Position numbers and translations under genes: made by a program
DNA from: an uncultured delta proteobacterium
Lineage (GTDB): Bacteria; Myxococcota_A; Polyangia; Polyangiales; B10-G4
Assembly: GCA_963727445.1 (NCBI GenBank)
Contig: CAVSGI010000008.1
Location: 480,001 to 544,000 of the forward strand
Length of the DNA: 64,000 nt
Reading direction: 5' to 3'
Notes under the pieces: generated by a model
Database searches by the model: none
What the model saw: only the letters and a program-made list of their open reading frames with translations
Told to the model about the DNA's origin: nothing
Part shown: positions 1 to 64,000 of the stretch, in pieces
Numbering within the stretch: the first letter of the stretch is position 1
Layout of the letters: each line of letters starts with the position of its first letter

Positions 1-532
1 GTGCGCGCGGCTGGGTGAGGGCGGGGGTTGGGGGGTCTCGGCTGCAACGGGCATTGGATGGCGCGGTTCTGACCGGCTGTTGCTGATGGGGAAAGGGGGT
101 GGCCGGTGTGCAGGGCGAAGGGCGGGGTGCGTGCGGCTGGGTGAGGGCGGGGGTTGGGGGGTCTCGGCTGCAACGGGCATTGGATGGCGCGGTTCTGACC
201 GGCTGTTGCTGATGGGGAAAGGGGGTGGCCGGTGTGCAGGGCGGAGGGCGGCGTGCGTGCGGCTGGGTGAGGGCGGGGGTTGGGGGGTCTCGGCTGCAAC
301 GGGCATTGGATGGCGTGGTTCTGACCGGCTGTTGCTGATGGGGAAAGGGGGTGGCCGGTGTGCAGGGCGGAGGGCGGCGTGCGCGCGGCTGGGTGAGGGC
401 GGGCGTTGGGGGGTCTCGGCTGCAACGGGCATTGGATGGCGTGGTTCTGACCGGCTGTTGCTGATGGGGAAAGGGGGTGGCCGGTGTGCGGGGCGGAGGG
501 CGGCGTGCGTGCGGCTGGGTGAGGGCGGGGGT
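1..532. repeat. G-rich 126-bp tandem repeat, ~4.2 copies (may extend beyond window start)
   Basis: CTGGGTGAGGGC recurs at 11, 137, 263, 389 and 515 (period 126); the units are nearly identical. Confidence 0.95.
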
Positions 533-1633
533 GGGACGGAGGAGCGTGGTGGTGGGCGCGGGCGGCGAGAGCCGCTGGCGTCGGTGATCGGGGAGGCCAG
601 CGTCGTGGGCCGCGGCCGCTGCGCGGCCTCTGTCCGGCGCGGGGCGCCGGACGCGAAGTGCGCGCCGTGGGATCGCACTGCGCGTCTCGGCGCATCGCGG
701 TCACAACTGCCGGCGTTACATACGACACCCCGAGTTGTGACCGCATCGCGGTCACAACCGCCGGCGTTACCCACGACGCCACGAGTTGTGTGACCGCATC
801 GCGGTCACAACCGCCGGCGTTACACACGACGCCACGAGTTGTGACCGCATCGCGGTCACAACCGCCGGCGTTACATACGACACCCCGAGTTGTGACCGCA
901 TCGCGGTCACAACCGCCGGCGTTGCCCACGACGCCACGAGTTGTGACCGCATCGCGGTCACAACTGCCGGCGTTACACACGACGCCACGAGTTGTGACCG
1001 CATCGCGGTCACAACCGCCGGCGTTACATACGACACCCCGAGTTGTGACCGCATCGCGGCCACAACTGCCGGCGTTGCCCACGACGCCCCGAGTTGTGAC
1101 CGCATCGCGGTCACAACTGCCGGCGTTACACACGACGCCACGAGTTGTGACCGCATCGCGGTCACAACTGCCGGCGTTACCCACGACACCCCGAGTTGTG
1201 ACCGCATCGCGGTCACAACCGCCGGCGTTACCCACGACACCCCGAGTTGTGACCGCATCGCGGTCACAACCGCCGGCGTTACCCACGACACCCCGAGTTG
1301 TGACCGCATCGCGGTCACAACTGCCGGCGTTACCGACATCGCCCCTCCGTCGCGGTCCGCCTTCAGGGTGCGACTCACCCTTCACATGATCATCTCGCCC
1401 ATCACGCGTCCGGCGCTCCGCGCCGGACAGAGGCCGCGCAGCGGCCGCGGCCAACTGCGTTGCCATCCGCGATCGCCGCCGCCAACGGCTCTCAGCGTCG
1501 CCACTCGCCGACCACCTCCCCCCGTCCCACGCCCGCACACACCCAGCCGCGCGCACGCCGCCCGCCGCCCCGCACACCGGCCACCCCCTTCCCCATCAGC
1601 AACAGCCGGTCAGAACCACGCCGTCCAACGCCC
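427..1633. repeat. Long imperfect inverted repeat (arms ~427-656 and ~1405-1633) enclosing the 51-bp array
   Basis: 608-656 is the reverse complement of CGCGTCCGGCGCTCCGCGCCGGACAGAGGCCGCGCAGCGGCCGCGGCC at 1405-1452 (one mismatch); ~1540-1633 is the reverse complement of the last 126-bp unit. Confidence 0.9.
691..1333. repeat. 51-bp tandem array, 13 units, each with palindrome GTTGTGACCGC-ATC-GCGGTCACAAC plus a near-constant 26-bp linker
   Basis: CGCATCGCGG at 691, 742, 795, 846, 897, 948, 999, 1050, 1101, 1152, 1203, 1254, 1305; 11-bp stem with a 3-nt loop (first unit lacks the left arm). Confidence 0.97.
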
Positions 1634-1745
1634 AGGGCAGCCGAGTCGCCTCCCAGCGCCCGCACACCGGTCAGAACCACGCCGTCCAACGCCCAGGGCA
1701 GCCGAACCGTCCCCACGACACGCAGCCCAACGCCCTGGGCAGCGG
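1606..1745. repeat. 61-bp direct repeat (2 copies plus a partial) derived from the reverse complement of part of the 126-bp unit
   Basis: CCGGTCAGAACCACGCCGTCCAACGCCCAGGGCAGCCGA at 1606 and 1667; partial CAACGCCCTGGGCAGC at ~1728. Confidence 0.85.
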
Positions 1746-1753
1746 CCCCCGCT

Positions 1754-2986
1754 CTACCTCAGCCCGTGCTTCTTCGCGAGGCGCGCCAGGTAGTTCCGAT
1801 CGAGCCCGGCTTCGGCGCTGGCGCGGGAGACGTTGCCGTCGTGGCGGTCGAGGAGGCGGGCGACGTACTCGCGCTCGAAGGCGTCGACGAGCTTTTCCTT
1901 GGCCTCCTTGAAAGGGATGCCGGAGAGGTCTTCGCCGACGGCGGCCGCCTGGCTGGCCGTGGGAGGGGGCGGCGGCTGGGAGGGCGTGCCCTCGGCGGCG
2001 AAGCTCTGCTCGAGGTGACGCACCAGCTCGCGCACGTTGCCCGGGAAGTCGTGAGCGCGCAGCGGCGCGAGCTCCTCGAGGGTGAGGTTGAAGTCGGCGT
2101 GACCGAGGCTCTGCGCGATCTCGCGGATGAGGCGCGGCAGGTCGTCCTTGCGATCGCGTAGCGGCGGGATCACCAGACGCACGGAAGCGACGTGATAGTA
2201 GAGGTCGCGGGGCGCGGCGCCCGCTTCGACCCTTTCGCGCATGTCCGAGCGGCTGGTGGCGAGCACCCGCACGTCGAGCTCGCCCCGCTCCCGCGCTTCG
2301 AGCACCTGCACCAGCTCGCTCGCCACCGGCGCGCTCACCTGATCGATGCGGTCGACGACCACGGTGCCGCCGGCGGCAGCGCGGAAGGTGTCGGCGACGC
2401 CTCCTTCGGGGATGGAAGCGCCCGCATCGAGGACGGCGAAGGGCGCCTCCCGGCGCGAGGACGCATCGTGGATGGCCCGGGCCACCTCGCTCTTGCCGAC
2501 GCCCGGCTCGCCCTCGAGGAGCACGGGCACCTCGCTGGCCGAGACCCGCTCGAGGACGCCGAAGAGCCGGCGCATCAGCGGCGTCGCACCCACCAGGGCC
2601 CCGAAGCGCGTGGACTCGCTCGGAACGTCCGGCGCCGGGACGTCGGCGGGCAGGACCTCGATCCGCGTCCGGCCCACCTTGAACTCGGCGGCTGGCGTGA
2701 GCACCAGCGACTCGATGCGGCTCGAGCCGAAGAACGTCCCGTTGGTGCTCTTGAGGTCGCGCACCCGCACGCCCTCCGACAAGAGCGCGACCTCGGCGTG
2801 GTACCGCGAGACCGCCTTGTCGCTGAGGGTGAGGTCCGCCTCGTGGTGAGAACCGATGGTCATCGTACCGCTCTCGAGGACCTTCTCTTTGCCCCGATCG
2901 TCACCGCTCACCACGCGCACCAGCACGCGCCGCACGACGAGCGCGCCGGTCGCGTCGGTGGCGAGAGTTCCCACGAGGCCCGTCAT
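1754..2986 (-). CDS. FHA + degenerate sigma54-activator-type AAA+ + Fis HTH transcriptional regulator
   Basis: FHA motifs (IGS...VSRYHAE...RDLKSTNGTF), Walker A GEPGVGKS, IPPLRDR, FPGNVREL, C-terminal GNVSRASAEAGLDRNYL HTH. Confidence 0.9.
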   Translation of the reverse strand: MTGLVGTLATDATGALVVRRVLVRVVSGDDRGKEKVLESGTMTIGSHHEADLTLSDKAVSRYHAEVALLSEGVRVRDLKSTNGTFFGSSRIESLVLTPAAEFKVGRTRIEVLPADVPAPDVPSESTRFGALVGATPLMRRLFGVLERVSASEVPVLLEGEPGVGKSEVARAIHDASSRREAPFAVLDAGASIPEGGVADTFRAAAGGTVVVDRIDQVSAPVASELVQVLEARERGELDVRVLATSRSDMRERVEAGAAPRDLYYHVASVRLVIPPLRDRKDDLPRLIREIAQSLGHADFNLTLEELAPLRAHDFPGNVRELVRHLEQSFAAEGTPSQPPPPPTASQAAAVGEDLSGIPFKEAKEKLVDAFEREYVARLLDRHDGNVSRASAEAGLDRNYLARLAKKHGLR

Positions 2987-3086
2987 CGTGTGTTGGTCGG
3001 ACACGGCGGGCCTAGCATACCCACTTTTGGGTCTCAGTGAGGGTCTAGAAAAACGATCCGCATCCGGGTGAGCGGTTCGCTCCAGA

Positions 3087-3773
3087 CTAGACGAGCTCCA
3101 GAATCGAGCGGACGGCATCCGGATCGCTGAGCTCGTCGTAGACCGCAGTGGGACCGTGCGCGCGGAGCTCCTCCGCCGTCCAGCCCCCGGTCGCGACGGC
3201 GACGCACTCGGCGCCCATCTCCGCGGCCGCCGCGATGTCGCGCGGCGTGTCGCCGATGACCACCACGCGACACGCGTCCAGCGGGACGCCGAGGAGCTCG
3301 GCGCCCCGTTCGGCGCCGCGGGTCAATAGCGCGGTGCGGTTCTCCGCGTCGGAGCCGAAGCCGCCGAAGCCGAAGCGGGCGGAGAGCTCGGCGCGGCCGA
3401 GCTTGATGCGCGCGCCCGGCTCGACGTTTCCGGTCCCGAGCCCGACGGCGACCTCGTCGTGACCGATCACCGCATCGAGCACCTCGTAGACCCCCGGCAG
3501 CACGCGATAGTCGGGCGCCGCCTCGACCTCGGTGGGCAGGATCGACAGGTAGGTCTCGAAGACGGACTGAACCACAGCCTCGTCGAAGGCCCGGCCCACG
3601 CGCTCGAGGCCGGCCCGAACGATCCCCGGATCGGTCATCCCACCGAAGCGAAAATCCGCGAAGACATCGGCGTGGCCCGTCACCTCGCGAAAGGCGCGCT
3701 CCATCGAACGACGGCCGGCGCCGCCCGTCAGGATCAGCGTGCCGTCGACGTCGAAGAGCAGGATGGTGGGCAT
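3087..3773 (-). CDS. HAD-superfamily hydrolase (phosphoglycolate phosphatase-like)
   Basis: Motif I LLFDVDGTL, motif II GTGN, motif IV VIGDTPRD. Confidence 0.92.
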   Translation of the reverse strand: MPTILLFDVDGTLILTGGAGRRSMERAFREVTGHADVFADFRFGGMTDPGIVRAGLERVGRAFDEAVVQSVFETYLSILPTEVEAAPDYRVLPGVYEVLDAVIGHDEVAVGLGTGNVEPGARIKLGRAELSARFGFGGFGSDAENRTALLTRGAERGAELLGVPLDACRVVVIGDTPRDIAAAAEMGAECVAVATGGWTAEELRAHGPTAVYDELSDPDAVRSILELV

Positions 3774-3804
3774 CGGTGGCTCTGCGCGAAAGGCGTGGCG
3801 CCGC

Positions 3805-4656
3805 TCAGTGACCGCCGAGCGCGTCGATGCGCTCCTGCGCGCGTGCCGCGGCGGCGGCGTCGCGAGAACGTACCGCTTCGATGTACTGCCGGTAGACCCG
3901 CACCGCCTCGTCGGCGTGGCTCTCCGTCTCCAGACAGACGCCGAGATCGTAGAGCGCATCCGCGTTGCCGGGACGCAGCTCGAGCGCGCGGCGATAGTGC
4001 GGGATCGCCTCTTCGCAGCGCTCCGCGCTCCTCAGGCTGATGGCGAGGTTGAGGTGCATCTCCCAGTCGGTGTCGTGATGCTCGATCGCCTCGCCGAGCA
4101 TGATGATCGACTCTTCGTAGCGGCGCTCCTGGTTCATCGCCACCGCCAGGTTGTTGATCAAACCGGTATCGCCCGGGTTGCGACGCAGCCCTTCGCGATA
4201 GGCCTGCATGGCCTCGTCGTTGCGCCTGAGGCGGCGGTACGCGATGCCGAGGTTCCCCCAGCTCGACGCGTCCGACGGGTCGAGCTCCACCGCGTGCCTC
4301 AGCGGCGCGATCGCGGCTTCGTACTGACGAAGACGGATGTGCATCGCCCCCTTCATCGCCCAACCGGCGGCGTAGTCGGGCTCGAGGCGAGTCACCGCGT
4401 TGAAGCACCCCAGAGCCGGCCGAAGCCGGCCGAGGCGACGGTAGAGCCCCCCCGCCGTGAAGTGCGCGGCCGCATGGCTGGGGCGCGCGCGAATGGCGGC
4501 CTGCGCCTCGGCCAGCGCCTCCTCGAAGCGTCCCTCGCGCTTGTAGACGAGGGCCTGACGGTAGTGCACTTCCGCCTCGTCTGCCCGGGCCACGGGCGCG
4601 CTCGACAGGAGCGCGGCGAGCACCGCCAGGATGGAGATGGTGCGAATCGAGGTCAC
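3805..4656 (-). CDS. Secreted tetratricopeptide repeat protein
   Basis: Signal peptide ending ARA-D; repeated TPR units (WGNLGIAY, NNLAVA, LNLAISL, YDLGVCL). Confidence 0.9.
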   Translation of the reverse strand: MTSIRTISILAVLAALLSSAPVARADEAEVHYRQALVYKREGRFEEALAEAQAAIRARPSHAAAHFTAGGLYRRLGRLRPALGCFNAVTRLEPDYAAGWAMKGAMHIRLRQYEAAIAPLRHAVELDPSDASSWGNLGIAYRRLRRNDEAMQAYREGLRRNPGDTGLINNLAVAMNQERRYEESIIMLGEAIEHHDTDWEMHLNLAISLRSAERCEEAIPHYRRALELRPGNADALYDLGVCLETESHADEAVRVYRQYIEAVRSRDAAAAARAQERIDALGGH

Positions 4657-4687
4657 GGGACGCCTCCTTCAGAGTGCCCAGAGGCTA

Positions 4688-5437
4688 TCACGAAGCCTGA
4701 TGCGTCGGGCGCATCAGCAGATCGTGATACTGGACGTGGGGCGGCGCGCTGAGCACGTGGCGGATCGCGTCGGCGACGTCGCCCGCCTCGAGGACCTTGA
4801 AGCGCCCATAGGTCTTCGCCGCCGCCTCCTTGCTCTTGTGGTAGTGCTCGGCGAATTCGGTCTCGACGAAGCCGGGGCTGATGGCGGTCACGCGAACCCC
4901 GCTCCCGAGCTCGCGCAGCTCCGCGCGCAGCCCCTCGGTGAGGCTTCGCACGGCGTACTTCGTCGCCGAATAGACGCCGCTGCCCGGTGGGACGCGATGC
5001 GCGGCCATCGACGAGACGTGGATCACGTGGCCGTCGTCGCCGCGCGCCCGCATCTGGCGCACCGCTTCTCGGGTCGCCACGCAGAGGGCCAGTACGTTGA
5101 CCTCGAGCATCTCCCGCCAGTCTTCGGTCTCACCCTCGGTGAGCGGCGCCGCGTGCCCGAGACCCGCGTTGTTCACGAGGACGTCGACGCCGCCCCAGCG
5201 TCCGGCCACCGCTTCGAAGAGGCGCACGATCGCGTCGGTGTTGCGGAGGTCGACCGCGTGGGCCTCCATCTCGAGGCCCGCCAGCTCCGCTTCGTGGCAG
5301 AGCGCCTCGAGGCGCTCCCCGCGTCGTGCGCAGACCGCGACCTTCATCCCTTCGGCCGCGAGCAGCTTCGCCGTCTCCCTGCCGATCCCGCTCGAGGCGC
5401 CGGTGATCAGCGCCACTCTACCCTTCCACCGCTTCAT
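4688..5437 (-). CDS. Classical short-chain dehydrogenase/reductase (DHRS11/YdfG-like)
   Basis: [13 protein letters not shown], catalytic YSATK. Confidence 0.95.
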
Positions 5438-5458
5438 GGCCGCGCAGGGTAGCAGGGC

Positions 5459-6989
5459 TCACTCCCCCGGGGGCACCACCTTCGGCGCCGCCCGACCGCG
5501 CGCGATCTCCCCGGTCGCCTGATACTCCTTTCCGAGCGCCCGCTGCACCGCGGTGGCGCTCCGCCAAGCGAGGTAACCCATGTTGAAGGGGATCGCGTAC
5601 TTGGGGTCGAGGATCGGATTCTTCAAGTGTCCATGCTGTACCAGCACAATCACCTGCTCGACCACGCTGGTCGGGCAGCCCGTGAAGCGCACGTAGGCGG
5701 AGTCCTCGGAGACCTGCAGCTTTCGCGTCACCGTCGCGAGCTTGACGAACACGTCCTGGTGCTTGGCGCTGTGAGGATCGGTCTCGCTCCGATCGCGATA
5801 CTCGCTCTTCACGTGCACCTGATGACCGAAGAGCTCGCCCTTCCACGTCGCGCAGTCGCCGATGAAGACGACCCGCTCCCCCGGCTGCGCGTCGATGGGG
5901 CCGTCGTAGGCGCCGAAGATGATGTGAGTGCGCGGCATCTTCTCCTCGCACCGCGCGTCGAAGCGCCGGAGGATTTCCACGGCTTCTTCGAGGGCGCCGG
6001 GGCACCCGCCCCAGCAGTAGTCGTACTGCAGGTCGTCCTTCGGCCGATCGTTCGGCGGGGGGCCGGCGTACGCGCAGATGTTCGTGCCCTCGAAGTACTT
6101 CTCGACGCGGATCAACCCCACCCGGAAGCCCCGGCCGCGCTCCCGCGCCTCGTCGAAGCTCACGTCCCCGCTGATCTCGATGTGGTCGAGATCGACCGGC
6201 CCGAAATCCGCGCTCGTGGGCCAGGCGGATGTGCGGGACCTCCATGGGGTCGACGCCGATGATCCGACAGCAGACCGCGTCGAAGGCGACCTGATTGTTG
6301 CCCATGATCACCATGTGCAGGGGGAACGGGATCGGCGTCAGCATCCGGCCCTCGCCCGCGACGATGGCGTCGATGCAGATGAACTGTGGCTGCACGATGT
6401 ACTGGAGGTCGGCGATCTTCTGGTCGAGACGATGATCGTGATCGATGAGGCGGTGACGGTCGTCCTGGATCCCGATGTAGTTCTTCATCGAGAAGGTGAC
6501 CGTCGTCCACGGATGCGCCTTGAGCTTCGGGCAGTTCACGAAGAAGTCCGCGCGCGCGACGGGCTCCGGCGTGTAGATGTAGTCGCGCAGGCGCCCCTCG
6601 TGGGAGAGCGGGATCTCGACCTGCGTCTCCTCCTCGAAACAGTAGCGGCGAACGCCGAGCCGCTCGAGCATCGGATCGTAGCCGGCCTCCGCAAAGGCCA
6701 CGCGCGTCGGAACGGTGATGCCGCAGCGCTCGCCCACGGCGAGCTCCCTGGTCCTGCCCTTCCCCTTCTTCTGCAGCGCGCGCAGCACGCCCTCGACGAG
6801 CTCGGGCCGGGTGTAGGCGTCCTGGAAGAGCTCGCCTGCCGCCACCACGTTCGGTTTGACGAGCGTGCGACCGGAGGGTGTGAGCTCCAGATGTTCGAGC
6901 CCGTCATGAACGATCTCGGTGATTCGGTCCGCGTCGTAGGTGTCGCAGTGTCGAAGGACGACCTTGGCGTTCTGAGTCGGATGCTGCAT
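5459..6989 (-). CDS. DUF362-domain protein with Cys-containing C-terminal extension (one frameshift near 6205)
   Basis: LVKPN, T-R-P, VGE, NCPKLKAH, TFSMKNYIG, IDAIVAGEG; continues in ORF 5459..6163 (CWGGCPG, GCP). Confidence 0.85.
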
Positions 6990-7036
6990 CTGGTTTCGAT
7001 GATGCGCGGAGGACCGGCGGGAGTCGAGGACCGGGC

Positions 7037-9928
<2,892 letters not shown>

Positions 9929-10046
9929 TCGGAGGCCTCCGTGCACGCTCGCACGCGCGGCACAGCCTGACCCATCGCGCGGACGAAGAACGCTCGACTT
10001 GTTCGTGGTGAACGTCTGGCACGACGTTCGCAGCATACAGAACGTC

Positions 10047-10883
10047 GTGAGGATCCGTCTCGGGCTCGTCGCGGTCTTATGTGTGGCGGGGTGCTCGCCG
10101 GCGCTCGGGACGCTTCAACCTGCGCGGACGACGCCCGAGGGCCATCTGCAGGTCACCGGCTCGGTGGACTACGTGCACACCGACGGTGAGATCCGCGAGG
10201 CGATCGGCGTGGTGGAAGGCGCACACTTCGGTGGACGCATGACCCGCGCCGAGGTGACCGAGATCACGGACGCCGCCACGGTGGCGCTCGTTCAGCCGCC
10301 GAGCGTCGGCGCGACGATGGCCGCCTCCTACGGCATCACCAAGCGCTTCGAGCTCGGGGTGCGAACCTCGGGGAGCGCCGTGCGCGGACACGTCCGCTTT
10401 CAGTGGCTTCGGATCGCCCCAGGGATCTATGGCTCCGCGGGCTTCGGCGTCTCGGGCTACCTCTTCGGCTTTCCCCTTCAAACCGTGAGCGACGACGCGG
10501 TGAAGGTGAACGGCTTCACGCGGTGGGACTTCGACCTGCCGATCCATCTCGGCTACTCCGGCCGCTACTTCCACGTGTGGGGCGGGCCCAAGTTGATCTT
10601 CTCGACCTACGATTCGAGCCTCACCGTATGCACCGACACCCGGGGACCCGGTTGCAACGCCTCGGCCGGAGTGAAGGTGGGCGGCACGGCGGCCTACGTG
10701 ACGGGTCAGCTGGGCTTCGCGGTCGGCTACCGGCGCTTCTGGGTGGCCGCCGAGCTCACGGTGGGGCGGGTCGGCGCCAGCGGCAACGTCGGGATCACTT
10801 CTGGCAGCCGTTCGGACCATGGCACCTTCGCCCACGAAGGGCTGGTGCTGAGCCCATCGGTGGGCTTCATCAGCTGGTTCTGA
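10047..10883 (+). CDS. Lipobox-bearing putative outer-membrane beta-barrel protein
   Basis: GTG start, h-region ending VAGC, alternating beta-strand pattern, C-terminal GFISWF. Confidence 0.7.
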   Translation: MRIRLGLVAVLCVAGCSPALGTLQPARTTPEGHLQVTGSVDYVHTDGEIREAIGVVEGAHFGGRMTRAEVTEITDAATVALVQPPSVGATMAASYGITKRFELGVRTSGSAVRGHVRFQWLRIAPGIYGSAGFGVSGYLFGFPLQTVSDDAVKVNGFTRWDFDLPIHLGYSGRYFHVWGGPKLIFSTYDSSLTVCTDTRGPGCNASAGVKVGGTAAYVTGQLGFAVGYRRFWVAAELTVGRVGASGNVGITSGSRSDHGTFAHEGLVLSPSVGFISWF

Positions 10884-11030
10884 GGAGGAAGAGCAGGACC
10901 CCGACGAGGGCGCCCGCGACCGCCGCGGCCGCCAGCGTGTAGAGGAGCAAGCGTCGCGCTCTCGGGGGTGTTGCGACCGGGGGGCGCGGATCGACCACGG
11001 TCGGCGCGGCCTCCTGGATCCGCTCCTCAT
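10870..11030 (-). CDS. Putative small single-TM protein (~52 aa; start apparently displaced by an indel)
   Basis: Frame reads EERIQEAAPTVVDPRPPVATPPRARRLLLYTLAAAAVAGALVGVLLFLLRTS*; an ATG overlaps the kinase stop but is one base out of frame. Confidence 0.4.
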
Positions 11031-12097
11031 GGCACCGCCTGAACGCCCGGCGGGGCGGCGGTGGGCGGAGGTGCCTCGAAAGCGCTCTGCGCGAGGAAGA
11101 AGACGGAGAGCGTCAGCGCGACCCCCAGGATGACCCCGGCGAAGAGCAGAACCGACGGCGCGATGCGACGCCGCGGCTCCGCGATCGGGCTCATCACCTT
11201 CTGGGTGACGGAGGTCTCGGTGAGAGGGATCGGCTGAAACCCGGTCGCCGCGGCGCCTTCGGACACTTCGTCGAGAGAGCCAGCGAGCTCGCGGTATGCG
11301 CGAGCGAGCTCACCCGCGCTCGAAGGCCGATCCTTCTTGTAGGGTGAAATCGCGCGATGGACGACGTCGGCCAGTTCGCGGTCCACGCGTGGCAGGAGCA
11401 CGTCGAGGCGCGGAGCGCCTTCCGCGATCTGCATCGCCACCTGCAGCGGGTTGCCCACGAAGGGCGGACCGCCGGCGAGCGCGGACCAGATGATGACGCC
11501 CAGGGCGTAGACGTCGGTCTGGTGGTCGACATCGGTGACGCCGGTGAGCTGCTCGGGAGACATGTAACGGACGGTCCCCACCACCTGGCCCGTCACCGTG
11601 AGCCGCACGTAGTCGGCGCCGTGGGCGACGCCGAAATCGAGGAGCTTCGGTCCCGAGGAGGTCAGGACGACGTTCGAGGGCTTGAGGTCGCGATGGATGA
11701 AGCCCGCGCCGTGGACCGCGTCGAGAGCGCTGGCGACGCCATCGACGATGGGCACCAGATCCGCGGGCGCCACCGGCGCCTCGCGCTCGAGATACGCCTG
11801 GAGCGTCTCCCCTTCCAGGAGCTCCATCACGATGTAGATCGCGCCCTCCGTGGCGAGGCCCGCGTCGACCATCCGAACGATGCCCGGGTGGTCCAGACGC
11901 GAGAGCACCTCTGCCTCTCTTTGGAGACGCGCGGCAGTGGTCGCGCCTCTGGCGACCTTCTGGCGCACCACCTTCATCGCAAAGCGCTGTCCGTCGTCGG
12001 TGCGCTCGACCTCGTACACGATCCCCATGCCACCCGAAGCGATCTCCTGGCGGATCTCGTAGCGGCCCCCGACGACCGTTCCTTCGGACACCTTCAC
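11027..12097 (-). CDS. Ser/Thr protein kinase with C-terminal TM anchor
   Basis: GGMGIVY, AMK, HRDLKPSN, DFG, YMSPE; GTG start overlaps the MTase stop (GTGA). Confidence 0.92.
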   Translation of the reverse strand: MKVSEGTVVGGRYEIRQEIASGGMGIVYEVERTDDGQRFAMKVVRQKVARGATTAARLQREAEVLSRLDHPGIVRMVDAGLATEGAIYIVMELLEGETLQAYLEREAPVAPADLVPIVDGVASALDAVHGAGFIHRDLKPSNVVLTSSGPKLLDFGVAHGADYVRLTVTGQVVGTVRYMSPEQLTGVTDVDHQTDVYALGVIIWSALAGGPPFVGNPLQVAMQIAEGAPRLDVLLPRVDRELADVVHRAISPYKKDRPSSAGELARAYRELAGSLDEVSEGAAATGFQPIPLTETSVTQKVMSPIAEPRRRIAPSVLLFAGVILGVALTLSVFFLAQSAFEAPPPTAAPPGVQAVP

Positions 12098-13095
12098 CGC
12101 GTGACGACGAAGAGGAACTCCCGATTTCTCAGATGGGACACCCTCCCGACCTTCTCCCCAGAGGGATTGTAGATCCCGATCTGGGCTCCGACATAGCGCT
12201 TGAAGTCGTGATCGTAGGCGACGACCTCCCCGAGCGGGCGCAGGATCTCGGTGATCTCGTCCGCCGAGAGGTAGCCCTCGTCGCTGAAGGAGACCATCAG
12301 TCGCTTCGCGGGCATGCGCTTCGTGAGGTCGGCGAGGGCGTCGGCGATCTGGTTCTTTCGGTTGTAGGCCGACTGGTAGTCCTTGCAGTCGTGCCGCTTC
12401 ATGGCGACGCCGTACGCCGTCGGGGCGTCCCACCGCACCAGCGTCTCCCACACGTGATAGTTGTTGAGGTACTTGTGCTGGTTGTACGGCGGGTCGAGGT
12501 AGGCGAGGTCCCACTCCCCCCGGTCGGGCAACGCGCCCGCATCGAGACAGAGCGCCTCCCCGGGTTCGTCGAGCACGTCGGGCATGCGCAGCTCGAGATC
12601 GTTGTCGGCGCGCGGGGCCCACTTCTTGAGATACGCCATCTGCACGCCGCAGGTCGAGTCGACGCGGTCCGCCGCCTCCATGAGCGAGGTCAGCACCACG
12701 GCCTCGACGTCGGGCGCGAGCTTCATCGACGCGATCCGATCCCGCATGGCGTCGATGCGCGCGCCGTTCTTCGGCCTGAAGAACCGCGACTTCTCGCAGA
12801 AGGTCTCCGTGAAGTAGCCGGGCACGGGCTCGACCTCGCGGAGCTCCGCGAGGACGCGCTCCACGTCCTTCTGAACGGCTTCGCGATCTGCCTGAACGTA
12901 GCAACGCGCGAGACAGTGCGCGTAGGCGTTGTGGTCGTTGGCGGTGACGCGATAGCCGGCCTTCTTGAGCGCGTGACCGACGCGGGAGGTCCCGCTGAAG
13001 GCGTCGAGGACTGTGCGCACCTCGTCCCCGAAGCCCTGGACCAGCTCCACGATTCGCGGGACCAGCACCCGCTTGCTTCCGATGTACTTGATCAT
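12094..13095 (-). CDS. D12-class N6-adenine DNA methyltransferase (M.FokI/M.NlaIII-like), orphan
   Basis: KYIGSK N-terminus, motif I VLDAFSGTSRVG, motif IV YLDPPY. Confidence 0.92.
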   Translation of the reverse strand: MIKYIGSKRVLVPRIVELVQGFGDEVRTVLDAFSGTSRVGHALKKAGYRVTANDHNAYAHCLARCYVQADREAVQKDVERVLAELREVEPVPGYFTETFCEKSRFFRPKNGARIDAMRDRIASMKLAPDVEAVVLTSLMEAADRVDSTCGVQMAYLKKWAPRADNDLELRMPDVLDEPGEALCLDAGALPDRGEWDLAYLDPPYNQHKYLNNYHVWETLVRWDAPTAYGVAMKRHDCKDYQSAYNRKNQIADALADLTKRMPAKRLMVSFSDEGYLSADEITEILRPLGEVVAYDHDFKRYVGAQIGIYNPSGEKVGRVSHLRNREFLFVVTR

Positions 13096-13190
13096 CGGCT
13101 GGAAGGGTTCATAACCCGCGGGCGGTGCGACGTCACCGGTGCCCCCCGAGATCGTGATCATCGCGCGCTGACGCGGACCCCAGCCGAACC

Positions 13191-14307
13191 ATGCAGCTCC
13201 CGATACTCGCCACCGAGACCGCGGAGGACTGGCGCTTGCAAGCGCGGCGCGCCGTCACCACGCTCGAGGCCCTCGAGGCACAGCTCCCGCTCACCGACTC
13301 GGAGCGCGAAGGTGCCCTACGGGCGCTGGGGGAAGGCTTTCCGCTCTCCATCACGCCCTACTACCTGTCGCTGATCGACCGAGCGGATCCCGACTGCCCC
13401 ATCCGCCGCCAGTGCATCCCCGTCGCGGACGAAGCGAAGACGGTACCTGGCGACCTGCGCGATCCCCTCGGGGAAGAGGCCCACGAGGTCGCGCCCCACC
13501 TGGTGCAGCGATACCCCGATCGCGCGCTTTTGCTCGCGACCGATCGCTGCGGCGTCTACTGCCGCTTCTGTACGCGCTCGCGCATGGTCGGCCAGGGCGG
13601 CGGCGCGCGCTCGATGGACGCCCTCGCCGACGCCTTCGCGTACATCCGGTCTCACCCCGAGGTGCGGGAGGTAATCGTCTCGGGTGGCGACCCGCTCCTG
13701 ATGTCGACGGATCGCGTGCGCCGTCTGCTCGAGGAGCCTCGCGCGCATCGACCATCTCACCGACGTGCGCGTCGCCACCCGGGTGCCGGTGACCCTGCCC
13801 CAGCGGATCGACGAGACGCTCGCGTCCGCGCTCCGCGCGCACCCATCGACCTGGGTCATGACGCACTTCAATCATCCGCGGGAGCTGACCGCCGAGTCGC
13901 GACGGGCCTGCGCGATGCTCGTCGACCACGGCCTGCCGGTGATGAATCAAACCGTCGCGCTCCGGGGTGTGAACGACGACCCGACTACGCTCGAGGCGCT
14001 CTTTCGCGGGCTGGTCTCGATGCGCGTTCGGCCCTACTACCTCTTGCAGGCCGATCCGGTGCGCGGGACTTCCCACCTGCGTACGACGGTCTCGGAGACG
14101 GTGGCGCTCATGGGGAAGCTCCAAGGCAGAGTCAGCGGGATCGCGCTCCCCAAGCTCGTGGTGGACACCCCGGGGGGCCGGGGCAAGGTCCCGATCGGGC
14201 CCGACTACGTGGTGTCCCGCACTGAGGACGGGATTGTCCTCAGAACCTTCCGGGGCGAGGAGGTCGAGTACGTCGACCCTCCGCGCCCTTCATCCTCGGA
14301 CCAATAG
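13191..14307 (+). CDS. KamA-family radical SAM enzyme (lysine 2,3-aminomutase-like); frameshift near 13735
   Basis: DPLGEE, RYPDR, CGVYCRFC, SGGDPL, THFNHPRE, PYYL, DTPGGRGK (PLP lysine). Confidence 0.92.
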
Positions 14308-14324
14308 GGTGTATAGCCGCGGAC

Positions 14325-15041
14325 GTGCAAAAGGTACTCACACTGCACCGGACGACCATTGGTAAGAAGGCGATCGTCGCCATCACCGGGGTCATTCTCT
14401 TCGGATTCCTGATCGTTCACCTGCTGGGCAACCTCCAGCTGTACCAGGGCCCGGTCGAGGGCGCGGTCGCCATGCACGACTACGCGGCCGCCCTGCGCAA
14501 GCTGGGCCCGCTCTTGTGGACCGCCCGGATCGTGCTCCTCGTGTCGATCGGCGCCCACATCTGGGCGACGGCCAGCCTGATGAGCCGCAACGGCGACGCG
14601 CGCAGCACGCGCTATCAGCACGGGCGCAAGGATCTGGTCACCGACTACGCCGCGCGGACCATGCAGTACAGCGGCCCGATCATCGGCTTCTTCGTCGTCT
14701 ACCACCTGTTGCACCTGACCTTCGGCTACGGGAGCTTCCACGACCCGCAGAACGTCTACGACAACGTGGTCTTCGGCTTCCGCAACTGGATGATCTCCAC
14801 CGCCTACATCGTGGCGAACCTTCTGCTCGGGATGCACCTCTACCACGGCGGGTGGAGCTGGCTTCAGAGCCTCGGGGCGAGCCACCGCCGCTACGACCGC
14901 TACCGCAAGCTCTTCGCCATCGGCCTGGCCGCTTTCATCACCATCGGCAACGTCTCCATCCCGGTCTCCGTGATGACCGGTTTGATCACCCCCTCCGAAG
15001 GCTTCGACGAGTGCTCCGAGCTGCTCGGGCCCTGCGACTGA
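14325..15041 (+). CDS. sdhC: Succinate dehydrogenase/fumarate reductase cytochrome b558 subunit
   Basis: TIGKK..AITG, HLLGNL, five TM helices with four heme His, HLYHG..S.LQSLG; upstream of the flavoprotein gene. Confidence 0.93.
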   Translation: MQKVLTLHRTTIGKKAIVAITGVILFGFLIVHLLGNLQLYQGPVEGAVAMHDYAAALRKLGPLLWTARIVLLVSIGAHIWATASLMSRNGDARSTRYQHGRKDLVTDYAARTMQYSGPIIGFFVVYHLLHLTFGYGSFHDPQNVYDNVVFGFRNWMISTAYIVANLLLGMHLYHGGWSWLQSLGASHRRYDRYRKLFAIGLAAFITIGNVSIPVSVMTGLITPSEGFDECSELLGPCD

Positions 15042-15051
15042 AGGAACGACG

Positions 15052-16980
<1,929 letters not shown>

Positions 16981-16984
<4 letters not shown>

Positions 16985-17792
16985 GCGGGCCGAAGGAACG
17001 CGAAGAGAGCTCGGACGACGCTCGGAAGATCGACATGACGCTTCACGTCTGGCGTCAGGAGGGCCCGAACGCCGAGGGCAGGTTCGTGGAGTCACGACGT
17101 GCCGGGCGTCACCACGCACATGTCCTTCCTCGAGATGCTCGACGTGGTGAACGAGCGGATGGTCGCCGAGGGCACCGGGCCGATCGTCTTCGACCACGAC
17201 TGCCGCGAGGGCATCTGCGGCGCCTGCGGGTGCGTCATCAACGGCATCCCGCACGGGCCGCGCAGCTGACGACCACCTGCCAGCTCCACATGCGCATGTT
17301 CCAGAGCGGCGCGGAGATGTGGATCGAGCCGTGGCGCGCGGCGGCGTTCCCGATCGTGAAGGACCTGATGGTCGACCGCTCGGCGTTCGACCGCATCATC
17401 CAGGCGGGCGGCTACGTCAGCGTCCGCACCGGCAGCGCGCCGGACGCGAACGAGATCCCCATCCCGAAGGACAACTCGGACAAGGCCATCGACGCCGCCA
17501 CCTGCATCGGCTGCGGCGCGTGCGTGGCGGCCTGCCCGAACGCGTCGGCGAGCCTCTTCACGGCGGCCAAGATCGCGCACCTCAACATGCTCCCGCAGGG
17601 TCAGGCCGAGCGCTAGCGGCCGCGCCCGCGAGATGGTCGGCGCGCACGGAGGCCGAGGGCTTCGGCAGCTGCACCAACCACTGCGAGTGCGAGGCCGCCT
17701 GCCCGAAGGGCATCAGCCTCGCCAACATCGCCCGCATGAATCGCGACCTGATCAAGGCGCTGATCATGCAGAAGGACCGCGCCGCTGAATGA
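16981..17792 (+). CDS. sdhB: Succinate dehydrogenase/fumarate reductase Fe-S subunit (multiple indels)
   Basis: [44 protein letters not shown] across frames. Confidence 0.92.
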
Positions 17793-18381
17793 GCCAGCGC
17801 GCGCCGAGGGCGATCACGACGATCGCGACTACGGCCAGGCTCGCGTAGCTGTAGTGCTGGCTCAGCTCGGCGAGCCGTTCCCAATTGTCGCCCACGCCGA
17901 AGCCTACTAGCAGGATGAGTAGGTTCCATGCGCCTGCCGACAGGCCGCCGAAGAGGACCACCTTCCACGCCCGCATGCCAGCCATCCCCGCTGCGATGAA
18001 GAACAGGGATCGGAGCGCGGGCAGGAAGCGGTTCAACGACAGATAGACCGCGCCGCGACGGTCGAAGCGATCGATCACCAGGTGGATGCGCTTGCGCGTC
18101 TCGTCGCCGCGGAGGAAGCGCGGCCAGCGCTCTTCGTGACGCCCGACGTAGAGACCGAACGCCCAAGCGACCAGGCTGCCGCCGATCGATCCCGCGGTCA
18201 GCGTCGCGTAGACGAGCAGCGGCTCGTAACCGGCGGTGGCCGCCAGGAAGGTGCCGAAGAGCGCGACCGTGTCACCGGGGAGCGGGGGAAAGACATACTC
18301 GAGAGCGGACGCCGCCGCGAGGACCAGGTACGCTAAGGGTCCTTCCTGCTCGGCCAGCCATCTCAAGATCTCGTCGACCAT
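17764..18381 (-). CDS. dedA: DedA family membrane protein
   Basis: [25 protein letters not shown], hydrophobic helices. Confidence 0.9.
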
Positions 18382-19288
18382 GCCCGTCGCCAACTACCGA
18401 GCCCCGAAGAAGCTTTCGCCCGGTGCGCGGATCGCCATCGTCGCCCCTTCGAGCCCCTTTCCGAAAGAGGACTTCGAACGCGGCGTGGCGCGCCTCGAAG
18501 AGCGCTACGAGGTCCGTTACGACCAGGGGCTATTCGGGGCCCACGGTTATCTGGCCGGGGACGACGACCGGCGTGCCTCCGAGCTGCTCACGGCGATTCG
18601 AGACCCCGAGGTCGACGGGATCATCGCGGCGAGGGGCGGCTACGGCGCCACGCGGCTCCTCGGTCGCATCGACGCCGAGGTGGTGCGGAACAACCCCAAA
18701 GCGCTCGTGGGGTTCAGCGACGTGACCGCCCTTCACGCCCTGTGGCAGCGCGCGGGGCTCCGATCCCTGCACGCCCACATGGTGGCGGCCCTCGGGCGCG
18801 CGGCAGACGCGCTGGTGCCGCGCTACTTCGCGGCCCTCGAAGGAGCGGCGCCACCGAAGCTCGAGGGCCTCCAAGCCATTGTCGCGGGCAAGGCCACGGG
18901 TCCGCTCGTCGGGGGCAACCTCGCCGTGCTCTGTGCGCTGCTGGGCACGCCCTACGCACCGGCGCTCGAGGGCACCATCCTCTTCATCGAAGACGTGGGC
19001 GAGCGACCGTTCCGAGTCGACCGCGTCCTGACGACGCTCACCCAGGCGGGGTGGTTCGATCGGGTCGCCGGGGTCGCCGTCGGCGCCTTCACCGACTGCA
19101 ATCCCGGCGCGGACGGCCGCACGATCGAGGAGGTGCTGCGGGAGCGACTCGACCGCCTCCGCGTACCGGTGGTCTCCGGTATCCCCAGCGGCCACTTCGA
19201 AGACAATCTCGAGCTACCGCTGGGGGCTCCGGTGACCATCGACGCCGACGCCGGCGTCTTCGAGGCTCACGAAGGCGCCTTCGCCTGA
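18380..19288 (+). CDS. ldcA: LD-carboxypeptidase, peptidase S66
   Basis: IAIVAPSS, RGGYGA, GFSDVTAL (Ser), GGNL, LFIEDVGE (Glu), GH (His). Confidence 0.92.
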   Translation: MPVANYRAPKKLSPGARIAIVAPSSPFPKEDFERGVARLEERYEVRYDQGLFGAHGYLAGDDDRRASELLTAIRDPEVDGIIAARGGYGATRLLGRIDAEVVRNNPKALVGFSDVTALHALWQRAGLRSLHAHMVAALGRAADALVPRYFAALEGAAPPKLEGLQAIVAGKATGPLVGGNLAVLCALLGTPYAPALEGTILFIEDVGERPFRVDRVLTTLTQAGWFDRVAGVAVGAFTDCNPGADGRTIEEVLRERLDRLRVPVVSGIPSGHFEDNLELPLGAPVTIDADAGVFEAHEGAFA

Positions 19289-20301
19289 AGGGCGCGCACC
19301 GCCTCCGCGATGCGGTGGTCGTCGACCCCCCGCACCAGCAACTCGTCCGCGCCCGGCACCAACTCCGTCTGACTGGCGACCAGCACGATCAGCGCCGGCA
19401 CGTCGGGGGCGGTCATGCGCCGAACCAACGCGCAGAACCTGCCTGCGTCGACGCCGCGAAGTGCGCTGCTCAGCACGACCGCGCTCGGCTTCCAGGAGGC
19501 GACGAGCTCAGCGCCCATCATCGCGTCGGGCGCCGAGCGCACCTCCATCTCGGCGCTCGACAGATCGGCGACCACCGCCGCCCTCGTGGTGGCGTGAGCC
19601 TCGATCACCAACACGCGGGGCGCGTCCTCTCCGCTCGCCGTCTTCGGGAAGGCCTCCTCCACCACCTGCGCGGCCTCGACGTCTTCCGCCAGCACCCTCC
19701 ACTCCTCGGGAAAGTCTCCTTCGGGCTCGCCCACCAACAGAACGCGCGCGGTGCTCGGGAGCACGCGACACAGCGTGCTGAGCGCAGCGGTGCTCACCGA
19801 CGGCAGCGCGGCGTCGATCACCACCGCCAGGCGCGTCTGGCGATACGCTTCGACGGCTGTCACCAGGTCGAAGACCTCGGCCACCACCCGCGTGCTCGCA
19901 CCGTCGGGGCTGGCGTCGATGCAAGCGGTCGCCCATTCCATCCTCTGCGTGGCGATGACCAGGGAATACGCCGACAGATCCACCGCGCCTGCAGGCGGGT
20001 TCGAGGTGATCGTCGAGGCAGCCCGCTCGATGATCGGCGTCAGATCGGAGAGCACCGCGTCGGCGAATTCATCGCCCAGCGTGAGATGCATGGCGCGACG
20101 CAGCGGCCCGAGGGCGAAACGTCGAAACGTCGAAGGATCCTCGGGCACGACGGTCAATCCGCCGTCCGCCAGCGCCATGTAGAGGACGGAGTCGCGCGCG
20201 TCCGGGTTCGCGACCCGGTCGAGGGCTTCGTGGAGCAGACGGGCCAGGGGTCCGGGTCCCGCCTCGTCGAGGGTGTCCGCGCTGCGCCGCTTTCGTCGCA
20301 C
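19267..20301 (-). CDS. Hypothetical protein with degenerate receiver-like domains
   Basis: C-terminal RVLVIE...PSAVVLSSAL..VD...C...R matches a REC pattern lacking the phospho-Asp; start uncertain. Confidence 0.6.
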   Translation of the reverse strand: MRRKRRSADTLDEAGPGPLARLLHEALDRVANPDARDSVLYMALADGGLTVVPEDPSTFRRFALGPLRRAMHLTLGDEFADAVLSDLTPIIERAASTITSNPPAGAVDLSAYSLVIATQRMEWATACIDASPDGASTRVVAEVFDLVTAVEAYRQTRLAVVIDAALPSVSTAALSTLCRVLPSTARVLLVGEPEGDFPEEWRVLAEDVEAAQVVEEAFPKTASGEDAPRVLVIEAHATTRAAVVADLSSAEMEVRSAPDAMMGAELVASWKPSAVVLSSALRGVDAGRFCALVRRMTAPDVPALIVLVASQTELVPGADELLVRGVDDHRIAEAVRALQAKAPS

Positions 20302-20428
20302 GACCCAAAGGGTAGTACGTGAGCGGAGGCGCTCCCAGGCTCGACTCGCGTCCGGCGGCGTCGCCCGCTCACACTTGCACACGTAATCCCACGTGACTCC
20401 ACCTTCGGCTCCGAGGTACTTTCCCCGG

Positions 20429-21032
20429 GTGCTTCGCGCGATAGCTCTGCTCCTCGTCGGGATCACGGTGCCAGCGCTCTCTGGCTGCGGCGGGTCGGTG
20501 CCTGACCGCTTCGTGGTCGAACGCGATCTCGGCGACTTCCAATACCGGCGCTATCAGAAGGTGCTCGACCTCGAGTTCCCCGTCGAAGGCAACCCCGGCG
20601 TCGGACACACCGCCAGCTACGTGCGCCGAGGAAGCGGCCGCGACGTCGTCTTCGCGACCGCCTTCGTCACCGTCTACGATCATGCAGCCTCCCTCACGGC
20701 AGAGGTCGCCGACCGCCTGGACTCGCTCGGGACCTACGATGTCACCGTGGGCGAGCTCGAGGGCGACAACGTCTGGTGGCTGGACGGGGGCGAGGACCGC
20801 TGGGCGCTCTGGGTCTCGGGCAAGTACGTGGTGAAGCTCGGGGCACCGCGAGGTGAGGAGATCCCCGAGGACATCGCCGAAGAATACGTGGACACCTATC
20901 CGAGCGATTCTCGACGAGAACGGACGGGCCGAGTCCGGGGCGGACAGCGCGGGTCCCTCTCGGCGCCAGCGAGACGAACAATCTCAGGACCTGGACATGC
21001 CGGCGCACCTCCGCAAGAACGCGCCGCGATGA
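20429..21032 (+). CDS. Lipoprotein, hypothetical (frameshift near 20908)
   Basis: Lipobox LSGC; the corrected frame ends ...DMPAHLRKNAPR* with ATGA overlap onto hisC. Confidence 0.7.
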
Positions 21033-22093
21033 GCCTGCGCGCGCTCGTCGGGCGACGCCTGTCGCCCCTGAGGGCCTACGCGCCCAAGCCCGCGCCGCGG
21101 ATCAAGCTCGACGCGAACGAGAGCCCGTGGCCACTCCCCCCCGAGGCACGAGAGATCCTGGCCCGCACACTCGCCGCCGCCCCGCTCCACCGCTACCCCG
21201 ATCCACGCGCGACGCGCCTCCGCGCCCTGCTCCGCGCGCGGGTCGGTGGCGCGCCGGAGGACCTGGTGGTGGGGGCCGGCTCCGACGAGGTCATCTGCAT
21301 CCTGCAGGACGCGCTGAGCGAGCCGCGCGAGGGCGCGCGGGCGCCGATCACCCTCTCGGTGGAGCCGAGCTTCGTGATGTACCAGCACAACGCGGTGGTC
21401 TGTGGACACGACTACGTCGCCGTCCCGCTTCGCGAGGATTTCTCCCTGAACGTCGAGGCCATCGCGGACGAGATCGCCGAGACCCGACCGAACGTGATCT
21501 TTCTGGCCACCCCCAACAACCCCACGGGCAACGCCTTCGATGACGCCGCGGTGGAGGCCGTGGTGAAGAGCGCGCCGGACAGCCTGGTGGTGATCGACGA
21601 GGCCTACGGAGCCTTCGCCGGCCGCACCCTCAGCGGCCTCGCCGATCGCTACGACAACGTCGCGCTCATGGGCACCCTGTCCAAGATCGGTCTCGCCGGC
21701 GCGCGCGTCGGCTACTGTCGCTTGCCGCCCTCGATCGCCCCTGACGTCGACAAGGTGCGACAGCCTTTCAATCTCTCGAGCCTGGCCCTGACCGCGGCGG
21801 AGCTGGCGCTCACCGAGCTCGCGCCGGTGCTCGAAGCCCAGGTGGGCCTGATCGTGAAGGAGCGCGCGCGGCTCGCAGAGGCCCTGGCGGCGCACGCGGA
21901 TCTCGAGCCGCTTCCGAGCGACGCCAACTTCATCCTGGTGCGCGTGAAGGGCGACGCAACGGCCCTGGCCGACCGCCTGCGAAAGGCCGAGATCGCGGTG
22001 CGGGTCTTCGCGTCGTCGCCCTCTCTGTCGGGCTACGTTCGGATCACGGTCGGCACGCCCGAAGAGAACGACGCCCTGCTCGCGGCGCTCTGA
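21029..22093 (+). CDS. hisC: Histidinol-phosphate aminotransferase
   Basis: IKLDANESP, RYPD, GAGSDE, PNNPTG, VIDEAY, TLSK.GLAGARVGY, ANF, RITVG...EN. Confidence 0.95.
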   Translation: MSLRALVGRRLSPLRAYAPKPAPRIKLDANESPWPLPPEAREILARTLAAAPLHRYPDPRATRLRALLRARVGGAPEDLVVGAGSDEVICILQDALSEPREGARAPITLSVEPSFVMYQHNAVVCGHDYVAVPLREDFSLNVEAIADEIAETRPNVIFLATPNNPTGNAFDDAAVEAVVKSAPDSLVVIDEAYGAFAGRTLSGLADRYDNVALMGTLSKIGLAGARVGYCRLPPSIAPDVDKVRQPFNLSSLALTAAELALTELAPVLEAQVGLIVKERARLAEALAAHADLEPLPSDANFILVRVKGDATALADRLRKAEIAVRVFASSPSLSGYVRITVGTPEENDALLAAL

Positions 22094-22105
22094 GCGCTGC
22101 GGAGC

Positions 22106-23897
22106 TCACTCGCCGGGCGGCGCGCCCGCGCCCGGCTCGGCGGTGTCGACCTCGTCGGGGAGGTCGGGCGGCACCGACGAGTCGCGCGCGCGCTTGTCCG
22201 GCGTGCCGGGAACGTCCATCTCGGTGTCGCGTCCGTCGCCGATCTCGCGCGGGCTCACCGCGTCCATCGGCACGATTGGCATCTCGCTGGTACGCGTGGG
22301 CAGCTGCGAAGGGCGCGGCGGGATCATCTCGCCGAACCAGTCGAAGAAGTCGAGCATCTTCGCTTTGCGCGCGGGGGACAGGTAGTCGAAGTTGATGCCG
22401 CGGTCGCTGATCTCCCAGAACTCGGCGGAGCGCACCCTGAGGAGCTCGTCGCGAATGGACTGGAGCCGCGACGGCTGCTCGTGCTCCATGTCGCGGTAGA
22501 CCTGGCGTGCCAGCTTCTCGTCGCCCTTGAGCAGGTAGTAGGTCGCGAGCTTCACCTGCGCCTTGCGCACGCCGCGGAGCGCGTTCTCCTGCACCTCGCC
22601 CTCGGACTCCTTGTCGACCTCGAGGAAGATGCGCAAGAGGTCGCGCCGGGCGTTGCTCTTCTGGTCGAAGGCCAGCTCGTTCAAGGAGCAGAGGTCGTAG
22701 GCGACCGTCTCCAGGATGAAGGGAAGGTTCGCGTGGTACGAGGTGAGCCCGTAGTACTTGAAGTAGCGGGCGATCTCGACCGCGCGGCTGCCGCCGCGAT
22801 AGTCCAACGCCGCCTCCGCCAGGCGGCGGTACTGGTTCAGGACGTTGTAGGCGGTGCGCACGTCCCGCGCGTTGATGGTGGCGCGGAGATAGGTGTTGAA
22901 GAACTTCAGGGCGAGGTCGAGGAGCTCGTTGGCGTCGGCCTCGATGGCGGCCTCGGCGATGCGCCGCGTCGAGATGGCGATGAGGTAGTTGATGTCCCTC
23001 ATCCGGTTGAGCGCCTCGTTGTAGATGGTCTGGTACTGGCGCATGATCTTCATCTCGAACCAGATCTGGCGCCGGCTGACGTCCTCGAGGACCTCCGGTG
23101 ACATCGAGACGAAGTCGGGGTTGTGGGCGAGCTCGCCCTCCACGCGGAACCAGGGCGTCTGCAGGTGCGGCCGAACCGCCTGATAGTCGACCACCAGGTC
23201 CTGGAGCGCTTCGACGCTCGCCATCGACACGCCCTTGTCCTTGTTCTCCATGGCGTTGAGGCCCACGTCGGCGATCTGCTCGACGCCGCGCACCGCCTCG
23301 GACTGGATCCGGGCGAAGCTGCCCTTCTGGCGCTCGACGATGCGGAGGGTCTGCCGCCGGATCCGCTGGACGATCTGGATCGGGTTCAGGAAGAGGAAGA
23401 CGAACCCGAAGTACGGCAGCAGAGATCAAGAGGCAGGCCGCCAGCATGATCATCGAGACGGTGATCCCCACGTGGGGGACGAAGCCGGTCTCGGTCGTCG
23501 CGTCGTAGTCGAAGATCAGCGTGACCCACAGCGACTGCAGCGCCGTGATCACGAAGAACCCCATCACGAAGAAGTTGATGGGCGCGCTCACGAAGAGCTC
23601 GGTGATGCGGTGGGTGTACCGGTTCGCGGCCAGCTCGACGACGATGGCGACGACGGTGATGGCGATCGCCAGGACCGCCGCGACGATCTCGCCCGCGTTG
23701 GACAGGGTGTTCGCGGCGGAGAGGGGGTTCGGATCGAAGAAGAGGCCGAGGGCGTGACTGGGGTCCCCGTCGGCGGACGCGTCCACCCAGTACGTGAAGG
23801 CGAAGACCGCGAGAGAGCCGCCCAGGAGGATGGAGAGTGGAAGAAGCCAAACCCTGAGGAGGTTGGTCTCCTGTTCCGACTCGGGGCCCTCGGCCAT
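22106..23897 (-). CDS. DUF2254-like membrane protein with large soluble C-terminal domain (frameshift near 23420)
   Basis: N-terminal TM helices with IVVELAANRYT; continues in ORF 22106..23293. Confidence 0.7.
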
Positions 23898-23972
23898 GGC
23901 CCGAAGGGTAGCAAAGCGCGTCCTGACCCACGAGGACCAGCCCGCGCCCCGTGTGTAGTAGACTCCGCCGCG

Positions 23973-24855
23973 ATGCGCGCGATCCTCGCGATGGCTCTGT
24001 TGTCGCTCTCGGCCCTGATGTGCGGGCGGGCCGTGGCCCAGGAGTCGGAGGCGGATTCGGAGGCAGCGGCCGATTCGGAGGCGGAGGCCGAGTCGGAGGC
24101 GGAAGCGGAGACGGGCACGGAAGCGGGCACGGAAGCGGGAACGGGAACGGGAACGGGAACGGAAGCGGGAACGGGAACGGGAACGGGAACGGGAGCGGGA
24201 ACGGGAGCGGGAACGGGCACAGACACGGGAACGGGAACGGGAACGGGAACGGGAACGGGAGCGGGAACGGGGCCCGAGGACCAACCCGAGGGGTCATCGT
24301 CCGCGCCTGCGCCGCCCGAGCTCGCCCCTGGAGACTTCGCCCTTCCTCGTCTCTCTCGCCTTCTTCACCGGCGTCGCCCAGGAGAACGACTTCGACGCGG
24401 CCCTGTCGAATCTCGGGTACTCGCGCAGTCAGTGGTTCTGGGGGCTCGACCTGAGCGCGGAGACGCGCATCAGCCGGCTCTTCTGGATCGGAGCGCGCGG
24501 AGATCTTCGGATGCGTCAGTGGGGCTTTCGGGGAGGCACCTCGGCCGATGCGCTCGGCGCGTCGCTCCTCGCCCTCGCCGACTTCCGCATCCCGCTGAAC
24601 AGCGTCCTCGACGTGGCCGCCATCGCGGGCGCCGGCTTCGGGATGGCGGTGGTGACGCTGCGCGGCGTCTCACAGGTCGCAGGGCTTCCGCGCCTGAGCA
24701 TCGGTCTGCAGTTCGGCGTGACGCTCTTCTCCGGCCTGCGAGTGCACATGGGCGCGACCTTCGACTACGCCGAGTCGCTGGCCCTGAACGACTTCGGAGA
24801 CAGCGTCTCCTTCAGCATCGCCGCCTTCCGCTTCGGCTTCGAGGGACGACTGTGA
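23973..24855 (+). CDS. Exported protein with acidic and Gly-Thr repeat linker and C-terminal beta-barrel-like domain (frameshift near 24350)
   Basis: Signal peptide ending AVA-Q, ESEA and GT repeats, C-terminal amphipathic strands ending FRFGFEGRL. Confidence 0.65.
24111..24271 (+). repeat. Coding hexanucleotide repeat (GGAACG)n encoding a Gly-Thr/Ala linker
   Basis: Long runs of GGAACG/GGAGCG in frame with the exported protein. Confidence 0.9.
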
Positions 24856-25481
24856 AAGAGACGAACCGCCTGCCCCGCCTCGCGATGCTGCTGATCACCG
24901 TGATGATCGCTTGCAACGAGCCAAGGGCCGCCGACTCGTTCCTCTGGGAGGAGACCTTCGAAGAGGTCTGCGACGGCCTGCCCTGCGACTGGGTGCGCGT
25001 CGGCGGAGCTCCCGAGGACGTCCGCTACGTGACCACCTCGTTTCATCCGGGGGAACACGGCATCGCCCTCAGCGGCGACGGCAGCGTCCGGGGTCCCGGC
25101 GGAGAGTCCATGCCCGCGACCTTCGCCATCGGGACCCTCGAAGCGCGCGTGGTGGGTCGCTGCGATGCGGGCGCCGGGGTGGATATCGAGGTGGGGCTGG
25201 AGATGGCCGCCGGCCTCGACGGGGGCGGCGGCTTCGACAACACCACCCCGGCCACCGTCTTCCTCCCCGACAGCTGGGCCGAGGCATCGACCTCGATCCC
25301 CATCACCTCGGCCAGCGCTTTCGTCGACGGGGGCGTCGGGGCCCCGATGATGTTCGGCACCACGGACCTGCGCATCACCTCCGTCCTGCTCACCATGAAC
25401 GGCCCGGGAACCTGCGAAATCGCCGAGATCATCATCGACGACACGGGCATGGCCCGCCGCTCGGTCGACGACGGCTGCTGA
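24852..25481 (+). CDS. Lipoprotein, hypothetical
   Basis: GTG overlapping the upstream stop; lipobox MIAC; paired Cys residues. Confidence 0.7.
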   Translation: MKETNRLPRLAMLLITVMIACNEPRAADSFLWEETFEEVCDGLPCDWVRVGGAPEDVRYVTTSFHPGEHGIALSGDGSVRGPGGESMPATFAIGTLEARVVGRCDAGAGVDIEVGLEMAAGLDGGGGFDNTTPATVFLPDSWAEASTSIPITSASAFVDGGVGAPMMFGTTDLRITSVLLTMNGPGTCEIAEIIIDDTGMARRSVDDGC

Positions 25482-25535
25482 CGGGCAAGTGACTTGCGCC
25501 CACTGGCGGGCGAAACTAGATTGCGCCGCCCCGCC

Positions 25536-26462
25536 ATGCAGCCGGAGCCCGAAATCACCACTGACGACCTCGCACGCGAGGCGCTCGCGTGGGCGACCGA
25601 CGTCGCCTGCGTAGACCCACGTCTGCTCGACGACCCCCACCCGGTGCCGCCGATCGAGTCCCTGAGGGCGCTGCCCATCGAGGTGGTTCGCGATCACATG
25701 GACCGGATCCTGGTTTCGAAGAACGCGGAGGAAGGCCTCGACGCCCTTCATCACATCCGCCTCCTCGACGCGTGGATCCCGGAGGTCGCGGCCATGGTCG
25801 GCTTCGGCGACGGCGAGTGGCGGCACAAGGACGTCTGGAAGCACACCAAGCAGGTGGTGCGCCAGGCCGTGCCGCGCCTCGCCATTCGTTGGGGCGCGCT
25901 CCTGCACGACATCGGCAAGCCCAAGACCCGCAAGATCACGGACAGCGGCGAAGTGACCTTCTACGGCCACGCCGAGGTCGGCGCGTCGATGTTCCGCCGC
26001 CGGGTAGGCAAGCGCCTCGGCTTCGATGGCGAGCTCTTCGACCGCGTCCACTTCCTCATCCTCTATCACCTGCGCGCGAGCCAGTACGATGGCCAGTGGA
26101 CCGACTCCGCGGTGCGCCGCTTCGCGCGCGAGATGGGCGAGGGCCTCGACGATCTGCTCGCGCTCAGTCGCGCCGACATCACCACCAAGCGCCCGGCCCG
26201 CAAGAAGCGAGGGTTGCGCCAGATCAGCGCGCTCGCCGAGCGTATCCGCAAGCTCCAGAAGGAGGATGCGCGGGTGCCGCCGCTCCCCAAGGGACTCGGC
26301 AACGAGATCATGAACGCCTTCGGCGTGCCTCCGTCGCGCCGCCTCGGTGACATCATGAAGGAGCTCGAGCGGCGCTGCGAAGACGGTGACCTCGAATGCG
26401 GTCGGGATGCCGAGTTCTACATCGCGTACCTGCGCGAGCGCGCCGGCGACTTCGAGCTCTGA
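25536..26462 (+). CDS. Stand-alone HD (HDIG) phosphohydrolase resembling the C-terminal half of CCA-adding enzymes
   Basis: IPEV..M, HKDVWKHT, ALLHDIGKPKT, FYGHAEVGA, HLR, WTDSAVRR, RADIT, GNEIM. Confidence 0.88.
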   Translation: MQPEPEITTDDLAREALAWATDVACVDPRLLDDPHPVPPIESLRALPIEVVRDHMDRILVSKNAEEGLDALHHIRLLDAWIPEVAAMVGFGDGEWRHKDVWKHTKQVVRQAVPRLAIRWGALLHDIGKPKTRKITDSGEVTFYGHAEVGASMFRRRVGKRLGFDGELFDRVHFLILYHLRASQYDGQWTDSAVRRFAREMGEGLDDLLALSRADITTKRPARKKRGLRQISALAERIRKLQKEDARVPPLPKGLGNEIMNAFGVPPSRRLGDIMKELERRCEDGDLECGRDAEFYIAYLRERAGDFEL

Positions 26463-26463
26463 G

Positions 26464-27385
26464 GTGGAGCCAATCTGGCGAGCGGAGCGGGCGGTCGACG
26501 AGCGCCTGGCGCGCGCGCTCGTCCGTCGTGTCGCACCGGCGCTGGCCGACGCTCCCTTCGAGCGCTTCGGCGAGGGCTACGACAACGTCGCCTATCTCGT
26601 CGCCCGCGAGTGGGTCTTCCGCTTTCCGCAGCGCGAGATGGCGGGCGGGCTCATGGCGGTGGAGTCCCGGGTCCTTCCGGCCATCGCTCGCCGCCTTCCC
26701 CTCGCCATCCCACTGCCCGAGTGGGTGGGTGCCGCGACCGACCTCCATCCGTGGCCCTACGCCGGTTATCGCCTCCTCTTGGGCACCACCGTCGACCGCG
26801 CCGCGCTGGACGACGAGGGTCGCGCCGCCCTCGCCGAGCCCCTCGGCCTCTTTCTCCGTGCCCTGCACGACACGCCGGCGGAGGCGATAAAAGCCGCCGA
26901 CGTGCCACCGGATCTCTTCGGTCGGATGGACGTCCCGCGGCGCCTCGAGATGACGCGCACGCGGCTCGCGGAGGCCGAGGCGCGCGGCTGCGATCCGCGC
27001 CGACGACTACGCCCCCATCCTCGACGTCGTGGACGAGGGCTTCGCGGTGCGGACAGATGTCCTCTGTCACGGCGACCTCTACGACCGCCACCTCCTGGTC
27101 TCTTCGGATGGCACGCTCAGCGGTGTGATCGACTGGGGCGACGTCCACCGCGGCGATCCTGGCGTCGACCTCGCGGTCGCCCACCGCGTCCTTCCGGCGT
27201 CGGCCCACGACGCGTTCCGCGCGGCCTACGGCCCGATCGACGACGCGCGATGGAACGTCGCGCGCGCCCGCGCCCTCTACCACGCGGCATCGACCCTCTT
27301 CTACGCGCGCGACGTGGGCGATGCGCCTCTCGAACGCGGATGCCTCACGAGCCTTTGCTATCTGAAAGCGGCGGGCGTCAGTTGA
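26464..27385 (+). CDS. Aminoglycoside phosphotransferase (APH)-family kinase (frameshift near 27000)
   Basis: GEGYDN, WVFRFP, FLRALH, then CHGDL, GVIDWGD, GDPGVDLA. Confidence 0.88.
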
Positions 27386-28172
27386 AGGTGAGCGTCGCCG
27401 CGAGCCCCACGCCGTAGAGCGTGTAGTCGTTCGCGAAGCCGAGCACCGAATGGGCCGCGATGCCGAGCCCCCATCGGCGGCCGAGCATCCACTCCTTGCC
27501 GACCGTCAGGTGCAGGCCGAAGCCCGCCGGATCGGTGAGCAGGGCCGTGTCGCCGACGGCGACCTGCATCGCGAGAAAGCTCGCCGAGAGCGACGCGTGG
27601 AGGTTGAGCGGCATCAGGTAATACGCGATGCCGCCGCCGAACATCACCATGGTGAGACCGACGGTGTCGCCGGGCGCCGGAAGGATCGGGCCGTCGTAGT
27701 CCGCCGAGTCGACAATCTGAAAAGTGAACTCGCCGAAGAGGATGAAGTTCTTCGCGATGGCTGCACCGATCTTGATGCCGGCGCCTACCGCCAGGCCCCG
27801 GGCCTGGGTGCCCTGGCCGCTCACGCCCAAGAAACCGAAGCCCACGTGCGGGCGGAGGAAGAAGCCACGGTGCTCCTTCTCCTCCTCCGGCGCGGGTGGT
27901 TCGCCCACCGGGACCACGTCGTCCGTCGCCGCCGCCCCTCCAGCGCTGGCGGTCGCGTCGTATCCCACCGCCGGCTGGCCCGGATAGGCGGGATAGGTCG
28001 ACTGCTCGGGCGGCGGGGGCGGCGGGCCAATCGGCGCATCGGGTGGCGGCGGGGGCGGGCCCTCCGGCGGTGGGGCGTCACCCTCGCCTTCCGGCGCCTC
28101 CTGCGCGCGCGCGACCGGCGTCGCGACCGACAGGAGCGCGGCGAAAAGCAGCGCCGGCCACCCGTGCGTCAT
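27378..28172 (-). CDS. Outer-membrane beta-barrel protein with Pro-rich N-terminal linker
   Basis: Signal peptide ARA-Q, poly-Pro, HRGFFLR..VG.G, VGKEW, terminal ATLTFN. Confidence 0.8.
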   Translation of the reverse strand: MTHGWPALLFAALLSVATPVARAQEAPEGEGDAPPPEGPPPPPPDAPIGPPPPPPEQSTYPAYPGQPAVGYDATASAGGAAATDDVVPVGEPPAPEEEKEHRGFFLRPHVGFGFLGVSGQGTQARGLAVGAGIKIGAAIAKNFILFGEFTFQIVDSADYDGPILPAPGDTVGLTMVMFGGGIAYYLMPLNLHASLSASFLAMQVAVGDTALLTDPAGFGLHLTVGKEWMLGRRWGLGIAAHSVLGFANDYTLYGVGLAATLTFN

Positions 28173-28195
28173 GGATCCGTTGTATCACGCGTCGC

Positions 28196-28789
28196 TCAGA
28201 TGCGGAGGACGAGGGATGCTCGGTAGCCCACGTTGAGGGTCTCTAGTTCGTTACGCAGGCCGTAGCTCTCTTGAAGAATCCGCGCGTACTCGACGCCCGC
28301 TTCGAGGGAGATCCCGACCACGTCGTCGACCATGTAGGTCGCTCCGGCCAGAACACCGCCGCCATAGGCCACGGTTGCGTCGAAGTTCCCGAGGCTCGCG
28401 CGCGCATATCTGCCGACGAGGCGGATCGTCGGCGAAACTCTGCCGCGCGCCGCCGGGAGGATCCACACCTTGAGATCGACAGGGATGGCCAGGCCGACGG
28501 AGTCGAACGAGCCCGCGACGCCTGGCCCGCCGAGGCCACCGAGACCGCCCGTGCCGCCGAGGCCACCGAGACCGCCAAACGACGTGGACGACGAGAACGA
28601 CGCCGAAACCCCGGCGCCAATCGTGATGCGGTCGCTGAGGACAATCCCGAACCGAAACCCCGGACCGACGCTCGCCCCGCTGCCGACGAAGGCGCCCTCG
28701 AGCTCGAGGACTTTGTTGGTTTGGGCCTCGGCGGGAGCCGAGACGTAGGTGAGCGCCGCAATCACGGCGCACTGCACGAGTCGCTTCAT
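28196..28789 (-). CDS. Small outer-membrane beta-barrel protein
   Basis: AAAGGAGG RBS, signal peptide AEA-Q, ~8 amphipathic strands, duplicated GGLGGLGG loop. Confidence 0.75.
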   Translation of the reverse strand: MKRLVQCAVIAALTYVSAPAEAQTNKVLELEGAFVGSGASVGPGFRFGIVLSDRITIGAGVSASFSSSTSFGGLGGLGGTGGLGGLGGPGVAGSFDSVGLAIPVDLKVWILPAARGRVSPTIRLVGRYARASLGNFDATVAYGGGVLAGATYMVDDVVGISLEAGVEYARILQESYGLRNELETLNVGYRASLVLRI

Positions 28790-28965
28790 TCGCACCTCCT
28801 TTGCGCGCGTTCCATCGCAAGTCGGATGCCAAGGAGCTTCTGCCCGGAAACGCCGGATCGACGGTCTTCCGGCGTCGCTTTCGCGTCTCTTCGTCAGCTA
28901 CGAGAGCTCGACTTCGCCGATTCGACAACGCGCAATCGCGGGCTCGTGCGTGTTAGCCTCGACCG

Positions 28966-30566
28966 ATGCAGACCGCGTCGAAGATCGGGCTCCTCGTGCT
29001 CGGTGTTCTGTGGGGATGCGACTCTGGGCCGGGCACCCTCATCGTCGAGCTTCGAACGGACTATCGGCCGGGGGTGGACTTCGGCGCCGTGAGCACCGAG
29101 CTGATCGGTTTTCGAGACCCTCTCTCCGACACGGTCACCACCGCCGACGATTTCTCCATGCAGCGCCGGGTCGCCGAGCTCCCCGATGTGCCGGGCGGCA
29201 CCTACGATCTGCGCCTGAGCCTGCTCTCGGGGCTCGATGGCGACGTCGTCGCCGGCCGCACCCGATCGGTCACCGTGGACGGCCCGACCGCCGTGGTCAT
29301 CGAGATCCTCTCCGGGATGGATGGGGGCGTGGACGGGTGTACGCCGTCCGGGGCCGAGATCTGCAACGGCGTGGACGACGACTGTGACGCGCTCGTGGAC
29401 GAAGGCGCGGACATGGACGGAGACGGCTTCACCTGGTGCGGTGGTGGGATGATCAGCGAGGTCGACTGCGACGACGCGGATCCCAACGCTCACCCGGGCA
29501 ACGTGCTCATCGCTTCGGCGACCGAGGTGTGCGACGGAACGGACAACGACTGCGACGAGAGCGTGGACGAGGACGACGGCTCCGGCACGCTGTGCACCCC
29601 GGGACTCATCTGCATCGATCGGGTGTGTGCAGACGCCAACGACTGCTCGCTTCCGTCGGTGAGCTGCCCAATGGGAGAGTCGTGCGACTTCACCATGACC
29701 CCGCCCCGCTGTGTCCCGGGAGGGTGTACGCCGAGCAGCTGCACCACGCCGGAGGTGTGCAACTCGCTGAGCGGCGTGTGCGGCGTTCCGGGCACCCTCG
29801 GAGAGTCGTGCTTCACCGACGAGGACTGCGCCGGCGGTGCGATCTGCGTGCAAAACTCCGTCCTCGGCGTGTCGACGGGGGTGAGCTCTTGCGCGACCGC
29901 TTGCTGCCGCGACTCGGATTGTCCGATGGGAACGATCTGTTGGGCGTCCATCACCGGCGTCAGCTTCTGCACGGACCCTGCGCTCGTCGACGCGTCGGCC
30001 GGGAGCAGGCCGGGGTCGTCGTGCGCTGACGATTCCGAGTGCGCATCGGGCCGATGCTTCGAAAGCACGTGTCACCGGCCTTGCGGCAACGACGGTGACT
30101 GCGGAGGGGGGAGAGCTGTGTCGTTCAGACGAGCGGCGCCACCGATCTGCTGGGGTGTGGCGCGCCCGGGGGCTCCGTCACTCAGGGCGATGCGGACCTC
30201 GCGGGAGACGGTTGCGCGAGCCGCATGTCCAACGGAACGGCGTGCGCCGGTTTCGACTGTGGGCCTATCTGCATCGGCGCGTGTAAGACCAGCGTCGACT
30301 GTCCCAGCTCGATCGTCGATCTGGACTACTACTGCGGCTTCAGCACCCCTGCCGGCTACGAAACGCCCCTGCGGATGTGCATCCCCAAGCGACACATGGG
30401 TTCGGGCGAGGATGGTGCGAGCTGCAGTGCGAACGGCGACTGCCACGACCTGGCATGCATCAGTGGAGCATGTGCCGACACCTGCTGCTCGAACGCGGAC
30501 TGCCGGCCAGGCGAACACTGCCGTCCCGTGTACATCCGCGGCCAGTGGGAGACCCACTGCCTTTGA
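28966..30566 (+). CDS. Cys-rich lipoprotein with MopE-like metal-binding repeats (frameshifts near 30110-30220)
   Basis: Lipobox LWGC; EICNGVDDDCD..VDE, DGDGF, DCDD, EVCDGTDNDCD; many disulfide-type repeats continuing in ORF 30225..30566. Confidence 0.85.
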
Positions 30567-30572
30567 AGCGCT

Positions 30573-31286
30573 TCAGACGAACCAGAAGGTGAAGCCGAAG
30601 CCGGCGAAGACGTCGCCGCCGATGCCGATGGAGAAGGTGTTCGCTCCGTTGTCGTCGCCGAAAGCGATGCGCGCGCCAGCCTGTCCGTGGATGGAGAAGA
30701 ACTCGGTGGGAAAGATCTCGGCGAAGATGCCGCCGCCGATGCCGAGGTCCCAACGCGTCGCGTCCGGGGTCATGGGGCCGAATGTCTGGTTCTGGATCTG
30801 GAAGTCGATGCTGCCTACCAGGGCGAGGTGACCGCCTTCGAACTCGAAGACGGTGAAGATCCCCGACAGCCCCGTGCCGAAGCCGACGGCGGTGTTTTGA
30901 AGCGCAGCCACGTTGAAGCGGAGCGCGAGCTGCAGGCCGATGGTGTCGGTGGCCTGATAGCGCATCTGCAGCCCCACGAGCCCGCTGAGGAGCCCGTCCG
31001 CGCCCACACCCAGGGTGCCGGCGTCCTGGGCCCCCTGCACCGTGCCCGTCGGGCGGTTGGGGCCGGGATCGAGCTGAACCGTCGTGTCGCCACCCGCCAG
31101 CGACGTCGAGCTGGAGCCGGACGCGGAGCCCGTTCCTTCCATCTCGGCGTCGGCGTTCACGTCGACTTCGCCCGACGTGCCGAGGCCGGTGCTGGTGTCG
31201 TCGCTCTGCGCCGAGGCCAGCGCAGGCGCCCAGAAGAGAAGCGATGCGCCGACGACGGCGCGCAGAAGCGTGGAGTTCTTCATCAT
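30573..31286 (-). CDS. Outer-membrane beta-barrel protein (paralog 2)
   Basis: Signal peptide ASA-Q, amphipathic strands, C-terminal FGFTFWFV. Confidence 0.82.
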   Translation of the reverse strand: MMKNSTLLRAVVGASLLFWAPALASAQSDDTSTGLGTSGEVDVNADAEMEGTGSASGSSSTSLAGGDTTVQLDPGPNRPTGTVQGAQDAGTLGVGADGLLSGLVGLQMRYQATDTIGLQLALRFNVAALQNTAVGFGTGLSGIFTVFEFEGGHLALVGSIDFQIQNQTFGPMTPDATRWDLGIGGGIFAEIFPTEFFSIHGQAGARIAFGDDNGANTFSIGIGGDVFAGFGFTFWFV

Positions 31287-31294
31287 GCGCTCCA

Positions 31295-31892
31295 TCAGCT
31301 GAACCACACGGTGAAGCCGGCCTGACCCCAGAGGCCCGCGCCGAGGTCGAGCGCGAAGCCGTCACCGGTCACGACGAAGTCGAAGGCGCCTCCGTTGCCA
31401 GCCGGGATTCTGACTCTGGACGAACCCGAGGCGAACCCCCGCGCTCGCGAAGAAGGAGAAGTTCTTCATCGCGAACCACTCGCCCATCACGCCGAGCGCG
31501 GCCAGAACGCCGACGTCCTCCGGAGAAGGCGGCGCCATCGGTCCAGGGGCGCCGTTGTTCAGTCTCCGGTAGAGGAAGTCCGCCCCGAAGAGCAGGGAGA
31601 TGTGCCCCACGTCGAAGGGCGCGACCTTCAGCATCCCGTAGATACCAGCGTCGAGACCGAAGGTGTTCGCGTTACCGGCCGTCGCGTAGCCGAGGCCGAA
31701 GGTGCCCATGATCCCGAAGTAGTCCGAAAAGTACGTCCGGAAGTGCAGGCCCGCCGAACCGCCGAGGTTCACGTTGGCCCCGATGCCGATCGCCCCGTTC
31801 TTGTCGGCCCAATCCCCCTGCTGCGCCGACGCCACAGACGGCGTCACCGCGAGGAGAACCAAGCCCAGAAGGGCACTCTTGGTAGTGGTCAC
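31295..31892 (-). CDS. Outer-membrane beta-barrel protein (paralog 1; frameshift near 31400)
   Basis: Signal peptide ASA-Q; corrected C-terminus GQAGFTVWFS*; motifs align with the downstream gene. Confidence 0.8.
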
Positions 31893-31955
31893 GCGTGTAT
31901 GATGCTTGCCTACATCAGCCCACACAAAAAAGCGGCAGCGATTTCGGCCCGCACC

Positions 31956-31993
31956 AAAACGAAGAGCCGGCCCGAAGGCCGGCTCTTTCTCTT
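31956..31993 (-). terminator. Intrinsic terminator downstream of ftsZ (possibly bidirectional)
   Basis: Minus strand AAGAGCCGGCC-TTCG-GGCCGGCTCTT-CGTTTT: 11-bp stem with c(UUCG)g loop. Confidence 0.85.
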
Positions 31994-32018
31994 CAGTACA
32001 GCTGGTTTCTTCGTGCCG

Positions 32019-33259
32019 TTACCCGTCTTGCGACGCGTTTCGGCGTAGATAGGCGGGGATGTCGAGGACGGCCTCGTCGTGCAGGGCCGTGGCGCCGAAG
32101 GCCCGGCTGTGTCGGCCCTCCGCCGAGGCGTGAACCTCGTGGCTCGGCGAGGAGTGGCGGCGGCTCTGCCCGAGGGCGATGGCCTCGCGGGTGGTCTGAC
32201 CCGAGGAGCCTCCGTAGCTCATGCGGGTCCCCATCGGGACCGTGGTGCGGGCCTGTCGGGGCTGGACGTCCACCACCGTGGGCTCGCTCTCGTCGAAGCC
32301 GGTCGCGATGACCGTGACCTTGACCGTCGTCGCTCATGTCCGGGTCGGTGACGACGCCGAAGATGATGTTGGCCTCCTCGTGGGCGGCCTGCTGGATGAG
32401 GCTCGCCGCCTCGTTGATCTCCTTGAGCCGGATGTCGGGGCCCGCGGTGAAGTTGATGAGGACCCCACCCGCGCCGTCGACGCTGACGTCGTCGAGGAGC
32501 GGCGAGTTGATGGCCATCTCCGCGGCTTCGATGGCGCGGCGGTCGCCCTTGGCCGCAGCCGGTGCCCATCAGCGCGCGACCGCTGGTGCTCATGATGGTC
32601 TTCACGTCGGCGAAGTCGACGTTGATCATGCCGGCGTTGACGATGAGGTCGCTGATGCCGCGCACCGCCTGAACCAGCACGTCGTCGGCACGCTGGAAGG
32701 CCTCGAGGAGGCTACAGGTCCTCGTCCTCGAGGTTGCAGAGCTTCTGGTTCGGGATGGTGATGATGGTGTCGACCGACGCCGATGAGCTCGTCGATGCCG
32801 TTGGTCGGCGTTCTTGCTGCGCTTGCGGCCTTCGAAGAGGAAGGGTTGGTCACGACGCCGACCGTGAGCGCGCCGTGATCACGCGCGATCTGCGCGATGA
32901 TCGGCGCCGCGCCGGTGCCCGGTGCCGCCGCCCATGCCGGCGGTCACGAAGACCATGTCGGCGCCCGCGAGCTGCGTCGGCGATGCGCTGCACGTCCTCG
33001 AGCGCCGCCTTGCGGCCGACGTCGGGGTTGCCGCCCGCGCCGAGCCCCTTGGTCAGCTGCGGGCCGAGCTGGATCTTGGTCGGCGCGAGGCTCGTATCGA
33101 GCGCCTGCGCGTCCGTGTTGGCGGCGATGAACTCGACGCCCTCGAGGCCGCTCGGCGATCATGGTGTTGAGCGCGTTGCCGCCGCCGCCGCCCACGCCGA
33201 CGACCTTGATCCGCGCGTGCAGCTCCGCGTCGTCCGCGAACTCGATCGAGATTGCCCAT
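32019..33259 (-). CDS. ftsZ: Cell division GTPase FtsZ (multiple indels)
   Basis: [42 protein letters not shown]-terminal LDIPAYLRR. Confidence 0.95.
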
Positions 33260-33367
33260 TTCTGCTTCCTCCCAGCTGGAGGCTCCCGCTCCCCGTCCGA
33301 CATCGCCTCTGTCGCCGCTCGGGTTCGCCCACCCGTGGTCGGAGTCGTCATTTGCATCAGCCCTGGC

Positions 33368-34611
<1,244 letters not shown>

Positions 34612-34732
34612 TTCGTCGCTTCTCCCGAGGCTCTTGTTCTGCCTTTTCGAGCCATACAGGTCCCCGTTCGAGGTGGCCAAAAAACTGCAAAACTCCAACC
34701 GGATAGGTGGGTTCAGGTGCGATAGTTCCGAG

Positions 34733-35221
34733 GTGGCTCTGATCGCCTGCCCGGAGTGCGAAGGAAAGGTCTCGGACCGCGCCGCGGCGTGTCCCCACTG
34801 CGGATTTCCCTTGCGAGAGGCGCGCATGCACGCGGGCGTGGGCGACGAGGAGAGAGTGCTTCGCGAGGTCTCGCCGGCGCTCTACGGCCGCAACCCCTTC
34901 ATCCACCTCGGCGTCATCGTGCTCTCACTCGTGTTGGTGGGATTGTTCATGTACCTCTACGAGTGGCTGCGCTGCCGCGCGACGCGCTTGATCGTCACCA
35001 CCGAGCGCACGACGCTGCGCACCGGTATCGTCAGCCGGCAGACGAACGAGGTCAGACACTCGGACCTGCGCAACGTGCAGGTGAGACAGACGGCGTTCGA
35101 GCGCATGGTCGGCGTCGGCGAGGTCGAGCTGTCGAGCGCAGGGCAGAGCAACGTGGAGATCGCCGTGGGCGGATTGCCGGATCCGGCGGGGATCGCGGAG
35201 TTGATCCGGCAGTATCGCTAG
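34733..35221 (+). CDS. Zinc-ribbon + TM + bacterial PH-domain protein
   Basis: CPEC...CPHCG, TM segment, VTTERT.LRTGIVSRQT.E, VRQTAFERMVGVGEV. Confidence 0.85.
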   Translation: MALIACPECEGKVSDRAAACPHCGFPLREARMHAGVGDEERVLREVSPALYGRNPFIHLGVIVLSLVLVGLFMYLYEWLRCRATRLIVTTERTTLRTGIVSRQTNEVRHSDLRNVQVRQTAFERMVGVGEVELSSAGQSNVEIAVGGLPDPAGIAELIRQYR

Positions 35222-35571
35222 CGCGCCGACGCGAACGCGGATTCAGGGCGGACGCGCCGCGGATGGGGAACGCGGAGGCCGTGGAAGGCGCGAACGCGGA
35301 TGGGGACGCGGGCGCGGGCGCGGAGGCGCACGCGGATCTTGGCTTCGGGGGGAAGGTGGGGGCGCGTGTGCGAGCGGAGGATGACGTGTGAGCCGGGGCA
35401 ATGAAGCGGGCGTGGGTCGGAGCGGCCGAGAGGGATGCGTGGATGCGGTGGGAGCCGCCCATCGCGTTTCGATCGTCGCGTGAGGTCTCGGGCCGCGGCC
35501 GCTTCGCGGCCTCTGTGGCGGCGCTTCGCGCCTGTGTGGGCGCTCGCGCGCCCGCGATCGTTGGTGAGGCG

Positions 35572-36157
35572 GGCCGAAGTCGCGGACATCGCGCGTTGGG
35601 TCCGAGAGCGGTTCGCAGGCACGGACCGAAGTCGGGGGCATCGCCCGTTGGGTCCGAGAGCGGTGCGCAGGCACGGACCGAAGTCGGGGGCATCGCGCGT
35701 TGGGTCCGAGAGCGGTGCGCATACGCGGGCCGAGGTCCGAGGCATCGCCCGTTGGGTCCGAGAGCGGTGCGTATGGGCGAACCGAAGTCGCGGGCATCGC
35801 GCGGTGGGTCGGAGAGCCGTCCGCCTGCGCGGACCGAAGTCGAAGGCATCGTGCGGTGGCTCGGAGAGCGGTCCGCCTGCGCGGACCGAAGTCGCGGGCA
35901 TCGTGCGGTGGCTCGGAGAGCGGTTCCCCTCCGCGGGCCGAAGTCGGAGGCATCGCCCGTTGGGTGCGAGAGCGGTGCGGCGCGGGCCGAAGTCGGAGGG
36001 ATCGCGCGGTGGGTCCCAGAGCGGTTCGCCTCCGCGGGCCGACGTCCGAGGTACCGCGCGTTGGGTCCGAGAGCGGTTCGCAGGCACGAACCGAAGTCGT
36101 GGGCACCGCGCGTTGGGTCGGAGAGCCGTCCGCCTGCGCGGACCGAACTCGAAGGCG
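35572..36157. repeat. Degenerate 52-bp tandem array, ~11.3 units, each with a CGGTYCGC-N4-RCGRRCCG-type hairpin
   Basis: CCGA(A/G/C) anchors at 35574, 35626, 35678, 35730, 35782, 35834, 35886, 35938, 35987, 36039, 36091, 36143. Confidence 0.93.
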
Positions 36158-36251
36158 TAGTCACGGCACGTCGCCTCCGAAGCGCTGTCGCGATCACCGC
36201 AAGCACTTCCACATCCGCTGAGCAGGACTCGGGCTGGGAGCGCGGGCCGAA

Positions 36252-36280
36252 CTGTCGTCACCCTGTAGGGGTGACGACAG
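36252..36280. promoter_or_regulatory. Perfect 12-bp inverted repeat (operator or hairpin) upstream of the response regulator
   Basis: CTGTCGTCACCC-TGTAG-GGGTGACGACAG. Confidence 0.55.
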
Positions 36281-36399
36281 GGTATTCCCGACTGAATTCA
36301 GAACGCCACCGCGGGGTGATCCAGTTGCGGACAGTGGCATGATGCTTGCCCCCCCCCCGCCCGCGGGTGCTGTACTCGCACCTCGCATTTTGGGGGGCA

Positions 36400-36993
36400 A
36401 TGGAATCAGCCATCGTCATCGTGGAGGACGACGCGAAGTTGCGGCGCTCCTTCGCGCGCGCCATCGCTAGAGAAGGCTACGACGTCATCGAAGTCGAGAG
36501 CGTCCATGATGCGTACGCACTTCGCCGCGAGCCGATCGCTGGCTTCCTCGTCGATTACATGTTGCCGGACGGTTTGGGCACGGACCTGATCCGAGACCTT
36601 CGCGACGACGGGGTTTCGGTCCCCATCCTCCTGGTGACGGCGCATCCGTCGCTCGCACTCGCCGACGAGGCCGCGGCGGGTGGCGCGGCCTTCCATGCGA
36701 AGCCGGTCTCGCCAGCGGCAATCAACGCGCTGCTGGATGCCGCGCGGCCATTCGTTCCCGTCGACATCCGACTTCGCAAAGTGCTTGGACTGAGCAAGCG
36801 GCAACACGATGTGGTGCGTGTTCGCGTCGGAGGCGTGGCGCGTGCGGGCATCGCCGCTGCACTGGACGTTCCCGAGGATACCGTCAAGTCCCGTATCCGC
36901 GAGATCCTCAGAAAGGCACGGAAGCACGGATACGCGGATGACCGACTCGACGATCTCATCGTCGATGCGGAACGCCGCTGGCGCCGAAGCTGA
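36400..36993 (+). CDS. Orphan response regulator, REC + LuxR-like HTH
   Basis: IVIVEDD, LVDYMLPDG.G, LVTA, KP; LSKRQHDV...IAAALDV.EDTVKSRI. Confidence 0.9.
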   Translation: MESAIVIVEDDAKLRRSFARAIAREGYDVIEVESVHDAYALRREPIAGFLVDYMLPDGLGTDLIRDLRDDGVSVPILLVTAHPSLALADEAAAGGAAFHAKPVSPAAINALLDAARPFVPVDIRLRKVLGLSKRQHDVVRVRVGGVARAGIAAALDVPEDTVKSRIREILRKARKHGYADDRLDDLIVDAERRWRRS

Positions 36994-37025
36994 TGCTGCT
37001 GCCCGAGCAGAAAACGAGAATCGAC

Positions 37026-38309
37026 ATGCGTGTGATCGGCCTCGCGACACCTCCCATCCTGCTGCTCCTCCTCGTCGCGGCCTGCGGCTCGAAGTCAGCG
37101 CTCGGCGAAGGCGAACCATCCGACGCCTCGATGGACGCCGACGGGCGCCCGGACGCCGTGTCCGACACTGGCCTCGATTCTCGACACGACGCCGGAGAGC
37201 CCGTCGATGGCTGCACCGAGTTGCCGCCGGAGGAACCCCCATCGGAGGTTGAGGTCGCGTTCGTGTCTCGAATCAGCTCAGCGGATGTGCTCTTCCTGAT
37301 CGACACGACGGGAAGCATGAGCGATGAGATCGAGCGCATCCGGAGCACCCTCCGCGACGCCCTCCTGCCCGGCCTGGTGGAGGCCATCGGGGACGTGCGC
37401 GTCGGCGTCGCTTCGTTCGCTGATTTCCCCGTGGGAATCTACGGCTCGCCTGACGACCGGCCGTTCCTTCTGTTGACACCAACAACCACGGACATCGGTG
37501 TCGTCGAGAGCGCGCTCGATGCGCTCCCCGGTTCGGCTGGCTCCGACGAACCCGAGTCGCAAACCGAAGCCTTGTACCAGGTGGCGACCGGTGAAGGGTT
37601 CTCGACCTTCGTTCCTCCCTCCGACTGTCCGGCAGGCACCGTCGGCTATCCGTGCTTCCAGTCCGACGGCTCGCGCATCATCCTGCTCTTCACCGACGCC
37701 CCGTTTCACAATGGGCCTGGGATGTCCGATCCCTACGCGCCGGACCTCACGCCAGCGCCCCACACCTACGCCGAAGCGCTGAACGCTCTTCGGGGGATCG
37801 GCGCGAAGGTGCTCGGACTCTTCTCTGGCGGGGCCGATATGGAAGCCTTGGCCGATCTGAACGCGATCGCGAGAAACTCCGGAGCGGTTGCCCCGAGCGG
37901 GGAGCCGATCGTGTTCGACATCGGCACGGACGGGGGCCGATTGGACACCGGCGTGGTGCAGTCGGTCGAAGCGCTCGTCGAGGAGGTACCGATCGATCTC
38001 GATATCGTCGTCGAAGACGTTCCCGGCGACGGCTTCGACGCACTGGACTTCGTCCGTGCGGTCGAGACGGTTCGGGCCGTTCCAAGTGAGGGCGCCATCG
38101 ACCGGGGGGACCGGTTCGATCAGGTGGTCCCCGGCACCCGGGTGGTCTTCCGGGTCGTACTGCAGAACGAGATGATCCCCCGAAGGGCCGCACCCCAGAT
38201 CTATCGCCTCCGAATCGTCCTCCGCGGCGACGGGGTCACTCGGCTCTCCAGCAGGACGGTGGAGATCGTGATCCCGAGCGATGGGGGCAGTGGTTGTGAG
38301 GGAGCGTGA
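37026..38309 (+). CDS. vWA-domain lipoprotein
   Basis: Lipobox VAAC; DVLFLIDTTGSM (MIDAS), DEPES, LFTDAPFH. Confidence 0.88.
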   Translation: MRVIGLATPPILLLLLVAACGSKSALGEGEPSDASMDADGRPDAVSDTGLDSRHDAGEPVDGCTELPPEEPPSEVEVAFVSRISSADVLFLIDTTGSMSDEIERIRSTLRDALLPGLVEAIGDVRVGVASFADFPVGIYGSPDDRPFLLLTPTTTDIGVVESALDALPGSAGSDEPESQTEALYQVATGEGFSTFVPPSDCPAGTVGYPCFQSDGSRIILLFTDAPFHNGPGMSDPYAPDLTPAPHTYAEALNALRGIGAKVLGLFSGGADMEALADLNAIARNSGAVAPSGEPIVFDIGTDGGRLDTGVVQSVEALVEEVPIDLDIVVEDVPGDGFDALDFVRAVETVRAVPSEGAIDRGDRFDQVVPGTRVVFRVVLQNEMIPRRAAPQIYRLRIVLRGDGVTRLSSRTVEIVIPSDGGSGCEGA

Positions 38310-38583
38310 CCGGTCCGGCTGGAACGCCTCGGGCGCAATGAGCTGGCCAACTCACCCCTAGGTGGCGTTCGCGACCCGCGGCTCCCTGTTCTTCGAGGAG
38401 GCACGACGATCTTTCGTGCAAGGTCGGGGATCTTTCGGCGTGTCCTCGCCGGCCAACGTGGGATGATCATTTCTGCAAGTTGAACAGATCTCACCCCTGA
38501 GTGCCGTTGCACCGCGAGTGCGAATTCGCGAGCGTCGAGCATGACGAGGCGCTTCGTCGGCGCGCGGTCATTCAGGAGGGGAC

Positions 38584-39354
38584 ATGGTTCGATCGATTTC
38601 GAATTCGAGGGTCGTATGGGGCTTGGTGGCTTTCGCGGTGAGCTCGTTGGTGGCGACATGGGACGCGCCGTCCGCGCACGCATCCGCGTGCGGCAGCTTC
38701 TCCGCAGATTCAGGGGACAACCTGATCATCGTCGGGGAGAAGACCGGCTACTTTTGGTACAACGGCCAGTACTGGTACTACGGGACTGGCGAGCTCGCCC
38801 TGTGCTGGAAGGACTCGAGCTCGATCTACAACTACGAGGAGTACACCGGCTGCGATACGACGAGCAGCTCGTCCGACTACCTCTTCGTCCAGGCACTCGC
38901 GGGCGACGACGTCCTCGTCCCGAACACGACGGGGCACGTCTGTGAAGGGGGGGACATCAGCACGTACATCGATCCGTTCGACGACGCGTCGTGGGACTTC
39001 TACCTCTACGCGTACATGGGGACGGGATCGGATCGGGCGATCGGATCGGGGAATGGCGACCGTCTCTACTCCAATACGTACGGGAGCTTCCCAACGAACT
39101 ATCTGCCTTCCGACTCAGCTCGCGACACGTTGTGCGGCGCAGGGGGAGACGACCATCTATACGGAGATCATGACGACGGATCGACCTACTACGAGTTTCT
39201 CCATGGCGGTTCTGGGTCGGACTTGTGCAACGGAGGACAGGATGGCACCACCCACGACCTCGCGCACTTGTACACATGCGAGACGATTCAGTTCGCTGCA
39301 TCTACTTCGATCGATTGGGGTGGTTGTGGCGGCGAGCCCCAGAGCTATTGGTAG
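38584..39354 (+). CDS. Secreted Tyr/Asp-rich protein with hemolysin-type Ca-binding (GGxGxD) repeats
   Basis: Signal peptide AHA-S; ALAGDD, MGTGSD, GSGNGD, GAGGDD, GGSGSD. Confidence 0.75.
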   Translation: MVRSISNSRVVWGLVAFAVSSLVATWDAPSAHASACGSFSADSGDNLIIVGEKTGYFWYNGQYWYYGTGELALCWKDSSSIYNYEEYTGCDTTSSSSDYLFVQALAGDDVLVPNTTGHVCEGGDISTYIDPFDDASWDFYLYAYMGTGSDRAIGSGNGDRLYSNTYGSFPTNYLPSDSARDTLCGAGGDDHLYGDHDDGSTYYEFLHGGSGSDLCNGGQDGTTHDLAHLYTCETIQFAASTSIDWGGCGGEPQSYW

Positions 39355-40576
39355 AGTTTTCTCCCTCGCGATCCTGAGCCTGATGCTTGCGTGCTCTGGC
39401 AGTCACCCTGCGGTCGATGATGGGGGTGGCGATGGCAGTACCGACGCGTCTGACGGGATGGTCGTCGATGATGGAGACGTGGGTGTACCCCCACCGATTT
39501 GTGGTGACGGGTGTGAGATCGAGCAGGTTGTTGCGGGATTGGCGTACACGTGCGTGCGGTTCGACGACGGGCGTGTTGCCTGCTGGGGAAACCTCGATCC
39601 CCTGGACACCCTCGGCCTGGACGTGACGTCGCCTGTCGAAGTCGAAGGCCTTCCTGCCGTATCCGAACTCCTCGGCGGCTACACGCACACCTGCGGGATG
39701 GACACCGCGAGTGAGCTCTGGTGCTGGGGCGACGCGACCGAGCAGCTATTCGGCACCCCCACCGCCACACCACGAGACGACTGGCTTTCTTGGAGGGTGA
39801 TCGATGTAAGAGCCGGTGGCGCTCACACCTGTGCCGTCCTGCTGGATGGCTCCGTCGAGTGCTGGGGCACGATGAATGAGGGGCAGCTGGGTGACGGCAC
39901 GATGGAACCCCACGAGGAACCCGCTCCCGTCGTCGGGATCGACGAAGTCGTCGAGCTCGCGGCGGGAGCCGCCTTTACCTGTGGTCGCGTGGATACAGGT
40001 CGGCTCGCTTGCTGGGGTGACAATGGCTACGGGCAGATCGGCGACGGGACGGGGGGCGAATCCTTGACTGACGCGGATCGTACGGAGCCGCAATTCATGC
40101 TGAGCGAAGTCACTCACGTGACTGCCGGTTTGCGCTTCGCGTGCGCGCAACACAACTCGGGCGCCGTGCTGTGCTGGGGCGAGGACATCACTGGGCGCGC
40201 AGAGCTGTTGCACGGCCGCCGCTATCTTGCTTCCCCTGAGCCGATGGACCTGCCTTCGGGTGTTGCCATTGCCGATGTGCAAGCAGCAGTGGGGGGGTTG
40301 CACGCGTGTGCACTTGCTGCGAATGGTCGCGTCATGTGCTGGGGCAACAATCGGCAAGGACAAATTGGTTTCGGTAGCTCATCGACGCTGGCTCAGGCTC
40401 CGGTCGAAGCAGGTGAAATCGACGACGCCACTGGGATTGCGACCGGCTACGGCCACACTTGTGCGATTCGATCCCGGCGCGAGGTCTGGTGTTGGGGGCT
40501 GAATGACAATGGCCAACTCGGTGACGGCACGCGGGAGAACCGCAACCTCCCAGTGCGGGTCGTAGGACTGGATTGA
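39326..40576 (+). CDS. RCC1-repeat beta-propeller lipoprotein
   Basis: Lipobox MLAC; seven AG..HTC...G...CWG.N..GQLG-type repeats. Confidence 0.92.
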   Translation: MAASPRAIGRVFSLAILSLMLACSGSHPAVDDGGGDGSTDASDGMVVDDGDVGVPPPICGDGCEIEQVVAGLAYTCVRFDDGRVACWGNLDPLDTLGLDVTSPVEVEGLPAVSELLGGYTHTCGMDTASELWCWGDATEQLFGTPTATPRDDWLSWRVIDVRAGGAHTCAVLLDGSVECWGTMNEGQLGDGTMEPHEEPAPVVGIDEVVELAAGAAFTCGRVDTGRLACWGDNGYGQIGDGTGGESLTDADRTEPQFMLSEVTHVTAGLRFACAQHNSGAVLCWGEDITGRAELLHGRRYLASPEPMDLPSGVAIADVQAAVGGLHACALAANGRVMCWGNNRQGQIGFGSSSTLAQAPVEAGEIDDATGIATGYGHTCAIRSRREVWCWGLNDNGQLGDGTRENRNLPVRVVGLD

Positions 40577-40945
40577 TGCGAACGACATCACGCGATCCGT
40601 CGAATCGCTGGCCGGCCGGTGGCGCATTGCTCGCGCTGCTCCTCCTCGTTGCCTATGCGGCCAAAGTGAACGTCGGCTCGTCGGTCCAGCCCCGAGAGAG
40701 CTCCGCTCGTGACGCCGGAAATGCTCGGCCTCACCCCCGCCGAGCTGGCGCCAGCAGAGGTGCCAGAGGTTCCTGCCGGCGTTCGTCACCAGCAGGCGGT
40801 CGATGCCATCGCTCGCTTCGCGGATCGAGCGGGGCTCGTTGAGCGGACCCGGTCGTCACCGTTCGGTCACACCACCGACTCGACGCTGACCCGAAAACGG
40901 GCCAGCATCCGTCCCGAATGGCCACTGGCAAAGCCGCCACGCTGA
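40576..40945 (+). CDS. Possible small membrane-anchored protein (probably one gene split near 40700)
   Basis: ATG adjacent to the RCC1 stop, TM segment ALLALLLLVAYAA, plausible continuation in ORF 40709..40945. Confidence 0.3.
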
Positions 40946-42132
40946 CGAGAGCGCGGACCAGCACGCCCGCGGACGCGACGGCGATGCCGTCGGCGAAGCG
41001 CTGGGATGCGCTCGACTTCTTCCGCTTCGCGGCGGTGATGCTGATGGTGCAGGGGCACACCTTCTACGTGGTGGTCGAGGAGTCGATCCGCGACGCACGC
41101 TGGTACCGCTGGCACAACTACGTCCACGGCTACACGGCGCCGACCTTCATGTTCGCCTCGGGCCTCGCCTTCGGCGTGACCACCTTCCGGCGCTGGGACG
41201 ACCACGCGCATTGGGGCAAGCCGCTGCTTCGGCGTATCGAGCGCTACTTGATGATCATCGGCCTCGGCTACCTGATCCACCTGCCGAGCTTCTCGATCGC
41301 CGCGCTCGACGGAGCGGGAGAGCGCGCGCTCACGAACTTCCTGAAGGTGGACGCGCTTCAGGTGATCGGGATCACCTTGCTGGTGGCCGAGCTCCTGGTG
41401 TGGGCCATCAAGAAGCGCGGCGTCTTCATCGCCGCCATCAGCGCGTTCGGCGCCGCGATCGTGTTCCTCGCGCCCTGGGTGCACCGCCTCGACTTCGGTG
41501 CGCTCCATCCCGCCCTCGCGGCGTACCTGAACTCCGCCACCGGCTCGCCCTTCCCCATCTTTCCCTGGGGCGGCTTCCTCTGCGCTGGCGTCGTGGCGGC
41601 GTACTTCGTCCAGAAGACCTTCGACGCGGATCATGGCGATCAGTTGGTGGGCCGCCTCGTGGCCGTCGCGGGCGTGTGCATGATCGCCGCGCTCGGTCTC
41701 GCCGCCGTCGACCCCGGCATCTTCGGCGAGCACAACTTCTGGAAGACCAACCCCTGGTTCTTCATCTGGCGCGTGGGCGTGCTCCTGCTCTTCCTGGCGC
41801 TCCTCTGCGTCCTCGCCGACGTCGTCGCGCGGCGCGGACCGCCCGGGCGGATCCACCGCACGGTGAGCGTGATGGCGATGGAGACGCTGGTGATCTACGT
41901 CGCCCACCTCTTCATCCTCTACGGCACGCCGCTGAACGACGGCGTCAACCGCGCCATCGGAAAGAACCTCGACATCGCCGAGGCGAGCCTCATCGTGCTC
42001 GGGCTCTTCGTCGCCATGGGCGCGCTCGCCTGGGGCTGGCACCTCTTCAAGAAGAAGAAGCCGACGCAGTTCTTCTGGATGCGCATGGCGATGCTCGCGG
42101 CGCTGCTGGGCTGGGTGTTCTTGTCGCGCTGA
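40918..42132 (+). CDS. DUF1624/HGSNAT-like membrane acyltransferase-family protein
   Basis: R..ALDFFR..AV.LMVQGH, APTFMFASG, DALQVIG, FPIFPWGGF, IYVAH; ~10 TM helices. Confidence 0.85.
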   Translation: MATGKAATLTRARTSTPADATAMPSAKRWDALDFFRFAAVMLMVQGHTFYVVVEESIRDARWYRWHNYVHGYTAPTFMFASGLAFGVTTFRRWDDHAHWGKPLLRRIERYLMIIGLGYLIHLPSFSIAALDGAGERALTNFLKVDALQVIGITLLVAELLVWAIKKRGVFIAAISAFGAAIVFLAPWVHRLDFGALHPALAAYLNSATGSPFPIFPWGGFLCAGVVAAYFVQKTFDADHGDQLVGRLVAVAGVCMIAALGLAAVDPGIFGEHNFWKTNPWFFIWRVGVLLLFLALLCVLADVVARRGPPGRIHRTVSVMAMETLVIYVAHLFILYGTPLNDGVNRAIGKNLDIAEASLIVLGLFVAMGALAWGWHLFKKKKPTQFFWMRMAMLAALLGWVFLSR

Positions 42133-42141
42133 CCGCGTACC

Positions 42142-43257
42142 TCACTCCTTGCGCAAAAACGACGGGATCCACTTCTTGAAGCTGGCGAGCACGTCTTTGT
42201 CCTCGTTTTCGAGGTGCAGCTCCACCAGCCCCGACTCGAGCTCGATCACCGAGTCTTCGAGCTCGGGATCCTGACTGCGCTGGCCGATGCCGAGCTCGGC
42301 GCGCGCCGCGAGCACGCCCCAGGCGAGGCGGTCGTAGAGGTCCTCGCTCGACTGGTGGATCTTGAGCACCTCCCCCAGCGCGCGGGCCATCTCGCGCGCG
42401 TCTTCGAAGCGCTCCGCCGGACGCAGGGCGAGGGCGCGGTGGACGAAGGCGCACAGCTCCGCCGGGATGTCGGGGCGGAGCTCCTCGAGGCGCTCCACTT
42501 CGGCGTTGGCCAGCTTGGTGTAGGTCTCGAGATCGGTCTCGCCCTCGAAGGCGCGCTTCCCGGTCAGCGTCTCCCAGATCACGCTGCCCATCGCGAACTG
42601 ATCGGTCTTCGGCGACGGCCGCGCCCCGCGCACCACCTCGGGCGACAGATAGGCGAGCTTGCCCTTGGCCATGCCGGGGTCGGTGTCCTCGATGTGGCGG
42701 TCGTGGGCGAGCGAGAGCCCGAAGTCGATCAGCTTGGCGCGGCCGGTGTCGCTCACCAGGATGTTGTGCGGCGAGATGTCGCGATGAACGATCGGCTCGG
42801 TCACGCCCTGCTCGGTGACGCGTTCGTGCGCCGTCGCGAGCCCGCGCAGGATGCCGATGCCCATCGCGGCGACCAGCTCCCAGTCGAAGCCCTGTTCCTT
42901 CTTCTTCAGGTAGCGGATGTAGGTCGCGAGATCGATGCCGTTCACCCACTCGAGGACCAGGTAGTACTCGCCCTCGTCCTCGACGAAGTCGAAGACCTGC
43001 GCGATGTTCGGATCCTGCAGGATCGAGCCGACGCGGGCCTCCTCTTCGAAGAGGCTCCGGTAGAGCGGATCGTGGGCGATGTGGGAATGCATCTGCTTGA
43101 CCGCCACGTGCCGCCGGAAGTGACCCGGGCCGTGATGTCGCGCCCGCCACACCGCGGCCATTCCCCCGCGCCCGGCCACCTCGAGCAGCTCGTAGCGGTC
43201 GGCGATGCGCCTCGCGGGCCGCGGCGGCGGCGGAAGAGATGACAGCGACTTGCCCAC
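42142..43257 (-). CDS. Cytoplasmic Ser/Thr protein kinase
   Basis: GRGGMAAVW, VAVK, HRDISPHN, DFG, KGKLAYLSPE; no TM segment. Confidence 0.93.
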   Translation of the reverse strand: MGKSLSSLPPPPRPARRIADRYELLEVAGRGGMAAVWRARHHGPGHFRRHVAVKQMHSHIAHDPLYRSLFEEEARVGSILQDPNIAQVFDFVEDEGEYYLVLEWVNGIDLATYIRYLKKKEQGFDWELVAAMGIGILRGLATAHERVTEQGVTEPIVHRDISPHNILVSDTGRAKLIDFGLSLAHDRHIEDTDPGMAKGKLAYLSPEVVRGARPSPKTDQFAMGSVIWETLTGKRAFEGETDLETYTKLANAEVERLEELRPDIPAELCAFVHRALALRPAERFEDAREMARALGEVLKIHQSSEDLYDRLAWGVLAARAELGIGQRSQDPELEDSVIELESGLVELHLENEDKDVLASFKKWIPSFLRKE

Positions 43258-43291
43258 GTCGCGCGCACTGTAGCAGCGCGCGCCGCGGCTT

Positions 43292-44329
43292 TCAGTCGCG
43301 GAGTCGCACCGTGACGCGGTCCGGACGACGCACGTTGTCGAGGTACACGTAGGCGGCCTTCGAGCCCTGCCCTTCGACCTGGTCGAGGACGCGCCTCAGG
43401 CGGCGCAGCTTCTGCCGAAAAGGCCCGCGTCCCAGGCGCACGTGCAGCGCCTCTTCCCCGACATAGAGGCTCAATCCGTCGTCGCTCTCCACGTGGATCT
43501 CGCCGATGGGCATGCGCCGCCAGAGGCCAGCACCGCGGTAATCGTGCAGGAGCGCCACCACCTCGAGGAGCACGCTCTGACGGAAAGCGCGGTCGCGGAT
43601 GAAGCGCCCACGGTCGATCCCGGTGATCACCGGAAGGTCGACGGGGTCACCGTCACCGACACGCTTGAAGACGGTCCCGTCCTCGCTCACCAGGTACAGG
43701 CTCGCGGGATCGTCATCGGCCTCGGCGAGCGTGATCACAAGCGCGGCGTGATGCTCGCGGATCACGACGTCGAAGAAGCCGGGCAGACGCCGCGAGACCT
43801 CGGCGCTCGCGATCCACGGATGGCGCAACAGCCGCGCCTGCGCGTCCTCCGGGCCGATCTCGAAGACGTTCTGGCCGACGGCGAGGGACGCCGCCTCGAG
43901 CACTTCCTCGCGGCTCAGGCGTTCGGTTCCGCTCACGCTGATCTGCTGCGTCGCGAAGGCGGGGCTCGTGCGAACGTGACGCTCCACCAGGCGTCCCACG
44001 GCGAGCACCGCGGCGACCAGGATGCAGAGCATCAACAGCCGCAAGGTCATCAGGACCTTCTTGCGCGTGCGCGCCCAGAAGGCGGCGAGGCGCTCCCGGG
44101 TCGCGGTCGCGCGCTCGCGCAAGGAGCGCCTGGGGACGGGCGCTGGGGCCTTCGGCCGTTTGCTGTTGCGGGTCGGCTTTTCTTTTTCGGGCGGGATCAG
44201 GGAGCGGCGGCGGAACATGCCGCTGACGACGCCGCGCTCGGCGTCGGGACGCGACTTCCGATTGCCCTTCTTGGGCGCGTTCGACCGGCGGCGTGGCGGC
44301 GACGAGGCCCGCTTCCGAGCAGCGCCCAT
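43292..44329 (-). CDS. ftsQ: Cell division protein FtsQ with long basic N-terminal tail
   Basis: Single TM, POTRA domain (VSGTERLS.EEVL, PWIASAEVSRRLP), YVYLDN; follows murC. Confidence 0.92.
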   Translation of the reverse strand: MGAARKRASSPPRRRSNAPKKGNRKSRPDAERGVVSGMFRRRSLIPPEKEKPTRNSKRPKAPAPVPRRSLRERATATRERLAAFWARTRKKVLMTLRLLMLCILVAAVLAVGRLVERHVRTSPAFATQQISVSGTERLSREEVLEAASLAVGQNVFEIGPEDAQARLLRHPWIASAEVSRRLPGFFDVVIREHHAALVITLAEADDDPASLYLVSEDGTVFKRVGDGDPVDLPVITGIDRGRFIRDRAFRQSVLLEVVALLHDYRGAGLWRRMPIGEIHVESDDGLSLYVGEEALHVRLGRGPFRQKLRRLRRVLDQVEGQGSKAAYVYLDNVRRPDRVTVRLRD

Positions 44330-45714
44330 CAGCCCTTCGCCCTCGCGTCGAGGAGCTGCGCCAGCTCGGGGGCGGTGCTGGTGATGTCGCCGGCCCCGAG
44401 GGTGATCACCACGTCGCCGGGCTCGGCCCTCGCGAGGATCGCCTCCGCCAGCGTCGCGCGGTCGGGGACGTGGGTGACGTCGTGATGGCCGTGGGCGCGG
44501 ATCGCGGCCGCCAGGTGCGCCGAATCGGCGCCCTCGATGGGCTTTTCGCCCGCTGGGTAGACGTCGGCGAGGAGCAGGACGTCGGCGCGGTTGAAGGCCC
44601 GCGTCAGCTCCTCGAAGAGGTGGTGGGTGCGCGTGTAGCGATGCGGCTGGAAGGCCACCACCAGGCGCCGCGCGAAGGCGCGCTGAGCGGCCTCGAGGGT
44701 GGCGACCACCTCGGCGGGATGGTGCCCGTAGTCGTCGACGATGGTGACCCCGTCGTGCTCACCGAGAATGGTGAAGCGCCGGGCGACGCCGGTGAAACCC
44801 GCGAGCGCCTTGCGCACTTCGTCGTGGTCGACGCGCAGCTCGTCCGCCACCGCGATGGTGGCGAGGGCGTTCATCACGTTGTGGATGCCGGGCATCCGCA
44901 CCTCGAACTCGCCCAGCTCTTCACCGCGGCGCACCACGTCGAACTTCGCGCTAAGCCCGTCGAAGCGCGGGTTCTTCGCGCGGTAGTCCGCCTGTGCGCT
45001 CAGCCCGTAGGTCGCGATGCGCTTTTCGATGTCGGGCAGGATGTCCTGGACGTTCGGGTGGTCGAGGCAGGCGACCACCAGCCCGTAGAACGGGGTGCGA
45101 TTCGCGAACTCCACGAAGGCCTGCTTCACCGCGTCGAGGCCGCCGTAGTGATCGAGGTGCTCCGGATCGATGTTGGTGATCACCGCGATCGCAGGCGTGA
45201 GGTGCAAAAAGGAGCCGTCGGACTCGTCCGCTTCGGCGACCAGGAGGTTGCCGGCGCCGCTCGCCGCGCCGCTCCCGAGGGCGTTCAGCTTGCCGCCGAT
45301 GATGACCGTCGGGTCGAGCCCCGCCTCGCGCAGGACGGTGGCCACGAGAGAAGTCGTCGTCGTCTTTCCGTGAGAGCCGGCGATGGCGATCCCGTCCTTG
45401 AGGCGCATCAGCTCGGCGAGCATCTCGGCCCGCGGGATCACCGGCACGTTGTCGAGCTTCGCCTGGACGACCTCGGGGTTGTCCCTGGGCACCGCGGTCG
45501 AGACCACCACCACATCGGCGTCGGCGACGTTCTCGGCCGCGTGACCCACCGCGATCTTGGCGCCCTTCTTCGAGAGGCGCCGAGTGGTGTCGCTCTCCTT
45601 CATGTCGGAGCCGGTGACGGCGAAGCCGTGGTCGAGGAGCACCTCGGCGATGCCGCTCATGCCGACACCACCGATGCCGACGAAGTGAATGGTTCGGATC
45701 CGTCCCCGGAACAC
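44329..45714 (-). CDS. murC: UDP-N-acetylmuramate--L-alanine ligase
   Basis: [52 protein letters not shown]. Confidence 0.98.
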
Positions 45715-45760
45715 GCTACTCGTCTAACACTTCCGTCCGGATTCGGCGACGAAACGACGA

Positions 45761-45924
45761 AGAGTCGAGCCGAGGACCCCGCACTTGGAGATCCCGTCCG
45801 AGGCGGGGGTGGATGCCAGGCGCGGCAACGAAGGAATGTCCAGGGACATTTCGAGGGGCCGCAACGCCGCAGGCGGCCCTGGATCGGGCGGGAGGTCGAG
45901 TGACGGGGTCCTCGGCTCGGCTCT
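45761..45924 (+). ncRNA. Candidate structured RNA or MITE-like element in the murG-murC intergenic region
   Basis: 21-bp terminal inverted repeat plus nested 6-bp and 10-bp stems and internal hairpins; the three non-Watson-Crick pairs in these stems are U.G on the + strand. Confidence 0.5.
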
Positions 45925-45929
45925 GAGAG

Positions 45930-47229
45930 TCACTCGCCCCACCCCACCATCAGGGCCGGCCTCTGTGTGGGTGGGCGGCTCGAATGACGGGCCTTGGCGA
46001 CCGAAGGACGCGGGGTGTAGGGCACCCGGCTCGAGGCCTTGCTGCGGCGCATCCCCCCGGAGCCGCTGCCGGCACCGCCCTCGGCGCTGCCCTCGTCGCG
46101 GGAGGCCTCGGGCCCCGGCTCGGGGCGGCCGAGCCAGGAGAAGAGATCGTCCACGATGCCGGCGGCGGCGTCGGGGCGACCCATCTCCCGAGCCGCGCCG
46201 GCCATGGACCTCCGGCGCGCCTCGTCGGCGAGGAGGCGACCGACCTCGTCGCCGAGCCCCTCGGAGCTGAGCTGAGACTCGCGGATGCACAGGGCCGCGC
46301 CCGCCCGCGCGAGCGCCTCGGCGTTCTTGCCCTGGTGATCGTCCGCGGCGTGGGGGAAGGGGATCAGAATGGCCGGCCGGCCGACGGCGCAGAGCTCGGC
46401 CACGGTGGTGGCTCCGGCGCGACAGATCACCAGCGCCGCCGACGCGTAGGCCGCGGCCATGTCGTCGATGAAAGAGACGACCTCGGCTTCGACGCCGAGC
46501 TCCTGGTAGCGCGCCTCGACCTCGTCGCGCATGGCGGTGCCGGCCTGGTGCAGGACCGTCAGGCCGCGCTCGGCGAGGCCGGCGCGCGCGAGGGCTTCGG
46601 GCACGGTCGCGTTCAGCGCCTCGCGACCCTGCGAGCCCCCGAGGACGAAGACGCGGCGGGCGCGCGCCTCGAAGCCGTCGGGATCGGCGGCGGCGCGACG
46701 GGCGGCGTCGACGAAGCTCTGACGGACGGGGTTGCCGACCACGCGCACCCGGTCCGTGCGGAAGGTGGGCGCCGTCTCGTCGAAGCTGACGTAGGCGCGG
46801 CCCACGACCTTCGACGAGGATCCGGTTGGTGAGCCCGACGTGGGCGTTCTGCTCGAGGATCGCCGTCGGGCACGCCGAGGCGCCGCCGCCGCGAGGAGCA
46901 CGGGCCCGACGCGTAGCCGCCGACGCCGATCACCAGGTCCGGCCGATGACGCCGAACGAGCCCGAGGGCTTGGCCCGCGGCGCCGGGAAGGCGCGCGAGG
47001 CTCCGCATGAGCTCGACCCGCGCTCCGACCCTTGAGGGGCGTGACGTCGAGGAGCTCGAGCCGTTCACCCATCTGTCGGGATCACCCGCGCCTCGATGCC
47101 GCTGCTCGGTGCCCACGAAGGTCACCTCGACGCCCGGCGATGCCGACGCCGAAGCTCTTCGACGACAGCGATCCCCGGGAAGAGATGTCCCCCCGTTCCT
47201 CCACCCGCCACGAGGACTCGTTCGATCAT
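45930..47229 (-). CDS. murG: MurG GlcNAc transferase (indels; disordered C-terminal extension)
   Basis: VAGGGTGGHLFP, GVGGYASGP, GNPVR, LGGSQG, CRAGATTVAEL, DHQ.KNA. Confidence 0.95.
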
Positions 47230-48591
47230 GCCGTCCCTCCGAGAGCGACCGCTGGCCTCTTGCGTCCGCCCTTACGTCCCTTGCCCGCCCGCGCGGGACG
47301 TGAAGCTCTCTTCTTCGACGAATCGTCGTCGTCGTCCGCCGCCGCTGCGCCTCGGGGCTCAGCGGCCGCGGGCGCGAGACGTTCAACAGGACCCCCACCG
47401 CCGCGCAGTTCACGAGCAGCGAGGAGCCGCCGTAGCTGATGAAGGGCAGCACCAGCCCCTTGGTCGGCAGCATCCCCATGGCCACCGCGAGGTTGGTGAA
47501 GGCCTGCAGCCCGATGAACATCGTGATGCCCACCGCCAGATAGGTGCCGTAGTCGTCCGCCGCCTCGAAGGCCGCGCGCAGCCGCGCACGACGAGATCGA
47601 CGAAGGCGACGATCGAGCAGCGGCGAGGCCGATGAAGCCGAGCTCCTCGCCGATGATGGCGCTGATGAAGTCGGTGTGCGCCTCGGGCAGGAAGAAGAGC
47701 TTCTGGCGGCTGTCGCCGATGCCGACGCCGGTCGAGCGCCGCCCGAGCCGAAGCTCATGAGCGACTCGGAGATCTGGTAGCCGACGTCGTAGCGGTGCTC
47801 GAAGGGCTGCAGGAACGCCTGGATGCGCCGCATGCGGTAGGGCGAAGTCGCGACCAGCGCGTAGGCCACCGGCGCGGCGAGCAGGACGGCGCCGAGGAGG
47901 TAGCCGGTCTTGGCGCCCGCGGTGAAGAGCAGGACGAAGGTCAGCAGGCCGATCATCACCGCGCTGCCGAAGTCGGGCTGCTTGAGGCAGAGGAGCATCA
48001 GGAAGCCCGCCACCAGCACGTGGGGGAGGAAGCCGACGGAGAAGGTGCGGATCTTCTCCGCGCTTCTTGGACAGCGAATAGGCGAGCCAGAGGATCAGCG
48101 CGAGCTTCGCGGTCTCCGCCGGCTGGATGTTGATGGGGCCGAGCTGAATCCAGCGCGCGGCGCCGCCCGCGCTTCGGCCGAAGCCGAGGGCGGTGACGGT
48201 GAGCAGGCCGATCGCGCCCGCCAGCGCCGGATAGGTGAGGACGCGGTAGCGGTGGTAGTCGATGCGCGCGCCCGCGAGGACGATGAAGAGGCCCGCCGAA
48301 GCGAAGATGCCCTGGCGGATCAGGAAGTGCTGGCCGTCGTCGTAGCGCTGCGACGCGTAGACCGCGCTCGCGCTGTAGACCATCACCACGCCGAAAGCGA
48401 CGAGGGCCACCACCAGCCCGGCGAGGATGGCGTCGGCCGGTCCCGACTTCGGGGCGGCCACCGCGGCCTTGGTCTCCGGCGCCTTCGAGGTCGTGCGGCG
48501 CGGGGCTTCGTCCGACTTCATCGAAGAGCTTCCCGAAGGAGCGGCGCACGAAGCCGACCTTCTTCTCCTCACCGTCTCCCTTGCGCTTCAT
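47226..48591 (-). CDS. ftsW: SEDS peptidoglycan polymerase FtsW (indels)
   Basis: [51 protein letters not shown]. Confidence 0.95.
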
Positions 48592-49980
48592 GCCGTCACC
48601 TCCGGGAGCTCGCGCACGCTCTCGGCGAAGACGTCGCCGCGCTCCGCGTAGCCGCTGAACATGTCGAAGCTCGAGCAGGCCGGCGCGAGGAGCACCACGT
48701 CGCCGGGCTGGGCCAGCTTCCGCGCGCCGCGGCGCACGGCGTCGTCCATGTCGGCTCGCACGCATCAGGGCGAGGCCCGCGCCGGCGAAGGCCTTCGATC
48801 CACGATGTCGCGCGCCTCGCCGACGAGCACCACCGCCGCGGCCCGGCCTTTCATGCGCGCGACCAGCGGCGCGTAGCTGCCGCCCTTGTCGACGCCGCCC
48901 GCGATCAGCACCACGCGGCCCTCGGGCGCGGCGAGGCCGTCGAGCGCGGCGACGGCGGCGCCCACGTTGGTCGCCTTGGAGTCGTCGACGTAGTCCACGC
49001 CCGTCGAGCTCGCGGACGTGCTGCATGCGGTGCGGCAGGCCCGGCGAAGCGCGCAGGAGCGCCTCTTCGACGTGCGCGGCCGACGGCGCCGGCGAGCCGC
49101 GCGGCCAGGGCCGCCGCGCAGGCGTTGTCGTAGTTGTGCTCGTCCGCGAAGCCAGGAGCCGCGCGAGGGGCACGCGAGAGCGCCGAGGCGCCGTTTCGAA
49201 CGACCCCGTCCGTCGACGCGGACCTCGCCGTCCGGCGCGCCGAAGGTGTGCACGGCGCCGCGCCGCGCGCGCGCCAGCGAGCGCGCAGAGCTCGTCGCTC
49301 GGCGGGGACGACCGCGGCGTCGCCCTGCTTCTGGCCGGCGAAGATGCGGCCCTTGGCCGCGGCGTAGTCGGCGAAGCGAGTCGTAGCGGTCGAGGTGGTC
49401 CTCGGTGACGTTGAGCAGCACGGCGACGTGCGGCGCGGAAGTGGTCGACGCGCTCGAGCTGGAAGCTCGACAGCTCGACCACCACGATCCCGTCGGGGCC
49501 CGCCGCTTCGGTGCCGACCGACGTCGGTGAGCGGCTCGCCGAGGTTGCCGCCGACGAAGGTCGGCCGACCGGTGCGGCGGCACATCTCGCCGACCAGGGT
49601 GGTGACGGTGCTCTTGCCGTTGGTGCCGGTGATGGCGACCACGGTGGATCGATGAACCAGCGAGGCCAGCTCGACCTCGCTCGCGATGGGGATGCCCGCG
49701 CGCGTCGGCGGCGTCGAGCGCCGCGAGCGGCGGGACGCCCGGCGAGACCACGATGCGGTCCACCGAGGTGAAGAGCGCCTCGTCGTGACCGCCGAGGGCC
49801 AGCTCTGCGCCGAGCGGCGCGACGCTTCCTTCACGCGCTCGCCGAGGGCAGCTTCGTCGCGGCGCGTCGTTGACAGTCACCTTCGCCCCCGCGCGCACGA
49901 GGAGCGCCGCCGCGCGCCAGCCCGCTCACGCCGAGGCCCACGACAAGCACCTTCTTTCCGCTGAGATCGACAGCGCTCAT
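48588..49980 (-). CDS. murD: UDP-MurNAc-L-Ala--D-Glu ligase (indels)
   Basis: [50 protein letters not shown]. Confidence 0.93.
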
Positions 49981-51112
49981 CGCAGCTTCACCTGCGCCAG
50001 GCCACGAGCGCCAGCATGATGGAGATGATCCAGAAGCGGACGATGACCCGCGGCTCGGGCCAGCCCTTCTTCTCGAAGTGGTGGTGGATGGGCGCCATCA
50101 GGAAGACGCGCTTGCCGGTGAGCTTGAAGACCGCGACCTGGGTGATGACGCTCACCGACTCGACCACGAAGATGCCGCCGAGGATCAGGGAGACCAGCTC
50201 GTTCTTGGTGACCACCGCGAGGGCGCCGAGGCCGCCGCCGAGCGCGAGGGAGCCGACGTCGCCCATGAAGACCATGCGCGGGGTAGGTGTTGTACCAGAG
50301 GAAGCCGACGCCCGCGCCGATCACCGCGCGCGCAGAAGACGGCGAGCTCCGAGCGCGCTGCGCGATCGCCGGGATGTGCAGGTACTGGGCGACGCTCTGG
50401 CCGAAGAAGGTGACGCCCGCCAGGTAGGCGAGGATCGCGTAGGTGCCCGCGTTGATCATCACCGGGCCGATGGCGAGCCCGTCGAGCCCGTCGGTGAGGT
50501 TCACCGCGTTCGAGAAGCCCGACGATGCACGAAGGCGCCGAAGAGCACGTAGAGCCAGGGCGGCAGCGAGACGGGGTGCTTGTCGAAGGCGACGAAGGGG
50601 ACGTGGAGGCGGTACGCGGAGCTCGAGCCAGTCCGGCGGGCAGCCCGCTCTCGCCGTAGAAAGAGCCAGATAGCAGAGGCCGCCGGCGATCGGCGAACTG
50701 GAGCAGGAGCTTGTAGCGGCCGGCGAGGCCGCCGGTGTCCTTGCGGCGGATCTTGGCGGCGTCGTCGATGTAGCCGATGGCGCCGTAGCTCGCGGTGATC
50801 GCCATCACCACCCAGACCATGGCGTTGTTGGGGTCGGCCCAAAGCACGGTGGAGACGACCGACGCGTCAAGAGGATCAGCGCGCCGCCCATGGTGGGCGT
50901 GCCCGCTTTCGACAGGTGCGACTCGGGGCCCTCCTTGCGGACCACCTGGCCGATCTGCTTTCGCTGAAGGCGCCGGATGAACCAGGGGTAGAGACCGAAG
51001 GTCAGAAAGAGCGCGGTGAGCATCGCCATCACCACGCGGAACGGCACGTAGCGAAGGACGTTCAGGAAGCCGAAGCTGTCCTGGGAGCTGAGCGGATAGA
51101 GGAGCTCGTAGA

Positions 51113-51116
<4 letters not shown>
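49977..51116 (-). CDS. mraY: Phospho-MurNAc-pentapeptide transferase (indels)
   Basis: [44 protein letters not shown]. Confidence 0.96.
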
Positions 51117-52526
<1,410 letters not shown>

Positions 52527-52527
52527 C

Positions 52528-54052
52528 TCAGCCCTCCCCCGTGACGCGCGGCGATGGCGCGCGCGCGTGCTCGCGATCGTCGAAGTGGATCTTCTCGGTG
52601 CCGAGGATCTGGTAGTCCTCGTGCCCCTTGCCGGCGATGAGCACCGTGTCGCCCGGGCGCGCCGCCGCGATGGCGACCTCGATGGCGCGGGCGCGGTCCA
52701 CGATGGACGACGTAGCCTCGGCGGCCTCGCCCAGCGCGTCCTGTGCGAGGGGCGCGTCGTAGACCTCGCGAACGCCGGGGAGGATCTGCGCGACGATGCT
52801 CTCGGCCGTCCTCGGTGCGCGGGTTGTCGCTGGTGACGATGGCGAGATCCGCGCTGCTCGCGGCCGACCCGGCCCATGAGCGGGCGCTTTTCGCGATCGC
52901 GGTCGCCGCCGCAGCCGAAGACCACGATCAGCCGCGCGGGCGTGATGGGACGGAGCGCAGCGAGGGCGCTCGACAGCGCGTCGGGCGTGTGGGCGTAGTC
53001 GACGAGGACCGCCACGTCGCGGGGATCGGCGACCCGCTCGAGACGCCCCGGCGCGCCCTTCGCCTCGCGAAGCGCTTTGACCACCCGCGCCGCGTCGAGC
53101 TCGAGGGCGATGGCGCAGCCCAGCGTGACCAGCGAGGTTCTCGAGGTTGTGCGCGCCGATGAGCGGGCTCTTCACGACGAGCTCGCCGGCGGGCGTCGCC
53201 ACCGTGGCTTCGATGCCCTCACGGCCCATCGCAGAACGTGAGGACGCGTATCGACGCGTCTCGTCGCCCGGAGGCGGAGCAGGTGAGCACGCCTCGTCCG
53301 AGGCGCTCCGCGAGCTCGCGCGCCGAAGGCATCGTCGACGTTGACCACGCTCGCGCCGGGCGACAGCTCGGTGAAGAGGCGCGCCTTGGCGGCGCCGTAC
53401 GCCTCGAAGGTGCCGTGGAAGTCGAGGTGGTCCTGGGTGAGGTTGGTGAAGGCGGCGACCTCGAAGCGCGACGGCGTCGACGCGATGCAGCGCGAGCCCG
53501 TGGCTCGACACCTCCATCACCAGGTGGGTCGCGCCGGCGTCGACCACCAGGCGCGCGAAGCGCGCCAGATGTCGTCGCCCTCGGGCGTGGTGAAGGACGC
53601 CGCCTCGTCGCACACCCGGGCCGCGGCGTCGCGACCGTGCCGAGCAGCGCCGGCCTGCCGCCGGCCGCGCCGCGATCACCGACTCGATGAGCCAGGCGTC
53701 GGTGGTCTTGCCGTTGGTGCCCGGTGATGCCGACCAGCGCGAGCTCCGCGGTGGGATCGCCGTAGACCACTTCGGCGACCGGCCCGAGCGCCTGCCGCGC
53801 GTCGTCCACCACCAGCAGCGGCACGTCGAGCTCGAGCTCGCGCTCCGCCGGCACCGCGACCGCCCCGCGGCGCCACCGCGTCGTCGACGAAGCGCGCGCC
53901 GTCCACGTTCTGCCCCGGGACGGCGACGAAGAGATCGCCTGCGGTCACGCGCGCGCGAGTCGTGCTGCACGCCCGTCGGACCGCACCGATGCGTCGCCGA
54001 TCAACCGGCCGAAGCCCGCGGCCGCCAGCTGGCCGAGGGAGGGCGCGCTCAT
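52528..54052 (-). CDS. murE: UDP-MurNAc-dipeptide--diamino acid ligase (indels)
   Basis: [44 protein letters not shown]. Confidence 0.95.
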
Positions 54053-56210
54053 CCGCCGCCTCCCGTCACCTGCGGGAGCGTCGAAGCGAGCTCGCCCGAC
54101 GGAACTTCGACCGGATCGCTCTCACGCCCGTAGCGCGGCGGCGCGAGCTCGACCCGGACGCTGCGTGCCGCGACGCACCACCTCGCCCGGCGCCGGGCAC
54201 CTGCGAGACGACCAATCCGCTGCCGGCGAATCGACCGCGAAGCCCCGCTCCGTGCATCGCCACGAGCGCCGCGCGCGCGGTCTGCCCCTGGCACGTCGGG
54301 CACGCGGCGTCTCGCCCTCGCCGGGCATGCGCTCGCGTGATCGCCGGGCCGGGCTCGCTCTCTTCGGCCTCCGCCTCGTCGCCGCCCGCGCGACGCGCTT
54401 CGGCGAGCGCCCGCTCTGCTTCCCGCTCCCGGCGGCGCCGCTCTGCCGCGTGCTCGGCGAGCGCTTCACCACCGGTCGCCGCGGGCACGCCCAGGTGACG
54501 AAGCGCCGCTTCGCCAACGCGCCGGAAGACCGGGCCCGGCGACCTGACCGCCCGTAGTGAACGATCACCGGCTCGTCGATCACCACGCTGATGACCAGCC
54601 GCGGATCCTCCGCGGGCACGAAGCCCACGAAGGACGCGGTCCAGCGGTTCTCGGCGTAGCCGCCGGTGACGTAGTCGGCCTTCTGCGCGGTGCCGGTCTT
54701 GCCGGCGACCAGGTAGCCGTCGATGGCCGCCTCGTAGCCGGTGCCGTCCGGGCCGGTGACCGCGGTGAGCATGTCGCCCACGAGCCGCGCGGTGTCGCGC
54801 GGGATGACCTGCGGCGCCGCGCGGAGGGCAGCGTCTCTTCGACGGTCTCCCCTTCCCCGTCGGCCACGCGCCGCACCAGCACCGGCTGCATCAGCACGCC
54901 ACCGTTGGCGATGCGCGCCATCGCGGTCGCCAGCTGGACGTTGGTGACGCTCATCGCCCTGTCCGAAGGCGATGGTGGCCGCGTCCATCTCGTACCAGCG
55001 CCGGTAGTGGCGCAGGATGCCGCCGGTCTCGCCGGGCAGCGGCAGGCCGGTCGGCTCGCCGAAGCCGAAGCGCCGGAAGCGCGCGGAAGAGCCCGCGTCG
55101 CCCGAGCGTCGCGCCGATCTTCGCGGCGCCGATGTTGGACGAGAATGCCAGCACCTGCGCCGGGGTGAGCTCGTCGAAATGGTGCGAGTCGTGGATGGTG
55201 TACTCGCGCGACCTCCATCGCTCCGCCTTCGCAGTCGATGATCTGGTTGGGGCGGATGGTCCCCGTCGCGAGCGCGCCGGCCGACGGTGAAGGGCTTGAC
55301 CGTCGAGCCCGGCTCGAAGCGTCGGTGATGCGCGCGGTTGCGCCGATGCGCCGGCCCCGGAGCGCGCCCGGTTCGTTGGGGTTGAAGGTCGGGTAGTTCG
55401 CCATCGCGAGGATCTCGCCGGTGCGCGGATCCATCACCACCACGCTGCCCGCGCGCGCCTCGAAGGTGCGCACCGCGAGCGCGAGCTCGCGCTCGGCGAC
55501 GTGCTGGATGGTCTTGTCGATGGTCAGGTAGATGTCGTCGCCCTGCGCCGCGCGGTCGTCGAGGAGCTGCTCGCGAGAAGACGACGCGGCCGCGGCGGTC
55601 GCGGATGGCGGGCACCGCGCGCACCGAGCCGCGCAGGTGCTCCTCGAACGCGAGCTCCAGCCCCTCGATGCCCTCGCCGTCGATGTTGGCGAAGCCGAGG
55701 AGGTGCGCGGCGAGCTCGCGGTTCGGGTAGTAGCGCCGCGCCTCGCTGGTCATGTGCACGCCGGGGATGTCGAGGGCGCGCACCGCGTCCGCCTGCTGCG
55801 GCGTGACGCGCCGCTCGATCCAGACGAAGTAGCGGTCGGAGGACAGGCGCGTGGTGATGCGCTCGCGATCGATCGCCGAGCACCGCGGCGAGCTGTCGCG
55901 CGGCCATCGCCGGGTCCATGCCCTCGGCGCGGCATCTCGCGGGGGTTCGCGCAGACGCTGTCGACGTCGACGCTCACCGCGAGCTCGGCGCCGTGGCGGT
56001 CGTAGATGGTGCCGCGCTTCGGCGCGAGCCGGATGTCCCGCAGGTACTGCTCCTCGGCCATCTCGCGGAGCGTGCGGCGCCGCGCTCGATCGGTGAGCTC
56101 CCACGCGCGGCGCAGGACGAGCCCGGCGCCGGCGGAGAGCGACCAGCGCCGAGGAGCGCCGATGCGCACCCGCACCCAGCGCGCGGCGCTCGGGGCGGAA
56201 GGTTCCTCAT
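54049..56210 (-). CDS. ftsI: Class B penicillin-binding protein FtsI with C-terminal PASTA-like domain (indels)
   Basis: RGTIYDR.G, RYYP, GIEGLE, EPGSTVKP (SxxK), SSNIG (SxN), AGKTGTAQK. Confidence 0.94.
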
Positions 56211-56519
56211 CGCACCCTCCCCGCCGCGCGGCGCGGCGCGCTCGCGTCCGACCGGCACGATCCGCTCGGGCTCGGGCACGTCCATGTCGAGGCGTCCCGC
56301 GCGCGACCGTCTCGATGCGCTCGGCCTGCCGGAGCGTCGCCGCCTCGATCGCGAGCAGGCGTCGCTGCTCGATCAGCCGACGCTGCTCGCGCCGCGCCTC
56401 GCCCGACCTCGTAGCCGAGCGCGCACCGTCTCGTAGCGCAGCGCGAGGTGCGACGACGAACGCGGCCGCCGCGGCGAGCACCGCCGCACGCTCCAGAGCA
56501 TCAGGAAGCGCGCCTTCAT
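56207..56519 (-). CDS. ftsL: Cell division protein FtsL (indels)
   Basis: Position between rsmH and ftsI; TM plus coiled coil EAATLR.AERIE..AR. Confidence 0.8.
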
Positions 56520-57437
56520 GCCGCCACCTCGCCGCGGGACACGCGACGCGCGGCGCGGAGCTTGCGCTGCGCGAGCGCGGGTTGTCGCGCTGCTCTTCGT
56601 CGCCGGCCATGCGCGGCTTCTTGGTGAGGGGCTCGAGCGCGGGCGTCGTCGCGGAAGGCGCCGCTTCACCATGCGGTCCTCGAGCGAGTGGAAGGAGATG
56701 ATCACCGCGACCCCGTCGTCCTCGAGGACGTCGGCGAGGTCGTCGAGCAGCGCGTCGAGCTGGCCGAGCTCGCCGTTGACCGCGATGCGCAGCGCCTGGA
56801 AGGTCCGGGTCGCCGGATCGATGCGCCCTGCGCTGCGGGCCCAGCGCGCGCACGACGGCGCGCTGCGGAGATCGTTGGTCGTCTCGAGCGTCGCCTCGTC
56901 GCGGGCACGGACTTGATGGAGCGCGCGATGCGGCCGCGATTTCCGCTCCTCGCCGAGCTGGTAGAGGACGATCGGCGAGGTCGCTCTTCGTTCAGGCGGC
57001 CGAGGAGCTCGCGGGCCGTCTCGCCCTGGGTCGGATCCATGCGCATGTCGAGGGGGCCCTCCGGCGCGGAAGGAAAAGCCGCGCGTCGGCCTGGTCCAGC
57101 TGGGGTGAGCTGACCCCGAGATCGGCGACGAGCCCGTCGCACCCGGGACGCCCCGCCTCGCGCGAGCAGCTCGCGCGACGTCGGCGAATCTCGCCGTGCA
57201 CCAAGCGTGGCTCGGTCGCCGAAGCGCGCGAGCCGCGCGCGCGCCGCGGCGAGCGCGCTCGGGTCGCGGTCGATGCCGATGAGCCGTCCGTCCGGCGCGC
57301 TCGCTCGAGGATCGCCTCGGCGTGCCCGCCGCCGCCGAGGGTGGCGTCCGCGTAGACGCCGCCGGTGCGCGGCGCGAGTGCAGTCGAGCGTCTCGGCGCA
57401 GCATGCACCGTCGGCGTGGCGCGAAGCTCGCCGTCAC
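56516..57437 (-). CDS. rsmH: 16S rRNA m4C1402 methyltransferase (indels)
   Basis: [51 protein letters not shown]. Confidence 0.95.
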
Positions 57438-57889
57438 AGGCCCGAGCTCCGCGAGGCGGCGCGCCATCTCCATCGCGCTGCGTCGGATCGTCGAGCACGG
57501 CGGCGCGCAGCTCGTCGAAGCGCTCCTTGGCCCAGAGCTCGAGGTGCGGCCCATGCCGGCCCACAGCGCTTCGCGCTCGAGGCCCGCGTGGTCGCGCAGG
57601 CTCTGGGGATCAGGATGCGGCCGAGCTTGTCGAGCTCGACCTCGATGGCGCCCGACACGTAGATGCGCCGGATCATCGCGACGCTCGGATCGAACTGCGG
57701 CAGCGCGAGCAGGCGCTCCTCGAAGCGCGAGCCACTCGCTCCATCGGATAGGCGACGAGGCAGGGATCGAGCCCGGTGGTGATCACCAGACGCCTCGTCG
57801 CCGAGGGCCGCGAGCACTTCGCGGAAACGTGACGGAAGGGACGTGCGTCCCTTACCGTCGATCGCGTGCTCGTAACGTCCTCGGAACAC
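57434..57889 (-). CDS. mraZ: Transcriptional regulator MraZ (indels)
   Basis: [34 protein letters not shown]. Confidence 0.95.
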
Positions 57890-57931
57890 CCTCGTTCACT
57901 CCACCTGTCGAGGTCATCTGGGGCCGCAATT

Positions 57932-57957
57932 GGCACTGGTTCCCACTCCTTACCACT
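57932..57957 (-). promoter_or_regulatory. MraZ-binding direct repeats
   Basis: Minus strand AGTGGT-N4-AGTGGG-N4-AGTGCC with exact 10-bp period, matching known GTGG-type MraZ boxes. Confidence 0.75.
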
Positions 57958-57965
57958 ACGCGCCG

Positions 57966-57995
57966 AACCTATGGAAAGCAGCCAGAGGGTGTCAA
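57966..57995 (-). promoter_or_regulatory. Sigma70-type promoter of the dcw operon
   Basis: TTGACA-N18-TAGGTT immediately upstream of the MraZ boxes. Confidence 0.75.
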
Positions 57996-58183
57996 CTTCT
58001 TTCTAGGTGCGGAAAAAGATCGAGAATCCGGCGTCTTACACTGGCTTACCACGACCTGTGGGGTGTTCAAATGCAGAACGAGACACATGGGGTCTATTGT
58101 CTCCAGAACAGCCGTTCCCCGTCCGGGGTCTCTCGTCACCATCGCGAATCCGCCCTGCCGTGTCCGATTCGTTAGAATCGGCC

Positions 58184-58519
58184 ATGGCGACGACTCCGAT
58201 CGCCGAGGCGTGGGAAGCGCTTCAGCAGGAATGGGAGGACCCGAAGGCGCACAAGCGCTTCATCGCCCTCTGCCAGAGCCTCGATGGTCTCTCGGAGGCG
58301 GGGCGGCGCTACCGCGCGGTGCGCGATTCGGACGAAGAAGAGGCCCGCCGCGCGGAAGCGGAACGCCAGATCGACGCGATTCTCGCCCAGGCGCTCGCGA
58401 CCCTCGAGGTGCTGAAATCCCCTCCCCCGCCGAAGCGCAATACCGCGCTGCTCCTGGTGGCGGCGGTGGTCTTCGTGCTGCTGGTGGGTACCGCGACCCT
58501 GGCGGTCATGGGACCTTGA
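58184..58519 (+). CDS. Small C-terminally anchored membrane protein, hypothetical
   Basis: Helical soluble domain (W..W...AH.RF..LC) plus C-terminal TM. Confidence 0.75.
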   Translation: MATTPIAEAWEALQQEWEDPKAHKRFIALCQSLDGLSEAGRRYRAVRDSDEEEARRAEAERQIDAILAQALATLEVLKSPPPPKRNTALLLVAAVVFVLLVGTATLAVMGP

Positions 58520-58609
58520 AATCGAACCAACGCGAGGCCCCAGTGCGGTAGGCTTCGTTGCGGTCTCGGGTGGCTCCCCGCCGCCCTCGGACCGAAAGCC
58601 TGAGAGACC

Positions 58610-59283
58610 TTGCAAGTCGATTTCTCCGCCCGCGAGCTGACAGTCAAGCTCGTCTACTACGGCCCGGCGCTGAGCGGGAAGACCACGAACCTGCAGGCGA
58701 TCCACCAGCTCGTGCTCCGACGAAGCCAAGGGTCGCTTGATGACCCTCGAGACGCGGGACGACCGCACCCTCTTCTTCGATCTGTTGCCCCTGACGCTTC
58801 GACTCGGAGAGCGGGCTCAAGGTGCGCATCAAGCTCTTCACGGTTCCGGGCCAGGTCATCCACAACGCCACCCGCCGCCTGGTCCTGCAGGGCGCCGACG
58901 GCGTCGCCTTCATCGCCGACTCCCAGCGAAGCGAGACCAAGGCGAACCAGGCCGCGTTCCTGAACATGCGGCAGAACCTTCAGGACAACGGCATCGACCC
59001 GGCGCACGATCCCGCTGGTCATCCAGTTCAACAAGCGCGACCTCCCCGAACATCCGGACCGACGCGGAGCTCGACGCGCTGGCGGCTCGCGGCCGTGAGC
59101 CGGTGTTCAAGGCCATCGCGCTCCGCGGCGCCGGCGTGCTCGAGACGCTGGTCGGGCTCCTGGAGCTCACCTGGGCGCAGCTCGAGTCGGAGCACGATCT
59201 CAGGGACAAGTTCGGGCTCAATCCGCAGGAAGCTGCTCGAGATGCGCAGCATCTCGGCTCGCGAGCTCGGGGTGGACTCGTGA
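58610..59283 (+). CDS. MglA-family small GTPase (orphan paralog; indels)
   Basis: [48 protein letters not shown] across frames. Confidence 0.92.
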
Positions 59284-60683
59284 GCGGCATCGACCTCGGC
59301 ATCACGCTCGGCGACATCGCGCGGCCTCGAAGAGGTCATCGATCGCGAAGCGCTCACCGAGGTGTGCCGTTCCTTCTTCGATCTCTTCGGGATCTCGATC
59401 CGCGTCTTCTCCCACGGCGGCGCGCTGCTGGCCGACGTGCACGAGGAGCAGGCGATCTGCCGCTACGTCAACACCTTCGGTGAGGGACGCAAGGCGTGTG
59501 GCGCGACTGTGGGCGCGGTGAAGTCGATCACGCCCGACGGCGATACGGTGGTCCATCCGTGCTTCACCGGCGCGGTCTATCGCGTCGTCCCGATCGACTA
59601 CCACGGGCGTCCGGTGGGCCGCTTCGTCATCGGCCCCTATCTACCCGCCGAGCTGCGAGGAGATGCCCCACAGCTTGATGGTGATCGACGAGGGGTTGGA
59701 CGAAGACGAAGCGCAGAACGCGCTCGGGCGCATGCCGCGCGTGCGCGAAGAGACGGCGATGCGCCTCGGCGCGCACCTCCGTCACGTCATCGATCTGATC
59801 CTCTTCTCCAGCCACCGCGCGCACCTCACGAGCGAGATGCACGTCGCGAGCGTGCGCGAGAGCTACCGCGAGCTCGCGGAGAAGACCGACAAGCTCCAGG
59901 AGGCCTACGACCGGCTCAAGGAGCTCGACCAGCTGAAGTCGAACTTCCTCGCGACGGTGAGCCACGAGCTGCGCACGCCTCTGACGTCGATCATCGGCTA
60001 CTCCGAGATGCTCGCGAGCGGCATCGCAGGCGACCTCAACGAGGAGCAGCGCGAGTTCGTCGAGACGATCCGCAGCAAGGGCGATCACCTGCTGCGCTGA
60101 TCACGAGCCTGCTCGACGTCGAGCAAGCTCGAGCAGGGACAGCTGACCCTCGATCGCCGAGCCCATCGACGCCGGCGAGCTGGTCGGAGCCGTGGCTACG
60201 ACCCTCGCGCCGCAAGCCAGGAAGAAGGGCGTCGACATTCACGTCGACGTCGCGGCCGAGCTCCCCGAGCTGCGTGGTCGACCGGATCCGGCTCCAGCAG
60301 GTGCTCTCAGAACCTCGCCGACAACGCGGTGAAGTTCACGCGACAAGGGCGGCCAAGTGACCGCTCAAGGCGAGCGCGACGGCGCTCGACGACGATGCGG
60401 CGGCGGCGTGGGCGCGGTGCTCATGGCCACGCCGCGCGCCGCCGTCGAGTTCGCCATCGCCGACACCGGCGTCGGCATCCCCCAGGACGAGCTCGAACGG
60501 ATCTTCGACGCTTTCTATCAGGTCGACGGAAGCTCGACGCGCGAGCACGGCGGCGCCGGGCTCGGTCTGTCGATCGTCAAGCGATTGGTCGAAGCCCACG
60601 GCGGCGAGATCCGCGTCGAGAGCCTGGTCGGAGAGGGCACCACCTTCTTCGTGATCATCCCCGAGCTGGAGCGCGACGGTTGA
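59280..60683 (+). CDS. Cytoplasmic histidine kinase with PocR-type sensor domain (indels)
   Basis: C...C...PC.TG..PI...G..VG..VIGP; FLATVSHELRTPLTSIIG; NAVKFT; DTGVGI; FYQVD; GAGLGLSI. Confidence 0.88.
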
Positions 60684-60684
60684 G

Positions 60685-61632
60685 ATGAGCCCCTCCCACG
60701 AGGAACGCCGGGTCGCACGCCTTTCGGAGATCTTCCAGCACGACCGCGACGACATCTCTCTCGGCATCGGCGACGACGCCGCGGTTCTCGCTCCGTCGAG
60801 TCGCTCGCAGGTTCTGAGCGTGGACGTGCAGGTCGAGGGCGTGCATTTCCGGCGCGGCTGGCTCTCGATGTCCGACCTCGGCCATCGCGCTTATCACGCG
60901 GCGGCGAGCGATCTGGCAGCGATGGGGGCGATGCCGCGCGCAGCGCTCTGCTCCTGGGTCCTGACGAAAGACGTATCCGACGAAGAGCTCGAGTCGCTCG
61001 CGCGCGGGACGGCGAGCGCCGCACGCGACGTCGGCGCACCGGTGATCGGTGGCAACCTCTCGCGCGGGACGGAGATCTCGATCACCACGACGGTGATCGG
61101 CGAGGTGGAAGCCGCGCGCCTCGAGCGCGCGGGCGCCAAGCCCGGAGACGGCATCTACGTCACGGGTACCGTGGGTGGCGCGGGGCTCGGCGTGGTGGCG
61201 CTCGATGGTGGCCACGCGGACGACGCGCGCTTCGCTGATTTCATCGACGCCTATCGCCGGCCCGTCGCCCAGATCGTGATCGGCCGTCGCTTGCTCCGCC
61301 TCGCGAGCGCGGCCGCCGACGTCTCGGACGGCCTCGTCACCGATCTCGGCCACATCTGTGCCGCCTCGAAGGTCGGTGCGCGGCTGCGCGCCGATCTGGT
61401 CCCGACCCTCCCCGGGTTCTCCGAAGCCGCCGCTTCTCTCTCGGCCGATCCCCTGCGCCTCGCGCTCGCGGGGGGCGAAGACTTCCAGCTCGTCTTCACC
61501 GCGCCGCTCGGAGAGTCGGTCACCGAGATCGCCACCCTGATCGGAGAGATCGAAGAAGGAAGCGGCGTCCGGTGCGTAGGCGAGGACGGAGCGCCGATCG
61601 ACGCCGATTTCGGCGGATTCGACCACTTCTGA
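60685..61632 (+). CDS. thiL: Thiamine-monophosphate kinase
   Basis: GIGDDAAVL, EGVHF, SDLAAMGA.P, IGGN, DVSDGL, GGEDF, GFDHF. Confidence 0.96.
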   Translation: MSPSHEERRVARLSEIFQHDRDDISLGIGDDAAVLAPSSRSQVLSVDVQVEGVHFRRGWLSMSDLGHRAYHAAASDLAAMGAMPRAALCSWVLTKDVSDEELESLARGTASAARDVGAPVIGGNLSRGTEISITTTVIGEVEAARLERAGAKPGDGIYVTGTVGGAGLGVVALDGGHADDARFADFIDAYRRPVAQIVIGRRLLRLASAAADVSDGLVTDLGHICAASKVGARLRADLVPTLPGFSEAAASLSADPLRLALAGGEDFQLVFTAPLGESVTEIATLIGEIEEGSGVRCVGEDGAPIDADFGGFDHF

Positions 61633-61658
61633 TCGAGCTGCTAAACCCTCGCGACCCG

Positions 61659-62411
61659 ATGGATCCGAAGGCACTGCAAATTCTTCTCGAGCGCGTCGAA
61701 GCCGGTGAGACCACCGTCGACGAAGCGATGCGCGCACTCAAGGACCTCCCCTTCGCCGACCTGGGATACGCGACCATCGATCATCATCGCGCGCTCAGGA
61801 ACGGCTATCCCGAGGTCGTGTTCGGCGTGGGCAAGACCGTCGATCAGATCACGGGCATCGTCACCGAGATCGCCGGTCGTGATCAGACCGTGCTGGTGAC
61901 GCGCATCGAAGCCGAGGTCGGCAGCGCGCTCACCTCGCGCATCGACGGATTCGTGTACGACGCGCTCTCGCGCACCGGTCTCGTGTCCAGGCAGCCGCCG
62001 CCCAAGAACTCGACGCTTCCCATCTGCGTGGTCACGGCCGGGACGAGCGATCTCCCGGTCGCCGCCGAAGCGGCGGTGACCGCCGAGGCTTTGGGCAACG
62101 AGGTGACACGCCTCACCGACGTGGGCGTCGCCGGCATCCATCGTCTGCTCGCGCGCCGTGACGTCCTCGCCGAAGCAGGCGCGGTGGTCGTGGTCGCAGG
62201 GATGGAAGGCGCACTGGCGAGCGTGGTCGGCGGGCTGGTGGACGTACCCGTGGTCGCGGTGCCCACCTCGATCGGGTACGGCGCGAGCTTCGAGGGCATC
62301 GCGCCGCTCTTGACGATGCTCAACAGCTGCGCCAGCGGCGTGACGGTCGTCAACATCGACAACGGCTTCGGCGGCGCGTATGCCGCCAGCCTGATCGTCC
62401 GCGGCCGCTAG
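61659..62411 (+). CDS. larB: Nickel-pincer cofactor biosynthesis protein LarB
   Basis: DHHRALR.GYPEVVFG.GKT, AGTSDLPVA.EA, DVGVAGIHR, AGMEGAL, PTSIGYG, LNSCA.G, VNIDNGFG. Confidence 0.95.
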   Translation: MDPKALQILLERVEAGETTVDEAMRALKDLPFADLGYATIDHHRALRNGYPEVVFGVGKTVDQITGIVTEIAGRDQTVLVTRIEAEVGSALTSRIDGFVYDALSRTGLVSRQPPPKNSTLPICVVTAGTSDLPVAAEAAVTAEALGNEVTRLTDVGVAGIHRLLARRDVLAEAGAVVVVAGMEGALASVVGGLVDVPVVAVPTSIGYGASFEGIAPLLTMLNSCASGVTVVNIDNGFGGAYAASLIVRGR

Positions 62412-63718
62412 CACGCCCGCTCCACGAGCTCGAAGAGGTTCGGCCCTTCGAGCTGCTCGAAGCGATACCTCACGCGCGCGATGGGGAACGGAACCTCGAA
62501 GAGTCGCTCGAGGCTCGCCGGGCTCGCGTCCACCACGGCGTCGGGAGCGCACCGGACGATGGTCTCGCGCAGCTCTTCACGCTGCGATTCCGAGTAGCCG
62601 AGCGCAGGCAGCACGCGGTGCATGTGCGGATAGGCGGCGAAGGTGCTCGCGATGCTACCCACGGCGTGGGGCCGCGGATCGATGAGCTCCTTCGCGCCGT
62701 GACGCATCGCCGCGACCGTTCCGGCACCGTAGCTCATGCCCCCGTGAGTGAGCGTGGGCCCGTCCTCGACCACCAGGACCCGCTTTCCTTCGACGAGCGC
62801 CGGTTGGTCGAGCTCGACCAGCAGGTCCGAGACCACGATCTCGGCGGACGGGCAGAGCGCACGCGCGTTTCGCCGAATCGTCTCCACCGCACCCTTCGCG
62901 GCACCGCCGACCTTGTTGATCACCACCACGTCGGCGGCGCGAAAACCGGTCTCGCCCGGGTAGTAGGCGACCTCGTGACCGGGCCGCAGGGCGTCAGCGA
63001 CCACGATCGAGAGGTCGGGGCGGAAGAAGCAGGTGTCGTTGTTTCCCCCGTCCCACAGGATCACGTCGCTCTCGGCTTCGGCCGCCTCGAGGATCTTGGC
63101 GTAGTCCACGCCCGCGAAGATGGTGAGCCCGCGCTCGACGTAGGGCTCGTACTCCTCCCGCTCCTCGATGGAGCACTCCGCCGCATCGAGGTCGTCGAGG
63201 GTCGCGAAGCGCTGCACGCTCTGACGGCGGAGATCGCCGTAAGGCATGGGATGACGGATGACGCCCACCCGCATCGAACGGGCGTGGAGGTGCGCCGCAA
63301 GCGCCTGGGTGATCGGGCTCTTGCCGGCCCCCGTTCGAACGGCGGTGACCGAGACCACCGGCCGGTGCGCGCGCAGCTGCGTGTGCTTCGGTCCCAACAG
63401 GACGAAGGACGCGCCGGCTGCCTGCACCAGGCTCGCCTTGTGCATCACCTCTTCGTGCGGAAGGTCGCTGTAGCTCAGGAACACGAAGTCGACGTCGTAC
63501 TTGCGGATCAAGCCCGCGAGCTCACGCTCGTGACGGATGGGGATGTCGTCGTCGTAGTGGGACCCCGCCAGCTCGCGGGGGAACTTCCGCTCGTCGATGA
63601 AGGGGATCTGATCGGCGGTGAAGCAGCAGACGCGGAAGGTGGGGTGGGCGACGAGGAAGGTTTGAAAGTCGTGAAAGTCACGACCAGCCGCGCCCATCAC
63701 GATGCAGTTGAATGTCAT
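62408..63718 (-). CDS. COG2403 P-loop enzyme (annotated cDPG synthetase-like/GTPase; arginine synthetase ArcE-like)
   Basis: MGAAGRDFH, AVRTGAGKS, RHPMPYG, IEEREEYE, AGVDY, WDGGNND, EDGPTLTHG. Confidence 0.88.
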   Translation of the reverse strand: MTFNCIVMGAAGRDFHDFQTFLVAHPTFRVCCFTADQIPFIDERKFPRELAGSHYDDDIPIRHERELAGLIRKYDVDFVFLSYSDLPHEEVMHKASLVQAAGASFVLLGPKHTQLRAHRPVVSVTAVRTGAGKSPITQALAAHLHARSMRVGVIRHPMPYGDLRRQSVQRFATLDDLDAAECSIEEREEYEPYVERGLTIFAGVDYAKILEAAEAESDVILWDGGNNDTCFFRPDLSIVVADALRPGHEVAYYPGETGFRAADVVVINKVGGAAKGAVETIRRNARALCPSAEIVVSDLLVELDQPALVEGKRVLVVEDGPTLTHGGMSYGAGTVAAMRHGAKELIDPRPHAVGSIASTFAAYPHMHRVLPALGYSESQREELRETIVRCAPDAVVDASPASLERLFEVPFPIARVRYRFEQLEGPNLFELVERAC

Positions 63719-63837
63719 CGGGTACGTTTCCGGCGGAGCGGTTTTGGTCCGCTGCCGTCGATGGCCATGTACGCACGAGAGCCTGCTTGGAAAGGGAGCG
63801 CTGGCGACGCCGACCCGGAGGGCATAGGCTCCGCCGG

Positions 63838-64000
63838 ATGAGCGGAGAGGAGCACGAGGACGGGCACGGGCACGGGCATGGGCACGGGCATGGGCACGGG
63901 CCTGCAGCGATGAGCCCGCTGCCCGACGCGGCGCTCGTCGGCGACCTCTCGGCCAACGCCGGCGCGGGTCACATCCTCTTCCTCGACGCCCAGAGCGGGC
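63838..64000 (+). CDS. larC: 5' end of nickel insertase LarC with (Gly-His)6 N-terminal tract; runs off the window
   Basis: MSGEEHED(GH)6GP...GAGHILFLDAQSG resembles the LarC N-terminal motif (ILY.D..SG..GDM); close to larB. Confidence 0.75.
   Translation, partial: MSGEEHEDGHGHGHGHGHGHGPAAMSPLPDAALVGDLSANAGAGHILFLDAQSG

Follow-up and report, generated by a model that had tools for sequence, protein, structure and literature searches.

The 64-kb window analysed here (assembly GCA_963727445.1, contig CAVSGI010000008.1) carries two tandem arrays of about 50-bp units, both preceded by a short double-hairpin leader, and raises the question of whether such loci form a non-coding element family outside known kinds, as the initial annotation proposed. 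This is not supported: the array repeats and the leader match REP-type systems around HUH and RAYT genes of the same genome. A further suggestion of that annotation, a REP/BIME-like element possibly mobilised by a HUH (RAYT-type) enzyme, agrees with the observation that arrays flank HUH genes and that a leader variant flanks the RAYT gene P0001. Since the arrays match repeats at HUH genes and the leader forms the hairpin end of another, related system, the loci represent a REP-type variant rather than a new RNA family. They are probably BIME-like intergenic mosaics of two HUH (Y1) nuclease systems whose genes lie on other contigs of this genome.

Table 1. Features of the 64-kb window (positions counted from its first nucleotide).
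Feature	Position	Strand	Basis and details
126-bp tandem repeat, 5.3 copies	1..532	+	TRF; begins 138 bp before position 1
Leader module 1, ~230 bp, G-rich, degenerate, facing array 1	428..657	+	Alignment; profile E 2e-38
Leader core 1	607..651	+	Hairpin 1 614-628, linker TCTG, hairpin 2 633-651
Array 1, type A	691..1334	-	12 full 51-bp units and one partial
Leader module 3, paired with module 1 in inverted orientation	1402..1632	-	Core 1427-1452
Host gene, FHA and sigma-54 activator	1754..3118	-	Pfam
Leader module 2, unpaired, facing array 2	35320..35538	+	Profile E 3.5e-37
Leader core 2	35490..35532	+	Hairpin 1 35497-35511, hairpin 2 35520-35532
Array 2, type B	35569..36156	+	11 full units, ten 52 bp and one 49 bp long, and one partial

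The 27-nt motif at 607 does recur on the same strand at 35490, with 26 of 27 positions identical. The inverted third copy is also present, but not as a separate element: the copies at 607 (+) and 1452 (-) bracket array 1. In the window, the covariance model finds only these three matches. The distance from motif to array, given as 55-57 nt, is correct for copy 1 (57 nt) but not for copy 2 (52 nt). Upstream, each of the two same-strand copies has GAGCCG at a distance of 38 nt, whereas GATCG, 21 and 19 nt before them, is unconserved in other copies. The pairing first assigned to hairpin 1 (GGCCGCG/CGCGGCC) shows no covariation and has to be replaced by an inner stem of 6 bp that closes a loop of 3 nt, reading on the minus strand GCA in core 1 (620-622) and GAA in core 2. 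Double-sided changes occupy 21 cells in the corrected two-hairpin structure and none in the earlier pairing; in the hairpins, changes on both sides keep Watson-Crick pairs, and none produces G-U. The hairpin foot is CAGA in 20/20 aligned copies, located 5' of hairpin 1 on the GNA-loop strand, and the GTAG tetranucleotide is absent from this position. A coding origin of the leader appears unlikely, with a stop in the minus frame of one copy and plus-frame stops in the module.

Genome-wide, a profile search (E<1e-4) identifies 21 leader copies, and a two-hairpin descriptor has 21 genome matches, compared with 0, 0 and 1 after shuffling in 6-nt blocks (three shuffles). Alignment of the genome copies reveals that the leader is the inner double-hairpin end of a module of about 230 bp. 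The anticipated association with arrays of ~50 bp is complete, all 21 copies pointing inward at a 51/52-bp array. Leader subtype moreover tracks array type, subtype-I cores facing type A in 8 of 9 cases and subtype-IV cores type B in 3 of 3. The leader is nevertheless not a required array head, being absent from 25 of 38 arrays including the four that flank the genes P0002 and P0003, and not one-sided: it is an inward-pointing end, often in inverted pairs. The 126-bp repeat at the left edge of the window is a tandem duplication of the outer part of the module, every copy being matched in its outer half by the extended-module profile, and partial outer duplications continue beyond module 3 up to about 1745. 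No target-site duplication is evident by eye at the modules, whose outer ends are degenerate and tandemly duplicated and which include inverted ones. Empty sites were not found, and the congener (G001) is non-syntenic at these loci. The FHA/sigma-54 activator gene and a sigma-54-activator-like gene, which ends 169 bp before the window start according to sequence and gene calls, converge on the leader-array-leader element. A skew at silent sites is in part visible at these loci. The two-system reading gives no reason for every free leader facing an array.

TRF delimits array 1 at 691-1334 (period 51, 12.6 copies, 93%) and array 2 at 35569-36151 (period 52, 11.3 copies, 82%). Their units are, as first described, unlike in sequence (best 22/48, p=0.5, no better than shuffles over unit length). 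They share one design, a 48-bp imperfect palindrome followed by a spacer of 3 nt (array 1) or 4 nt, with related arms. Arrays begin and end mostly at unit boundaries; of the 38 in the genome, 14 have exactly three units and none has four. Arrays lie between convergent genes in 20 of 37 cases, versus 299 of 1992 background gaps. The GTAG foot is absent from the unit consensuses. For a third unit type (C), the assembly, which is 86% complete, contains no cognate gene. Two known kinds of array were discarded: whole near-identical units repeat and unique spacers are absent, unlike in CRISPR, and the units abut with 3-4 nt between them, with no gene cassettes separating sites as in attC arrays of integrons.

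The window contains no cognate enzyme, as initially noted, and candidates are found on other contigs. P0002 (C10:250509-251306) lies between direct type A arrays and P0003 (C27:412259-413044), 43% identical to it, between direct type B arrays. Array 1 is 41/48 identical to the array upstream of P0002, and array 2 is 41-42/48 identical to those flanking P0003; type-matched identity to gene-flanking arrays is thus 41/48 (A) and 42/48 (B), compared with 18-25/48 across types. The same repeats are also dispersed as solo arrays away from the cognate genes. Neither protein has a Pfam or NCBIfam match. Among 51 aligned family proteins H47, H49, Y97 and Q101 are invariant; Y1_Tnp is matched in 10/51 members only (best E 0.004) and HTH_23 in 7/51 at E<=0.1, and Atlas neighbours at 0.89-0.92 carry Y1_Tnp or Bac_DnaA_C. 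The predicted structure (pLDDT 97) has TnpA-REP 4ER8 as its top Foldseek match (E 7e-4), with Z 12.0 and rmsd 2.7 over 131 aligned residues, and also aligns with DnaA domain IV (3PVP: Z 9.9, rmsd 2.1, 84 aligned; 1J1V: Z 8.7). The array enzymes are therefore predicted by modelling to combine an N-terminal TnpA-REP HUH/tyrosine fold with a C-terminal DnaA-domain-IV-like HTH. There is a weak match (E 2.5e-4) between the family profile and the HTH encoded by a canonical TIRYT-like gene of this genome. A DUF559 endonuclease, considered as the cognate enzyme, has 0 matches in the genome, and a genome scan for a class-3-like motif gave nothing credible.

The association of enzyme and array extends to other genomes. 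The family comprises 449 clusters at 50% identity (E<=1e-30), and a 50-54-bp array lies within 400 bp at 36 of 69 homologous loci (19 of 33 genomes), compared with 0/30 control loci of P0001-type RAYTs. At the 33 loci where TRF finds no array, 17 of 65 flanks still peak at lag 51/52, versus 7 of 92 control windows. Although unit sequences differ among loci, 31 of 37 units have a 48-bp body in a search that allowed 45-50 bp. Unit similarity tracks protein similarity among close pairs only (Spearman 0.03 overall). Direct tandem arrays are present at both P0002 and P0003 and at 3/4 two-sided loci. Cognate units are dispersed elsewhere too, on 19 other contigs in one genome (G005) and in at least 6 other places in another (G301). 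A promoter-like motif upstream of some family genes was dismissed (5/68 versus 6/68 in controls).

The second system is represented by P0001, a probable RAYT gene on contig C9 around which a leader variant forms long inverted repeats. A covariance model built without these repeats recovers the 21 leaders and exactly the two P0001-flanking copies (38.4 and 36.8 bits), the next match dropping to 23 bits. P0001 matches PF01797 (Y1_Tnp; 31.2 bits, cut-off 23) and, below the cut-off of 80, NF047646 (REP-associated tyrosine transposase; 46 bits, E 5e-12), and its signature is YxxxN. The leader-to-RAYT link rests on this single gene: its paralogue L001, 83% identical, has no leader, and other P0001-type loci searched with the leader model gave nothing above 17 bits. 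Long inverted repeats surround 5 of 29 testable P0001-type loci.

The array enzyme is a divergent family resembling TIRYT/subclass 2.1, of which no description was found in the literature. TIRYT/TIRtrons (Di Nocera 2013, PMC3733652), TnpA-Y1 subclass 2.1 (Quentin 2018, 10.1101/279083) and RAYT group 1 (Bertels 2017, PMC5581495) correspond to one another. Shared with these are the HUH/Y1 core with a C-terminal DnaA_C-like HTH, the absence of GTAG REPs and flanking repeats also scattered as singles, dimers and clusters. The unit arms loosely resemble the TIRYT consensus GGGGWSAS (8/8 in 1 of 74 arms, most 4-6 of 8). Unlike TIRYT, the genes have no TIR pair around them but direct tandem arrays, built from a self-complementary 48-bp unit with a period fixed at 51/52 bp, and P0002/P0003 combine a YxxxQ signature with the lack of any Pfam/NCBIfam match. 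The H-to-Y distance is 48-50 residues, compared with the median of 58-67 quoted by Quentin 2018 (10.1101/279083). As presented there, class 3 has the YxxxQ signature of P0002/P0003 and a CnGA foot 5' of the hairpin, as in the leader (CAGA, GNA-loop strand); here these traits belong to different systems, P0001 having YxxxN, and P0002/P0003 are without the extended N-terminus. The accessible supplementary text of PMC6006769 contains none of six taxon names, and its Figure 7 could describe related flanking structures. The closest solved fold is that of the E. coli REP/BIME system (Ton-Hoang 2012, PMC3333891; PDB 4ER8), which likewise has intergenic mosaics with copies homogeneous within a locus and enriched between convergent genes, and a single cognate gene flanked by its own repeats. 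It differs from the present loci, which have no GTAG foot, longer units, an extra HTH domain and two enzyme systems joined in one mosaic. The trait of REP/RAYT groups 2 and 3, cognate repeats flanking the nuclease gene and dispersed intergenically, is present. Two end modules that bracket a variable number of ~50-bp units are also a feature of the BOX elements of pneumococci (boxA-boxB(n)-boxC) and of MITEs containing internal repeats. The internal units described here differ in having their own candidate enzyme and in occurring mostly without ends.

These features suggest a possible mechanism. Each 51/52-bp unit would be the cognate repeat of a divergent RAYT-like enzyme, P0002 for type A and P0003 for type B, and both array enzymes and RAYT would act on the repeats as nucleases. 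The array enzyme may recognise the palindromic arms, the period being close to five helical turns, and use its tyrosine to nick single-stranded DNA at the unit junctions or close to them. A short multimer, often of three units, could then be moved to new intergenic sites, where units would be added by nick-primed synthesis or recombination, by analogy with the model for E. coli BIMEs. Leader pairs may be non-autonomous ends of the P0001 element, recognised as single-stranded DNA hairpins, which captured arrays, or were targeted by them, several times, the composites then spreading. A more far-reaching scheme is put forward tentatively and is rather doubtful as a whole: a HUH-HTH family with a ruler-like address, in which a DnaA-type HTH reads a 48-bp palindrome every five turns, HUH nicks the junctions, three-unit blocks are moved and each enzyme has its own sequence. 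The hairpin ends of another RAYT element would specifically enclose the blocks and carry them along, and the resulting nested mobile repeat with two enzymes would also rewrite silent sites in the host genes next to it.

Other explanations can be weighed against the reading as mosaics of two nuclease systems. It is unlikely that the leader is the true end of a single array-HUH element from which array-array recombination deleted the gene, leaving leader-array-leader. All 21 free leaders do face an array, and since the genes lie between direct arrays their deletion by recombination would be easy; yet no leader is near P0002 or P0003, none of the 65 family loci (of 69) to which the model was applied scored above 19.4 bits, and the sole leader-flanked gene, P0001, is a RAYT of an unrelated subfamily. 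An equally improbable proposal holds that the arrays are double-stranded loading platforms, iteron- or operator-like, for a domesticated HTH protein, growing by slippage with the nuclease incidental. A fixed period near five helical turns with free sequence, the DnaA-IV-like domain and the failure to find the family in viral contigs and plasmids with the queries used would all fit. The invariance of the catalytic H47, H49 and Y97 argues against it, as does the prevalence of three-unit arrays, with none of four, which is unlike simple slippage; moreover, lineage-specific arrays dispersed to many unrelated sites call for a mobility step.

A transcribed and processed small-RNA cassette or terminator array is very unlikely. 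The predicted hairpins are stable on both strands and sit at gene 3' ends, but there is no Rfam match (0 at gathering score in the window), the units are near-identical and lack unique spacers, leaders face each other across arrays, and the structure is unconserved in the congener. DNA GNA triloops are stable, and GNA triloops on one strand, with no G-U variation, fit DNA hairpins. Hardly any weight can be given to an assembly artefact. No read set containing the window DNA was found (of the 13 sequencing runs listed, none contained more than 0.10 of the words, and none was an RNA run with this DNA), but the units differ in patterned ways, and in 19 independent assemblies homologous genes are again accompanied by arrays of this period.

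In the RAYT branch formed by subclass 2.1/group 1, neither the DNA targets nor the function of the HTH is settled; Quentin 2018 (10.1101/279083) reports no REP-like sequences beside subclass 2.1 and doubts the HTH as a target reader. The family described here offers dozens of naturally occurring pairs of enzyme and repeat, among them those of two paralogues that coexist in a single genome and have different repeats. The geometry of the pairs is constant and their sequence free, which allows direct tests of how targets are recognised, what the HTH does and whether rolling amplification, as modelled, accounts for BIME arrays. Because the proteins are unannotated, similar arrays that occur as orphans in Myxococcota-like genomes would be mistaken for new RNAs or for loci of a CRISPR-like kind. 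A further use of orthogonal HUH-DNA pairs might be as protein-DNA tags.

The leader was not found in the other genomes searched. The leader-array combination is not conserved in the congener, and the region 560-1500 has no real match in the 60 relatives searched. Over 150 genomes of the order the covariance model gives weak matches only (best 32.6 bits); the 21 read of 29 fetched are chance-like except for a REP-like hairpin pair in one genome (G134). An exact-pattern scan of metagenome contigs returned 48 matches, almost all due to chance. One of the metagenome sequences, L068, is a real leader homologue, with a profile E of 4e-7 and shared flanking landmarks, on a contig that ends about 160 nt later.

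The source assembly G000 comprises 9.47 Mb in 27 contigs (~69% GC, 86% complete), and the window corresponds to C8:480001-544000. In the window sequence, the three copies of the two-hairpin leader (cores at 607, 35490 and, inverted, 1427-1452) and both arrays (type A at 691-1334, type B at 35569-36156) lie where the initial annotation had placed them. A profile built from 18 seed copies detects 21 leader copies in G000 at E<1e-4. A two-hairpin descriptor, in which a stem with a TNC loop is followed by CCTCTG and a second stem, was composed after the RAYT-flanking variant was known; it gives 21 matches in G000 versus 0, 0 and 1 in shuffled sequences. In an alignment of 22 copies, pairing holds in 89.7% of the cells that make up the inner 6-bp stem and the 5-bp second stem; 21 changes are double-sided and zero are G-U. 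These cells are not independent events because the copies are related. The outer hairpin pairing initially proposed shows zero double-sided changes. On the opposite strand the loops are GCA, GAA or GTA, triloops that are unusually stable in DNA.

The leader makes up the inner end of a module of ~230 bp that is degenerate and G-rich (54% G) and has recurring landmarks. The outer part of the module is frequently duplicated in tandem, as in the repeat that opens the window (Table) and in 94-, 130- and 276-bp repeats elsewhere in G000. The suggested association of leader and array holds in one direction: an array lies on the inner side of all 21 copies, at a distance of 25-269 nt except for two members of one tandem triplication, sequence within 800 bp of any array making up 0.8% of G000. 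It does not hold in the other, the leader being present at only 13 of the 38 array clusters. Convergent leader pairs, for example 607/1452, bracket an array at six loci. Outside G000, one clear leader homologue was found, on a metagenome contig (L068).

Two array pairs in G000 each enclose an ORF that a genome-wide PF01797 search missed. The products, P0002 and P0003, share 43% identity and have no meaningful match in Pfam or NCBIfam. All type A and B units consist of an imperfect 48-bp palindrome and a spacer of 3 nt (A) or 4 nt (B). Units of the window type A array are identical to those of the two P0002 arrays at 41/48 and 35/48 positions, and those of the type B array to the two P0003 arrays at 41/48 and 42/48, versus 18-25 of 48 between types. 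Residues H47, H49, Y97, Q101, H105, D121, G124 and P140 are invariant in 51 aligned proteins. In a structure model of a candidate array enzyme (pLDDT 97.4), residues 1-152 resemble E. coli TnpA-REP 4ER8 (Z 12.0, rmsd 2.7, 131 aligned) and residues 168-251 resemble DnaA domain IV (Z 9.9 and 8.7). We consider it likely that P0002 and P0003 are linked to the arrays.

A profile of this family matches 1512 clusters with a cut-off of E<=0.001, or 449 with the stricter E<=1e-30; the closest Atlas clusters are hypothetical proteins, most frequent in Myxococcota. A genome scan yielded 69 family loci in 33 assemblies, with a 50-54-bp array no more than 400 bp from the gene at 36/69 loci and in 19/33 assemblies; the period is 51 in 33 and 52 in six of the 49 flanking arrays found. 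Among control loci of the P0001 (RAYT) type, 0/30 carry a 50-54-bp array, and widening the period to 44-70 adds one locus (56 bp). One of these control loci, L027, belongs to the unpublished genome G122, which otherwise enters only the RAYT tallies. Unit sequences differ among family loci, with a loose arm consensus (SCGGACCGAACTC). The unit body is 48 bp in 31/37 units, and an axis with at least 8/10 complementary pairs occurs in 32/40 units versus 155/800 shuffles. Cognate units are dispersed in both other genomes tested. A unit flanking a family gene in genome G005 is 69% identical to the orphan type C unit of G000, for which the 86%-complete assembly has no cognate gene.

Three-unit arrays account for 14 of the 38 clusters in G000 and four-unit arrays for none; the sole cluster scored as a single unit is actually a doublet. 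Assembly collapse is not behind this pattern in G000, since the assembly retains exact internal repeats as long as 373 bp, but it may be the cause of copy numbers of 2.8-3.0 in short-read assemblies. A short palindromic module (CTTTCCCC..GGGAAAG type) adjoins several three-unit arrays and also occurs at L068. As a raw count, 6/38 clusters (C5, C6, C13, C20, C27) have a tRNA gene within 400 bp.

A different enzyme is the candidate for the leader. A covariance model of 20 copies, with the RAYT-flanking repeats left out, recovers the 21 leader copies and then two extra matches on C9 (E about 1e-5, a rough value), the next match in G000 dropping to 23.4 bits. The C9 pair forms the inner ends of inverted repeats (155 bp, 83% identical) around P0001, a RAYT gene product of 235 aa and the only one found with leader-type flanks. 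No leader was detected at its paralogue L001 or at the other P0001-type loci searched. Long inverted repeats of their own occur at 5/29 testable P0001-type loci, and at one of these (L040) landmarks resemble, by eye, those of the leader module. On balance, we lean slightly towards a link between leader and P0001.

The array enzymes can be likened to TnpA-REP in mode of action, with presumptive nicking. They have the same architecture as subclass 2.1/TIRYT but differ from TIRYT by the TIR criterion, and are therefore not filed as members. The broad RAYT assignment is not wholly new, since 3/51 first family matches bear the JGI label RayT. In the portions of the literature covered, largely outside subscription journals, there is no description of the P0002/P0003 family (cf. 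10.1101/279083, PMC5581495, PMC8266576, PMC6006769) and no report of fixed-period arrays beside a HUH gene. The observation is real, and part of the array design has precedent: TIR repeats occur as dimers or clusters, some self-complementary (reported by Di Nocera, PMC3733652), and a canonical TIRYT-like repeat in G000 likewise forms 49-51-bp tandems.

Co-location, type matching, fold, invariant catalytic residues, dispersal and geometry are the observed basis of a possible mechanism. The tyrosine would nick single-stranded repeat DNA, and the HTH would recognise the unit arms, in keeping with 51-52 bp being about five turns at 10.4 bp. Short multimers may move, and arrays could grow locally via nick-primed synthesis or recombination, as in BIME models (Ton-Hoang 2012, PMC3333891). 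Since leader subtypes track array types and certain flanks are common to different loci in G000, composites were probably copied as whole units, following several captures. Two type-A arrays, C6:406052 and C27:290402, have long flanks in common to the left and right, with a gene start within the shared sequence; a larger segment was therefore duplicated together with the arrays.

In genes ending beside leader modules, the fraction of four-fold sites with C or A (inward strand) is 0.47 in the first 60 bp (expected 0.58) and 0.72-0.75 at 60-200 bp (expected 0.57-0.58); control gaps are flat. The skew is strand-mirrored, G-shifted nearest the module with C-rich runs of 20-29 sites farther out. 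By a statistic picked post hoc on data already seen, 7/19 leader sides versus 4/49 leaderless-array sides lie above the 95th control percentile (Fisher p 0.008); the two sides of locus 1 belong to the former. In the sole orthologue test, a congener gene without the element is just as rich in C at 80-330 bp. The difference is confined to the final 80 bp, where 5 sites have G in G000 and C in the congener, and 1 the reverse. The skew is a lead with which this test agrees only partly. A strong silent-site skew, C then G, is also seen at L003.

Table. Locations of features in G000 (C, contig)
Feature	Location	Strand	Details
Locus 1	window 1-1750		between two convergent sigma-54-activator-type genes
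Locus 2	window 35220-36350		between zinc-ribbon/bPH_2 gene and response regulator gene
126-bp tandem repeat	window 1-532		duplicated outer part of leader module
Skewed flanking genes, examples	window 1754-2100; gene ending 169 bp left of window
Leader-like match	C9:168223-168285	+	covariance model; one of pair scoring 36.8 and 38.4 bits
Leader-like match	C9:169594-169656	-	covariance model; other of the pair
P0002	C10		265 aa; flanked by 12 and 17 type-A units
P0003	C27		261 aa; flanked by 11 and 17 type-B units
Type C unit arrays	C8:77948, C9:288426, C9:695478, C10:635074, C10:948738		52/53 bp
Short palindromic module	C4:40304, C5:195984, C27:27397, C27:149068
L003, canonical TIRYT-like gene	C9:565690-568929		GGGGAC-type inverted repeats
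L004, canonical TIRYT-like gene	C10:486168-489401		GGGGAC-type inverted repeats
L004 repeat as tandems	C10:451023-451332; C10:1524980		49-51 bp
Separate hairpin-rich tandem arrays	C2:91686, C2:186436, C6:79105, C6:317852, C21:569320, C21:587125, C27:120344, C27:265200

Other repeats were also seen. The separate tandem arrays on C2, C6, C21 and C27 have units of 98-130 bp, 97-100% identical, with GNA-type loops. Hexamer repeat runs (GGAGGC, ACGGGA type) occur at window 24041-24271, in the flanks of L001 and L002, and to either side of the P0001 gene, within the inverted repeats that surround it. A near-perfect 29-bp palindrome lies at window 36252-36280, downstream of the type B array.
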